Made by a program: the position numbers and the translations under genes
Origin: Naegleria gruberi
Lineage: Eukaryota
Assembly: GCA_000004985.1 (NCBI GenBank)
Contig: GG739025.1
Strand: one strand, 5' to 3'
Length of the DNA stretch: 37,087 nt
Part shown: piece after piece, positions 1 to 37,087 of the stretch
Layout: the number at the start of each line of letters is the position of its first letter
Position numbering within the stretch: position 1 is the stretch's first letter
Notes under the pieces: model-generated
Told to the model about the DNA's origin: nothing
Databases searched by the model: none
The model's input: only the letters and a program-made list of their open reading frames with translations

Positions 1-384
1 TGGGCAAAGAAATGTGCCAAGTATAAGAAGGTTAAATATTGTAAGGAAAGAAAATCAGTTAAGAAATGTTGTCTCATTAAGAAGAAATTCTTCTGTGCCA
101 AACATAAGATTATCAAGTTCTGTAAGCACAAGAAGACTCTTTCTAAATGTGTCAAATATCAAAAGAAGAAGTATTGTGCCAAGACAATTGTCATTCCTCC
201 AAGATGTATCAAGAAGAAGTATTATAAGAAGTGTTTGAAACGTTCAAAGGGAAAGAAGATTTGTAAGAAATTTAAGTTAGTTGGTGGAAAGAAGAAGTGT
301 TGCAAGTCAATCAAGAAGAAGATTTGTATCAAGAGAAAGACATGTAAGAAGTCATCAAAGCCAATCATCAAACCATCTTTGTAA
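1..384 (+). CDS. Secreted lysine/cysteine-rich polycationic protein, copy A. Only the C-terminal 127 codons plus stop are present; the 5' end is cut by the window edge.
   Basis: Frame-1 ORF runs from base 1 to TAA at 382-384. Its translation (WAKKCAKYKKVKYCKERK...KPIIKPSL) is identical to the C-terminus of the minus-strand ORF at 29477-30448. The nucleotide sequences differ only at synonymous third positions (TAT37-39/TAC, TGT232-234/TGC, AAG274-276/AAA). Confidence 0.75.
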   Translation, partial: WAKKCAKYKKVKYCKERKSVKKCCLIKKKFFCAKHKIIKFCKHKKTLSKCVKYQKKKYCAKTIVIPPRCIKKKYYKKCLKRSKGKKICKKFKLVGGKKKCCKSIKKKICIKRKTCKKSSKPIIKPSL

Positions 385-414
385 ATGATTATTTTCAAAT
401 GTTTCTAATACTTT

Positions 415-420
415 AATAAA
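415..420 (+). promoter_or_regulatory. Putative polyadenylation signal AATAAA in the 3' UTR of copy A
   Basis: AATAAA lies 31 nt after the stop. The same 3' UTR segment (taaatgattattttcaaatgtttctaa..taataaagc) is conserved downstream of copy B. Confidence 0.4.
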
Positions 421-481
421 GCAAACTCTTATTGCAAAACAATCGCAAAGGACGCAAGTCAGTATTAAAAGACAAAACATC

Positions 482-553
482 CTCCCATGCCGGGAATTGA
501 ACCCGGACCTCCTGGGTGAAAGCCAGGTATCCTAGCCATTGGACTACACGGGA
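482..553 (-). tRNA. tRNA-Glu (anticodon UUC), 72 nt, no intron
   Basis: The reverse complement reads TCCCGTGTAGTCCAATGGCTAGGATACCTGGCTTTCACCCAGGAGGTCCGGGTTCAATTCCCGGCATGGGAG. It has a 7-bp acceptor stem (one G-U pair), a D arm, an anticodon stem CCTGG/CCAGG with loop CTTTCAC (anticodon TTC), and a T arm CCGGG-TTCAATT-CCCGG. A T-run follows on the minus strand (rc of 471-480 gives TGTTTTGTC), which fits a pol III terminator. Confidence 0.9.
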
Positions 554-752
554 TTTCTGACTACCATATTTCCCTTATTTTATAATAACGGATGTCTTAC
601 CTTATTAAATATATTAATTGATTATTTATGAATTTTTTACCCAAAATACTTTTTATCTAGGTGATCAATTTCAAAATGAATAAATGAACTAACTCGTCCT
701 CTCTTTTTCCAATCACTCTCTCTTACTGACTCGAAAGACGACGTACCTCACA

Positions 753-811
753 GTTCATACAGTCAAAGACTGTAGCGGGACAGTCGCCATATTCCTGGCA
801 GGCTTCCCGTC
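753..811. repeat. Conserved 59-bp structured element, copy 1. Candidate small ncRNA or repeat of unknown class; strand undetermined.
   Basis: The sequence gttcatacagtcaaagactgtagcgggaCAGTCgccatattcctggcaggcttcccgtc recurs at 28703-28761, identical except for three substitutions in the capitalised pentamer. It is predicted to form hairpin ACAGTC-AAA-GACTGT plus a second stem CGGGA..GCCA-tattcc-TGGC..TCCCG. It lies 200 bp from tRNA-Glu. Confidence 0.5.
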
Positions 812-1097
812 TAAATCATTAAGTGAAATCAAAAAATCTATTTGCTATTTTGTTTGTAGTGCATTAAGGGTAAGGATTTTTATCTAATTTAATTGTATGT
901 ATTCCCTTGTAATTACGTGCAATAATTAACATTTGTATGTTATTGCTTTCATTGTAGTTGTCTGTTGTTTGGCAATAAATTATTCTTTTTTAGTACCAAA
1001 ATATTTGGATTTCCAATAGGAAAATGAGCTCATTGTTGCTTGAATGAGAGTATCAAATTCATTGTATAATATAATTCCTAGAGCAGCAAAACTACCA

Positions 1098-4000
1098 NNN
1101 NNNNNNNNNNNNNNNNNNNNNNNNNNNNNNNNNNNNNNNNNNNNNNNNNNNNNNNNNNNNNNNNNNNNNNNNNNNNNNNNNNNNNNNNNNNNNNNNNNNN
1201 NNNNNNNNNNNNNNNNNNNNNNNNNNNNNNNNNNNNNNNNNNNNNNNNNNNNNNNNNNNNNNNNNNNNNNNNNNNNNNNNNNNNNNNNNNNNNNNNNNNN
1301 NNNNNNNNNNNNNNNNNNNNNNNNNNNNNNNNNNNNNNNNNNNNNNNNNNNNNNNNNNNNNNNNNNNNNNNNNNNNNNNNNNNNNNNNNNNNNNNNNNNN
1401 NNNNNNNNNNNNNNNNNNNNNNNNNNNNNNNNNNNNNNNNNNNNNNNNNNNNNNNNNNNNNNNNNNNNNNNNNNNNNNNNNNNNNNNNNNNNNNNNNNNN
1501 NNNNNNNNNNNNNNNNNNNNNNNNNNNNNNNNNNNNNNNNNNNNNNNNNNNNNNNNNNNNNNNNNNNNNNNNNNNNNNNNNNNNNNNNNNNNNNNNNNNN
1601 NNNNNNNNNNNNNNNNNNNNNNNNNNNNNNNNNNNNNNNNNNNNNNNNNNNNNNNNNNNNNNNNNNNNNNNNNNNNNNNNNNNNNNNNNNNNNNNNNNNN
1701 NNNNNNNNNNNNNNNNNNNNNNNNNNNNNNNNNNNNNNNNNNNNNNNNNNNNNNNNNNNNNNNNNNNNNNNNNNNNNNNNNNNNNNNNNNNNNNNNNNNN
1801 NNNNNNNNNNNNNNNNNNNNNNNNNNNNNNNNNNNNNNNNNNNNNNNNNNNNNNNNNNNNNNNNNNNNNNNNNNNNNNNNNNNNNNNNNNNNNNNNNNNN
1901 NNNNNNNNNNNNNNNNNNNNNNNNNNNNNNNNNNNNNNNNNNNNNNNNNNNNNNNNNNNNNNNNNNNNNNNNNNNNNNNNNNNNNNNNNNNNNNNNNNNN
2001 NNNNNNNNNNNNNNNNNNNNNNNNNNNNNNNNNNNNNNNNNNNNNNNNNNNNNNNNNNNNNNNNNNNNNNNNNNNNNNNNNNNNNNNNNNNNNNNNNNNN
2101 NNNNNNNNNNNNNNNNNNNNNNNNNNNNNNNNNNNNNNNNNNNNNNNNNNNNNNNNNNNNNNNNNNNNNNNNNNNNNNNNNNNNNNNNNNNNNNNNNNNN
2201 NNNNNNNNNNNNNNNNNNNNNNNNNNNNNNNNNNNNNNNNNNNNNNNNNNNNNNNNNNNNNNNNNNNNNNNNNNNNNNNNNNNNNNNNNNNNNNNNNNNN
2301 NNNNNNNNNNNNNNNNNNNNNNNNNNNNNNNNNNNNNNNNNNNNNNNNNNNNNNNNNNNNNNNNNNNNNNNNNNNNNNNNNNNNNNNNNNNNNNNNNNNN
2401 NNNNNNNNNNNNNNNNNNNNNNNNNNNNNNNNNNNNNNNNNNNNNNNNNNNNNNNNNNNNNNNNNNNNNNNNNNNNNNNNNNNNNNNNNNNNNNNNNNNN
2501 NNNNNNNNNNNNNNNNNNNNNNNNNNNNNNNNNNNNNNNNNNNNNNNNNNNNNNNNNNNNNNNNNNNNNNNNNNNNNNNNNNNNNNNNNNNNNNNNNNNN
2601 NNNNNNNNNNNNNNNNNNNNNNNNNNNNNNNNNNNNNNNNNNNNNNNNNNNNNNNNNNNNNNNNNNNNNNNNNNNNNNNNNNNNNNNNNNNNNNNNNNNN
2701 NNNNNNNNNNNNNNNNNNNNNNNNNNNNNNNNNNNNNNNNNNNNNNNNNNNNNNNNNNNNNNNNNNNNNNNNNNNNNNNNNNNNNNNNNNNNNNNNNNNN
2801 NNNNNNNNNNNNNNNNNNNNNNNNNNNNNNNNNNNNNNNNNNNNNNNNNNNNNNNNNNNNNNNNNNNNNNNNNNNNNNNNNNNNNNNNNNNNNNNNNNNN
2901 NNNNNNNNNNNNNNNNNNNNNNNNNNNNNNNNNNNNNNNNNNNNNNNNNNNNNNNNNNNNNNNNNNNNNNNNNNNNNNNNNNNNNNNNNNNNNNNNNNNN
3001 NNNNNNNNNNNNNNNNNNNNNNNNNNNNNNNNNNNNNNNNNNNNNNNNNNNNNNNNNNNNNNNNNNNNNNNNNNNNNNNNNNNNNNNNNNNNNNNNNNNN
3101 NNNNNNNNNNNNNNNNNNNNNNNNNNNNNNNNNNNNNNNNNNNNNNNNNNNNNNNNNNNNNNNNNNNNNNNNNNNNNNNNNNNNNNNNNNNNNNNNNNNN
3201 NNNNNNNNNNNNNNNNNNNNNNNNNNNNNNNNNNNNNNNNNNNNNNNNNNNNNNNNNNNNNNNNNNNNNNNNNNNNNNNNNNNNNNNNNNNNNNNNNNNN
3301 NNNNNNNNNNNNNNNNNNNNNNNNNNNNNNNNNNNNNNNNNNNNNNNNNNNNNNNNNNNNNNNNNNNNNNNNNNNNNNNNNNNNNNNNNNNNNNNNNNNN
3401 NNNNNNNNNNNNNNNNNNNNNNNNNNNNNNNNNNNNNNNNNNNNNNNNNNNNNNNNNNNNNNNNNNNNNNNNNNNNNNNNNNNNNNNNNNNNNNNNNNNN
3501 NNNNNNNNNNNNNNNNNNNNNNNNNNNNNNNNNNNNNNNNNNNNNNNNNNNNNNNNNNNNNNNNNNNNNNNNNNNNNNNNNNNNNNNNNNNNNNNNNNNN
3601 NNNNNNNNNNNNNNNNNNNNNNNNNNNNNNNNNNNNNNNNNNNNNNNNNNNNNNNNNNNNNNNNNNNNNNNNNNNNNNNNNNNNNNNNNNNNNNNNNNNN
3701 NNNNNNNNNNNNNNNNNNNNNNNNNNNNNNNNNNNNNNNNNNNNNNNNNNNNNNNNNNNNNNNNNNNNNNNNNNNNNNNNNNNNNNNNNNNNNNNNNNNN
3801 NNNNNNNNNNNNNNNNNNNNNNNNNNNNNNNNNNNNNNNNNNNNNNNNNNNNNNNNNNNNNNNNNNNNNNNNNNNNNNNNNNNNNNNNNNNNNNNNNNNN
3901 NNNNNNNNNNNNNNNNNNNNNNNNNNNNNNNNNNNNNNNNNNNNNNNNNNNNNNNNNNNNNNNNNNNNNNNNNNNNNNNNNNNNNNNNNNNNNNNNNNNN

Positions 4001-7000
4001 NNNNNNNNNNNNNNNNNNNNNNNNNNNNNNNNNNNNNNNNNNNNNNNNNNNNNNNNNNNNNNNNNNNNNNNNNNNNNNNNNNNNNNNNNNNNNNNNNNNN
4101 NNNNNNNNNNNNNNNNNNNNNNNNNNNNNNNNNNNNNNNNNNNNNNNNNNNNNNNNNNNNNNNNNNNNNNNNNNNNNNNNNNNNNNNNNNNNNNNNNNNN
4201 NNNNNNNNNNNNNNNNNNNNNNNNNNNNNNNNNNNNNNNNNNNNNNNNNNNNNNNNNNNNNNNNNNNNNNNNNNNNNNNNNNNNNNNNNNNNNNNNNNNN
4301 NNNNNNNNNNNNNNNNNNNNNNNNNNNNNNNNNNNNNNNNNNNNNNNNNNNNNNNNNNNNNNNNNNNNNNNNNNNNNNNNNNNNNNNNNNNNNNNNNNNN
4401 NNNNNNNNNNNNNNNNNNNNNNNNNNNNNNNNNNNNNNNNNNNNNNNNNNNNNNNNNNNNNNNNNNNNNNNNNNNNNNNNNNNNNNNNNNNNNNNNNNNN
4501 NNNNNNNNNNNNNNNNNNNNNNNNNNNNNNNNNNNNNNNNNNNNNNNNNNNNNNNNNNNNNNNNNNNNNNNNNNNNNNNNNNNNNNNNNNNNNNNNNNNN
4601 NNNNNNNNNNNNNNNNNNNNNNNNNNNNNNNNNNNNNNNNNNNNNNNNNNNNNNNNNNNNNNNNNNNNNNNNNNNNNNNNNNNNNNNNNNNNNNNNNNNN
4701 NNNNNNNNNNNNNNNNNNNNNNNNNNNNNNNNNNNNNNNNNNNNNNNNNNNNNNNNNNNNNNNNNNNNNNNNNNNNNNNNNNNNNNNNNNNNNNNNNNNN
4801 NNNNNNNNNNNNNNNNNNNNNNNNNNNNNNNNNNNNNNNNNNNNNNNNNNNNNNNNNNNNNNNNNNNNNNNNNNNNNNNNNNNNNNNNNNNNNNNNNNNN
4901 NNNNNNNNNNNNNNNNNNNNNNNNNNNNNNNNNNNNNNNNNNNNNNNNNNNNNNNNNNNNNNNNNNNNNNNNNNNNNNNNNNNNNNNNNNNNNNNNNNNN
5001 NNNNNNNNNNNNNNNNNNNNNNNNNNNNNNNNNNNNNNNNNNNNNNNNNNNNNNNNNNNNNNNNNNNNNNNNNNNNNNNNNNNNNNNNNNNNNNNNNNNN
5101 NNNNNNNNNNNNNNNNNNNNNNNNNNNNNNNNNNNNNNNNNNNNNNNNNNNNNNNNNNNNNNNNNNNNNNNNNNNNNNNNNNNNNNNNNNNNNNNNNNNN
5201 NNNNNNNNNNNNNNNNNNNNNNNNNNNNNNNNNNNNNNNNNNNNNNNNNNNNNNNNNNNNNNNNNNNNNNNNNNNNNNNNNNNNNNNNNNNNNNNNNNNN
5301 NNNNNNNNNNNNNNNNNNNNNNNNNNNNNNNNNNNNNNNNNNNNNNNNNNNNNNNNNNNNNNNNNNNNNNNNNNNNNNNNNNNNNNNNNNNNNNNNNNNN
5401 NNNNNNNNNNNNNNNNNNNNNNNNNNNNNNNNNNNNNNNNNNNNNNNNNNNNNNNNNNNNNNNNNNNNNNNNNNNNNNNNNNNNNNNNNNNNNNNNNNNN
5501 NNNNNNNNNNNNNNNNNNNNNNNNNNNNNNNNNNNNNNNNNNNNNNNNNNNNNNNNNNNNNNNNNNNNNNNNNNNNNNNNNNNNNNNNNNNNNNNNNNNN
5601 NNNNNNNNNNNNNNNNNNNNNNNNNNNNNNNNNNNNNNNNNNNNNNNNNNNNNNNNNNNNNNNNNNNNNNNNNNNNNNNNNNNNNNNNNNNNNNNNNNNN
5701 NNNNNNNNNNNNNNNNNNNNNNNNNNNNNNNNNNNNNNNNNNNNNNNNNNNNNNNNNNNNNNNNNNNNNNNNNNNNNNNNNNNNNNNNNNNNNNNNNNNN
5801 NNNNNNNNNNNNNNNNNNNNNNNNNNNNNNNNNNNNNNNNNNNNNNNNNNNNNNNNNNNNNNNNNNNNNNNNNNNNNNNNNNNNNNNNNNNNNNNNNNNN
5901 NNNNNNNNNNNNNNNNNNNNNNNNNNNNNNNNNNNNNNNNNNNNNNNNNNNNNNNNNNNNNNNNNNNNNNNNNNNNNNNNNNNNNNNNNNNNNNNNNNNN
6001 NNNNNNNNNNNNNNNNNNNNNNNNNNNNNNNNNNNNNNNNNNNNNNNNNNNNNNNNNNNNNNNNNNNNNNNNNNNNNNNNNNNNNNNNNNNNNNNNNNNN
6101 NNNNNNNNNNNNNNNNNNNNNNNNNNNNNNNNNNNNNNNNNNNNNNNNNNNNNNNNNNNNNNNNNNNNNNNNNNNNNNNNNNNNNNNNNNNNNNNNNNNN
6201 NNNNNNNNNNNNNNNNNNNNNNNNNNNNNNNNNNNNNNNNNNNNNNNNNNNNNNNNNNNNNNNNNNNNNNNNNNNNNNNNNNNNNNNNNNNNNNNNNNNN
6301 NNNNNNNNNNNNNNNNNNNNNNNNNNNNNNNNNNNNNNNNNNNNNNNNNNNNNNNNNNNNNNNNNNNNNNNNNNNNNNNNNNNNNNNNNNNNNNNNNNNN
6401 NNNNNNNNNNNNNNNNNNNNNNNNNNNNNNNNNNNNNNNNNNNNNNNNNNNNNNNNNNNNNNNNNNNNNNNNNNNNNNNNNNNNNNNNNNNNNNNNNNNN
6501 NNNNNNNNNNNNNNNNNNNNNNNNNNNNNNNNNNNNNNNNNNNNNNNNNNNNNNNNNNNNNNNNNNNNNNNNNNNNNNNNNNNNNNNNNNNNNNNNNNNN
6601 NNNNNNNNNNNNNNNNNNNNNNNNNNNNNNNNNNNNNNNNNNNNNNNNNNNNNNNNNNNNNNNNNNNNNNNNNNNNNNNNNNNNNNNNNNNNNNNNNNNN
6701 NNNNNNNNNNNNNNNNNNNNNNNNNNNNNNNNNNNNNNNNNNNNNNNNNNNNNNNNNNNNNNNNNNNNNNNNNNNNNNNNNNNNNNNNNNNNNNNNNNNN
6801 NNNNNNNNNNNNNNNNNNNNNNNNNNNNNNNNNNNNNNNNNNNNNNNNNNNNNNNNNNNNNNNNNNNNNNNNNNNNNNNNNNNNNNNNNNNNNNNNNNNN
6901 NNNNNNNNNNNNNNNNNNNNNNNNNNNNNNNNNNNNNNNNNNNNNNNNNNNNNNNNNNNNNNNNNNNNNNNNNNNNNNNNNNNNNNNNNNNNNNNNNNNN

Positions 7001-10000
7001 NNNNNNNNNNNNNNNNNNNNNNNNNNNNNNNNNNNNNNNNNNNNNNNNNNNNNNNNNNNNNNNNNNNNNNNNNNNNNNNNNNNNNNNNNNNNNNNNNNNN
7101 NNNNNNNNNNNNNNNNNNNNNNNNNNNNNNNNNNNNNNNNNNNNNNNNNNNNNNNNNNNNNNNNNNNNNNNNNNNNNNNNNNNNNNNNNNNNNNNNNNNN
7201 NNNNNNNNNNNNNNNNNNNNNNNNNNNNNNNNNNNNNNNNNNNNNNNNNNNNNNNNNNNNNNNNNNNNNNNNNNNNNNNNNNNNNNNNNNNNNNNNNNNN
7301 NNNNNNNNNNNNNNNNNNNNNNNNNNNNNNNNNNNNNNNNNNNNNNNNNNNNNNNNNNNNNNNNNNNNNNNNNNNNNNNNNNNNNNNNNNNNNNNNNNNN
7401 NNNNNNNNNNNNNNNNNNNNNNNNNNNNNNNNNNNNNNNNNNNNNNNNNNNNNNNNNNNNNNNNNNNNNNNNNNNNNNNNNNNNNNNNNNNNNNNNNNNN
7501 NNNNNNNNNNNNNNNNNNNNNNNNNNNNNNNNNNNNNNNNNNNNNNNNNNNNNNNNNNNNNNNNNNNNNNNNNNNNNNNNNNNNNNNNNNNNNNNNNNNN
7601 NNNNNNNNNNNNNNNNNNNNNNNNNNNNNNNNNNNNNNNNNNNNNNNNNNNNNNNNNNNNNNNNNNNNNNNNNNNNNNNNNNNNNNNNNNNNNNNNNNNN
7701 NNNNNNNNNNNNNNNNNNNNNNNNNNNNNNNNNNNNNNNNNNNNNNNNNNNNNNNNNNNNNNNNNNNNNNNNNNNNNNNNNNNNNNNNNNNNNNNNNNNN
7801 NNNNNNNNNNNNNNNNNNNNNNNNNNNNNNNNNNNNNNNNNNNNNNNNNNNNNNNNNNNNNNNNNNNNNNNNNNNNNNNNNNNNNNNNNNNNNNNNNNNN
7901 NNNNNNNNNNNNNNNNNNNNNNNNNNNNNNNNNNNNNNNNNNNNNNNNNNNNNNNNNNNNNNNNNNNNNNNNNNNNNNNNNNNNNNNNNNNNNNNNNNNN
8001 NNNNNNNNNNNNNNNNNNNNNNNNNNNNNNNNNNNNNNNNNNNNNNNNNNNNNNNNNNNNNNNNNNNNNNNNNNNNNNNNNNNNNNNNNNNNNNNNNNNN
8101 NNNNNNNNNNNNNNNNNNNNNNNNNNNNNNNNNNNNNNNNNNNNNNNNNNNNNNNNNNNNNNNNNNNNNNNNNNNNNNNNNNNNNNNNNNNNNNNNNNNN
8201 NNNNNNNNNNNNNNNNNNNNNNNNNNNNNNNNNNNNNNNNNNNNNNNNNNNNNNNNNNNNNNNNNNNNNNNNNNNNNNNNNNNNNNNNNNNNNNNNNNNN
8301 NNNNNNNNNNNNNNNNNNNNNNNNNNNNNNNNNNNNNNNNNNNNNNNNNNNNNNNNNNNNNNNNNNNNNNNNNNNNNNNNNNNNNNNNNNNNNNNNNNNN
8401 NNNNNNNNNNNNNNNNNNNNNNNNNNNNNNNNNNNNNNNNNNNNNNNNNNNNNNNNNNNNNNNNNNNNNNNNNNNNNNNNNNNNNNNNNNNNNNNNNNNN
8501 NNNNNNNNNNNNNNNNNNNNNNNNNNNNNNNNNNNNNNNNNNNNNNNNNNNNNNNNNNNNNNNNNNNNNNNNNNNNNNNNNNNNNNNNNNNNNNNNNNNN
8601 NNNNNNNNNNNNNNNNNNNNNNNNNNNNNNNNNNNNNNNNNNNNNNNNNNNNNNNNNNNNNNNNNNNNNNNNNNNNNNNNNNNNNNNNNNNNNNNNNNNN
8701 NNNNNNNNNNNNNNNNNNNNNNNNNNNNNNNNNNNNNNNNNNNNNNNNNNNNNNNNNNNNNNNNNNNNNNNNNNNNNNNNNNNNNNNNNNNNNNNNNNNN
8801 NNNNNNNNNNNNNNNNNNNNNNNNNNNNNNNNNNNNNNNNNNNNNNNNNNNNNNNNNNNNNNNNNNNNNNNNNNNNNNNNNNNNNNNNNNNNNNNNNNNN
8901 NNNNNNNNNNNNNNNNNNNNNNNNNNNNNNNNNNNNNNNNNNNNNNNNNNNNNNNNNNNNNNNNNNNNNNNNNNNNNNNNNNNNNNNNNNNNNNNNNNNN
9001 NNNNNNNNNNNNNNNNNNNNNNNNNNNNNNNNNNNNNNNNNNNNNNNNNNNNNNNNNNNNNNNNNNNNNNNNNNNNNNNNNNNNNNNNNNNNNNNNNNNN
9101 NNNNNNNNNNNNNNNNNNNNNNNNNNNNNNNNNNNNNNNNNNNNNNNNNNNNNNNNNNNNNNNNNNNNNNNNNNNNNNNNNNNNNNNNNNNNNNNNNNNN
9201 NNNNNNNNNNNNNNNNNNNNNNNNNNNNNNNNNNNNNNNNNNNNNNNNNNNNNNNNNNNNNNNNNNNNNNNNNNNNNNNNNNNNNNNNNNNNNNNNNNNN
9301 NNNNNNNNNNNNNNNNNNNNNNNNNNNNNNNNNNNNNNNNNNNNNNNNNNNNNNNNNNNNNNNNNNNNNNNNNNNNNNNNNNNNNNNNNNNNNNNNNNNN
9401 NNNNNNNNNNNNNNNNNNNNNNNNNNNNNNNNNNNNNNNNNNNNNNNNNNNNNNNNNNNNNNNNNNNNNNNNNNNNNNNNNNNNNNNNNNNNNNNNNNNN
9501 NNNNNNNNNNNNNNNNNNNNNNNNNNNNNNNNNNNNNNNNNNNNNNNNNNNNNNNNNNNNNNNNNNNNNNNNNNNNNNNNNNNNNNNNNNNNNNNNNNNN
9601 NNNNNNNNNNNNNNNNNNNNNNNNNNNNNNNNNNNNNNNNNNNNNNNNNNNNNNNNNNNNNNNNNNNNNNNNNNNNNNNNNNNNNNNNNNNNNNNNNNNN
9701 NNNNNNNNNNNNNNNNNNNNNNNNNNNNNNNNNNNNNNNNNNNNNNNNNNNNNNNNNNNNNNNNNNNNNNNNNNNNNNNNNNNNNNNNNNNNNNNNNNNN
9801 NNNNNNNNNNNNNNNNNNNNNNNNNNNNNNNNNNNNNNNNNNNNNNNNNNNNNNNNNNNNNNNNNNNNNNNNNNNNNNNNNNNNNNNNNNNNNNNNNNNN
9901 NNNNNNNNNNNNNNNNNNNNNNNNNNNNNNNNNNNNNNNNNNNNNNNNNNNNNNNNNNNNNNNNNNNNNNNNNNNNNNNNNNNNNNNNNNNNNNNNNNNN

Positions 10001-13000
10001 NNNNNNNNNNNNNNNNNNNNNNNNNNNNNNNNNNNNNNNNNNNNNNNNNNNNNNNNNNNNNNNNNNNNNNNNNNNNNNNNNNNNNNNNNNNNNNNNNNNN
10101 NNNNNNNNNNNNNNNNNNNNNNNNNNNNNNNNNNNNNNNNNNNNNNNNNNNNNNNNNNNNNNNNNNNNNNNNNNNNNNNNNNNNNNNNNNNNNNNNNNNN
10201 NNNNNNNNNNNNNNNNNNNNNNNNNNNNNNNNNNNNNNNNNNNNNNNNNNNNNNNNNNNNNNNNNNNNNNNNNNNNNNNNNNNNNNNNNNNNNNNNNNNN
10301 NNNNNNNNNNNNNNNNNNNNNNNNNNNNNNNNNNNNNNNNNNNNNNNNNNNNNNNNNNNNNNNNNNNNNNNNNNNNNNNNNNNNNNNNNNNNNNNNNNNN
10401 NNNNNNNNNNNNNNNNNNNNNNNNNNNNNNNNNNNNNNNNNNNNNNNNNNNNNNNNNNNNNNNNNNNNNNNNNNNNNNNNNNNNNNNNNNNNNNNNNNNN
10501 NNNNNNNNNNNNNNNNNNNNNNNNNNNNNNNNNNNNNNNNNNNNNNNNNNNNNNNNNNNNNNNNNNNNNNNNNNNNNNNNNNNNNNNNNNNNNNNNNNNN
10601 NNNNNNNNNNNNNNNNNNNNNNNNNNNNNNNNNNNNNNNNNNNNNNNNNNNNNNNNNNNNNNNNNNNNNNNNNNNNNNNNNNNNNNNNNNNNNNNNNNNN
10701 NNNNNNNNNNNNNNNNNNNNNNNNNNNNNNNNNNNNNNNNNNNNNNNNNNNNNNNNNNNNNNNNNNNNNNNNNNNNNNNNNNNNNNNNNNNNNNNNNNNN
10801 NNNNNNNNNNNNNNNNNNNNNNNNNNNNNNNNNNNNNNNNNNNNNNNNNNNNNNNNNNNNNNNNNNNNNNNNNNNNNNNNNNNNNNNNNNNNNNNNNNNN
10901 NNNNNNNNNNNNNNNNNNNNNNNNNNNNNNNNNNNNNNNNNNNNNNNNNNNNNNNNNNNNNNNNNNNNNNNNNNNNNNNNNNNNNNNNNNNNNNNNNNNN
11001 NNNNNNNNNNNNNNNNNNNNNNNNNNNNNNNNNNNNNNNNNNNNNNNNNNNNNNNNNNNNNNNNNNNNNNNNNNNNNNNNNNNNNNNNNNNNNNNNNNNN
11101 NNNNNNNNNNNNNNNNNNNNNNNNNNNNNNNNNNNNNNNNNNNNNNNNNNNNNNNNNNNNNNNNNNNNNNNNNNNNNNNNNNNNNNNNNNNNNNNNNNNN
11201 NNNNNNNNNNNNNNNNNNNNNNNNNNNNNNNNNNNNNNNNNNNNNNNNNNNNNNNNNNNNNNNNNNNNNNNNNNNNNNNNNNNNNNNNNNNNNNNNNNNN
11301 NNNNNNNNNNNNNNNNNNNNNNNNNNNNNNNNNNNNNNNNNNNNNNNNNNNNNNNNNNNNNNNNNNNNNNNNNNNNNNNNNNNNNNNNNNNNNNNNNNNN
11401 NNNNNNNNNNNNNNNNNNNNNNNNNNNNNNNNNNNNNNNNNNNNNNNNNNNNNNNNNNNNNNNNNNNNNNNNNNNNNNNNNNNNNNNNNNNNNNNNNNNN
11501 NNNNNNNNNNNNNNNNNNNNNNNNNNNNNNNNNNNNNNNNNNNNNNNNNNNNNNNNNNNNNNNNNNNNNNNNNNNNNNNNNNNNNNNNNNNNNNNNNNNN
11601 NNNNNNNNNNNNNNNNNNNNNNNNNNNNNNNNNNNNNNNNNNNNNNNNNNNNNNNNNNNNNNNNNNNNNNNNNNNNNNNNNNNNNNNNNNNNNNNNNNNN
11701 NNNNNNNNNNNNNNNNNNNNNNNNNNNNNNNNNNNNNNNNNNNNNNNNNNNNNNNNNNNNNNNNNNNNNNNNNNNNNNNNNNNNNNNNNNNNNNNNNNNN
11801 NNNNNNNNNNNNNNNNNNNNNNNNNNNNNNNNNNNNNNNNNNNNNNNNNNNNNNNNNNNNNNNNNNNNNNNNNNNNNNNNNNNNNNNNNNNNNNNNNNNN
11901 NNNNNNNNNNNNNNNNNNNNNNNNNNNNNNNNNNNNNNNNNNNNNNNNNNNNNNNNNNNNNNNNNNNNNNNNNNNNNNNNNNNNNNNNNNNNNNNNNNNN
12001 NNNNNNNNNNNNNNNNNNNNNNNNNNNNNNNNNNNNNNNNNNNNNNNNNNNNNNNNNNNNNNNNNNNNNNNNNNNNNNNNNNNNNNNNNNNNNNNNNNNN
12101 NNNNNNNNNNNNNNNNNNNNNNNNNNNNNNNNNNNNNNNNNNNNNNNNNNNNNNNNNNNNNNNNNNNNNNNNNNNNNNNNNNNNNNNNNNNNNNNNNNNN
12201 NNNNNNNNNNNNNNNNNNNNNNNNNNNNNNNNNNNNNNNNNNNNNNNNNNNNNNNNNNNNNNNNNNNNNNNNNNNNNNNNNNNNNNNNNNNNNNNNNNNN
12301 NNNNNNNNNNNNNNNNNNNNNNNNNNNNNNNNNNNNNNNNNNNNNNNNNNNNNNNNNNNNNNNNNNNNNNNNNNNNNNNNNNNNNNNNNNNNNNNNNNNN
12401 NNNNNNNNNNNNNNNNNNNNNNNNNNNNNNNNNNNNNNNNNNNNNNNNNNNNNNNNNNNNNNNNNNNNNNNNNNNNNNNNNNNNNNNNNNNNNNNNNNNN
12501 NNNNNNNNNNNNNNNNNNNNNNNNNNNNNNNNNNNNNNNNNNNNNNNNNNNNNNNNNNNNNNNNNNNNNNNNNNNNNNNNNNNNNNNNNNNNNNNNNNNN
12601 NNNNNNNNNNNNNNNNNNNNNNNNNNNNNNNNNNNNNNNNNNNNNNNNNNNNNNNNNNNNNNNNNNNNNNNNNNNNNNNNNNNNNNNNNNNNNNNNNNNN
12701 NNNNNNNNNNNNNNNNNNNNNNNNNNNNNNNNNNNNNNNNNNNNNNNNNNNNNNNNNNNNNNNNNNNNNNNNNNNNNNNNNNNNNNNNNNNNNNNNNNNN
12801 NNNNNNNNNNNNNNNNNNNNNNNNNNNNNNNNNNNNNNNNNNNNNNNNNNNNNNNNNNNNNNNNNNNNNNNNNNNNNNNNNNNNNNNNNNNNNNNNNNNN
12901 NNNNNNNNNNNNNNNNNNNNNNNNNNNNNNNNNNNNNNNNNNNNNNNNNNNNNNNNNNNNNNNNNNNNNNNNNNNNNNNNNNNNNNNNNNNNNNNNNNNN

Positions 13001-16000
13001 NNNNNNNNNNNNNNNNNNNNNNNNNNNNNNNNNNNNNNNNNNNNNNNNNNNNNNNNNNNNNNNNNNNNNNNNNNNNNNNNNNNNNNNNNNNNNNNNNNNN
13101 NNNNNNNNNNNNNNNNNNNNNNNNNNNNNNNNNNNNNNNNNNNNNNNNNNNNNNNNNNNNNNNNNNNNNNNNNNNNNNNNNNNNNNNNNNNNNNNNNNNN
13201 NNNNNNNNNNNNNNNNNNNNNNNNNNNNNNNNNNNNNNNNNNNNNNNNNNNNNNNNNNNNNNNNNNNNNNNNNNNNNNNNNNNNNNNNNNNNNNNNNNNN
13301 NNNNNNNNNNNNNNNNNNNNNNNNNNNNNNNNNNNNNNNNNNNNNNNNNNNNNNNNNNNNNNNNNNNNNNNNNNNNNNNNNNNNNNNNNNNNNNNNNNNN
13401 NNNNNNNNNNNNNNNNNNNNNNNNNNNNNNNNNNNNNNNNNNNNNNNNNNNNNNNNNNNNNNNNNNNNNNNNNNNNNNNNNNNNNNNNNNNNNNNNNNNN
13501 NNNNNNNNNNNNNNNNNNNNNNNNNNNNNNNNNNNNNNNNNNNNNNNNNNNNNNNNNNNNNNNNNNNNNNNNNNNNNNNNNNNNNNNNNNNNNNNNNNNN
13601 NNNNNNNNNNNNNNNNNNNNNNNNNNNNNNNNNNNNNNNNNNNNNNNNNNNNNNNNNNNNNNNNNNNNNNNNNNNNNNNNNNNNNNNNNNNNNNNNNNNN
13701 NNNNNNNNNNNNNNNNNNNNNNNNNNNNNNNNNNNNNNNNNNNNNNNNNNNNNNNNNNNNNNNNNNNNNNNNNNNNNNNNNNNNNNNNNNNNNNNNNNNN
13801 NNNNNNNNNNNNNNNNNNNNNNNNNNNNNNNNNNNNNNNNNNNNNNNNNNNNNNNNNNNNNNNNNNNNNNNNNNNNNNNNNNNNNNNNNNNNNNNNNNNN
13901 NNNNNNNNNNNNNNNNNNNNNNNNNNNNNNNNNNNNNNNNNNNNNNNNNNNNNNNNNNNNNNNNNNNNNNNNNNNNNNNNNNNNNNNNNNNNNNNNNNNN
14001 NNNNNNNNNNNNNNNNNNNNNNNNNNNNNNNNNNNNNNNNNNNNNNNNNNNNNNNNNNNNNNNNNNNNNNNNNNNNNNNNNNNNNNNNNNNNNNNNNNNN
14101 NNNNNNNNNNNNNNNNNNNNNNNNNNNNNNNNNNNNNNNNNNNNNNNNNNNNNNNNNNNNNNNNNNNNNNNNNNNNNNNNNNNNNNNNNNNNNNNNNNNN
14201 NNNNNNNNNNNNNNNNNNNNNNNNNNNNNNNNNNNNNNNNNNNNNNNNNNNNNNNNNNNNNNNNNNNNNNNNNNNNNNNNNNNNNNNNNNNNNNNNNNNN
14301 NNNNNNNNNNNNNNNNNNNNNNNNNNNNNNNNNNNNNNNNNNNNNNNNNNNNNNNNNNNNNNNNNNNNNNNNNNNNNNNNNNNNNNNNNNNNNNNNNNNN
14401 NNNNNNNNNNNNNNNNNNNNNNNNNNNNNNNNNNNNNNNNNNNNNNNNNNNNNNNNNNNNNNNNNNNNNNNNNNNNNNNNNNNNNNNNNNNNNNNNNNNN
14501 NNNNNNNNNNNNNNNNNNNNNNNNNNNNNNNNNNNNNNNNNNNNNNNNNNNNNNNNNNNNNNNNNNNNNNNNNNNNNNNNNNNNNNNNNNNNNNNNNNNN
14601 NNNNNNNNNNNNNNNNNNNNNNNNNNNNNNNNNNNNNNNNNNNNNNNNNNNNNNNNNNNNNNNNNNNNNNNNNNNNNNNNNNNNNNNNNNNNNNNNNNNN
14701 NNNNNNNNNNNNNNNNNNNNNNNNNNNNNNNNNNNNNNNNNNNNNNNNNNNNNNNNNNNNNNNNNNNNNNNNNNNNNNNNNNNNNNNNNNNNNNNNNNNN
14801 NNNNNNNNNNNNNNNNNNNNNNNNNNNNNNNNNNNNNNNNNNNNNNNNNNNNNNNNNNNNNNNNNNNNNNNNNNNNNNNNNNNNNNNNNNNNNNNNNNNN
14901 NNNNNNNNNNNNNNNNNNNNNNNNNNNNNNNNNNNNNNNNNNNNNNNNNNNNNNNNNNNNNNNNNNNNNNNNNNNNNNNNNNNNNNNNNNNNNNNNNNNN
15001 NNNNNNNNNNNNNNNNNNNNNNNNNNNNNNNNNNNNNNNNNNNNNNNNNNNNNNNNNNNNNNNNNNNNNNNNNNNNNNNNNNNNNNNNNNNNNNNNNNNN
15101 NNNNNNNNNNNNNNNNNNNNNNNNNNNNNNNNNNNNNNNNNNNNNNNNNNNNNNNNNNNNNNNNNNNNNNNNNNNNNNNNNNNNNNNNNNNNNNNNNNNN
15201 NNNNNNNNNNNNNNNNNNNNNNNNNNNNNNNNNNNNNNNNNNNNNNNNNNNNNNNNNNNNNNNNNNNNNNNNNNNNNNNNNNNNNNNNNNNNNNNNNNNN
15301 NNNNNNNNNNNNNNNNNNNNNNNNNNNNNNNNNNNNNNNNNNNNNNNNNNNNNNNNNNNNNNNNNNNNNNNNNNNNNNNNNNNNNNNNNNNNNNNNNNNN
15401 NNNNNNNNNNNNNNNNNNNNNNNNNNNNNNNNNNNNNNNNNNNNNNNNNNNNNNNNNNNNNNNNNNNNNNNNNNNNNNNNNNNNNNNNNNNNNNNNNNNN
15501 NNNNNNNNNNNNNNNNNNNNNNNNNNNNNNNNNNNNNNNNNNNNNNNNNNNNNNNNNNNNNNNNNNNNNNNNNNNNNNNNNNNNNNNNNNNNNNNNNNNN
15601 NNNNNNNNNNNNNNNNNNNNNNNNNNNNNNNNNNNNNNNNNNNNNNNNNNNNNNNNNNNNNNNNNNNNNNNNNNNNNNNNNNNNNNNNNNNNNNNNNNNN
15701 NNNNNNNNNNNNNNNNNNNNNNNNNNNNNNNNNNNNNNNNNNNNNNNNNNNNNNNNNNNNNNNNNNNNNNNNNNNNNNNNNNNNNNNNNNNNNNNNNNNN
15801 NNNNNNNNNNNNNNNNNNNNNNNNNNNNNNNNNNNNNNNNNNNNNNNNNNNNNNNNNNNNNNNNNNNNNNNNNNNNNNNNNNNNNNNNNNNNNNNNNNNN
15901 NNNNNNNNNNNNNNNNNNNNNNNNNNNNNNNNNNNNNNNNNNNNNNNNNNNNNNNNNNNNNNNNNNNNNNNNNNNNNNNNNNNNNNNNNNNNNNNNNNNN

Positions 16001-19000
16001 NNNNNNNNNNNNNNNNNNNNNNNNNNNNNNNNNNNNNNNNNNNNNNNNNNNNNNNNNNNNNNNNNNNNNNNNNNNNNNNNNNNNNNNNNNNNNNNNNNNN
16101 NNNNNNNNNNNNNNNNNNNNNNNNNNNNNNNNNNNNNNNNNNNNNNNNNNNNNNNNNNNNNNNNNNNNNNNNNNNNNNNNNNNNNNNNNNNNNNNNNNNN
16201 NNNNNNNNNNNNNNNNNNNNNNNNNNNNNNNNNNNNNNNNNNNNNNNNNNNNNNNNNNNNNNNNNNNNNNNNNNNNNNNNNNNNNNNNNNNNNNNNNNNN
16301 NNNNNNNNNNNNNNNNNNNNNNNNNNNNNNNNNNNNNNNNNNNNNNNNNNNNNNNNNNNNNNNNNNNNNNNNNNNNNNNNNNNNNNNNNNNNNNNNNNNN
16401 NNNNNNNNNNNNNNNNNNNNNNNNNNNNNNNNNNNNNNNNNNNNNNNNNNNNNNNNNNNNNNNNNNNNNNNNNNNNNNNNNNNNNNNNNNNNNNNNNNNN
16501 NNNNNNNNNNNNNNNNNNNNNNNNNNNNNNNNNNNNNNNNNNNNNNNNNNNNNNNNNNNNNNNNNNNNNNNNNNNNNNNNNNNNNNNNNNNNNNNNNNNN
16601 NNNNNNNNNNNNNNNNNNNNNNNNNNNNNNNNNNNNNNNNNNNNNNNNNNNNNNNNNNNNNNNNNNNNNNNNNNNNNNNNNNNNNNNNNNNNNNNNNNNN
16701 NNNNNNNNNNNNNNNNNNNNNNNNNNNNNNNNNNNNNNNNNNNNNNNNNNNNNNNNNNNNNNNNNNNNNNNNNNNNNNNNNNNNNNNNNNNNNNNNNNNN
16801 NNNNNNNNNNNNNNNNNNNNNNNNNNNNNNNNNNNNNNNNNNNNNNNNNNNNNNNNNNNNNNNNNNNNNNNNNNNNNNNNNNNNNNNNNNNNNNNNNNNN
16901 NNNNNNNNNNNNNNNNNNNNNNNNNNNNNNNNNNNNNNNNNNNNNNNNNNNNNNNNNNNNNNNNNNNNNNNNNNNNNNNNNNNNNNNNNNNNNNNNNNNN
17001 NNNNNNNNNNNNNNNNNNNNNNNNNNNNNNNNNNNNNNNNNNNNNNNNNNNNNNNNNNNNNNNNNNNNNNNNNNNNNNNNNNNNNNNNNNNNNNNNNNNN
17101 NNNNNNNNNNNNNNNNNNNNNNNNNNNNNNNNNNNNNNNNNNNNNNNNNNNNNNNNNNNNNNNNNNNNNNNNNNNNNNNNNNNNNNNNNNNNNNNNNNNN
17201 NNNNNNNNNNNNNNNNNNNNNNNNNNNNNNNNNNNNNNNNNNNNNNNNNNNNNNNNNNNNNNNNNNNNNNNNNNNNNNNNNNNNNNNNNNNNNNNNNNNN
17301 NNNNNNNNNNNNNNNNNNNNNNNNNNNNNNNNNNNNNNNNNNNNNNNNNNNNNNNNNNNNNNNNNNNNNNNNNNNNNNNNNNNNNNNNNNNNNNNNNNNN
17401 NNNNNNNNNNNNNNNNNNNNNNNNNNNNNNNNNNNNNNNNNNNNNNNNNNNNNNNNNNNNNNNNNNNNNNNNNNNNNNNNNNNNNNNNNNNNNNNNNNNN
17501 NNNNNNNNNNNNNNNNNNNNNNNNNNNNNNNNNNNNNNNNNNNNNNNNNNNNNNNNNNNNNNNNNNNNNNNNNNNNNNNNNNNNNNNNNNNNNNNNNNNN
17601 NNNNNNNNNNNNNNNNNNNNNNNNNNNNNNNNNNNNNNNNNNNNNNNNNNNNNNNNNNNNNNNNNNNNNNNNNNNNNNNNNNNNNNNNNNNNNNNNNNNN
17701 NNNNNNNNNNNNNNNNNNNNNNNNNNNNNNNNNNNNNNNNNNNNNNNNNNNNNNNNNNNNNNNNNNNNNNNNNNNNNNNNNNNNNNNNNNNNNNNNNNNN
17801 NNNNNNNNNNNNNNNNNNNNNNNNNNNNNNNNNNNNNNNNNNNNNNNNNNNNNNNNNNNNNNNNNNNNNNNNNNNNNNNNNNNNNNNNNNNNNNNNNNNN
17901 NNNNNNNNNNNNNNNNNNNNNNNNNNNNNNNNNNNNNNNNNNNNNNNNNNNNNNNNNNNNNNNNNNNNNNNNNNNNNNNNNNNNNNNNNNNNNNNNNNNN
18001 NNNNNNNNNNNNNNNNNNNNNNNNNNNNNNNNNNNNNNNNNNNNNNNNNNNNNNNNNNNNNNNNNNNNNNNNNNNNNNNNNNNNNNNNNNNNNNNNNNNN
18101 NNNNNNNNNNNNNNNNNNNNNNNNNNNNNNNNNNNNNNNNNNNNNNNNNNNNNNNNNNNNNNNNNNNNNNNNNNNNNNNNNNNNNNNNNNNNNNNNNNNN
18201 NNNNNNNNNNNNNNNNNNNNNNNNNNNNNNNNNNNNNNNNNNNNNNNNNNNNNNNNNNNNNNNNNNNNNNNNNNNNNNNNNNNNNNNNNNNNNNNNNNNN
18301 NNNNNNNNNNNNNNNNNNNNNNNNNNNNNNNNNNNNNNNNNNNNNNNNNNNNNNNNNNNNNNNNNNNNNNNNNNNNNNNNNNNNNNNNNNNNNNNNNNNN
18401 NNNNNNNNNNNNNNNNNNNNNNNNNNNNNNNNNNNNNNNNNNNNNNNNNNNNNNNNNNNNNNNNNNNNNNNNNNNNNNNNNNNNNNNNNNNNNNNNNNNN
18501 NNNNNNNNNNNNNNNNNNNNNNNNNNNNNNNNNNNNNNNNNNNNNNNNNNNNNNNNNNNNNNNNNNNNNNNNNNNNNNNNNNNNNNNNNNNNNNNNNNNN
18601 NNNNNNNNNNNNNNNNNNNNNNNNNNNNNNNNNNNNNNNNNNNNNNNNNNNNNNNNNNNNNNNNNNNNNNNNNNNNNNNNNNNNNNNNNNNNNNNNNNNN
18701 NNNNNNNNNNNNNNNNNNNNNNNNNNNNNNNNNNNNNNNNNNNNNNNNNNNNNNNNNNNNNNNNNNNNNNNNNNNNNNNNNNNNNNNNNNNNNNNNNNNN
18801 NNNNNNNNNNNNNNNNNNNNNNNNNNNNNNNNNNNNNNNNNNNNNNNNNNNNNNNNNNNNNNNNNNNNNNNNNNNNNNNNNNNNNNNNNNNNNNNNNNNN
18901 NNNNNNNNNNNNNNNNNNNNNNNNNNNNNNNNNNNNNNNNNNNNNNNNNNNNNNNNNNNNNNNNNNNNNNNNNNNNNNNNNNNNNNNNNNNNNNNNNNNN

Positions 19001-22000
19001 NNNNNNNNNNNNNNNNNNNNNNNNNNNNNNNNNNNNNNNNNNNNNNNNNNNNNNNNNNNNNNNNNNNNNNNNNNNNNNNNNNNNNNNNNNNNNNNNNNNN
19101 NNNNNNNNNNNNNNNNNNNNNNNNNNNNNNNNNNNNNNNNNNNNNNNNNNNNNNNNNNNNNNNNNNNNNNNNNNNNNNNNNNNNNNNNNNNNNNNNNNNN
19201 NNNNNNNNNNNNNNNNNNNNNNNNNNNNNNNNNNNNNNNNNNNNNNNNNNNNNNNNNNNNNNNNNNNNNNNNNNNNNNNNNNNNNNNNNNNNNNNNNNNN
19301 NNNNNNNNNNNNNNNNNNNNNNNNNNNNNNNNNNNNNNNNNNNNNNNNNNNNNNNNNNNNNNNNNNNNNNNNNNNNNNNNNNNNNNNNNNNNNNNNNNNN
19401 NNNNNNNNNNNNNNNNNNNNNNNNNNNNNNNNNNNNNNNNNNNNNNNNNNNNNNNNNNNNNNNNNNNNNNNNNNNNNNNNNNNNNNNNNNNNNNNNNNNN
19501 NNNNNNNNNNNNNNNNNNNNNNNNNNNNNNNNNNNNNNNNNNNNNNNNNNNNNNNNNNNNNNNNNNNNNNNNNNNNNNNNNNNNNNNNNNNNNNNNNNNN
19601 NNNNNNNNNNNNNNNNNNNNNNNNNNNNNNNNNNNNNNNNNNNNNNNNNNNNNNNNNNNNNNNNNNNNNNNNNNNNNNNNNNNNNNNNNNNNNNNNNNNN
19701 NNNNNNNNNNNNNNNNNNNNNNNNNNNNNNNNNNNNNNNNNNNNNNNNNNNNNNNNNNNNNNNNNNNNNNNNNNNNNNNNNNNNNNNNNNNNNNNNNNNN
19801 NNNNNNNNNNNNNNNNNNNNNNNNNNNNNNNNNNNNNNNNNNNNNNNNNNNNNNNNNNNNNNNNNNNNNNNNNNNNNNNNNNNNNNNNNNNNNNNNNNNN
19901 NNNNNNNNNNNNNNNNNNNNNNNNNNNNNNNNNNNNNNNNNNNNNNNNNNNNNNNNNNNNNNNNNNNNNNNNNNNNNNNNNNNNNNNNNNNNNNNNNNNN
20001 NNNNNNNNNNNNNNNNNNNNNNNNNNNNNNNNNNNNNNNNNNNNNNNNNNNNNNNNNNNNNNNNNNNNNNNNNNNNNNNNNNNNNNNNNNNNNNNNNNNN
20101 NNNNNNNNNNNNNNNNNNNNNNNNNNNNNNNNNNNNNNNNNNNNNNNNNNNNNNNNNNNNNNNNNNNNNNNNNNNNNNNNNNNNNNNNNNNNNNNNNNNN
20201 NNNNNNNNNNNNNNNNNNNNNNNNNNNNNNNNNNNNNNNNNNNNNNNNNNNNNNNNNNNNNNNNNNNNNNNNNNNNNNNNNNNNNNNNNNNNNNNNNNNN
20301 NNNNNNNNNNNNNNNNNNNNNNNNNNNNNNNNNNNNNNNNNNNNNNNNNNNNNNNNNNNNNNNNNNNNNNNNNNNNNNNNNNNNNNNNNNNNNNNNNNNN
20401 NNNNNNNNNNNNNNNNNNNNNNNNNNNNNNNNNNNNNNNNNNNNNNNNNNNNNNNNNNNNNNNNNNNNNNNNNNNNNNNNNNNNNNNNNNNNNNNNNNNN
20501 NNNNNNNNNNNNNNNNNNNNNNNNNNNNNNNNNNNNNNNNNNNNNNNNNNNNNNNNNNNNNNNNNNNNNNNNNNNNNNNNNNNNNNNNNNNNNNNNNNNN
20601 NNNNNNNNNNNNNNNNNNNNNNNNNNNNNNNNNNNNNNNNNNNNNNNNNNNNNNNNNNNNNNNNNNNNNNNNNNNNNNNNNNNNNNNNNNNNNNNNNNNN
20701 NNNNNNNNNNNNNNNNNNNNNNNNNNNNNNNNNNNNNNNNNNNNNNNNNNNNNNNNNNNNNNNNNNNNNNNNNNNNNNNNNNNNNNNNNNNNNNNNNNNN
20801 NNNNNNNNNNNNNNNNNNNNNNNNNNNNNNNNNNNNNNNNNNNNNNNNNNNNNNNNNNNNNNNNNNNNNNNNNNNNNNNNNNNNNNNNNNNNNNNNNNNN
20901 NNNNNNNNNNNNNNNNNNNNNNNNNNNNNNNNNNNNNNNNNNNNNNNNNNNNNNNNNNNNNNNNNNNNNNNNNNNNNNNNNNNNNNNNNNNNNNNNNNNN
21001 NNNNNNNNNNNNNNNNNNNNNNNNNNNNNNNNNNNNNNNNNNNNNNNNNNNNNNNNNNNNNNNNNNNNNNNNNNNNNNNNNNNNNNNNNNNNNNNNNNNN
21101 NNNNNNNNNNNNNNNNNNNNNNNNNNNNNNNNNNNNNNNNNNNNNNNNNNNNNNNNNNNNNNNNNNNNNNNNNNNNNNNNNNNNNNNNNNNNNNNNNNNN
21201 NNNNNNNNNNNNNNNNNNNNNNNNNNNNNNNNNNNNNNNNNNNNNNNNNNNNNNNNNNNNNNNNNNNNNNNNNNNNNNNNNNNNNNNNNNNNNNNNNNNN
21301 NNNNNNNNNNNNNNNNNNNNNNNNNNNNNNNNNNNNNNNNNNNNNNNNNNNNNNNNNNNNNNNNNNNNNNNNNNNNNNNNNNNNNNNNNNNNNNNNNNNN
21401 NNNNNNNNNNNNNNNNNNNNNNNNNNNNNNNNNNNNNNNNNNNNNNNNNNNNNNNNNNNNNNNNNNNNNNNNNNNNNNNNNNNNNNNNNNNNNNNNNNNN
21501 NNNNNNNNNNNNNNNNNNNNNNNNNNNNNNNNNNNNNNNNNNNNNNNNNNNNNNNNNNNNNNNNNNNNNNNNNNNNNNNNNNNNNNNNNNNNNNNNNNNN
21601 NNNNNNNNNNNNNNNNNNNNNNNNNNNNNNNNNNNNNNNNNNNNNNNNNNNNNNNNNNNNNNNNNNNNNNNNNNNNNNNNNNNNNNNNNNNNNNNNNNNN
21701 NNNNNNNNNNNNNNNNNNNNNNNNNNNNNNNNNNNNNNNNNNNNNNNNNNNNNNNNNNNNNNNNNNNNNNNNNNNNNNNNNNNNNNNNNNNNNNNNNNNN
21801 NNNNNNNNNNNNNNNNNNNNNNNNNNNNNNNNNNNNNNNNNNNNNNNNNNNNNNNNNNNNNNNNNNNNNNNNNNNNNNNNNNNNNNNNNNNNNNNNNNNN
21901 NNNNNNNNNNNNNNNNNNNNNNNNNNNNNNNNNNNNNNNNNNNNNNNNNNNNNNNNNNNNNNNNNNNNNNNNNNNNNNNNNNNNNNNNNNNNNNNNNNNN

Positions 22001-25000
22001 NNNNNNNNNNNNNNNNNNNNNNNNNNNNNNNNNNNNNNNNNNNNNNNNNNNNNNNNNNNNNNNNNNNNNNNNNNNNNNNNNNNNNNNNNNNNNNNNNNNN
22101 NNNNNNNNNNNNNNNNNNNNNNNNNNNNNNNNNNNNNNNNNNNNNNNNNNNNNNNNNNNNNNNNNNNNNNNNNNNNNNNNNNNNNNNNNNNNNNNNNNNN
22201 NNNNNNNNNNNNNNNNNNNNNNNNNNNNNNNNNNNNNNNNNNNNNNNNNNNNNNNNNNNNNNNNNNNNNNNNNNNNNNNNNNNNNNNNNNNNNNNNNNNN
22301 NNNNNNNNNNNNNNNNNNNNNNNNNNNNNNNNNNNNNNNNNNNNNNNNNNNNNNNNNNNNNNNNNNNNNNNNNNNNNNNNNNNNNNNNNNNNNNNNNNNN
22401 NNNNNNNNNNNNNNNNNNNNNNNNNNNNNNNNNNNNNNNNNNNNNNNNNNNNNNNNNNNNNNNNNNNNNNNNNNNNNNNNNNNNNNNNNNNNNNNNNNNN
22501 NNNNNNNNNNNNNNNNNNNNNNNNNNNNNNNNNNNNNNNNNNNNNNNNNNNNNNNNNNNNNNNNNNNNNNNNNNNNNNNNNNNNNNNNNNNNNNNNNNNN
22601 NNNNNNNNNNNNNNNNNNNNNNNNNNNNNNNNNNNNNNNNNNNNNNNNNNNNNNNNNNNNNNNNNNNNNNNNNNNNNNNNNNNNNNNNNNNNNNNNNNNN
22701 NNNNNNNNNNNNNNNNNNNNNNNNNNNNNNNNNNNNNNNNNNNNNNNNNNNNNNNNNNNNNNNNNNNNNNNNNNNNNNNNNNNNNNNNNNNNNNNNNNNN
22801 NNNNNNNNNNNNNNNNNNNNNNNNNNNNNNNNNNNNNNNNNNNNNNNNNNNNNNNNNNNNNNNNNNNNNNNNNNNNNNNNNNNNNNNNNNNNNNNNNNNN
22901 NNNNNNNNNNNNNNNNNNNNNNNNNNNNNNNNNNNNNNNNNNNNNNNNNNNNNNNNNNNNNNNNNNNNNNNNNNNNNNNNNNNNNNNNNNNNNNNNNNNN
23001 NNNNNNNNNNNNNNNNNNNNNNNNNNNNNNNNNNNNNNNNNNNNNNNNNNNNNNNNNNNNNNNNNNNNNNNNNNNNNNNNNNNNNNNNNNNNNNNNNNNN
23101 NNNNNNNNNNNNNNNNNNNNNNNNNNNNNNNNNNNNNNNNNNNNNNNNNNNNNNNNNNNNNNNNNNNNNNNNNNNNNNNNNNNNNNNNNNNNNNNNNNNN
23201 NNNNNNNNNNNNNNNNNNNNNNNNNNNNNNNNNNNNNNNNNNNNNNNNNNNNNNNNNNNNNNNNNNNNNNNNNNNNNNNNNNNNNNNNNNNNNNNNNNNN
23301 NNNNNNNNNNNNNNNNNNNNNNNNNNNNNNNNNNNNNNNNNNNNNNNNNNNNNNNNNNNNNNNNNNNNNNNNNNNNNNNNNNNNNNNNNNNNNNNNNNNN
23401 NNNNNNNNNNNNNNNNNNNNNNNNNNNNNNNNNNNNNNNNNNNNNNNNNNNNNNNNNNNNNNNNNNNNNNNNNNNNNNNNNNNNNNNNNNNNNNNNNNNN
23501 NNNNNNNNNNNNNNNNNNNNNNNNNNNNNNNNNNNNNNNNNNNNNNNNNNNNNNNNNNNNNNNNNNNNNNNNNNNNNNNNNNNNNNNNNNNNNNNNNNNN
23601 NNNNNNNNNNNNNNNNNNNNNNNNNNNNNNNNNNNNNNNNNNNNNNNNNNNNNNNNNNNNNNNNNNNNNNNNNNNNNNNNNNNNNNNNNNNNNNNNNNNN
23701 NNNNNNNNNNNNNNNNNNNNNNNNNNNNNNNNNNNNNNNNNNNNNNNNNNNNNNNNNNNNNNNNNNNNNNNNNNNNNNNNNNNNNNNNNNNNNNNNNNNN
23801 NNNNNNNNNNNNNNNNNNNNNNNNNNNNNNNNNNNNNNNNNNNNNNNNNNNNNNNNNNNNNNNNNNNNNNNNNNNNNNNNNNNNNNNNNNNNNNNNNNNN
23901 NNNNNNNNNNNNNNNNNNNNNNNNNNNNNNNNNNNNNNNNNNNNNNNNNNNNNNNNNNNNNNNNNNNNNNNNNNNNNNNNNNNNNNNNNNNNNNNNNNNN
24001 NNNNNNNNNNNNNNNNNNNNNNNNNNNNNNNNNNNNNNNNNNNNNNNNNNNNNNNNNNNNNNNNNNNNNNNNNNNNNNNNNNNNNNNNNNNNNNNNNNNN
24101 NNNNNNNNNNNNNNNNNNNNNNNNNNNNNNNNNNNNNNNNNNNNNNNNNNNNNNNNNNNNNNNNNNNNNNNNNNNNNNNNNNNNNNNNNNNNNNNNNNNN
24201 NNNNNNNNNNNNNNNNNNNNNNNNNNNNNNNNNNNNNNNNNNNNNNNNNNNNNNNNNNNNNNNNNNNNNNNNNNNNNNNNNNNNNNNNNNNNNNNNNNNN
24301 NNNNNNNNNNNNNNNNNNNNNNNNNNNNNNNNNNNNNNNNNNNNNNNNNNNNNNNNNNNNNNNNNNNNNNNNNNNNNNNNNNNNNNNNNNNNNNNNNNNN
24401 NNNNNNNNNNNNNNNNNNNNNNNNNNNNNNNNNNNNNNNNNNNNNNNNNNNNNNNNNNNNNNNNNNNNNNNNNNNNNNNNNNNNNNNNNNNNNNNNNNNN
24501 NNNNNNNNNNNNNNNNNNNNNNNNNNNNNNNNNNNNNNNNNNNNNNNNNNNNNNNNNNNNNNNNNNNNNNNNNNNNNNNNNNNNNNNNNNNNNNNNNNNN
24601 NNNNNNNNNNNNNNNNNNNNNNNNNNNNNNNNNNNNNNNNNNNNNNNNNNNNNNNNNNNNNNNNNNNNNNNNNNNNNNNNNNNNNNNNNNNNNNNNNNNN
24701 NNNNNNNNNNNNNNNNNNNNNNNNNNNNNNNNNNNNNNNNNNNNNNNNNNNNNNNNNNNNNNNNNNNNNNNNNNNNNNNNNNNNNNNNNNNNNNNNNNNN
24801 NNNNNNNNNNNNNNNNNNNNNNNNNNNNNNNNNNNNNNNNNNNNNNNNNNNNNNNNNNNNNNNNNNNNNNNNNNNNNNNNNNNNNNNNNNNNNNNNNNNN
24901 NNNNNNNNNNNNNNNNNNNNNNNNNNNNNNNNNNNNNNNNNNNNNNNNNNNNNNNNNNNNNNNNNNNNNNNNNNNNNNNNNNNNNNNNNNNNNNNNNNNN

Positions 25001-27760
25001 NNNNNNNNNNNNNNNNNNNNNNNNNNNNNNNNNNNNNNNNNNNNNNNNNNNNNNNNNNNNNNNNNNNNNNNNNNNNNNNNNNNNNNNNNNNNNNNNNNNN
25101 NNNNNNNNNNNNNNNNNNNNNNNNNNNNNNNNNNNNNNNNNNNNNNNNNNNNNNNNNNNNNNNNNNNNNNNNNNNNNNNNNNNNNNNNNNNNNNNNNNNN
25201 NNNNNNNNNNNNNNNNNNNNNNNNNNNNNNNNNNNNNNNNNNNNNNNNNNNNNNNNNNNNNNNNNNNNNNNNNNNNNNNNNNNNNNNNNNNNNNNNNNNN
25301 NNNNNNNNNNNNNNNNNNNNNNNNNNNNNNNNNNNNNNNNNNNNNNNNNNNNNNNNNNNNNNNNNNNNNNNNNNNNNNNNNNNNNNNNNNNNNNNNNNNN
25401 NNNNNNNNNNNNNNNNNNNNNNNNNNNNNNNNNNNNNNNNNNNNNNNNNNNNNNNNNNNNNNNNNNNNNNNNNNNNNNNNNNNNNNNNNNNNNNNNNNNN
25501 NNNNNNNNNNNNNNNNNNNNNNNNNNNNNNNNNNNNNNNNNNNNNNNNNNNNNNNNNNNNNNNNNNNNNNNNNNNNNNNNNNNNNNNNNNNNNNNNNNNN
25601 NNNNNNNNNNNNNNNNNNNNNNNNNNNNNNNNNNNNNNNNNNNNNNNNNNNNNNNNNNNNNNNNNNNNNNNNNNNNNNNNNNNNNNNNNNNNNNNNNNNN
25701 NNNNNNNNNNNNNNNNNNNNNNNNNNNNNNNNNNNNNNNNNNNNNNNNNNNNNNNNNNNNNNNNNNNNNNNNNNNNNNNNNNNNNNNNNNNNNNNNNNNN
25801 NNNNNNNNNNNNNNNNNNNNNNNNNNNNNNNNNNNNNNNNNNNNNNNNNNNNNNNNNNNNNNNNNNNNNNNNNNNNNNNNNNNNNNNNNNNNNNNNNNNN
25901 NNNNNNNNNNNNNNNNNNNNNNNNNNNNNNNNNNNNNNNNNNNNNNNNNNNNNNNNNNNNNNNNNNNNNNNNNNNNNNNNNNNNNNNNNNNNNNNNNNNN
26001 NNNNNNNNNNNNNNNNNNNNNNNNNNNNNNNNNNNNNNNNNNNNNNNNNNNNNNNNNNNNNNNNNNNNNNNNNNNNNNNNNNNNNNNNNNNNNNNNNNNN
26101 NNNNNNNNNNNNNNNNNNNNNNNNNNNNNNNNNNNNNNNNNNNNNNNNNNNNNNNNNNNNNNNNNNNNNNNNNNNNNNNNNNNNNNNNNNNNNNNNNNNN
26201 NNNNNNNNNNNNNNNNNNNNNNNNNNNNNNNNNNNNNNNNNNNNNNNNNNNNNNNNNNNNNNNNNNNNNNNNNNNNNNNNNNNNNNNNNNNNNNNNNNNN
26301 NNNNNNNNNNNNNNNNNNNNNNNNNNNNNNNNNNNNNNNNNNNNNNNNNNNNNNNNNNNNNNNNNNNNNNNNNNNNNNNNNNNNNNNNNNNNNNNNNNNN
26401 NNNNNNNNNNNNNNNNNNNNNNNNNNNNNNNNNNNNNNNNNNNNNNNNNNNNNNNNNNNNNNNNNNNNNNNNNNNNNNNNNNNNNNNNNNNNNNNNNNNN
26501 NNNNNNNNNNNNNNNNNNNNNNNNNNNNNNNNNNNNNNNNNNNNNNNNNNNNNNNNNNNNNNNNNNNNNNNNNNNNNNNNNNNNNNNNNNNNNNNNNNNN
26601 NNNNNNNNNNNNNNNNNNNNNNNNNNNNNNNNNNNNNNNNNNNNNNNNNNNNNNNNNNNNNNNNNNNNNNNNNNNNNNNNNNNNNNNNNNNNNNNNNNNN
26701 NNNNNNNNNNNNNNNNNNNNNNNNNNNNNNNNNNNNNNNNNNNNNNNNNNNNNNNNNNNNNNNNNNNNNNNNNNNNNNNNNNNNNNNNNNNNNNNNNNNN
26801 NNNNNNNNNNNNNNNNNNNNNNNNNNNNNNNNNNNNNNNNNNNNNNNNNNNNNNNNNNNNNNNNNNNNNNNNNNNNNNNNNNNNNNNNNNNNNNNNNNNN
26901 NNNNNNNNNNNNNNNNNNNNNNNNNNNNNNNNNNNNNNNNNNNNNNNNNNNNNNNNNNNNNNNNNNNNNNNNNNNNNNNNNNNNNNNNNNNNNNNNNNNN
27001 NNNNNNNNNNNNNNNNNNNNNNNNNNNNNNNNNNNNNNNNNNNNNNNNNNNNNNNNNNNNNNNNNNNNNNNNNNNNNNNNNNNNNNNNNNNNNNNNNNNN
27101 NNNNNNNNNNNNNNNNNNNNNNNNNNNNNNNNNNNNNNNNNNNNNNNNNNNNNNNNNNNNNNNNNNNNNNNNNNNNNNNNNNNNNNNNNNNNNNNNNNNN
27201 NNNNNNNNNNNNNNNNNNNNNNNNNNNNNNNNNNNNNNNNNNNNNNNNNNNNNNNNNNNNNNNNNNNNNNNNNNNNNNNNNNNNNNNNNNNNNNNNNNNN
27301 NNNNNNNNNNNNNNNNNNNNNNNNNNNNNNNNNNNNNNNNNNNNNNNNNNNNNNNNNNNNNNNNNNNNNNNNNNNNNNNNNNNNNNNNNNNNNNNNNNNN
27401 NNNNNNNNNNNNNNNNNNNNNNNNNNNNNNNNNNNNNNNNNNNNNNNNNNNNNNNNNNNNNNNNNNNNNNNNNNNNNNNNNNNNNNNNNNNNNNNNNNNN
27501 NNNNNNNNNNNNNNNNNNNNNNNNNNNNNNNNNNNNNNNNNNNNNNNNNNNNNNNNNNNNNNNNNNNNNNNNNNNNNNNNNNNNNNNNNNNNNNNNNNNN
27601 NNNNNNNNNNNNNNNNNNNNNNNNNNNNNNNNNNNNNNNNNNNNNNNNNNNNNNNNNNNNNNNNNNNNNNNNNNNNNNNNNNNNNNNNNNNNNNNNNNNN
27701 NNNNNNNNNNNNNNNNNNNNNNNNNNNNNNNNNNNNNNNNNNNNNNNNNNNNNNNNNNNN
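1098..27760. other. Assembly gap (26,663 N)
   Basis: Uninterrupted run of n. The 8,900-aa ORFs in the track that cross it are artefacts of translating N. Confidence 0.99.
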
Positions 27761-27842
27761 AATGACATGTTTCTATTAATAAATTTAGTGAACTAATAAT
27801 GCAAAACACATTCCAACAAATGTTAAGGAAATAAAAGGTAAT

Positions 27843-27914
27843 GGGGACCAGTGTGAATCGAACCCACGGCCTCTCGCACCCAAAGCGAGAATCATACCAC
27901 TAGACCATGGTCCC
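27843..27914 (-). tRNA. tRNA-Pro (anticodon UGG), 72 nt
   Basis: The reverse complement reads GGGACCATGGTCTAGTGGTATGATTCTCGCTTTGGGTGCGAGAGGCCGTGGGTTCGATTCACACTGGTCCCC. It has a perfect 7-bp acceptor stem, an anticodon stem CTCGC/GCGAG with loop TTTGGGT (anticodon TGG), and D-arm/anticodon-arm sequence typical of animal tRNA-Pro. The T stem GTGGG/CACAC carries one G-A mismatch. The minus-strand 3' flank reads ATTACCTTTTATTTCC, which includes a T-run terminator. Confidence 0.85.
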
Positions 27915-28054
27915 TTACACAATAAATGGAAGTATTAAAATTGCTGCCTGTTATTGTGGAGGTGGGAAACAAGAACATGAAAATATGTAATTAGTTTTTC
28001 TTAACTTTCAAAGTTTCCATATGTTAGGGGAGATTTAATCAATGTCTTTTCACG

Positions 28055-28258
28055 ATGGATCTTGTAGTTATTTATTTGGTCATTGGAATTATGTTTCTCT
28101 TGTTGTGTTTAGTATCGTATTTGAGAAATAGAATATTAATGAGTTATTTCATTAGAAGAGAAAGTGAGGATGAGAAAAATAAGTTTGAAAACACTCCTGC
28201 ATGTTGTGAGATTACAATAAGTATTACTTCTTGTGAATCAGTAATTCATCCAATTTAA
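28055..28258 (+). CDS. Small 67-aa ORF with a hydrophobic N-terminus. Very doubtful as a gene.
   Basis: ATG..TAA ORF located between tRNA-Pro and the 5S gene. Its codon usage is AT-ending like the surrounding noncoding DNA, and no recognisable domain is present. Confidence 0.1.
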   Translation: MDLVVIYLVIGIMFLLLCLVSYLRNRILMSYFIRRESEDEKNKFENTPACCEITISITSCESVIHPI

Positions 28259-28335
28259 ATGTATTAAATATTTAAGATATATGTATTCCTGATAAAATTA
28301 AGCTCTTTAATGGAAAGTTATATGAATATTCTGAG

Positions 28336-28364
28336 AATGGCTACGGCCATATCATGATGAATGC
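28336..28364 (+). pseudogene. Truncated duplicate of the 5' end of 5S rRNA (about the first 26 nt)
   Basis: aatggctacggccatatcATgatgaatgc repeats the start of the 5S gene (aatggctacggccatatcACgatgaatgc at 28400-28428), 64 bp upstream of it, then diverges into gtaaggattttgataagg. Confidence 0.6.
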
Positions 28365-28402
28365 GTAAGGATTTTGATAAGGATGGTGTTAAGATCATGA
28401 AT

Positions 28403-28522
28403 GGCTACGGCCATATCACGATGAATGCACCTCATCCCGTCCGATTTGAGAAGTTAAGCATCGTCGAGCCACATCAGTACTGAGGTTGGAGACAACTTGG
28501 GAACCTGTGGTGCTGTAGTCTT
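28403..28522 (+). rRNA. 5S ribosomal RNA gene, about 120 nt
   Basis: GGCTACGGCCATATCACGATGAATGCACCTCATCCCGTCCGATTTGAGAAGTTAAGCATCGTCGAGCCACATCAGTACTGAGGTTGGAGACAACTTGGGAACCTGTGGTGCTGTAGTCTT. It has the 5S hallmarks CCCGTCCGAT, AAGTTAAGC, GTACT..GG..GGGAA and GGTGCTGTAG, followed by a TTTT terminator. Confidence 0.9.
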
Positions 28523-28524
28523 TT
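28521..28524 (+). terminator. Pol III T-run terminator of the 5S gene
   Basis: TTTT follows the 5S 3' end GTAGTC directly. Confidence 0.6.
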
Positions 28525-28702
28525 AATCTTAAACACTATTTCAATATTTGAAGACTAAATCGAAATTTTATCGTTTATTGATCAACCACAAGTTTCTTTC
28601 TAATTAGATCAAATTTAAAGGTGATAAATAGATGGTCACGTAGCAAGCTTTTCTAAACAATAACTTACTGAACCAACAATCAATAGATTAGTTGCCTTCA
28701 CT

Positions 28703-28761
28703 GTTCATACAGTCAAAGACTGTAGCGGGATTGTTGCCATATTCCTGGCAGGCTTCCCGTC
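28703..28761. repeat. Conserved 59-bp structured element, copy 2
   Basis: gttcatacagtcaaagactgtagcgggaTTGTTgccatattcctggcaggcttcccgtc, 181 bp downstream of the 5S 3' end. See copy 1 at 753-811. Flanks are not conserved, apart from a CTTACTGA octamer 22-31 bp to the left of both copies. Confidence 0.5.
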
Positions 28762-29229
28762 CAAAATAATAATTGAAATGTGACAATAACAACCACCAAG
28801 ATTTTATATTTTCTGGTCACACTCTGAATTATTAACATTTCATAAGAAATCATAAAAATTTTATGTTTTTAGGATTAATTTAATTTATTTACATACTGTT
28901 ACAATTCAAAGAAGTGTTAAAATACTGTGAAAAATCAAAGTAGGCTCCCTTTGAATTGTTTTAGGGCAGCAACCACCATCACGTGAAGGTCCAAGTTCCC
29001 TCTCCATAATTAATTTTCCATGCTAGCTTTGAAGGATAAGTATGTACTTTTGATAGGCCATTCATGGAGGAGAAGCAAGTTTTCTTTGTGTGAGGCTTGC
29101 ATTCAATTGGGCAAGTGAAAGACTTGGTGTAAAGATGAGAAGGTTGGTACGTTTAAAATTTTGTCCGTATCAAGAAATTTACTTCACTTTCGTTTTAAGA
29201 TTTCTGGTAAAAAGATATGCAAAATGATC

Positions 29230-29301
29230 CTCCCATGCCGGGAATTGAACCCGGACCTCCTGGGTGAAAGCCAGGTATCCTAGCCATTGGACTACACGGG
29301 A
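29230..29301 (-). tRNA. tRNA-Glu (anticodon UUC), second copy
   Basis: 72/72 identical to the copy at 482-553, in the same plus-strand orientation. The flanks are unrelated. A minus-strand T-run (rc of 29215-29229 gives GATCATTTTGCATAT) follows the 3' end immediately. Confidence 0.9.
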
Positions 29302-29476
29302 ACTCATTCATATTAAAAATATAACCTTAATGAAAATAGTACCTTATTCTTATAAAATCATCTACAAATGAACTCACTTAAGGATTTCCAACATTTCTTG
29401 AAATTTGTTTGCAATAAGAGTTTGCAAGAAAGGTTCTGGCTTTATTAGGGTGTTAGAAACATTTGAAAATAATCAT

Positions 29477-30448
29477 TTACAAAGATGGTTTGATGATTGG
29501 CTTTGATGACTTCTTACATGTCTTTCTCTTGATACAAATCTTCTTCTTGATTGACTTGCAACACTTCTTCTTTCCACCAACTAATTTAAATTTCTTACAA
29601 ATCTTCTTTCCCTTTGAACGTTTCAAGCACTTCTTATAATACTTCTTCTTGATACATCTTGGAGGAATGACAATTGTCTTGGCACAATACTTCTTCTTTT
29701 GATATTTGACACATTTAGAAAGAGTCTTCTTGTGCTTACAGAACTTGATAATCTTATGTTTGGCACAGAAGAATTTCTTCTTAATGAGACAACATTTCTT
29801 AACTGATTTTCTTTCCTTACAGTATTTAACCTTCTTATACTTGGCACATTTCTTTGCCCATGAAACAATCTTACACTTTTTAACATATCTACATTTGGAA
29901 ACCTTCTTATTGTAGGAATCAACAGTGTACTTGTCGCAAACCTTCTTCTTTTCACATTTTTTGATTGGAACCTTCTTGAATTTCTTACAGACCTTCTTGT
30001 ATCCCTTCTTGAAACACTTGTTGATAATCTTGTGTTTGGCACAGTATTTCTTGTAACCCTTCTTGATGCAAATCTTCTTAGTTCCATAAGAATCACAAAC
30101 TTTCCAGTACTTCTTCTTGGCACAACCAACAATCTTGTATGCATGCAAGACACACTTCTTTGTTGGCTTGCTATACTTGTCACATTTGGAATATTTCTTA
30201 TGTTTGAGACATTTACCAGCACCGACAATGGCATATTGATCACAGACTTTCTTTTGACCAACGAGTTTGTGTTTTAAACACTTCTTAATCCACTTGTGCT
30301 TTAAGCATTTTCTCTTACAATGCTTTGGCTTATGATACTTGTCAACAACGACGACTGGAGGTTTGGCTTGATAGCTGTCACTTGCTTGAACTGAGAGGAC
30401 TGCAAGTAAAAGTAGAAGTGCAATTGAAAAGATTAGATTTGCTTTCAT
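29477..30448 (-). CDS. Secreted lysine/cysteine-rich polycationic protein, copy B. Complete, 323 aa, single exon.
   Basis: Probable start ATG at 30448 (rc of cat 30446-30448). The ORF in the track begins 10 codons earlier at a TTG. The N-terminus MKANLIFSIALLLLLAVLSVQA|SDSYQ is a classical signal peptide. The mature region is about 35% Lys with about 34 Cys spaced every 6-11 residues, and motifs such as CLKHK, CAKHKII and KKYC recur. Stop TAA is at 29477-29479. The 3' UTR is conserved with copy A and includes AATAAA. A TTTAAAT-like TATA element lies about 55 bp upstream of the ATG. Confidence 0.8.
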   Translation of the reverse strand: MKANLIFSIALLLLLAVLSVQASDSYQAKPPVVVVDKYHKPKHCKRKCLKHKWIKKCLKHKLVGQKKVCDQYAIVGAGKCLKHKKYSKCDKYSKPTKKCVLHAYKIVGCAKKKYWKVCDSYGTKKICIKKGYKKYCAKHKIINKCFKKGYKKVCKKFKKVPIKKCEKKKVCDKYTVDSYNKKVSKCRYVKKCKIVSWAKKCAKYKKVKYCKERKSVKKCCLIKKKFFCAKHKIIKFCKHKKTLSKCVKYQKKKYCAKTIVIPPRCIKKKYYKKCLKRSKGKKICKKFKLVGGKKKCCKSIKKKICIKRKTCKKSSKPIIKPSL

Positions 30449-30753
30449 TTTTTGTTTTTGTTGGATGGGATAGTTCAATCCATGGTGCTAATTTAAACCA
30501 TTTCGAATAGTTTTTCATTTGGAACAAGCTCAAAAAAGTTGGATGTAAGGTTCCAAATTTGGATAGAAAACTGATTTCCCTAACTAAACTCAATTTACTA
30601 TTCGAATATCAACTCATCTTTCCAATACTATTCTCAATCTCAAAGAACTGGTTCTTGCATGATTTACGATCTTTGAAAAGTTAGTGATATGATTGTTAAT
30701 GTAAAAGTTGGTTTTATTACAATTACATTATACAACATCGAAAGCCAATAGTC

Positions 30754-33700
30754 NNNNNNNNNNNNNNNNNNNNNNNNNNNNNNNNNNNNNNNNNNNNNNN
30801 NNNNNNNNNNNNNNNNNNNNNNNNNNNNNNNNNNNNNNNNNNNNNNNNNNNNNNNNNNNNNNNNNNNNNNNNNNNNNNNNNNNNNNNNNNNNNNNNNNNN
30901 NNNNNNNNNNNNNNNNNNNNNNNNNNNNNNNNNNNNNNNNNNNNNNNNNNNNNNNNNNNNNNNNNNNNNNNNNNNNNNNNNNNNNNNNNNNNNNNNNNNN
31001 NNNNNNNNNNNNNNNNNNNNNNNNNNNNNNNNNNNNNNNNNNNNNNNNNNNNNNNNNNNNNNNNNNNNNNNNNNNNNNNNNNNNNNNNNNNNNNNNNNNN
31101 NNNNNNNNNNNNNNNNNNNNNNNNNNNNNNNNNNNNNNNNNNNNNNNNNNNNNNNNNNNNNNNNNNNNNNNNNNNNNNNNNNNNNNNNNNNNNNNNNNNN
31201 NNNNNNNNNNNNNNNNNNNNNNNNNNNNNNNNNNNNNNNNNNNNNNNNNNNNNNNNNNNNNNNNNNNNNNNNNNNNNNNNNNNNNNNNNNNNNNNNNNNN
31301 NNNNNNNNNNNNNNNNNNNNNNNNNNNNNNNNNNNNNNNNNNNNNNNNNNNNNNNNNNNNNNNNNNNNNNNNNNNNNNNNNNNNNNNNNNNNNNNNNNNN
31401 NNNNNNNNNNNNNNNNNNNNNNNNNNNNNNNNNNNNNNNNNNNNNNNNNNNNNNNNNNNNNNNNNNNNNNNNNNNNNNNNNNNNNNNNNNNNNNNNNNNN
31501 NNNNNNNNNNNNNNNNNNNNNNNNNNNNNNNNNNNNNNNNNNNNNNNNNNNNNNNNNNNNNNNNNNNNNNNNNNNNNNNNNNNNNNNNNNNNNNNNNNNN
31601 NNNNNNNNNNNNNNNNNNNNNNNNNNNNNNNNNNNNNNNNNNNNNNNNNNNNNNNNNNNNNNNNNNNNNNNNNNNNNNNNNNNNNNNNNNNNNNNNNNNN
31701 NNNNNNNNNNNNNNNNNNNNNNNNNNNNNNNNNNNNNNNNNNNNNNNNNNNNNNNNNNNNNNNNNNNNNNNNNNNNNNNNNNNNNNNNNNNNNNNNNNNN
31801 NNNNNNNNNNNNNNNNNNNNNNNNNNNNNNNNNNNNNNNNNNNNNNNNNNNNNNNNNNNNNNNNNNNNNNNNNNNNNNNNNNNNNNNNNNNNNNNNNNNN
31901 NNNNNNNNNNNNNNNNNNNNNNNNNNNNNNNNNNNNNNNNNNNNNNNNNNNNNNNNNNNNNNNNNNNNNNNNNNNNNNNNNNNNNNNNNNNNNNNNNNNN
32001 NNNNNNNNNNNNNNNNNNNNNNNNNNNNNNNNNNNNNNNNNNNNNNNNNNNNNNNNNNNNNNNNNNNNNNNNNNNNNNNNNNNNNNNNNNNNNNNNNNNN
32101 NNNNNNNNNNNNNNNNNNNNNNNNNNNNNNNNNNNNNNNNNNNNNNNNNNNNNNNNNNNNNNNNNNNNNNNNNNNNNNNNNNNNNNNNNNNNNNNNNNNN
32201 NNNNNNNNNNNNNNNNNNNNNNNNNNNNNNNNNNNNNNNNNNNNNNNNNNNNNNNNNNNNNNNNNNNNNNNNNNNNNNNNNNNNNNNNNNNNNNNNNNNN
32301 NNNNNNNNNNNNNNNNNNNNNNNNNNNNNNNNNNNNNNNNNNNNNNNNNNNNNNNNNNNNNNNNNNNNNNNNNNNNNNNNNNNNNNNNNNNNNNNNNNNN
32401 NNNNNNNNNNNNNNNNNNNNNNNNNNNNNNNNNNNNNNNNNNNNNNNNNNNNNNNNNNNNNNNNNNNNNNNNNNNNNNNNNNNNNNNNNNNNNNNNNNNN
32501 NNNNNNNNNNNNNNNNNNNNNNNNNNNNNNNNNNNNNNNNNNNNNNNNNNNNNNNNNNNNNNNNNNNNNNNNNNNNNNNNNNNNNNNNNNNNNNNNNNNN
32601 NNNNNNNNNNNNNNNNNNNNNNNNNNNNNNNNNNNNNNNNNNNNNNNNNNNNNNNNNNNNNNNNNNNNNNNNNNNNNNNNNNNNNNNNNNNNNNNNNNNN
32701 NNNNNNNNNNNNNNNNNNNNNNNNNNNNNNNNNNNNNNNNNNNNNNNNNNNNNNNNNNNNNNNNNNNNNNNNNNNNNNNNNNNNNNNNNNNNNNNNNNNN
32801 NNNNNNNNNNNNNNNNNNNNNNNNNNNNNNNNNNNNNNNNNNNNNNNNNNNNNNNNNNNNNNNNNNNNNNNNNNNNNNNNNNNNNNNNNNNNNNNNNNNN
32901 NNNNNNNNNNNNNNNNNNNNNNNNNNNNNNNNNNNNNNNNNNNNNNNNNNNNNNNNNNNNNNNNNNNNNNNNNNNNNNNNNNNNNNNNNNNNNNNNNNNN
33001 NNNNNNNNNNNNNNNNNNNNNNNNNNNNNNNNNNNNNNNNNNNNNNNNNNNNNNNNNNNNNNNNNNNNNNNNNNNNNNNNNNNNNNNNNNNNNNNNNNNN
33101 NNNNNNNNNNNNNNNNNNNNNNNNNNNNNNNNNNNNNNNNNNNNNNNNNNNNNNNNNNNNNNNNNNNNNNNNNNNNNNNNNNNNNNNNNNNNNNNNNNNN
33201 NNNNNNNNNNNNNNNNNNNNNNNNNNNNNNNNNNNNNNNNNNNNNNNNNNNNNNNNNNNNNNNNNNNNNNNNNNNNNNNNNNNNNNNNNNNNNNNNNNNN
33301 NNNNNNNNNNNNNNNNNNNNNNNNNNNNNNNNNNNNNNNNNNNNNNNNNNNNNNNNNNNNNNNNNNNNNNNNNNNNNNNNNNNNNNNNNNNNNNNNNNNN
33401 NNNNNNNNNNNNNNNNNNNNNNNNNNNNNNNNNNNNNNNNNNNNNNNNNNNNNNNNNNNNNNNNNNNNNNNNNNNNNNNNNNNNNNNNNNNNNNNNNNNN
33501 NNNNNNNNNNNNNNNNNNNNNNNNNNNNNNNNNNNNNNNNNNNNNNNNNNNNNNNNNNNNNNNNNNNNNNNNNNNNNNNNNNNNNNNNNNNNNNNNNNNN
33601 NNNNNNNNNNNNNNNNNNNNNNNNNNNNNNNNNNNNNNNNNNNNNNNNNNNNNNNNNNNNNNNNNNNNNNNNNNNNNNNNNNNNNNNNNNNNNNNNNNNN

Positions 33701-34202
33701 NNNNNNNNNNNNNNNNNNNNNNNNNNNNNNNNNNNNNNNNNNNNNNNNNNNNNNNNNNNNNNNNNNNNNNNNNNNNNNNNNNNNNNNNNNNNNNNNNNNN
33801 NNNNNNNNNNNNNNNNNNNNNNNNNNNNNNNNNNNNNNNNNNNNNNNNNNNNNNNNNNNNNNNNNNNNNNNNNNNNNNNNNNNNNNNNNNNNNNNNNNNN
33901 NNNNNNNNNNNNNNNNNNNNNNNNNNNNNNNNNNNNNNNNNNNNNNNNNNNNNNNNNNNNNNNNNNNNNNNNNNNNNNNNNNNNNNNNNNNNNNNNNNNN
34001 NNNNNNNNNNNNNNNNNNNNNNNNNNNNNNNNNNNNNNNNNNNNNNNNNNNNNNNNNNNNNNNNNNNNNNNNNNNNNNNNNNNNNNNNNNNNNNNNNNNN
34101 NNNNNNNNNNNNNNNNNNNNNNNNNNNNNNNNNNNNNNNNNNNNNNNNNNNNNNNNNNNNNNNNNNNNNNNNNNNNNNNNNNNNNNNNNNNNNNNNNNNN
34201 NN
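30754..34202. other. Assembly gap (3,449 N)
   Basis: Run of n. It hides the 3' part of the NTPase-like gene. Confidence 0.99.
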
Positions 34203-36209
34203 ACTTTTCGCTTTCTTCAGTATTAATAAATGCATAAAATATTCAAATACAATTCCCTTCTGTTGTTTCTTGATATTCTTTCTGAGATGATTCCACAATT
34301 GACCTCTATAATTCTTAAACATCGTTTGATAATATACTGAAAAGGAAATTGGGTCAACAATATCAAAGTGAAGCTCCTTTTTACCAACCTGAACCACATG
34401 TGCAAAGGCTGTCTCGATGAATGCCTTTCCAACAATGTTGTTTAAAAGTGAATCTTGAGGCACAATGTATTTTTCTCCAAACAACAAATTGAAAATAGTT
34501 TCTTTGATTTCCTCCCTTGTTTCTTCATTAGAAAATATTCTATCCAATCGTTTCCTTGAGCTATCTTCCTTGTTACTAATAATTGTTGATAAGCAATTTC
34601 TGATGGATTGGCTTAAAGTTGTTTTTTCAGATTTTAAATCATTTAAAAGAAGTCTGTGGAATGATGTTAAATGCTCAGGGGATCCTGAAAGTAAATAACA
34701 CAGAGAATCCAAATGTGGAAAAGGTTGACTGGTATTAAAATTGAATTTCTCTTTGAGCACAATTTTTACGTCGTGGCAACACCACGGATACATTTCACCA
34801 ACAATTTGTTTGGTAAACCTTCCTTCTTCCGAAGTGAGGATTGCTGAAATCTGAAACGTCGTCCCAAGGAACACAGGATTATTGAACCTGGAGATTACTT
34901 TGAAGACAGCGTGGAAAAGATTTCCTTTTTCTGAATTGCTCATATGAACAGTACCCACTCCATGTGATGTTAAATTATTTGCCTCGTCAAAGGCGAAAAC
35001 TACCTTAAACTTTTGACTCTCAAACCATTTACTGTATTCTATATTCTCATTTTCTATTATTTTTATAAAGTTTGGATTGTTTCCAATAATCTTGAGTAAA
35101 TGTTCGAATAAATCCACAACCACTCCATCTCCACCATTCCTTAGAAATCTAATAATTTGTAAATCGCCTTAACTCTTGAAAACTTACTTGAAAAACTGTA
35201 AGGGATTAAGATTTGAATAATTGTGTAACAAAAGGTCGAGTAAAATATGATTTGCCAAACAAAACAATCCAACAGCAACTTCTGCACTAACCTCAGGTAA
35301 ACTACGAACTAAAGCATCAAATAATTTAGTATTTGGATAAAGATAAATAACAAAAAATCGGTCAACATCTTCAGTGGAAGTATGAGCAAGATTAAAAATC
35401 GAAAAGGTTTTTCCACTGGTCGAAATATCAATTAAATGAAGAATGGTGAACAGCTGATCTCCCTTCCCCACTTTACAATTTCTTGAAAGAGCTTCTCTTA
35501 GATGATCACCCTTATTTTCAGGATGCCTAAATGGATCAAAATGACCTGTCCATCCAGCATAATCATTTCGTCTAAATGCTTCAAATCTATCTGGTAGAAA
35601 AACATTTTTAAAGTAGTCTTTCAAAAGTGCTTTTTGCTTACTTGATTCATCTTTAATCTTTTCAGTCCAGAGCTCCAAAGATTCCTTAAAGATTTGAAAG
35701 ATAGACCTTTTGTCATGAATAAAAGTAGCACCAATACGTTGTGAAAAATCTACTCGTTCTATTTCATAGGAACCATGTTTGTCTAATTTTCGTGCCCAAC
35801 TAATTATTCTAATAAATTCTAAATGAAAATATTGTGAGAGTCCGTAGGTAGTTACCAATTTTTCTATCACGGAATTATCCTCACTTTCTATTGCTGCATA
35901 TAACTCGTAGCCTGAAAAGCCTATTTGAAATAATACCCAAGCACTGCAATGTCTTAATTCTGGACCGTTGCATTTTCTTGAGGCACAAAAAAACGAACAC
36001 AGATCCGATGTTGACCAATTACTCATCTCTGAGGTTTTTAAGAGTAAGGTGTTAGCGTTAGCTGGTGAATTCATTTTTACTTTTTTTAAATGATGAAATG
36101 GTTCAACTTTTATAAAAACAGACTTTCGTCCATTAATTAAAACCGATAAAATATAATAAATTGTTTGTAATTGAGATACCAGGAAGAACCTCCTCTGTTC
36201 TAATGGCAT
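34203..36209 (-). CDS. Large P-loop NTPase-like (AAA+/STAND-like) protein, 5' part. Exon 1 is 36209-35188, a 39-nt intron spans 35187-35149, and exon 2 runs from 35148 down to the gap edge at 34203 and continues into the gap.
   Basis: ATG at 36209. The track gives two same-strand ORFs, 35184-36209 and the piece from 35123 downward, which 'starts' at a GTG. They are separated by gtaagttttcaagagttaaggcgatttacaaattattag, which has a perfect GTAAGT donor and an AG acceptor. Splicing joins them in frame (...LQFFK|FLRNGGDGVVVDLFEH...). The protein has a degenerate Walker A (LIDISTSGKTFS) and, about 100 aa later, a Walker B (KVVFAFDEANNL). Codon usage is AT-biased and consistent throughout. Confidence 0.65.
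35149..35187 (-). other. Predicted 39-nt spliceosomal intron (GTAAGT...TTATTAG)
   Basis: Consensus donor GTAAGT follows codon TTC-AA directly. If the intron is retained, the first in-frame codon is a stop (TAA). Its removal restores a long ORF in the same frame as the downstream ORF. Confidence 0.6.
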
Positions 36210-36381
36210 AATCCTAAGCTTTTTTGTTCTATAAAGATGAAAAGGTAAAAAGGCATGGGTGGAGTTACGCCACCAACACTTCAGAGAAATGAGCTGATCG
36301 TGGTGTTTGAATTACACTACATGCCTCATCTACATTTCAATTTTACACCTCTCTTATCTTGAATTAATTTCCAATATTCAC

Positions 36382-36391
36382 TTTATTATGG
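36382..36391 (-). promoter_or_regulatory. Putative poly(A) signal (AATAAA on the minus strand) for the 36444-37087 gene
   Basis: rc of ctttattatg gives cataataaag, about 55 nt downstream of the TAA at 36444-36446. Confidence 0.35.
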
Positions 36392-36443
36392 TTTTCTATT
36401 TTTGTCAACTGGTGAAATGGAGGTTTCAAACACTGAAGCTCAC

Positions 36444-37087
36444 TTAAATTTTCTTTGCAACAAAGAGTGCCCAATCAGCTCTTGGTTTAAGAGTCTTTCC
36501 ATCTTCTAATAGCTCTGTAGACATATGTCCAGCAAACATTTCAGTGTCATAAATTGTTCCGTTATCATCGACAACAATTGGAACACTGACATACCCTCTT
36601 GGAATAACATCTTGATCAATAATAGGCCATTCCATTGTGGTTGTTTCCCCCCAAATATTCACAGATTTTTGATCTCCCACCCAATGACCTTTATCTGAGA
36701 ATACGCAAAATGAAGTTATCCAACCAGACAAATAGGAAGGACCTGATCCACCACCACAATGATGGGCAACTCTATTCCACCATTCCTTATCAGGATTTCC
36801 TTTAATAGATTCCACAAATTTGTCCAAAACTGGGAATAATAGTTTGGACCATTTTTTCATACAGTTTTCCTTTGTATCAAATTCCAATAATCTATTTGCT
36901 CTTTCTCTAATTGAAACCCAATCCTCAACTTCGCCCAATAATGTTACATTTGGTAAATTGCAACACAAACTAAACATGTAATCAAAATAATTTTTCATAG
37001 CAGCCATTAATACAACTGCACCAATCATTCGATCTGTTTCGGTAGTTGTTGTAAAATCTGGCATTATCCATTCTCTTACACTTGGAT
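36444..37087 (-). CDS. Hypothetical conserved protein, C-terminal 213 codons. The 5' end lies outside the window.
   Basis: The minus-strand ORF stays open to the window edge: the in-frame codons upstream of the Met at 37064 read PSVREWI with no stop. The translation has a balanced composition with motifs such as [21 protein letters not shown] and no low-complexity stretch. It vaguely recalls DUF4419-type proteins, but that is from memory and unverified. Stop TAA is at 36444-36446. Confidence 0.55.

Follow-up and report, generated by a model that had tools for sequence, protein, structure and literature searches.

The gene pair and its scaffold

One scaffold of the Naegleria gruberi NEG-M assembly carries two near-identical copies of a gene for a lysine- and cysteine-rich protein, placed tail to tail on either side of a long run of N. 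How the copies arose, and how far their arrangement can be trusted, are the questions that this locus raises. The window analysed here is the whole scaffold of 37,087 bp, in which 30,112 N, in two gaps, separate three small contigs of 1.1, 3.0 and 2.9 kb (Table 1). Copy A lies on the first contig (segment A, 1-1097), at the very end of the scaffold, and copy B on the second (segment B, 27761-30753). A preliminary description had separated the copies by a 26.7-kb gap, which agrees with the 26,663 N counted, and 92% of the DNA between them is N.

We consider it probable that the copies are young paralogs under purifying selection, resident at separate loci and encoding a secreted protein of a Naegleria family, with a layout that is known from scaffolding only. 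Because 81% of the scaffold is N, the relative orientation of segments A and B and their 29-kb spacing derive from scaffolding links alone, and the tail-to-tail layout depends on nothing else. Segment A may amount to one or two reads' worth of sequence, and may have come from a chimeric clone or been misplaced in scaffolding.

Table 1. Features located in the window.
Feature	Coordinates	Strand	Remarks
Copy A, final 127 codons and stop of the Lys/Cys-rich gene	1..384	+	5' part removed by scaffold end
Copy A 3' UTR matching copy B	385..448	+	conserved AATAAA at 415-420; repeat search and alignment
tRNA-Glu(UUC)	482..553	-	antisense to copy A, 97 nt past copy A stop
Element X, copy 1	748..829	+	82-nt conserved core, folds into two hairpins
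Scaffold gap between copies A and B	1098..27760	.	26,663 N; N run
Element X, copy 2	28698..28779	+	direct repeat of 748-829, 89% identical
tRNA-Glu(UUC)	29229..29302	-	same strand as copy B, 174 nt past copy B stop
Copy B 3' UTR matching copy A	29398..29476	-	15-nt insertion relative to A; repeat search and alignment
Copy B, complete intronless ORF	29477..30448	-	323 aa from first ATG; intact
Second scaffold gap	30754..34202	.	3,449 N; N run
Partial DUF4419 gene	36444..37064	-	100% identical to NAEGRDRAFT_76553

Coding sequence divergence

A repeat search found the arms 1-422 and 29439-29860 to be 99% complementary and, as scaffolded, 29,016 nt apart. Global alignment of 1-480 with the reverse complement of 29381-29860 placed 3 differences in the 384 coding bases (99.2% identity). 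All three are synonymous third-position changes between copies A and B: T/C at A39/B29822 (TAT/TAC), T/C at A234/B29627 (TGT/TGC) and G/A at A276/B29585 (AAG/AAA). Both copies encode the same 127 residues and stop, with 0 nonsynonymous and 3 synonymous differences. The preliminary description was thus right about the identical 127 C-terminal residues, as aligned between 1-384 (+) and 29860-29477 (-), and its three synonymous changes proved to be exactly the three present over all 384 coding bases. Its broader claim, that a real secreted Lys/Cys-rich protein is encoded by a gene in two very similar copies, was likewise borne out.

Under neutrality, the probability that all three differences would be synonymous is 0.006-0.017, given 67-98 synonymous sites, and dS between the copies is approximately 0.03-0.045. 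An estimate of dN/dS is nevertheless weak, as it draws on three substitutions, and the copy described next carries 4 amino-acid changes. The earlier proposal of a recent duplication under purifying selection fits the count of 0 nonsynonymous against 3 synonymous changes, together with the greater divergence of the untranslated region.

A third copy and the gene models

A third near-identical copy, EFC36128.1 / XP_002668872.1 (NAEGRDRAFT_76199), was found on a separate scaffold of 39,839 bp. It comes from the same species and shares the C-terminus of copy A: the matching part comprises its C-terminal 134 residues, and its last 127 are 96.9% identical to those of copy A (4 amino-acid differences). 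Unlike copy B, however, this model has an N-terminal SAM and PB1 region and no signal peptide. It is probably a gene-model fusion, in which an unrelated SAM/PB1 gene has been joined to a Lys/Cys-rich 3' gene fragment.

Judged by sequence, NEG-M holds at least three near-identical copies of the 3' half of this gene, and copy B reads as an intact gene that has no gene model in that assembly. The exact sequence of copy B was absent from a collection of 15 billion proteins, in which the best N. gruberi match covered only 48% of the query. At the level of the genome, the locus is chiefly a point for curation, comprising the unmodelled copy B, the at least three near-identical 3' halves and the probable EFC36128 fusion.

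Where the homology stops

Past the stop codon, the first 24 nt of copies A and B are identical and 3 substitutions follow, so that 33 of 36 positions agree up to the AATAAA signal. Beyond the signal, the 15-nt insertion in copy B is succeeded by about 22 further alignable bases, and a gapped alignment ends the homology near A445-448 / B29398, approximately 60 nt past the stop codon. An earlier figure of some 50 nt of conserved 3' UTR consequently stands as an extent of homology, which reaches slightly further, but not as an extent of clean conservation, which gives way after 24 nt to substitutions and an indel. The duplicated block would then take in the gene body and some 60 nt of 3' UTR, with its end a short way beyond the poly(A) signal. 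Once the copies had separated, purifying selection would have held the protein constant and the UTR would have drifted.

The same boundary could be produced by ongoing gene conversion, which would keep older duplicates near-identical within a tract bounded by the transcription unit. Some 60 nt beyond the stop, 99% identity has given way to no homology at all, and the gene occurs in multiple copies, the third of them 97% identical. However, a duplication breakpoint would explain so sharp an edge just as well. Divergence of the UTR (3/38 plus indels) is similar to that at synonymous sites (3-4.5%), with none at nonsynonymous sites, which indicates selection on the protein rather than uniform homogenisation. 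We regard conversion as quite unlikely, and young duplicates under selection remain our preferred account.

Flanking tRNA genes and element X

Each copy is followed by a tRNA-Glu(UUC) gene. The two tRNA genes (482-553 and 29229-29302) form a direct repeat, 100% identical over 75 nt, and the sequences that immediately flank them are unrelated. A second shared element, here called element X, shows weaker similarity beyond its core, from position 616 (67% identity over 224 nt); the core itself shows 11% divergence where the coding sequence shows 0.8%. Element X had no match in Rfam in an E-value scan and 0 matches in an exact-pattern scan of metagenome contigs. The tRNA gene and element X are in direct orientation, and their order differs between segments A and B. 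Whichever way segment A is turned, at most one element aligns collinearly with segment B.

Since copies A and B each adjoin a tRNA-Glu(UUC) gene of their own, and pol III genes abound in the region, we take the two copies to occupy separate loci. We also considered an overlap of the two segments at one shared tRNA-Glu, forming a convergent gene-tRNA-gene unit, and rejected it on the unrelated sequences either side of the tRNA copies.

These flanks bear directly on the large inverted duplication or palindrome that had been proposed for the locus. In a true large palindrome the copies would be the inner ends of arms that run outward from the 5' side of each gene, with later rearrangement of the 3' flanks. 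The tail-to-tail placement, the presence of tRNA-Glu(UUC) and element X in both neighbourhoods, and the position of copy A's 5' side off the scaffold are all compatible with such a structure. On the sole side that can be examined (3', inner), however, inverted homology gives out some 60 nt beyond the stop, the flank elements are direct and reordered rather than inverted, and the intervening sequence is mostly N. We therefore judge a palindrome very unlikely and do not retain the earlier proposal. This scaffold is not a trustworthy basis for the inverted arrangement, which would in any case be nothing remarkable.

An assembly artefact, in which the two segments would be unlinked in the genome, deserves somewhat more attention. 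Segment A could be an alternative haplotype or another dispersed paralog, in either case drawn in by a spurious mate-pair link through the repeated gene, or part of a chimeric clone, and the inverted 29-kb layout would then not be real. It is a contig of 1,097 bp at the extremity of a mostly unsequenced scaffold, and read pairs anchored in the gene are ambiguous, since at least three near-identical copies exist. The NEG-M assembly comprises 1,977 contigs in 784 scaffolds (PMC6125883), and Naegleria has been described as a heterozygous diploid (PMC9928731). Against this, nothing positively shows a mis-join. The form of artefact raised in the preliminary description, two alleles of one locus, fails on flanks that are non-collinear in either orientation and on an element X that has diverged by 11% where the coding sequence has diverged by 0.8%. 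Overall, we rate an artefact as unlikely.

Separate young paralogs thus remain the probable reading. In draft assemblies of eukaryotic genomes, young paralog pairs, dispersed or inverted, show the same gene-sized block of 99% identity and the same synonymous bias among their differences. The present pair departs from ordinary cases in having a tRNA-Glu gene next to each copy and a layout that rests on scaffolding. For loci with wholly independent histories, it would be a strange coincidence that both copies have a tRNA-Glu(UUC) gene within 200 nt, which hints at a more complex shared history.

Possible copying by way of a transcript

A further alternative would be the insertion of processed, mRNA-derived retrocopies beside tRNA genes. 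The shared block stops shortly after the poly(A) signal and, at both copies, 33-95 nt from a tRNA-Glu gene that may lie in either orientation. Copy B is also intronless; no intron-bearing parent is known for comparison, and copy A lacks its 5' end on this scaffold. Yet no poly(A) tract marks either 3' homology boundary (no A-run in A445-480 or B29398-29360), one copy lies downstream of its tRNA gene and the other upstream, and retroelement sequence is absent from the sequenced parts. We attach almost no credence to retrocopies.

A broader version, scarcely more credible, is that the gene was copied to tRNA-adjacent sites as a transcript-sized unit, through retroposition targeted to tRNA genes or through recombination at pol III genes. 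This would explain why the homology does not run far beyond the poly(A) signal, why both copies abut tRNA-Glu(UUC) in opposite relative orientations, and why a third 3' fragment sits inside the model of another gene. To our knowledge, no mobilisation of cellular genes to tRNA loci has been described in Heterolobosea.

A Naegleria protein family

Whatever the history of the duplicates, the modest biological interest of the locus lies in the protein family and not in the duplication. Copy B begins with MKANLIFSIALLLLLAVLSVQA, followed by 32 cysteines, and 22 of the 31 spacings between them measure 8-11 residues, with a mode of 9. A signal peptide of about 23 residues is predicted by eye and from an AF2 helix at residues 2-21. 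The mature part contains 35.7% lysine and all 32 cysteines, and has a net charge of approximately +104.

Similarity of copy B to family members is strong (phmmer E = 3e-83 to 2.5e-56), and a family profile searched against 1.84 billion representatives returned 16 matches, with E down to 1e-145. All named ones are from Naegleria: EFC44692 and EFC45859 (N. gruberi), KAF0976735 (N. fowleri) and KAG2377328 (N. lovaniensis). Members matched directly had profile E-values of 1e-145 to 1e-19, and EFC45859 was reached through its cluster representative (1.8e-09). The hydrophobic N-terminus is kept across homologs, and the commonest cysteine spacing is 9 in 10 of 10 aligned members. The family is built from about 30 units of some nine residues each that follow the pattern C-[hydrophobic]-K-[K/H/Y]-K-x-x-K-[K/Y/V]. 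A search for nucleotide-level tandem repeats within the gene found none, which implies that the nine-residue periodicity is old and not the product of recent expansion.

The four named members, EFC44692.1 (NAEGRDRAFT_67458), EFC45859.1 (NAEGRDRAFT_66117), KAF0976735.1 (FDP41_004030) and KAG2377328.1 (C9374_009239), resemble copy B in having a signal peptide, some 30-40 cysteines mostly 9 residues apart, and basic, tyrosine-containing units. They differ from it in sequence (identity just 33-49%) and in lysine content (18-25%, against 33% in copy B), and the longer Naegleria members have additional D-x-Y-x-P-type motifs that copy B lacks. The annotation of all four goes no further than predicted or hypothetical protein.

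Searching Pfam with copy B matched 0 families, and none of the 10 members reached an E-value lower than 0.08 there; a PDB profile search gave 0 matches at E <= 1. Literature searches returned no paper mentioning the family locus tags, nothing relevant on lysine-rich and cysteine-rich proteins in Naegleria, and nothing on the present family in work on cyst walls and encystment; the proteomics supplements of PMC9035749 contained no family member. On sequence grounds, this is an uncharacterised C-x8-C family, predicted to be secreted and seen only in Naegleria and environmental sequences.

Possible function

Our suggestions about function draw on composition, periodicity and a low-confidence AF2 model. 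The model of copy B shows long beta-hairpins with some blocks above pLDDT 90, but its mean pLDDT is 60.8 and its pTM 0.25. The best Foldseek match in the PDB was non-significant (E = 0.62). We rejected homology to long-hairpin pore toxins, as their Foldseek matches were also non-significant (E >= 0.6).

Following cleavage of the signal peptide, the protein may fold into disulfide-stapled beta-hairpin ribbons, and the mature form might act extracellularly as a polycation that binds anionic polymers. Our first guess, a tentative one, would be a cross-linked component of the cyst wall or surface matrix. A bacteria-binding or antimicrobial polycation is a second and more doubtful candidate.

Cysteine-periodic extracellular repeats occur in EcmA, EcmB and the spore-coat proteins of Dictyostelium, which belong to the wall or matrix of an amoeba, and a 12-residue disulfide-ladder beta-helix forms the Tenebrio antifreeze protein. 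Like copy B, these proteins are secreted and composed of short tandem units that give a regular cysteine pattern. Their units, however, are 24 or 12 residues long with other cysteine patterns, none is polycationic, and comparisons through Pfam, the PDB profile search and Foldseek detected no similarity of sequence or fold.

Among named organisms the family is confined to Naegleria and includes a member in the pathogen N. fowleri. Its proteins are predicted to be secreted, are extremely cationic, carry one cysteine per nine residues and have no known relative. Should a role in the cyst wall, in adhesion or against bacteria be established for them, they could serve as a lineage-specific marker or target.

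Environmental relatives

Scans with the family alignment, run over JGI metagenome contigs and IMG/VR viral contigs, gave no confirmed relative. Elsewhere, a metagenome contig (ENA ERZ2098899 NODE_170, locus L001) carries a degenerate family homolog only, and no tRNA gene is present at L001 or L002. Loci L002 and L003 contain a relative of the EFC45859 type.

Scaffold composition

The window spans a whole scaffold of the NEG-M assembly of N. gruberi; that assembly comprises 784 scaffolds from 1,977 contigs (PMC6125883). Sequenced bases account for 6,975 of its 37,087 positions (GC approximately 33%) and fall into three segments separated by N runs of 26,663 and 3,449 bases. Copy A, the 3' part of a gene for a Lys/Cys-rich secreted protein, is thus truncated by the scaffold end and not by the choice of window; its 1.1 kb contig is joined to the remainder, including full-length copy B, only via a sized gap.

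Within segment C, the DUF4419 ORF is 100% identical over its full length to N. gruberi NAEGRDRAFT_76553, while neither of the other two ORFs contains a Pfam domain. The databases searched contain no N. gruberi gene model for the 341-aa ORF, whose sole relative is an ENA metagenome protein (P0004, 96% identity).

Features of the scaffold discussed in the text
Feature	Position	Strand	Remarks
Segment A	1-1097		
Copy A	1-384	+	last 127 codons and stop
tRNA-Glu(UUC) near copy A	482-553	-	ARAGORN, Rfam; 97 nt past stop; antisense to gene
Element X core	748-829		direct repeat of 28698-28779, 89% identity
Segment B	27761-30753		
tRNA-Pro(UGG)	27843-27914	-	
5S rRNA	28403-28521	+	105 bits
Element X core	28698-28779		direct repeat of 748-829
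tRNA-Glu(UUC) near copy B	29229-29302	-	ARAGORN, Rfam; 174 nt past stop; same sense as gene
Copy B	29477-30448	-	full-length
Segment C	34203-37087		
ORF, >306 aa	34203-35123	-	runs into 3.4-kb gap
ORF, 341 aa	35184-36209	-	
DUF4419 ORF	36444-37064	-	Pfam E = 9e-69; cut by scaffold end

Divergence of the two copies

Positions 1-384 (+) and 29860-29477 (-) align without gaps and with three mismatches (TAT/TAC, TGT/TGC and AAG/AAA), all synonymous third-position changes. This alignment bears out the preliminary description, in which the C-terminal 127 residues were identical and three synonymous changes were the only coding differences, and extends the agreement to the stop codon. Were three differences placed at random, the chance of all being synonymous would be 0.006-0.017 (67-98 synonymous sites of 381). 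Copy B retains an intact ORF of 323 codons, counted from the first ATG. Homology continues past the stop as had been proposed, although the proposed 50 or so conserved UTR nucleotides were slightly generous: clean identity covers just 24 nt and is followed by three substitutions before a conserved AATAAA, a 15-nt insertion in copy B after it and about 22 further alignable bases, ending near A445-448 and B29398.

Silent and UTR positions have diverged more than replacement positions. We infer that the copies are young paralogs under purifying selection (dS approximately 0.03-0.045) and that the duplicated unit approximates the transcription unit. This upholds the duplication half of an earlier proposal, which had offered recent duplication or gene conversion under purifying selection; conversion is possible but unneeded. 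That these are older duplicates maintained by conversion is unlikely, as UTR and synonymous sites have diverged alike, with zero replacement changes, and conversion is not required as the main homogenising force.

Flanking sequences and layout

The neighbourhood of the copies appears to be rich in pol III genes, since some 4 kb carries tRNA-Pro, 5S rRNA and two tRNA-Glu genes. The last are direct repeats with 100% identity over 75 nt. Three of these genes (tRNA-Pro, 5S rRNA and one tRNA-Glu) form a cluster of about 1.5 kb at 27843-29302, in which 30 nt of the 5S 5' end are duplicated at 28335-28364, 64 nt upstream.

Near each tRNA-Glu gene lies a conserved 82-nt core, element X, with wider similarity of 67% across 616-829 and 28558-28779. 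Its + strand forms two hairpins side by side (z = -4.5 and -3.9); the element matched no Rfam family and had no exact match among JGI metagenome contigs. It may represent either a small RNA gene not previously described or part of a repeat.

Element X sits on opposite sides of the tRNA in segments A and B, and sensitive blastn of the flanks detected no shared sequence beyond tRNA-Glu and element X. In either orientation of segment A, at most one element is collinear with segment B. This argues against two earlier suggestions: two alleles of one locus and, at least for the inner (3') flanks, a long palindrome. Alleles are further disfavoured by the 11% divergence of element X against 0.8% in the CDS. 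An overlap of segments A and B at a single tRNA-Glu was also rejected, because the sequences abutting the two tRNA copies are unrelated.

A genuine large palindrome, its arms reaching 5' of each gene, is improbable: the inner flanks lend it no support, and any arm 5' of copy A would lie beyond the scaffold end. Retroposition beside tRNA genes is very improbable, given that a poly(A) tract is absent and that the position relative to the tRNA differs between the copies. Less unlikely than these is an error of scaffolding, with segment A chimeric or derived from elsewhere. It is plausible given that segment A is a terminal contig of just 1.1 kb, the gene is multi-copy and Naegleria is a heterozygous diploid (PMC9928731); the strict allelic version with one locus fails on the flanks. 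The assembly holds two very similar copies with differing flanks, or three copies counting EFC36128. This leaves a young gene duplication of an ordinary kind, set in a region whose assembly is poor.

Relatives in N. gruberi

Searching 5.8 billion proteins with phmmer returned only three relatives, two of them from N. gruberi. EFC36128 (NAEGRDRAFT_76199; 443 aa, on a 39,839-bp scaffold) matches copy A at 96.9% identity over its last 127 residues, with four replacements. The first 300 residues contain SAM and PB1 domains and are absent from the window; the model joins the last 134 residues of the Lys/Cys-rich protein to these domains. The pairing of a cytosolic SAM/PB1 protein with a Cys-rich, secretory-type tail that has no signal peptide suggests that the EFC36128 model probably fuses, by misannotation, a SAM/PB1 gene to a third copy of the Lys/Cys-rich gene that is 3'-partial. 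The exact copy B protein was not found in a 15-billion-sequence collection, which indicates that copy B has no gene model. The comparison thus yields, as by-products, an intact gene without a model and a probably chimeric model elsewhere.

EFC44692 is a full-length paralog (44-49% identity). It shares one 424,055-bp scaffold with P0022, a DUF4419 paralog (70% identity), which hints at an older linked duplication covering the Lys/Cys-rich and DUF4419 genes.

Protein family and putative function

The N-terminus of copy B (MKANLIFSIALLLLLAVLSVQA) is signal-peptide-like and conserved in type among the homologs, and the structure model shows it as a helix. The mature protein (300 residues) comprises 35.7% Lys, with 32 Cys, 20 Tyr and 9 acidic residues, a net charge of about +104 and a pI of 10.1. 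Cysteines are spaced by 8-11 residues in 22 of 31 intervals (mode 9), with the unit consensus C-[A/L/V/I]-K-[K/H/Y]-K-x-x-K-[K/Y/V]. The gene has no tandem repeat at the nucleotide level, and the periodicity is therefore ancient.

When 1.84 billion cluster representatives were searched with a profile, 16 hits were obtained. All the named ones belong to Naegleria (N. gruberi EFC44692 and EFC45859, N. fowleri KAF0976735, N. lovaniensis KAG2377328), and the rest are unnamed environmental fragments, apart from two low-complexity false positives. Modal Cys spacing is 9 in all ten aligned members. Acrasis kona yielded no member, though its DUF4419 proteins are present in the first database searched. 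No member has a significant Pfam match, a PDB profile search gave nothing at E <= 1 and a literature search returned no mention of these genes. A further by-product is thus an uncharacterised Cys-periodic, polycationic family seen only in Naegleria.

A short homolog (124-aa ORF, 54% identity over 70 aa), apparently degenerate, occurs at 3397-3811 of an environmental Naegleria-like contig (ENA ERZ2098899 NODE_170), adjoining G-alpha and SRF-type genes with no tRNA gene nearby.

An AlphaFold2 model from a ten-sequence alignment has low overall confidence (pLDDT 60.8, pTM 0.25) and contains long two-stranded beta-hairpins with a few confident blocks; Foldseek found no significant match in the PDB (best E = 0.62). 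The protein is predicted to be an extracellular polycation in which about 16 disulfides would staple beta-hairpin units, and which may bind or cross-link anionic polymers. Our tentative first choice is a putative role in the cyst wall or surface matrix; both the Tyr content and the D-x-Y-x-P motifs seen in the longer members of the family accord with it. Binding or killing of bacteria is a doubtful second choice.

What the first reader, a model, noticed from the sequence alone, without database searches (positions are those of the whole stretch)
753..811. 59-bp double-hairpin element conserved in two places, each near a pol III gene
The two copies (753-811 and 28703-28761) are 56/59 identical, with unrelated flanks. 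All three substitutions fall in one pentamer (CAGTC against TTGTT), which lies in a predicted internal loop. The paired segments ACAGTC/GACTGT, CGGGA/TCCCG and GCCA/TGGC are untouched. Copy 1 is 200 bp from tRNA-Glu and copy 2 is 181 bp past the 5S 3' end. The size and fold resemble a small structured RNA, possibly a pol III transcript or snoRNA-like RNA. A protein-binding insulator or terminator element near pol III genes, or the conserved core of a small repeat or MITE, are also possible. I could not find C/D or H/ACA boxes, tRNA A/B boxes or an Sm site. A short resemblance of ATATTCCTGGCAGG to the U1 snRNA 5' end is probably chance because the downstream sequences diverge. A CTTACTGA octamer lies 22-31 bp to the left of both copies.
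Basis: seen in the sequence. Interest (0 to 1): 0.65.

Follow-up and report, generated by a model that had tools for sequence, protein, structure and literature searches.

The report
Orphan structured repeat among Naegleria RNA genes
Two near-identical copies of a roughly 60-80-base, G+C-rich, strongly folding sequence lie between tRNA and 5S rRNA genes on a small Naegleria gruberi scaffold; they look most like genes for an undescribed small structured RNA, but with only two copies and no outside data this stays an unconfirmed candidate.

Summary
The window is a whole 37,087-bp Naegleria gruberi scaffold, and only about 7 kb of it is resolved sequence. The two copies share a sharply bounded block (746-829 and 28696-28779), 74/84 identical overall and 56/59 in the core. 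The flanks are no more alike than shuffled sequence. The core has 51-54% G+C against 27-28% in the flanks. On the + strand it folds far better than shuffles (z -5.5 to -6.0) into a 7-bp hairpin abutting a 13-pair bulged hairpin.

It matches no Rfam family. It has no tRNA A/B boxes, C/D or H/ACA boxes, or U1 features. I found no terminal inverted repeats or target-site duplications. It is not part of any catalogued protein. The CTTACTGA octamer and the closeness to pol III genes are both compatible with chance.

My best reading (about 0.4) is a pair of genes for an orphan small structured RNA on the + strand. The main rival (about 0.25) is a short dispersed repeat or captured fragment, because this locus carries other recent duplications. 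There is no covariation, no expression evidence and no copy-number information: the N. gruberi genome could not be searched with these tools. Interest is modest.

The parts
746..829 (+). Copy 1, whole conserved block (84 nt)
   Evidence: 74/84 identical to 28696-28779, with identity collapsing on both sides. Covariance model R1 scores it 113 bits.
753..811 (+). Copy 1 core, 56/59 identical to copy 2, 54% G+C
   Evidence: Folds at -26.8 kcal/mol, z -5.98, with 0 of 200 shuffles as stable.
758..774 (+). Copy 1 hairpin 1: TACAGTC-AAA-GACTGTA (7 bp, 3-nt loop)
   Evidence: Minimum-energy fold. All 7 pairs are identical in both copies.
775..810 (+). Copy 1 hairpin 2: GCGGGA/UCCCGU base, GUC/GGC middle with A800 bulged, GCCA/UGGC top, loop UAUUCC
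   Evidence: 13 pairs are formable in both copies, including G-U pairs that exist only on the + strand.
28696..28779 (+). Copy 2, whole conserved block (84 nt)
   Evidence: R1 scores it 114 bits.
28703..28761 (+). Copy 2 core, 51% G+C
   Evidence: Folds at -25.9 kcal/mol, z -5.50, with 0 of 200 shuffles as stable. G+C.
28708..28724 (+). Copy 2 hairpin 1
28725..28760 (+). Copy 2 hairpin 2
848..851 (+). First T4 run downstream of copy 1; a possible pol III terminator (inferred only)
   Evidence: Read from the sequence. It lies 19 nt beyond the block end.
28802..28805 (+). First T4 run downstream of copy 2; a possible pol III terminator (inferred only)
   Evidence: Read from the sequence. It lies 23 nt beyond the block end.

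Best explanation
The two blocks are paralogous genes for an undescribed small structured non-coding RNA of Naegleria gruberi, read from the + strand and about 65-85 nt long.

The RNA would consist of a short single-stranded 5' segment (UCACNGUUCA), a perfect 7-bp hairpin, and then directly a 13-pair bulged hairpin capped by UAUUCC. A weak 4-bp helix between the block's two ends may close the whole. Such a compact two-hairpin body would most plausibly serve as a protein-bound scaffold. Like the tRNA-Glu genes beside it, it would have spread as a gene-sized unit, which explains why homology stops at its ends.

Shown: the repeat, its boundaries, its composition and its predicted fold.
Inferred: that it is transcribed, the strand, the ends, the polymerase and any function.
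For: 1. The block has sharp boundaries and statistically unrelated flanks. The two tRNA-Glu genes of the same window show the same pattern: an 80-nt block, 98% identical, with unrelated flanks.
2. The core has 51-54% G+C against 27-28% in 200-bp flanks.
3. The + strand folds at z -5.98 and -5.50 for the 59-mers, and -5.15 and -4.53 for the 84-mers, with 0 of 200 shuffles as stable. The - strand reaches only z -2.47 and -3.33.
4. Hairpin 2 contains G-U pairs that would be A-C mismatches on the other strand. The C785-to-U change keeps its pair with G801 as G-U only on the + strand.
5. Divergence is uneven: 3/59 in the core against 7/25 at the edges, p = 0.006.
6. The block's ends can pair: UCAC/GUGA in copy 1 (pair probability 0.8-0.9) and UUCA/UGAA in copy 2 (about 0.3), shifted by one position through the changes at 747 and 823.
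7. A coding exon is not supported.
Against: - There are only two copies and no compensatory double substitution. 22 of the 25 proposed pairs never vary, which says nothing for or against the structure.
- No Rfam family matches at E<=10.
- There are no recognisable A/B boxes, no conserved upstream promoter, and no T-run directly after the block.
- No expression data could be consulted.
- No copies were found outside the window, but the N. gruberi genome itself could not be searched.
- The locus carries a recent duplication: a gene fragment 97-99% identical. So 95% identity alone does not prove purifying selection.
- Both palindromes would form equally well in DNA.
Confidence: 0.4

Rival explanations
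1. The block is a short dispersed repeat. It could be the core of a SINE-like retroposon, a fragment of a mobile element that accumulates near pol III genes, or a piece captured as filler DNA during the rearrangements that shaped this locus. In this reading it has no present function of its own.
For: - Homology has sharp ends and the flanks are unrelated.
- An A-rich stretch follows the G+C-rich core in both copies.
- The locus is visibly rearranged: there is an inverted 97-99% duplicate of a gene 3' end with breakpoints beside tRNA genes, and a truncated 5S fragment sits upstream of the intact 5S.
- The core's 5% divergence is of the same order as that recent duplication.
- N. gruberi carries an unusually large number of tRNA gene copies, 924 (PMC2888827), which hints at active spread of small pol III units.
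Against: - By inspection of the flanks I found no target-site duplication under any boundary choice tried (2, 3, 5 or 8 bp), no terminal inverted repeat beyond 4-5 bp, and no A/B boxes.
- No further full or partial copy exists in the window.
- Distance and orientation to the pol III genes are inconsistent: -195 bp and divergent from tRNA-Glu in one case, +176 bp and co-directional after the 5S in the other. This does not fit a position-specific integrator.
- A randomly captured fragment would not be expected to fold at z about -5.5 or to be a G+C island.
Confidence: 0.25
2. The block works at the DNA level. Two adjacent palindromes (TACAGTC-N3-GACTGTA and GCCA-N6-TGGC nested inside CGGGA...TCCCG) would be binding sites for dimeric proteins, acting for instance as a boundary or insulator, a regulatory module or a replication element in a pol III gene cluster.
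For: - Both palindromes are perfect and identical in the two copies.
- The loops, the spacer and the unpaired 5' segment are conserved as well as the stems, which an RNA helix alone would not require.
- The block sits in intergenic DNA between pol III genes.
Against: - About 60 contiguous conserved bases is much more than typical binding sites need.
- The G-U pairs and the better fold on one strand have no meaning for double-stranded DNA.
- With only two copies, conserved loops may simply reflect a young duplication.
- No known motif was recognised: there is no B box, and the GCCA-N6-TGGC arrangement is the reverse of an NF-I site.
Confidence: 0.12
3. The block encodes a peptide. One option is a plus-frame exon (..TVHTVKDCSG[T/I]VAIFLAGFPSK..). 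The other is a minus-strand micro-ORF at 790-755 (MAT[V/I]PLQSLTV*) with A at -3 and G at +4.
For: - Several frames are open across the G+C-rich core.
- Four of the six substitutions within 746-815 fall in one codon phase.
- In the minus-strand micro-ORF, the three core substitutions are two synonymous changes and one Val-to-Ile change.
Against: - The phase bias is not significant: roughly p = 0.3 by my own binomial estimate, allowing for three phases.
- The plus frame has no start codon and no convincing splice sites.
- A query concatenating all open frames found nothing at E<=10 among 5.8 billion proteins, which include the N. gruberi annotation.
- An exhaustive phmmer run gave only two repeat proteins, whose scores come from 7-8 weak repeat matches.
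- The strong self-complementarity is unusual for coding sequence.
Confidence: 0.05

Closest known systems
Dispersed small RNA gene families with gene-sized homology (tRNA genes; vault, Y and other small pol III RNAs)
   Same: A gene-sized block (about 80 nt) with unrelated flanks, G+C-rich relative to its surroundings, a strongly folded body with possibly paired ends, located among tRNA and 5S genes.
   Different: No cloverleaf (ARAGORN). No A or B box. No Rfam match. The terminator-like T run is not adjacent. The terminal helix is only 4 bp.
Dictyostelid Class I RNAs (Kjellin et al. 2021, PMC7919456)
   Same: A lineage-restricted, 42-65-nt, multi-copy small RNA with paired ends. This is an example of the kind of orphan RNA family this could be.
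   Different: The organism is Naegleria (Heterolobosea), not Dictyostelia. There is no AAG start, no CUGU end, no 11-nt motif and no DUSE element about 60 nt upstream (one search compared).
Trypanosomatid small RNA genes with a divergent companion tRNA gene about 95-105 bp upstream (from my own knowledge of the T. brucei U6, 7SL and U3 loci)
   Same: Copy 1 lies upstream of, and divergent from, a tRNA gene in an organism from a related lineage (Discoba).
   Different: The spacing is about 195 bp rather than about 100 bp. Copy 2 has no divergent tRNA partner and follows a 5S gene in the same direction. Nothing here tests promoter sharing.
SINEs and MITEs
   Same: A short repeat with unrelated flanks, a structured G+C-rich head followed by A-rich sequence, found near pol III genes.
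   Different: No target-site duplications, no terminal inverted repeats, no tRNA-, 7SL- or 5S-type internal promoter, and the copy number is unknown. The resemblance to 5S (collinear CTGTAG, GCCATAT and TCCCGTCC) is only nominally significant and was found post hoc.

Membership tests
tRNA or tRNA-like gene | Cloverleaf fold with A box (TRGCNNAGTGG) and B box (GGTTCGANNCC) | tested here: not met
   ARAGORN finds only the three true tRNAs. Rfam tRNA does not hit the block even at E<=10. By eye, only TAGC and GTTCA fragments are present.
Box C/D snoRNA | C box RUGAUGA near the 5' end and D box CUGA near the 3' end, brought together by a terminal stem | tested here: not met
   No C box on either strand within the block. 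The only CUGA lies in the non-conserved left flank (726-729). The only Rfam snoRNA hits are sub-threshold, on the minus strand, and reach at most 18 nt into the block's 3' part (snR78, 794-871, 20 bits against a gathering score of 48; SNORD25, 911-959, lies outside it).
H/ACA snoRNA (double- or single-hairpin type) | Hairpin with a pseudouridylation pocket of about 9-13 nt, and an ACA or AGA box 3 nt from the 3' end (H box ANANNA in the double-hairpin form) | tested here: not met
   Hairpin 1 has no internal loop. The internal loop of hairpin 2 is at most 3x3 nt. There is no ACA or AGA at the required position (and the sequence).
U1 snRNA | ACUUACCUG at the 5' end, stem-loop I with a U1-70K loop, Sm site, match to the covariance model | tested here: not met
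   AUAUUCCUGGCAGG sits inside the loop and 3' strand of hairpin 2, not at a 5' end. It lacks the ACUUAC core. No Rfam U1 hit at E<=10. The 2008 screen singled out N. gruberi for an extra unfiltered Infernal U1 search and does not report an N. gruberi U1 found that way in the passages I read (PMC2396436). This block does not fill that gap.
Pol III-transcribed gene (any type) | A run of at least 4 T directly after the RNA's 3' end; an internal or upstream pol III promoter | tested here: inconclusive
   The + strand has T4 at 848 and 28802, 19-23 nt beyond the block. The - strand has none within 150 nt in copy 2. The window's tRNA and 5S genes have T4 within 0-6 nt. No promoter element was recognised, and Naegleria pol III promoters are uncharacterised.
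MITE or DNA transposon | Terminal inverted repeats of at least 10 bp and target-site duplications | tested here: not met
   Only a 4-5-bp end complementarity (TTCAC/GTGAA). No 2-, 3- or 8-bp duplication flanks either copy (sequence).
SINE or retroposon | Internal pol III promoter, A-rich or simple-repeat tail, target-site duplication, many copies | tested here: inconclusive
   An A-rich tail is present. The promoter and duplications were not found. Copy number could not be measured, because the N. gruberi genome is absent from every searchable collection.
5S rRNA-derived element | Alignable to 5S rRNA, including the internal control region | tested here: not met
   Local alignment to the window's 5S is not better than shuffles. 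A chain of short collinear words against a circularised 5S gives p about 0.005-0.03, post hoc. The Rfam 5S model does not hit the block.
Protein-coding exon | Open frame with start or splice signals, homologous proteins, an excess of synonymous changes | tested here: not met
   see the coding rival.
Dictyostelid Class I RNA | AAG start, CUGU end, 11-nt motif, DUSE at about -60, host in Dictyostelia | tested here: not met
   The host is N. gruberi. The motifs are absent.

The most novel reading that the evidence does not exclude
These are the first two members of an undescribed small-RNA family of Naegleria or Heterolobosea that resides in pol III gene clusters. The family might be a lineage-specific ribonucleoprotein scaffold transcribed from a promoter type not yet defined in this group. 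It could even be the still unidentified RNA partner of a conserved particle.
Probability: 0.15. Interest if true: 0.55.

Novelty: new member of a known kind. Interest (0 to 1): 0.35.

Why it matters
Non-coding RNA inventories for Heterolobosea are very thin, and nothing is known about how Naegleria small RNA genes are organised or promoted. A confirmed new small RNA sitting among tRNA and 5S genes would give a first handle on both questions. It might also be useful in the relatives of the pathogen N. fowleri. If it is only a short repeat or a captured fragment, its value is limited to marking a rearrangement-prone tRNA/5S cluster.

Tried and rejected
1. Dictyostelid Class I RNA. I first guessed a dictyostelid from memory of the 5S sequence. 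One search showed the host is N. gruberi, and the class motifs are absent.
2. U1 snRNA, with either AUAUUCCUGGCAGG or CUUACUGA as the 5' splice-site-binding end. Position and context are wrong and there is no covariance-model hit.
3. Spliced-leader RNA, considered because SL genes are often linked to 5S genes. Neither strand has a conserved GU donor: the GAG|GUACGU in copy 1 (minus strand) is GAAGGCAAC in copy 2.
4. U7-like or other Sm-class RNA on the minus strand. AUUUUGG in copy 2 is only AUUUAGA in copy 1, and the 5' region is not conserved.
5. C/D and H/ACA snoRNAs, HDV-like and hammerhead ribozymes, SECIS, the histone stem-loop, K-turn, and SRP Alu domain. No motifs or Rfam hits at E<=10.
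6. Helitron 3' end (hairpin plus CTRR), IS200/IS605 ends with a TTAC target, and an orphan Fanzor/TnpB guide-RNA scaffold. The end motifs are absent, the sequence between TTAC and the hairpin is not conserved, and there is no nearby ORF (one search gives only DUF4419 about 7.7 kb away).
7. CTTACTGA as an intron branch point (plus strand) or 5' splice site (minus strand) of a flanking exon. No conserved downstream or upstream exon exists, and the octamer is compatible with chance.
8. Extended homology of the left flank, suggested by a lenient blastn run (616-829, 67%). It is not better than shuffles.
9. Derivation from 5S or from tRNA-Glu. Not significant, or only post hoc.
10. Outside copies. 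Exact 24-mer and 22-mer scans of metagenome and GTDB genome contigs and a 23-base pattern in viral contigs all gave 0 hits. The covariance model run on 47.6 kb from four fetched loci, one from N. lovaniensis and three Logan contigs of unknown origin, gave only noise: the best hit, at 18.9 bits, lies inside a filamin coding sequence.
11. N. gruberi loci could not be fetched: six look-ups were all not on record.
12. A literature search for the sequence itself found nothing relevant.

Full report
**Where the window comes from.** A protein encoded at 36444-37064 is 100% identical to a predicted protein of Naegleria gruberi whose only contig is 37,087 bp long. The window is therefore an entire small scaffold of that assembly. 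Only three stretches are resolved sequence: 1-1097, 27761-30753 and 34203-37087. The rest is N. The resolved 7 kb holds tRNA-Glu(UUC) at 482-553 (-) and 29229-29302 (-), tRNA-Pro(UGG) at 27843-27914 (-), and a 5S rRNA at 28403-28521 (+). But in so dense a cluster, nearly every position lies within a few hundred bp of a pol III gene.

**Checking the observation.** The core is 56/59 identical, differing at 781, 782 and 785. The shared block is somewhat longer: 746-829 against 28696-28779, 74/84 identical. Outside it, in-register identity drops to 2-8 of 20. Local alignment of 150-170-nt flanks is no better than dinucleotide shuffles (left 163/500, right 179/500). A lenient blastn run had suggested homology back to 616, but that did not survive the shuffle test. 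A covariance model of the pair finds only these two sites in the window (114 and 113 bits; next best 10 bits). The CTTACTGA octamer is present at 723-730 and 28664-28671. However, an 8-mer shared between the two left flanks occurs in 7% (60-nt flanks) to 23% (100-nt flanks) of shuffles, and its spacing to the block differs by 9 nt. I treat it as probably chance.

**Anatomy.**
- *Composition.* The core has 51-54% G+C in flanks of 27-28%.
- *Hairpin 1.* On the + strand, 758-774 forms TACAGUC-AAA-GACUGUA, a perfect 7-bp stem.
- *Hairpin 2.* It follows without a spacer at 775-810: a 6-pair base GCGGGA/UCCCGU, three more pairs (G783-C803, U784-G802, C/U785-G801) with A800 bulged, a GCCA/UGGC top, and a UAUUCC loop.
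- *Stability.* The 59-mers fold at -26.8 and -25.9 kcal/mol, z -5.98 and -5.50, with 0 of 200 shuffles as stable. The reverse strand of the 84-mers reaches only z -2.47 and -3.33.
- *Strand evidence.* The asymmetry comes from G-U pairs: G775-U810, U784-G802 and, in copy 2, U785-G801. The C785-to-U change keeps its pair only if the + strand is the one that folds.
- *Possible terminal helix.* The ends of the block can pair as UCAC/GUGA in copy 1 (pair probability 0.8-0.9) and UUCA/UGAA in copy 2 (about 0.3). The substitutions at 747 and 823 shift the helix by one position. It is notable that sequence conservation begins and ends exactly at this possible helix, but 4 bp is weak.
- *Covariation.* There is no compensatory double change anywhere. 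22 of the 25 pairs never vary, so the alignment cannot confirm the structure.

**Is the conservation due to selection?** Divergence is uneven: 3/59 in the core against 7/25 at the edges (p = 0.006). That fits constraint on the core. There is a caveat, though. The same two contigs carry a 97-99% identical inverted duplicate of the 3' end of a Lys/Cys-rich secreted-protein gene (1-448 against 29398-29860), so recent duplication has happened here. By my own Fisher estimate (about 3/59 against 4/422, p about 0.03), the core is more diverged than that fragment. Since the intervening DNA is unrelated, the element was not simply carried along in that event. Even so, 95% identity alone does not prove purifying selection. 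What is independent of age is that the duplicated piece is itself unusual: a G+C island that folds about 5.5 standard deviations better than shuffles.

**What it is not.**
- *Known RNA families.* Rfam finds nothing at gathering thresholds, and only irrelevant sub-threshold hits at E<=10 around both copies. ARAGORN finds no tRNA there.
- *Motifs checked by inspection.* There is no A or B box and no C/D or H/ACA box in the required geometry. There is no Sm site conserved in both copies and no conserved splice donor (which excludes a spliced-leader RNA). I found no Helitron or IS200/IS605 end motifs, no terminal inverted repeat beyond 4-5 bp and no target-site duplication.
- *U1.* The U1-like AUAUUCCUGGCAGG lies inside hairpin 2 and lacks the ACUUAC core. 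The 2008 screen singled out N. gruberi for an extra unfiltered Infernal U1 search and does not report an N. gruberi U1 found that way in the passages I read (PMC2396436), but this block does not fit one.
- *Class I RNA.* My own first guess, a dictyostelid Class I RNA (PMC7919456), was wrong on the organism and on every motif.
- *Coding.* Several reading frames are open across the core, and four of six substitutions share a codon phase. In a minus-strand micro-ORF (MAT[V/I]PLQSLTV*), the three core changes are two synonymous and one Val-to-Ile. The numbers are too small to mean anything. A query concatenating all open frames found nothing at E<=10 among 5.8 billion proteins. An exhaustive phmmer run returned only two repeat proteins, whose scores come from 7-8 weak repeat matches.
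- *5S-derived.* The words CTGTAG, GCCATAT and TCCCGTCC are collinear with a circularised 5S at nominal p 0.005-0.03. This was found post hoc, and ordinary alignment and the 5S model do not support it.

**Search for relatives.** Exact scans with each half of the core found nothing in JGI metagenome contigs, GTDB genome contigs or IMG/VR. None of these collections holds the N. gruberi genome. Six look-ups of N. gruberi proteins were not on record. A 21-kb N. lovaniensis locus and three Logan contigs contained no copy. A literature search for the sequence found nothing relevant. Copy number in N. gruberi and conservation in other species therefore remain unknown. This is the main limit of the evaluation.

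**Pol III signals.** The tRNA and 5S genes here have a T4 run within 0-6 nt of their 3' ends. For the element, the first + strand T4 is 19 and 23 nt beyond the block, at 848 and 28802. The minus strand of copy 2 has none for more than 150 nt. This slightly favours the + strand, but it does not establish pol III transcription.

**Verdict.** The repeat is real, sharply bounded, compositionally distinct and strongly structured. The explanation I consider most likely (about 0.4) is a pair of genes for an orphan small structured RNA on the + strand. It behaves in the genome like the neighbouring tRNA-Glu genes, with gene-sized homology and unrelated flanks. The main rival (about 0.25) is a short dispersed repeat or captured fragment in a rearrangement-prone tRNA/5S cluster. 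A DNA-level palindromic binding module (about 0.12) and a micro-peptide (about 0.05) are less likely. The remaining probability covers a neutral leftover of duplication or something not considered here. A genome-wide search plus small-RNA data would settle the question quickly. Interest is modest: orphan small-RNA candidates in poorly annotated protists are expected, and nothing here contradicts current understanding.

Noticed in passing
window 28335-28398: A truncated, internally deleted 5S fragment lies directly upstream of the intact 5S gene (28403-28521). It holds 5S nt 1-26 with 4 upstream bases, followed by a stretch resembling 5S nt 42-60. This suggests a decayed tandem 5S duplication.
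   Followed up: partly
window 1-448 and 29398-29860: An inverted 97-99% identical duplicate of the 3' end of a gene. The breakpoint lies 34 bp and 96 bp from a tRNA-Glu(UUC) gene in the two arms, and the tRNA has opposite orientation relative to the gene in each arm. tRNA genes seem to mark rearrangement breakpoints here.
   Followed up: partly
window 29477-30448 (-): A 323-aa Lys/Cys-rich protein with an N-terminal signal-like segment and no Pfam domain. It has N. gruberi paralogues (P0109 at 88% identity, P0110 at 44%). It does not appear to be in the protein collection as such.
   Followed up: partly
window 790-755 (-): A micro-ORF inside the element, ATG GCG ACT GTC CCG CTA CAG TCT TTG ACT GTA TGA (MATVPLQSLTV*), with A at -3 and G at +4. 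The three core substitutions are two synonymous changes and one Val-to-Ile. There are too few sites to test.
   Followed up: partly
window 28901-28911 and 28949-28959: An 11-bp inverted repeat, ACAATTCAAAG / CTTTGAATTGT, separated by 37 nt, between copy 2 and the second tRNA-Glu.
   Followed up: no
window 1098-27760 and 30754-34202: Two long runs of N make up about 81% of the scaffold. Anything between copy 1 and tRNA-Pro, including further copies, is invisible.
   Followed up: no
L002 (Logan SRR12245243 contig, 71 kb), 1-21074: A DUF4419 homologue (P0005, 63% identical to the window's protein) sits among densely packed short genes of mostly unknown function, with no tRNAs. The layout looks more viral or bacterial than Naegleria-like.
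   Followed up: no
window 826-850; also 36880-36904 and 34475-34511: The 25 nt just right of copy 1 (AAATCAAAAAATCTATTTGCTATTT) has 81-84% matches at two other places in the window (E 0.001-0.06). In this A+T-rich DNA that is probably chance.
   Followed up: no

What the first reader, a model, noticed from the sequence alone, without database searches (positions are those of the whole stretch)
29477..30448. Unusual polycationic, periodically cysteine-spaced secreted protein with no family recognisable to me
After a textbook signal peptide (MKANLIFSIALLLLLAVLSVQA), the 300-aa mature protein is roughly one-third lysine, with about 34 cysteines at 6-11-residue intervals and frequent Tyr/His (CLKHK, KKYC, CAKHKII, GYKKYC). 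There are no acidic stretches and no hydrophobic core. This composition suggests a disulfide-rich extracellular polycation such as an antimicrobial or toxin-like protein, an adhesive or cement protein, an eggshell or cuticle matrix protein, or a nucleic-acid- or polyanion-binding secreted factor. None of these can be distinguished from sequence alone. The cysteine spacing does not match ShK, Kazal, EGF or defensin patterns that I can recall.
Basis: partly seen in the sequence, partly recalled or inferred. Interest (0 to 1): 0.7.

Follow-up and report, generated by a model that had tools for sequence, protein, structure and literature searches.

The report
Naegleria secreted polylysine cystine-ladder rod protein
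This is a real, conserved gene of the amoeba Naegleria for a secreted, extremely lysine-rich protein whose mirror-symmetric cysteine spacing predicts one very long disulfide-stapled hairpin rod; no described protein family or fold matches it, and its function (my best guess is a cross-linked cyst-wall or matrix fibre) is untested.

Summary
An intron-free ORF on the minus strand (29477-30448) encodes 323 aa. It has a signal-peptide-like N-terminus and a 301-aa mature part with 35.5% Lys, 32 Cys (not 34) and net charge +104. Cys spacing is dominated by 9 residues and was never reached in 20,000 shuffles.

The window is Naegleria DNA. The protein belongs to an unannotated, Naegleria-restricted multigene family found in N. 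gruberi, N. fowleri, N. lovaniensis and environmental contigs. No Pfam, PDB-sequence or PDB-fold match was found, and I found no paper mentioning it.

A second copy of the 3' half lies at window 1-381. Its three differences are all synonymous. dN/dS against a 77%-identical homologue is 0.15.

The new result is that the cysteine spacing is palindromic. N-half and C-half cysteines mirror each other (i+j = 353-357), in every full-length paralogue. One mirrored Cys pair is lost on both arms together, and one insertion occurs on both arms together. AlphaFold2 with 18 sequences (pLDDT 77) independently gives one giant beta-hairpin (48-170 / 187-308).

The best reading is a roughly 40-nm polycationic rod with about 15 disulfide rungs, two unpaired Cys and D-x-Y motifs at its ends. 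It is probably a cross-linked extracellular structural protein, with cyst wall the leading guess. An antimicrobial or adhesive role is not excluded.

The parts
29477..30448 (-). Complete single-exon CDS, 323 codons plus TAA, of the Lys/Cys-rich secreted protein
   Evidence: ORF listing and translation. Full-length homologues exist in N. gruberi, N. fowleri and N. lovaniensis. dN/dS is 0.15 against homologue L001.
30383..30448 (-). Signal-peptide-like N-terminus, aa 1-22 (MKANLIFSIALLLLLAVLSVQA)
   Evidence: The sequence shows it directly. A hydrophobic N-terminus is conserved in all full-length family members. It was not run through SignalP.
30320..30382 (-). N-terminal tail, aa 23-43, with two D-x-Y motifs (DSY, VDKY) just before the first cysteine
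   Evidence: D36 and Y38 are at least 90% conserved across the family. All 7 Asp lie in D-x-Y.
29936..30319 (-). N-arm of the predicted hairpin, aa 44-171, with 15 ladder cysteines
   Evidence: Cys positions. Palindromic pairing with the C-arm. AF2 strands 48-170.
29894..29935 (-). Predicted hairpin tip loop, aa 172-185 (DKYTVDSYNKKVSK)
   Evidence: Centre of the mirror symmetry. It is the low-pLDDT, non-strand segment 173-185 in the AF2 model.
29516..29893 (-). C-arm of the predicted hairpin, aa 186-311, with 15 ladder cysteines plus two extra ('orphan') Cys in the CC doublets 219/220 and 296/297
   Evidence: AF2 strands 187-308.
29480..29515 (-). C-terminal basic tail, aa 312-323 (KKSSKPIIKPSL). 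It has no hydrophobic anchor or retention signal.
   Evidence: The sequence shows it directly.
1..384 (+). Second copy of the gene, cut by the window start. It covers the last 127 codons plus TAA, in inverted orientation about 29 kb away.
   Evidence: 97.5% nucleotide identity over 440 bp. The protein is 100% identical. The 3 coding differences are all synonymous, while the 3' flank diverges.

Best explanation
It is a functional Naegleria gene and a member of an undescribed multigene family. Apart from one marginal Willaertia hit, every named source of that family is Naegleria.

Steps that are inferred:
1. Secretion. The N-terminus looks like a signal peptide and is presumed to direct the protein into the secretory pathway.
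2. Fold. The mature chain is predicted to fold back on itself once. Residues about 44-171 run antiparallel to about 186-311. Each cysteine on one arm lies opposite a cysteine on the other arm, giving about 15 cross-strand disulfide 'rungs' roughly every 9 residues. If fully extended this would be a stiff two-stranded beta-ribbon rod about 40 nm long, carrying about +100 net charge.
3. Cross-linking points. Two extra cysteines per molecule have no mirror partner, and D-x-Y motifs sit at the open end and at the tip. I take these as points for covalent linking between molecules, by intermolecular disulfides and possibly tyrosine cross-links.
4. Function. I think it most likely is a building block of an insoluble extracellular material that coats or binds polyanions. 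The cyst wall is my leading candidate.

Shown here: the gene, the family, purifying selection, the palindromic cysteine register and its co-variation, and the absence of any known family or fold match. The disulfide map, secretion, rod shape, cross-linking and location are all inferred.
For: Gene and family:
- Homologues occur only in Naegleria and environmental contigs, plus one marginal Willaertia hit. A search of 1.84 billion cluster representatives gave 16 hits at E<=0.001, and 2 of those are repetitive junk.
- dN/dS is 0.15 at dS 0.95, and 30 of 31 aligned Cys are kept.
- The in-window paralogue differs only by synonymous changes.

Hairpin:
- Mirror sums i+j are 353-357 for 15 Cys pairs.
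- The same nested ladder is found in 10 family members scored, 301-475 aa long, with 13-15 rungs at a tolerance of 2 residues.
- In 9 members tested, the ladder exceeds a null that shuffles the Cys gap order, with p from <0.003 to 0.04.
- The irregular gaps also mirror each other, e.g. 4/6, 12/13, 17/18 and 15/21. Mirrored correlation is r = 0.75-0.94 (permutation p from 6e-3 to <1e-5), against r = -0.16 to 0.56 in direct order.
- One mirrored Cys pair is present in 4 members and lost on both arms together in 7. This requires re-registering the gapped centre of alignment A3.
- In P0007 and P0019 an insertion occurs on both arms at the same rung interval.
- AF2 rises from pLDDT 41 with 3 sequences to 77 with 18 sequences. 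It gives one hairpin, 48-170 / 187-308, with pLDDT above 90 in mid-arm.

Structural role:
- Rung number and spacing are conserved between orthologous subfamilies of three species.
- Several members have two orphan Cys each, 32-77 residues apart along the rod, so they cannot pair within a straight hairpin.
- A D-x-Y motif before the first rung is nearly invariant. Long paralogues end in (V/I)D(S/T)YKP repeats.
- AAG is used for 72% of Lys codons and GC3 is 0.45, against 0.24-0.33 in neighbouring genes. This could reflect high expression or avoidance of poly(A) runs.
Against: - There is no expression, localisation or biochemical evidence of any kind. Ten literature searches (no separate search for 'secretome' was run) and three supplement look-ups found no cyst-wall proteome for Naegleria and no mention of any family member.
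- AF2 often draws long hairpins for low-complexity sequence. The best, non-significant viral-library matches include uncharacterized viral proteins, which may be such spurious hairpin models.
- A 9-residue (odd) rung spacing would place alternate rungs at hydrogen-bonded positions of a regular antiparallel ribbon. These positions are unfavourable for disulfides, so bulges or an irregular ribbon would be needed.
- The family members are related, so the per-protein p-values are not independent.
- To my knowledge Naegleria walls are thought to contain neutral beta-1,4 glycans. That gives no obvious need for a polycation.
- Some paralogues have an odd Cys count, for example 35 in P0020-22.
Confidence: 0.45

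Rival explanations
1. Antimicrobial or bacteria-binding polycation. The protein would be delivered to phagosomes or released to agglutinate, permeabilise or immobilise the bacteria that Naegleria eats. It would act as a giant version of the cationic, disulfide-stapled beta-hairpin peptides (tachyplesin, protegrin, theta-defensin), or like poly-lysine.
For: Net charge is +104 with 35% Lys. It has a signal-like N-terminus. The predicted cross-strand cystine ladder is the architecture of hairpin antimicrobial peptides (established knowledge). Naegleria is a bacterivore. The codon bias is compatible with high expression.
Against: It is 301 aa, not 16-25 aa. It has no clear amphipathic face and few hydrophobic residues. 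Strong purifying selection and conserved rung number across species are not what fast-evolving effector peptides usually show. The orphan Cys and terminal D-x-Y repeats suggest covalent assembly. A divergent metagenome relative (P0015) keeps the Cys frame with only 13% Lys, so the scaffold, not the charge, is the conserved feature.
Confidence: 0.2
2. Adhesive or surface-coat protein of the trophozoite, a 'cement' that sticks the amoeba or its trail to negatively charged substrates. It would be analogous in chemistry (Lys + Tyr + Cys) to mussel-foot or tube-worm cement proteins.
For: Composition is K 35%, Y 6.6% and C 10.6%. (V/I)D(S/T)YKP(P)KK tandem repeats at the ends of paralogues P0008 and P0023 resemble the Tyr-Lys-Pro decapeptides of mussel adhesives. 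That resemblance is recalled from knowledge, not tested.
Against: There is no sequence or profile similarity to any adhesive family. No evidence exists for DOPA or other modification. No membrane anchor is present. Nothing separates this reading from a wall-matrix role.
Confidence: 0.12
3. The ladder is an artefact. Cysteines would pair locally (neighbour to neighbour) or stay reduced, and the protein would be a flexible, largely disordered polycation. The palindromic spacing would be a by-product of a 9-residue repeat with degenerate ends.
Against: The irregular gaps also mirror each other. A mirrored Cys pair is lost together and an insertion arises on both arms together. Direct-order correlation is much weaker. 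AF2 confidence above 90 appears once 18 sequences are supplied.
Confidence: 0.18
4. Spurious ORF, pseudogene or low-complexity translation with no function.
For: One environmental homologue (L001) carries an in-frame TGA. The reference N. gruberi model for the closest copy is a mis-fused prediction (P0002).
Against: The ORF is intact at 323 codons. Homologues exist in three Naegleria species. dN/dS is 0.15. The window's two copies differ only synonymously.
Confidence: 0.02

Closest known systems
Cationic cystine-ladder beta-hairpin peptides (theta-defensins, tachyplesin, protegrin, arenicin)
   Same: Predicted two antiparallel strands joined by a ladder of cross-strand disulfides. Strongly cationic. 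Secretory origin.
   Different: Those peptides are 16-25 residues long with 2-3 rungs spaced 2-4 residues apart. This protein has about 125 residues per arm and about 15 rungs spaced about 9 residues apart. There is no sequence relationship and no evidence of antimicrobial action.
Lineage-specific disulfide-rich cyst and oocyst wall proteins of protists (Cryptosporidium COWPs, Giardia CWP1-3 with the basic tail of CWP2, Entamoeba Jacob/Jessie lectins, Acanthamoeba Luke/Leo/Jonah lectins; PMC6541295)
   Same: Secreted, Cys-rich with periodic cysteines, encoded by small lineage-restricted gene families in a cyst-forming protist. A cross-linked insoluble product is expected.
   Different: No profile match to any such family. 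No recognisable carbohydrate-binding module or LRR. Lys content is far higher. Wall localisation was not shown for this family, and no Naegleria wall proteome was found.
Plant and algal extensins (basic, rod-like, Tyr-cross-linked wall scaffolds)
   Same: Working analogy only: an extended, basic, secreted rod with Tyr-containing motifs that could be cross-linked and bind acidic polymers.
   Different: Extensins are polyproline-II rods built of Ser-Hyp repeats and lack cysteine ladders. No SPPP motifs are present here. There is no homology.
Unannotated database entries of the same family: N. gruberi NAEGRDRAFT_67458, _66117 and _76199 (C-terminal half); N. fowleri FDP41_004030 and FDP41_008345; N. 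lovaniensis C9374_009239 and C9374_012983
   Same: True homologues, 31-88% identical, with the same signal-like N-terminus, D-x-Y motifs and palindromic Cys frame.
   Different: All are labelled 'predicted' or 'hypothetical' protein. The window protein is the most lysine-rich member (36% K, +104) and belongs to the short-hairpin subfamily (14-residue tip loop against 25-40).

Membership tests
Unnamed Naegleria Lys/Cys-rich secreted family (NAEGRDRAFT_67458 / FDP41_004030 / C9374_009239) | Significant full-length sequence similarity | tested here: met
   P0003 has E 2.5e-56 and 88% coverage. Profile searches give E from 1e-145 to 1e-16 for Naegleria proteins.
Unnamed Naegleria Lys/Cys-rich secreted family | Conserved, mirror-symmetric cysteine register (nested i+j constant) | tested here: met
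   15 rungs in the window protein and 13-15 at a tolerance of 2 residues in the other members.
Unnamed Naegleria Lys/Cys-rich secreted family | Hydrophobic signal-like N-terminus and a (V)D-x-Y motif before the first Cys | tested here: met
   Alignments A1 and A2. D36 and Y38 are at least 90% conserved.
ShK / Kazal / EGF / defensin / conotoxin and other small Cys-rich domains | Match to the family profile (Pfam) | tested here: not met
   No Pfam family at E<=10 for the window protein. Among 18 relatives there are only isolated sub-threshold hits, e.g. Conotoxin E=0.047 in one member.
Cystine-ladder beta-hairpin antimicrobial peptides | Short mature peptide (about 16-25 aa) with 2-3 closely spaced rungs | tested here: not met
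   The mature protein is 301 aa with rungs about 9 residues apart.
Cystine-ladder beta-hairpin antimicrobial peptides | Cross-strand disulfides between antiparallel strands | tested here: inconclusive
   Predicted from the palindromic spacing and AF2. There is no chemical disulfide map and no model coordinates were available.
Cystine-ladder beta-hairpin antimicrobial peptides | Membrane-active killing of microbes | not testable with these tools
   Needs recombinant protein and killing assays.
Protist cyst/oocyst wall proteins (COWP, CWP, Jacob/Jessie, Luke/Leo/Jonah) | Sequence or profile similarity to a described wall-protein family | tested here: not met
   No Pfam hit. No PDB sequence hit.
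Protist cyst/oocyst wall proteins | Encystment-induced expression and presence in purified walls | not testable with these tools
   No Naegleria wall proteome or usable expression table was found.
Extensins / HRGPs | Ser-Pro(3-5) repeats | tested here: not met
   The sequence has no SPPP motif and only 9 Pro in the mature protein.
Metallothioneins | 20-30% Cys in CxC / CC / CxxC clusters; cytosolic | tested here: not met
   Cys is 10.6% with modal spacing 9, and a signal-like N-terminus is present. The His at Cys+3 positions are replaced by Tyr in paralogues.
Any solved protein fold | Structural similarity of the AF2 model to a PDB chain | tested here: not met

The most novel reading that the evidence does not exclude
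The family defines a previously unrecognised protein architecture: a single 120-residue-per-arm beta-hairpin 'cystine ladder' rod about 40 nm long. Naegleria would polymerise it, through its two unpaired cysteines and terminal D-x-Y motifs, into the protein scaffold of the cyst wall. If so, it would be the first molecularly defined Naegleria wall component. Standard proteomics would have missed it, because trypsin cuts a 35%-Lys protein into peptides too short to detect. It would also be a candidate target or marker for the resistant stage of the pathogen N. fowleri.
Probability: 0.25. Interest if true: 0.8.

Novelty: categorically new. Interest (0 to 1): 0.62.

Why it matters
If the prediction holds, this is a new way to build a stiff extracellular rod from a simple 9-residue repeat. 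One chain folds back on itself and is stapled by about 15 evenly spaced disulfides. Nothing comparable was found among solved structures.

Biologically, it would give a first molecular handle on extracellular material of Naegleria, a genus that includes the lethal N. fowleri. The chemistry of that organism's cyst wall is poorly known, and its cysts resist disinfection.

The hypothesis also makes a practical point. Proteins this rich in lysine are nearly invisible to trypsin-based proteomics, so a major component could have been overlooked.

Even if the wall hypothesis fails, a +100-charged secreted rod in a bacterivore is a testable candidate for a new class of antimicrobial or adhesive.

Tried and rejected
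Family and fold searches that found nothing:
- Pfam on the protein and on 18 relatives.
- PDB sequence profile search at E<=10.
- AFDB50: the library was not installed.

Repeat and locus searches:
- Tandem Repeats Finder on the DNA: no array.
- Exact-protein locus look-ups for the window protein, P0002, P0003 and P0021: not on record.
A1 matched patterns, but no relative was confirmed.
- The N. fowleri locus of P0008 has unrelated housekeeping neighbours and no tandem array, so genomic context is uninformative.
- Upstream region compared with homologue L001: no convincing conserved promoter block.

Literature:
- 10 searches and 3 supplement look-ups for family IDs, accessions, Naegleria cyst-wall composition or proteome, cyst and differentiation transcriptomes, and 'disulfide/cystine ladder' proteins.
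- They found no mention of the family, no Naegleria wall proteome and no analogous long ladder.

Ideas rejected:
- Metal binding through C-x2-H. The His positions are replaced by Tyr in paralogues, and i/i+3 residues lie on opposite faces of a strand.
- Direct duplication of the two halves. Direct-order gap correlation is weak.
- Hits P0013 and P0014. These are translations of satellite-like repeats, not relatives.

Full report
**1. Observation**

The coordinates 29477-30448 bound one uninterrupted ORF on the minus strand, with ATG at 30446-30448 and TAA at 29477-29479. It encodes 323 aa.

The first 22 residues (MKANLIFSIALLLLLAVLSVQA) have the charged, hydrophobic and small-residue layout of a secretory signal peptide. 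This was judged by eye, because no SignalP was available.

Net charge is +104 and pI about 10.1.

Fourteen of the 31 Cys-to-Cys gaps are exactly 9 residues and 24 lie between 8 and 12. Neither count was reached in 20,000 shuffles of the same composition. The unit is roughly C-x-K-x-K-h-h-K-K. There is no DNA-level tandem array.

All seven Asp residues sit in D-x-Y motifs (0 of 100,000 shuffles).

**2. Organism and reality of the gene**

The closest proteins are 'predicted proteins' of Naegleria gruberi, so the window is Naegleria DNA, at about 33% GC. About 81% of the window is N-masked.

Three protein-database searches and one exhaustive profile search of 1.84 billion cluster representatives found only 16 proteins at E<=0.001. 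Two of these are translations of satellite repeats. The genuine ones come from:
- N. gruberi (NAEGRDRAFT_67458, _66117, _76199, and P0021)
- N. fowleri (FDP41_004030, FDP41_008345)
- N. lovaniensis (C9374_009239, C9374_012983)
- soil and metagenome assemblies
- one marginal hit in Willaertia

All are unannotated.

The window itself holds a second copy. Bases 1-381 on the plus strand encode the last 127 residues with 100% protein identity. The three nucleotide differences in the coding part are all synonymous, while the 3' flank diverges much more.

Against a 77%-identical homologue from a Logan assembly (L001), dN/dS is 0.15 at dS 0.95, and 30 of 31 aligned cysteines are kept.

Codon usage is distinctive. 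AAG makes up 72% of Lys codons and GC3 is 0.45, against 0.24-0.33 in neighbouring ORFs. This is compatible with high expression or with avoidance of poly(A) tracts.

The gene is therefore real and under purifying selection.

**3. No known family or fold**

- Pfam gives nothing at E<=10 for the protein. Across 18 relatives it gives only isolated sub-threshold hits.
- A family profile finds no PDB sequence at E<=10.
- The viral structure library gives nothing useful.
- AFDB could not be searched.

**4. Anatomy: a palindromic cysteine frame**

Numbering the full protein, the cysteines are:
- 44, 48, 57, 69, 80, 89, 99, 109, 118, 127, 136, 145, 154, 165, 171
- then 186, 192, 201, 210, 219/220, 228, 237, 246, 255, 265, 274, 284, 296/297, 305, 311

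Pairing them from the centre outward (171-186, 165-192, 154-201 ... 48-305, 44-311) gives i+j = 353-357 for all 15 pairs.

A 9-residue repeat produces part of this symmetry by itself, so I applied four further checks.
- (a) Against a null that shuffles the order of the gaps, each of 9 full-length members exceeds or equals the best shuffles, with p from <0.003 to 0.04.
- (b) The irregular gaps also mirror each other: 4/6, 12/13, 11/10 and 6/6 in the window protein, 17/18 in the N. fowleri type, and 15/21 in the N. lovaniensis type. Correlation is r = 0.75-0.94 in mirrored order (permutation p from 6e-3 to <1e-5), against -0.16 to 0.56 in direct order.
- (c) One rung co-varies. The Cys at alignment column 209 (N-arm) and its mirror partner (column 318, after correcting the arbitrary gap placement) are both present in four members and both replaced in seven.
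- (d) In P0007 and P0019 an insertion rich in D-x-Y and Pro occurs on both arms at the same rung interval.

Independently, AlphaFold2 went from pLDDT 41 with 3 sequences to 77 with 18 sequences. More than 110 residues scored above 90. It drew a single hairpin with strands spanning 48-170 and 187-308 and a loop at 171-186.

Together these results support one long two-stranded antiparallel ribbon with about 15 disulfide rungs. If extended at about 3.3 Å per residue it would be roughly 40 nm long.

Caveats:
- I could not inspect the model coordinates.
- AF2 tends to draw hairpins for repetitive sequence.
- An odd rung spacing does not suit a perfectly regular ribbon.
- The family members are not statistically independent.

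**5. Other conserved features**

- Several members carry two cysteines outside the ladder. These are the CC doublets at 219/220 and 296/297 in the window protein, residues 79 and 223 in P0003, and 62 and 284 in P0008. They lie 32-77 residues apart along the rod, so they cannot bond to each other in a straight hairpin. Intermolecular disulfides are the simplest use for them. This is an inference.
- A (V)D-x-Y motif directly before the first rung is nearly invariant.
- The window subfamily also has VDSY at the tip.
- Long paralogues end in tandem (V/I)D(S/T)YKP(P)KK repeats.
- A divergent metagenome member (P0015) keeps the Cys frame with only 13% Lys. The scaffold is therefore the conserved core, and the extreme charge is a feature of this branch.

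**6. Mechanism**

My best-supported reading (confidence about 0.45 for the whole chain) is this. The protein is secreted, oxidatively folded into a stiff polycationic rod, and covalently linked to neighbours through the orphan cysteines and perhaps the terminal tyrosines. It would form or reinforce an insoluble extracellular material and bind polyanions. The cyst wall is the leading candidate for three reasons:
- Such walls in other protists are built from lineage-restricted, disulfide-rich secreted proteins.
- Rung number and spacing are conserved across species, as expected for a structural element.
- The orphan Cys and D-x-Y ends suggest assembly.

Rivals:
- an antimicrobial or bacteria-binding polycation (0.2)
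- a trophozoite adhesive or coat (0.12)
- a structural rival in which the ladder is an artefact and the chain is a flexible polycation (0.18)
- a non-functional ORF, which is essentially excluded (0.02)

No expression or localisation data could be found. None of the family identifiers appears in the searchable literature or in the supplements I could open, and no Naegleria cyst-wall proteome exists in the library. Trypsin-based proteomics would in any case shred a 35%-Lys protein into peptides too short to detect.

**7. Comparison and novelty**

In mechanism, the nearest things are the short cationic cystine-ladder hairpin peptides and the disulfide-rich wall proteins of other protists. Extensins serve as a functional analogy for a basic, Tyr-cross-linkable rod.

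The protein fails every membership test that could be run for these: size, profile match and motif content. It is a clear member only of its own unnamed Naegleria family.

I rate it categorically new at the level of family and predicted architecture. The caveat is that the architecture is inferred and the sequences already sit unannotated in public databases.

**8. Verdict**

Interest is 0.62. This is a genuine orphan family with a striking, testable structural prediction and possible relevance to Naegleria cysts, but there is no functional evidence yet.

Noticed in passing
window 1-438 (+) versus 29421-29860 (-): An inverted second copy of the gene's 3' half plus 57 bp of 3' flank, at 97.5% identity. 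The coding differences are all synonymous. It is cut by the window start, so the full second gene lies outside the window.
   Followed up: yes
window 482-553 (-), 29229-29302 (-), 27843-27914 (-), 28403-28521 (+): The neighbourhood is rich in RNA polymerase III genes. There are two 97.6%-identical tRNA-Glu(UUC) genes, one just downstream of each copy of the protein gene. There is also a tRNA-Pro(UGG) and a 5S rRNA gene (Rfam 105 bits).
   Followed up: partly
window 748-829 and 28698-28779 (+): An element of about 80 nt occurs twice at 89% identity. Its plus strand folds into two stem-loops (MFE -31.3 kcal/mol, z = -5.0). It has no Rfam match at E<=1. It may be an unannotated small RNA, or a conserved promoter or terminator module next to the Pol III genes.
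   Followed up: partly
P0002 (N. gruberi NAEGRDRAFT_76199, XP_002668872): This reference gene model fuses SAM and PB1 domains to the C-terminal half of this secreted family, which is 88% identical to the window protein. It is almost certainly a mis-joined prediction, possibly across an assembly gap.
   Followed up: partly
L001 632-634 (Logan SRR32051688 contig): The 77%-identical homologue has an in-frame TGA where the window protein has Gly108. It could be a sequencing error, a polymorphism or a recent pseudogene. The rest of the gene shows dN/dS of 0.15.
   Followed up: partly
window 36444-37064 (-): A 206-aa ORF matches Pfam DUF4419 (E 9e-69). The ORFs at 35184-36209 (-) and 34205-35123 (-) have no Pfam match. 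The latter runs into the N-masked block.
   Followed up: partly
window 1098-27760 and 30754-34202: Two N-masked blocks (26,663 and 3,449 bases) remove about 81% of the window. Anything between the two gene copies is invisible.
   Followed up: no
window 29477-30448 (-): Lys codon use is strongly skewed to AAG (78 AAG against 30 AAA) in an AT-rich genome whose neighbouring genes prefer AAA. This is compatible with selection against poly(A) tracts or with high expression.
   Followed up: partly
L003 10001-11343 (N. fowleri VFQX01000036.1): The N. fowleri paralogue FDP41_004030 spans 1343 bp for 379 codons, so it contains about 200 bp of intron, unlike the intron-free window gene. The truncated database entries P0016 and P0011 look like read-through into such introns.
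   Followed up: no
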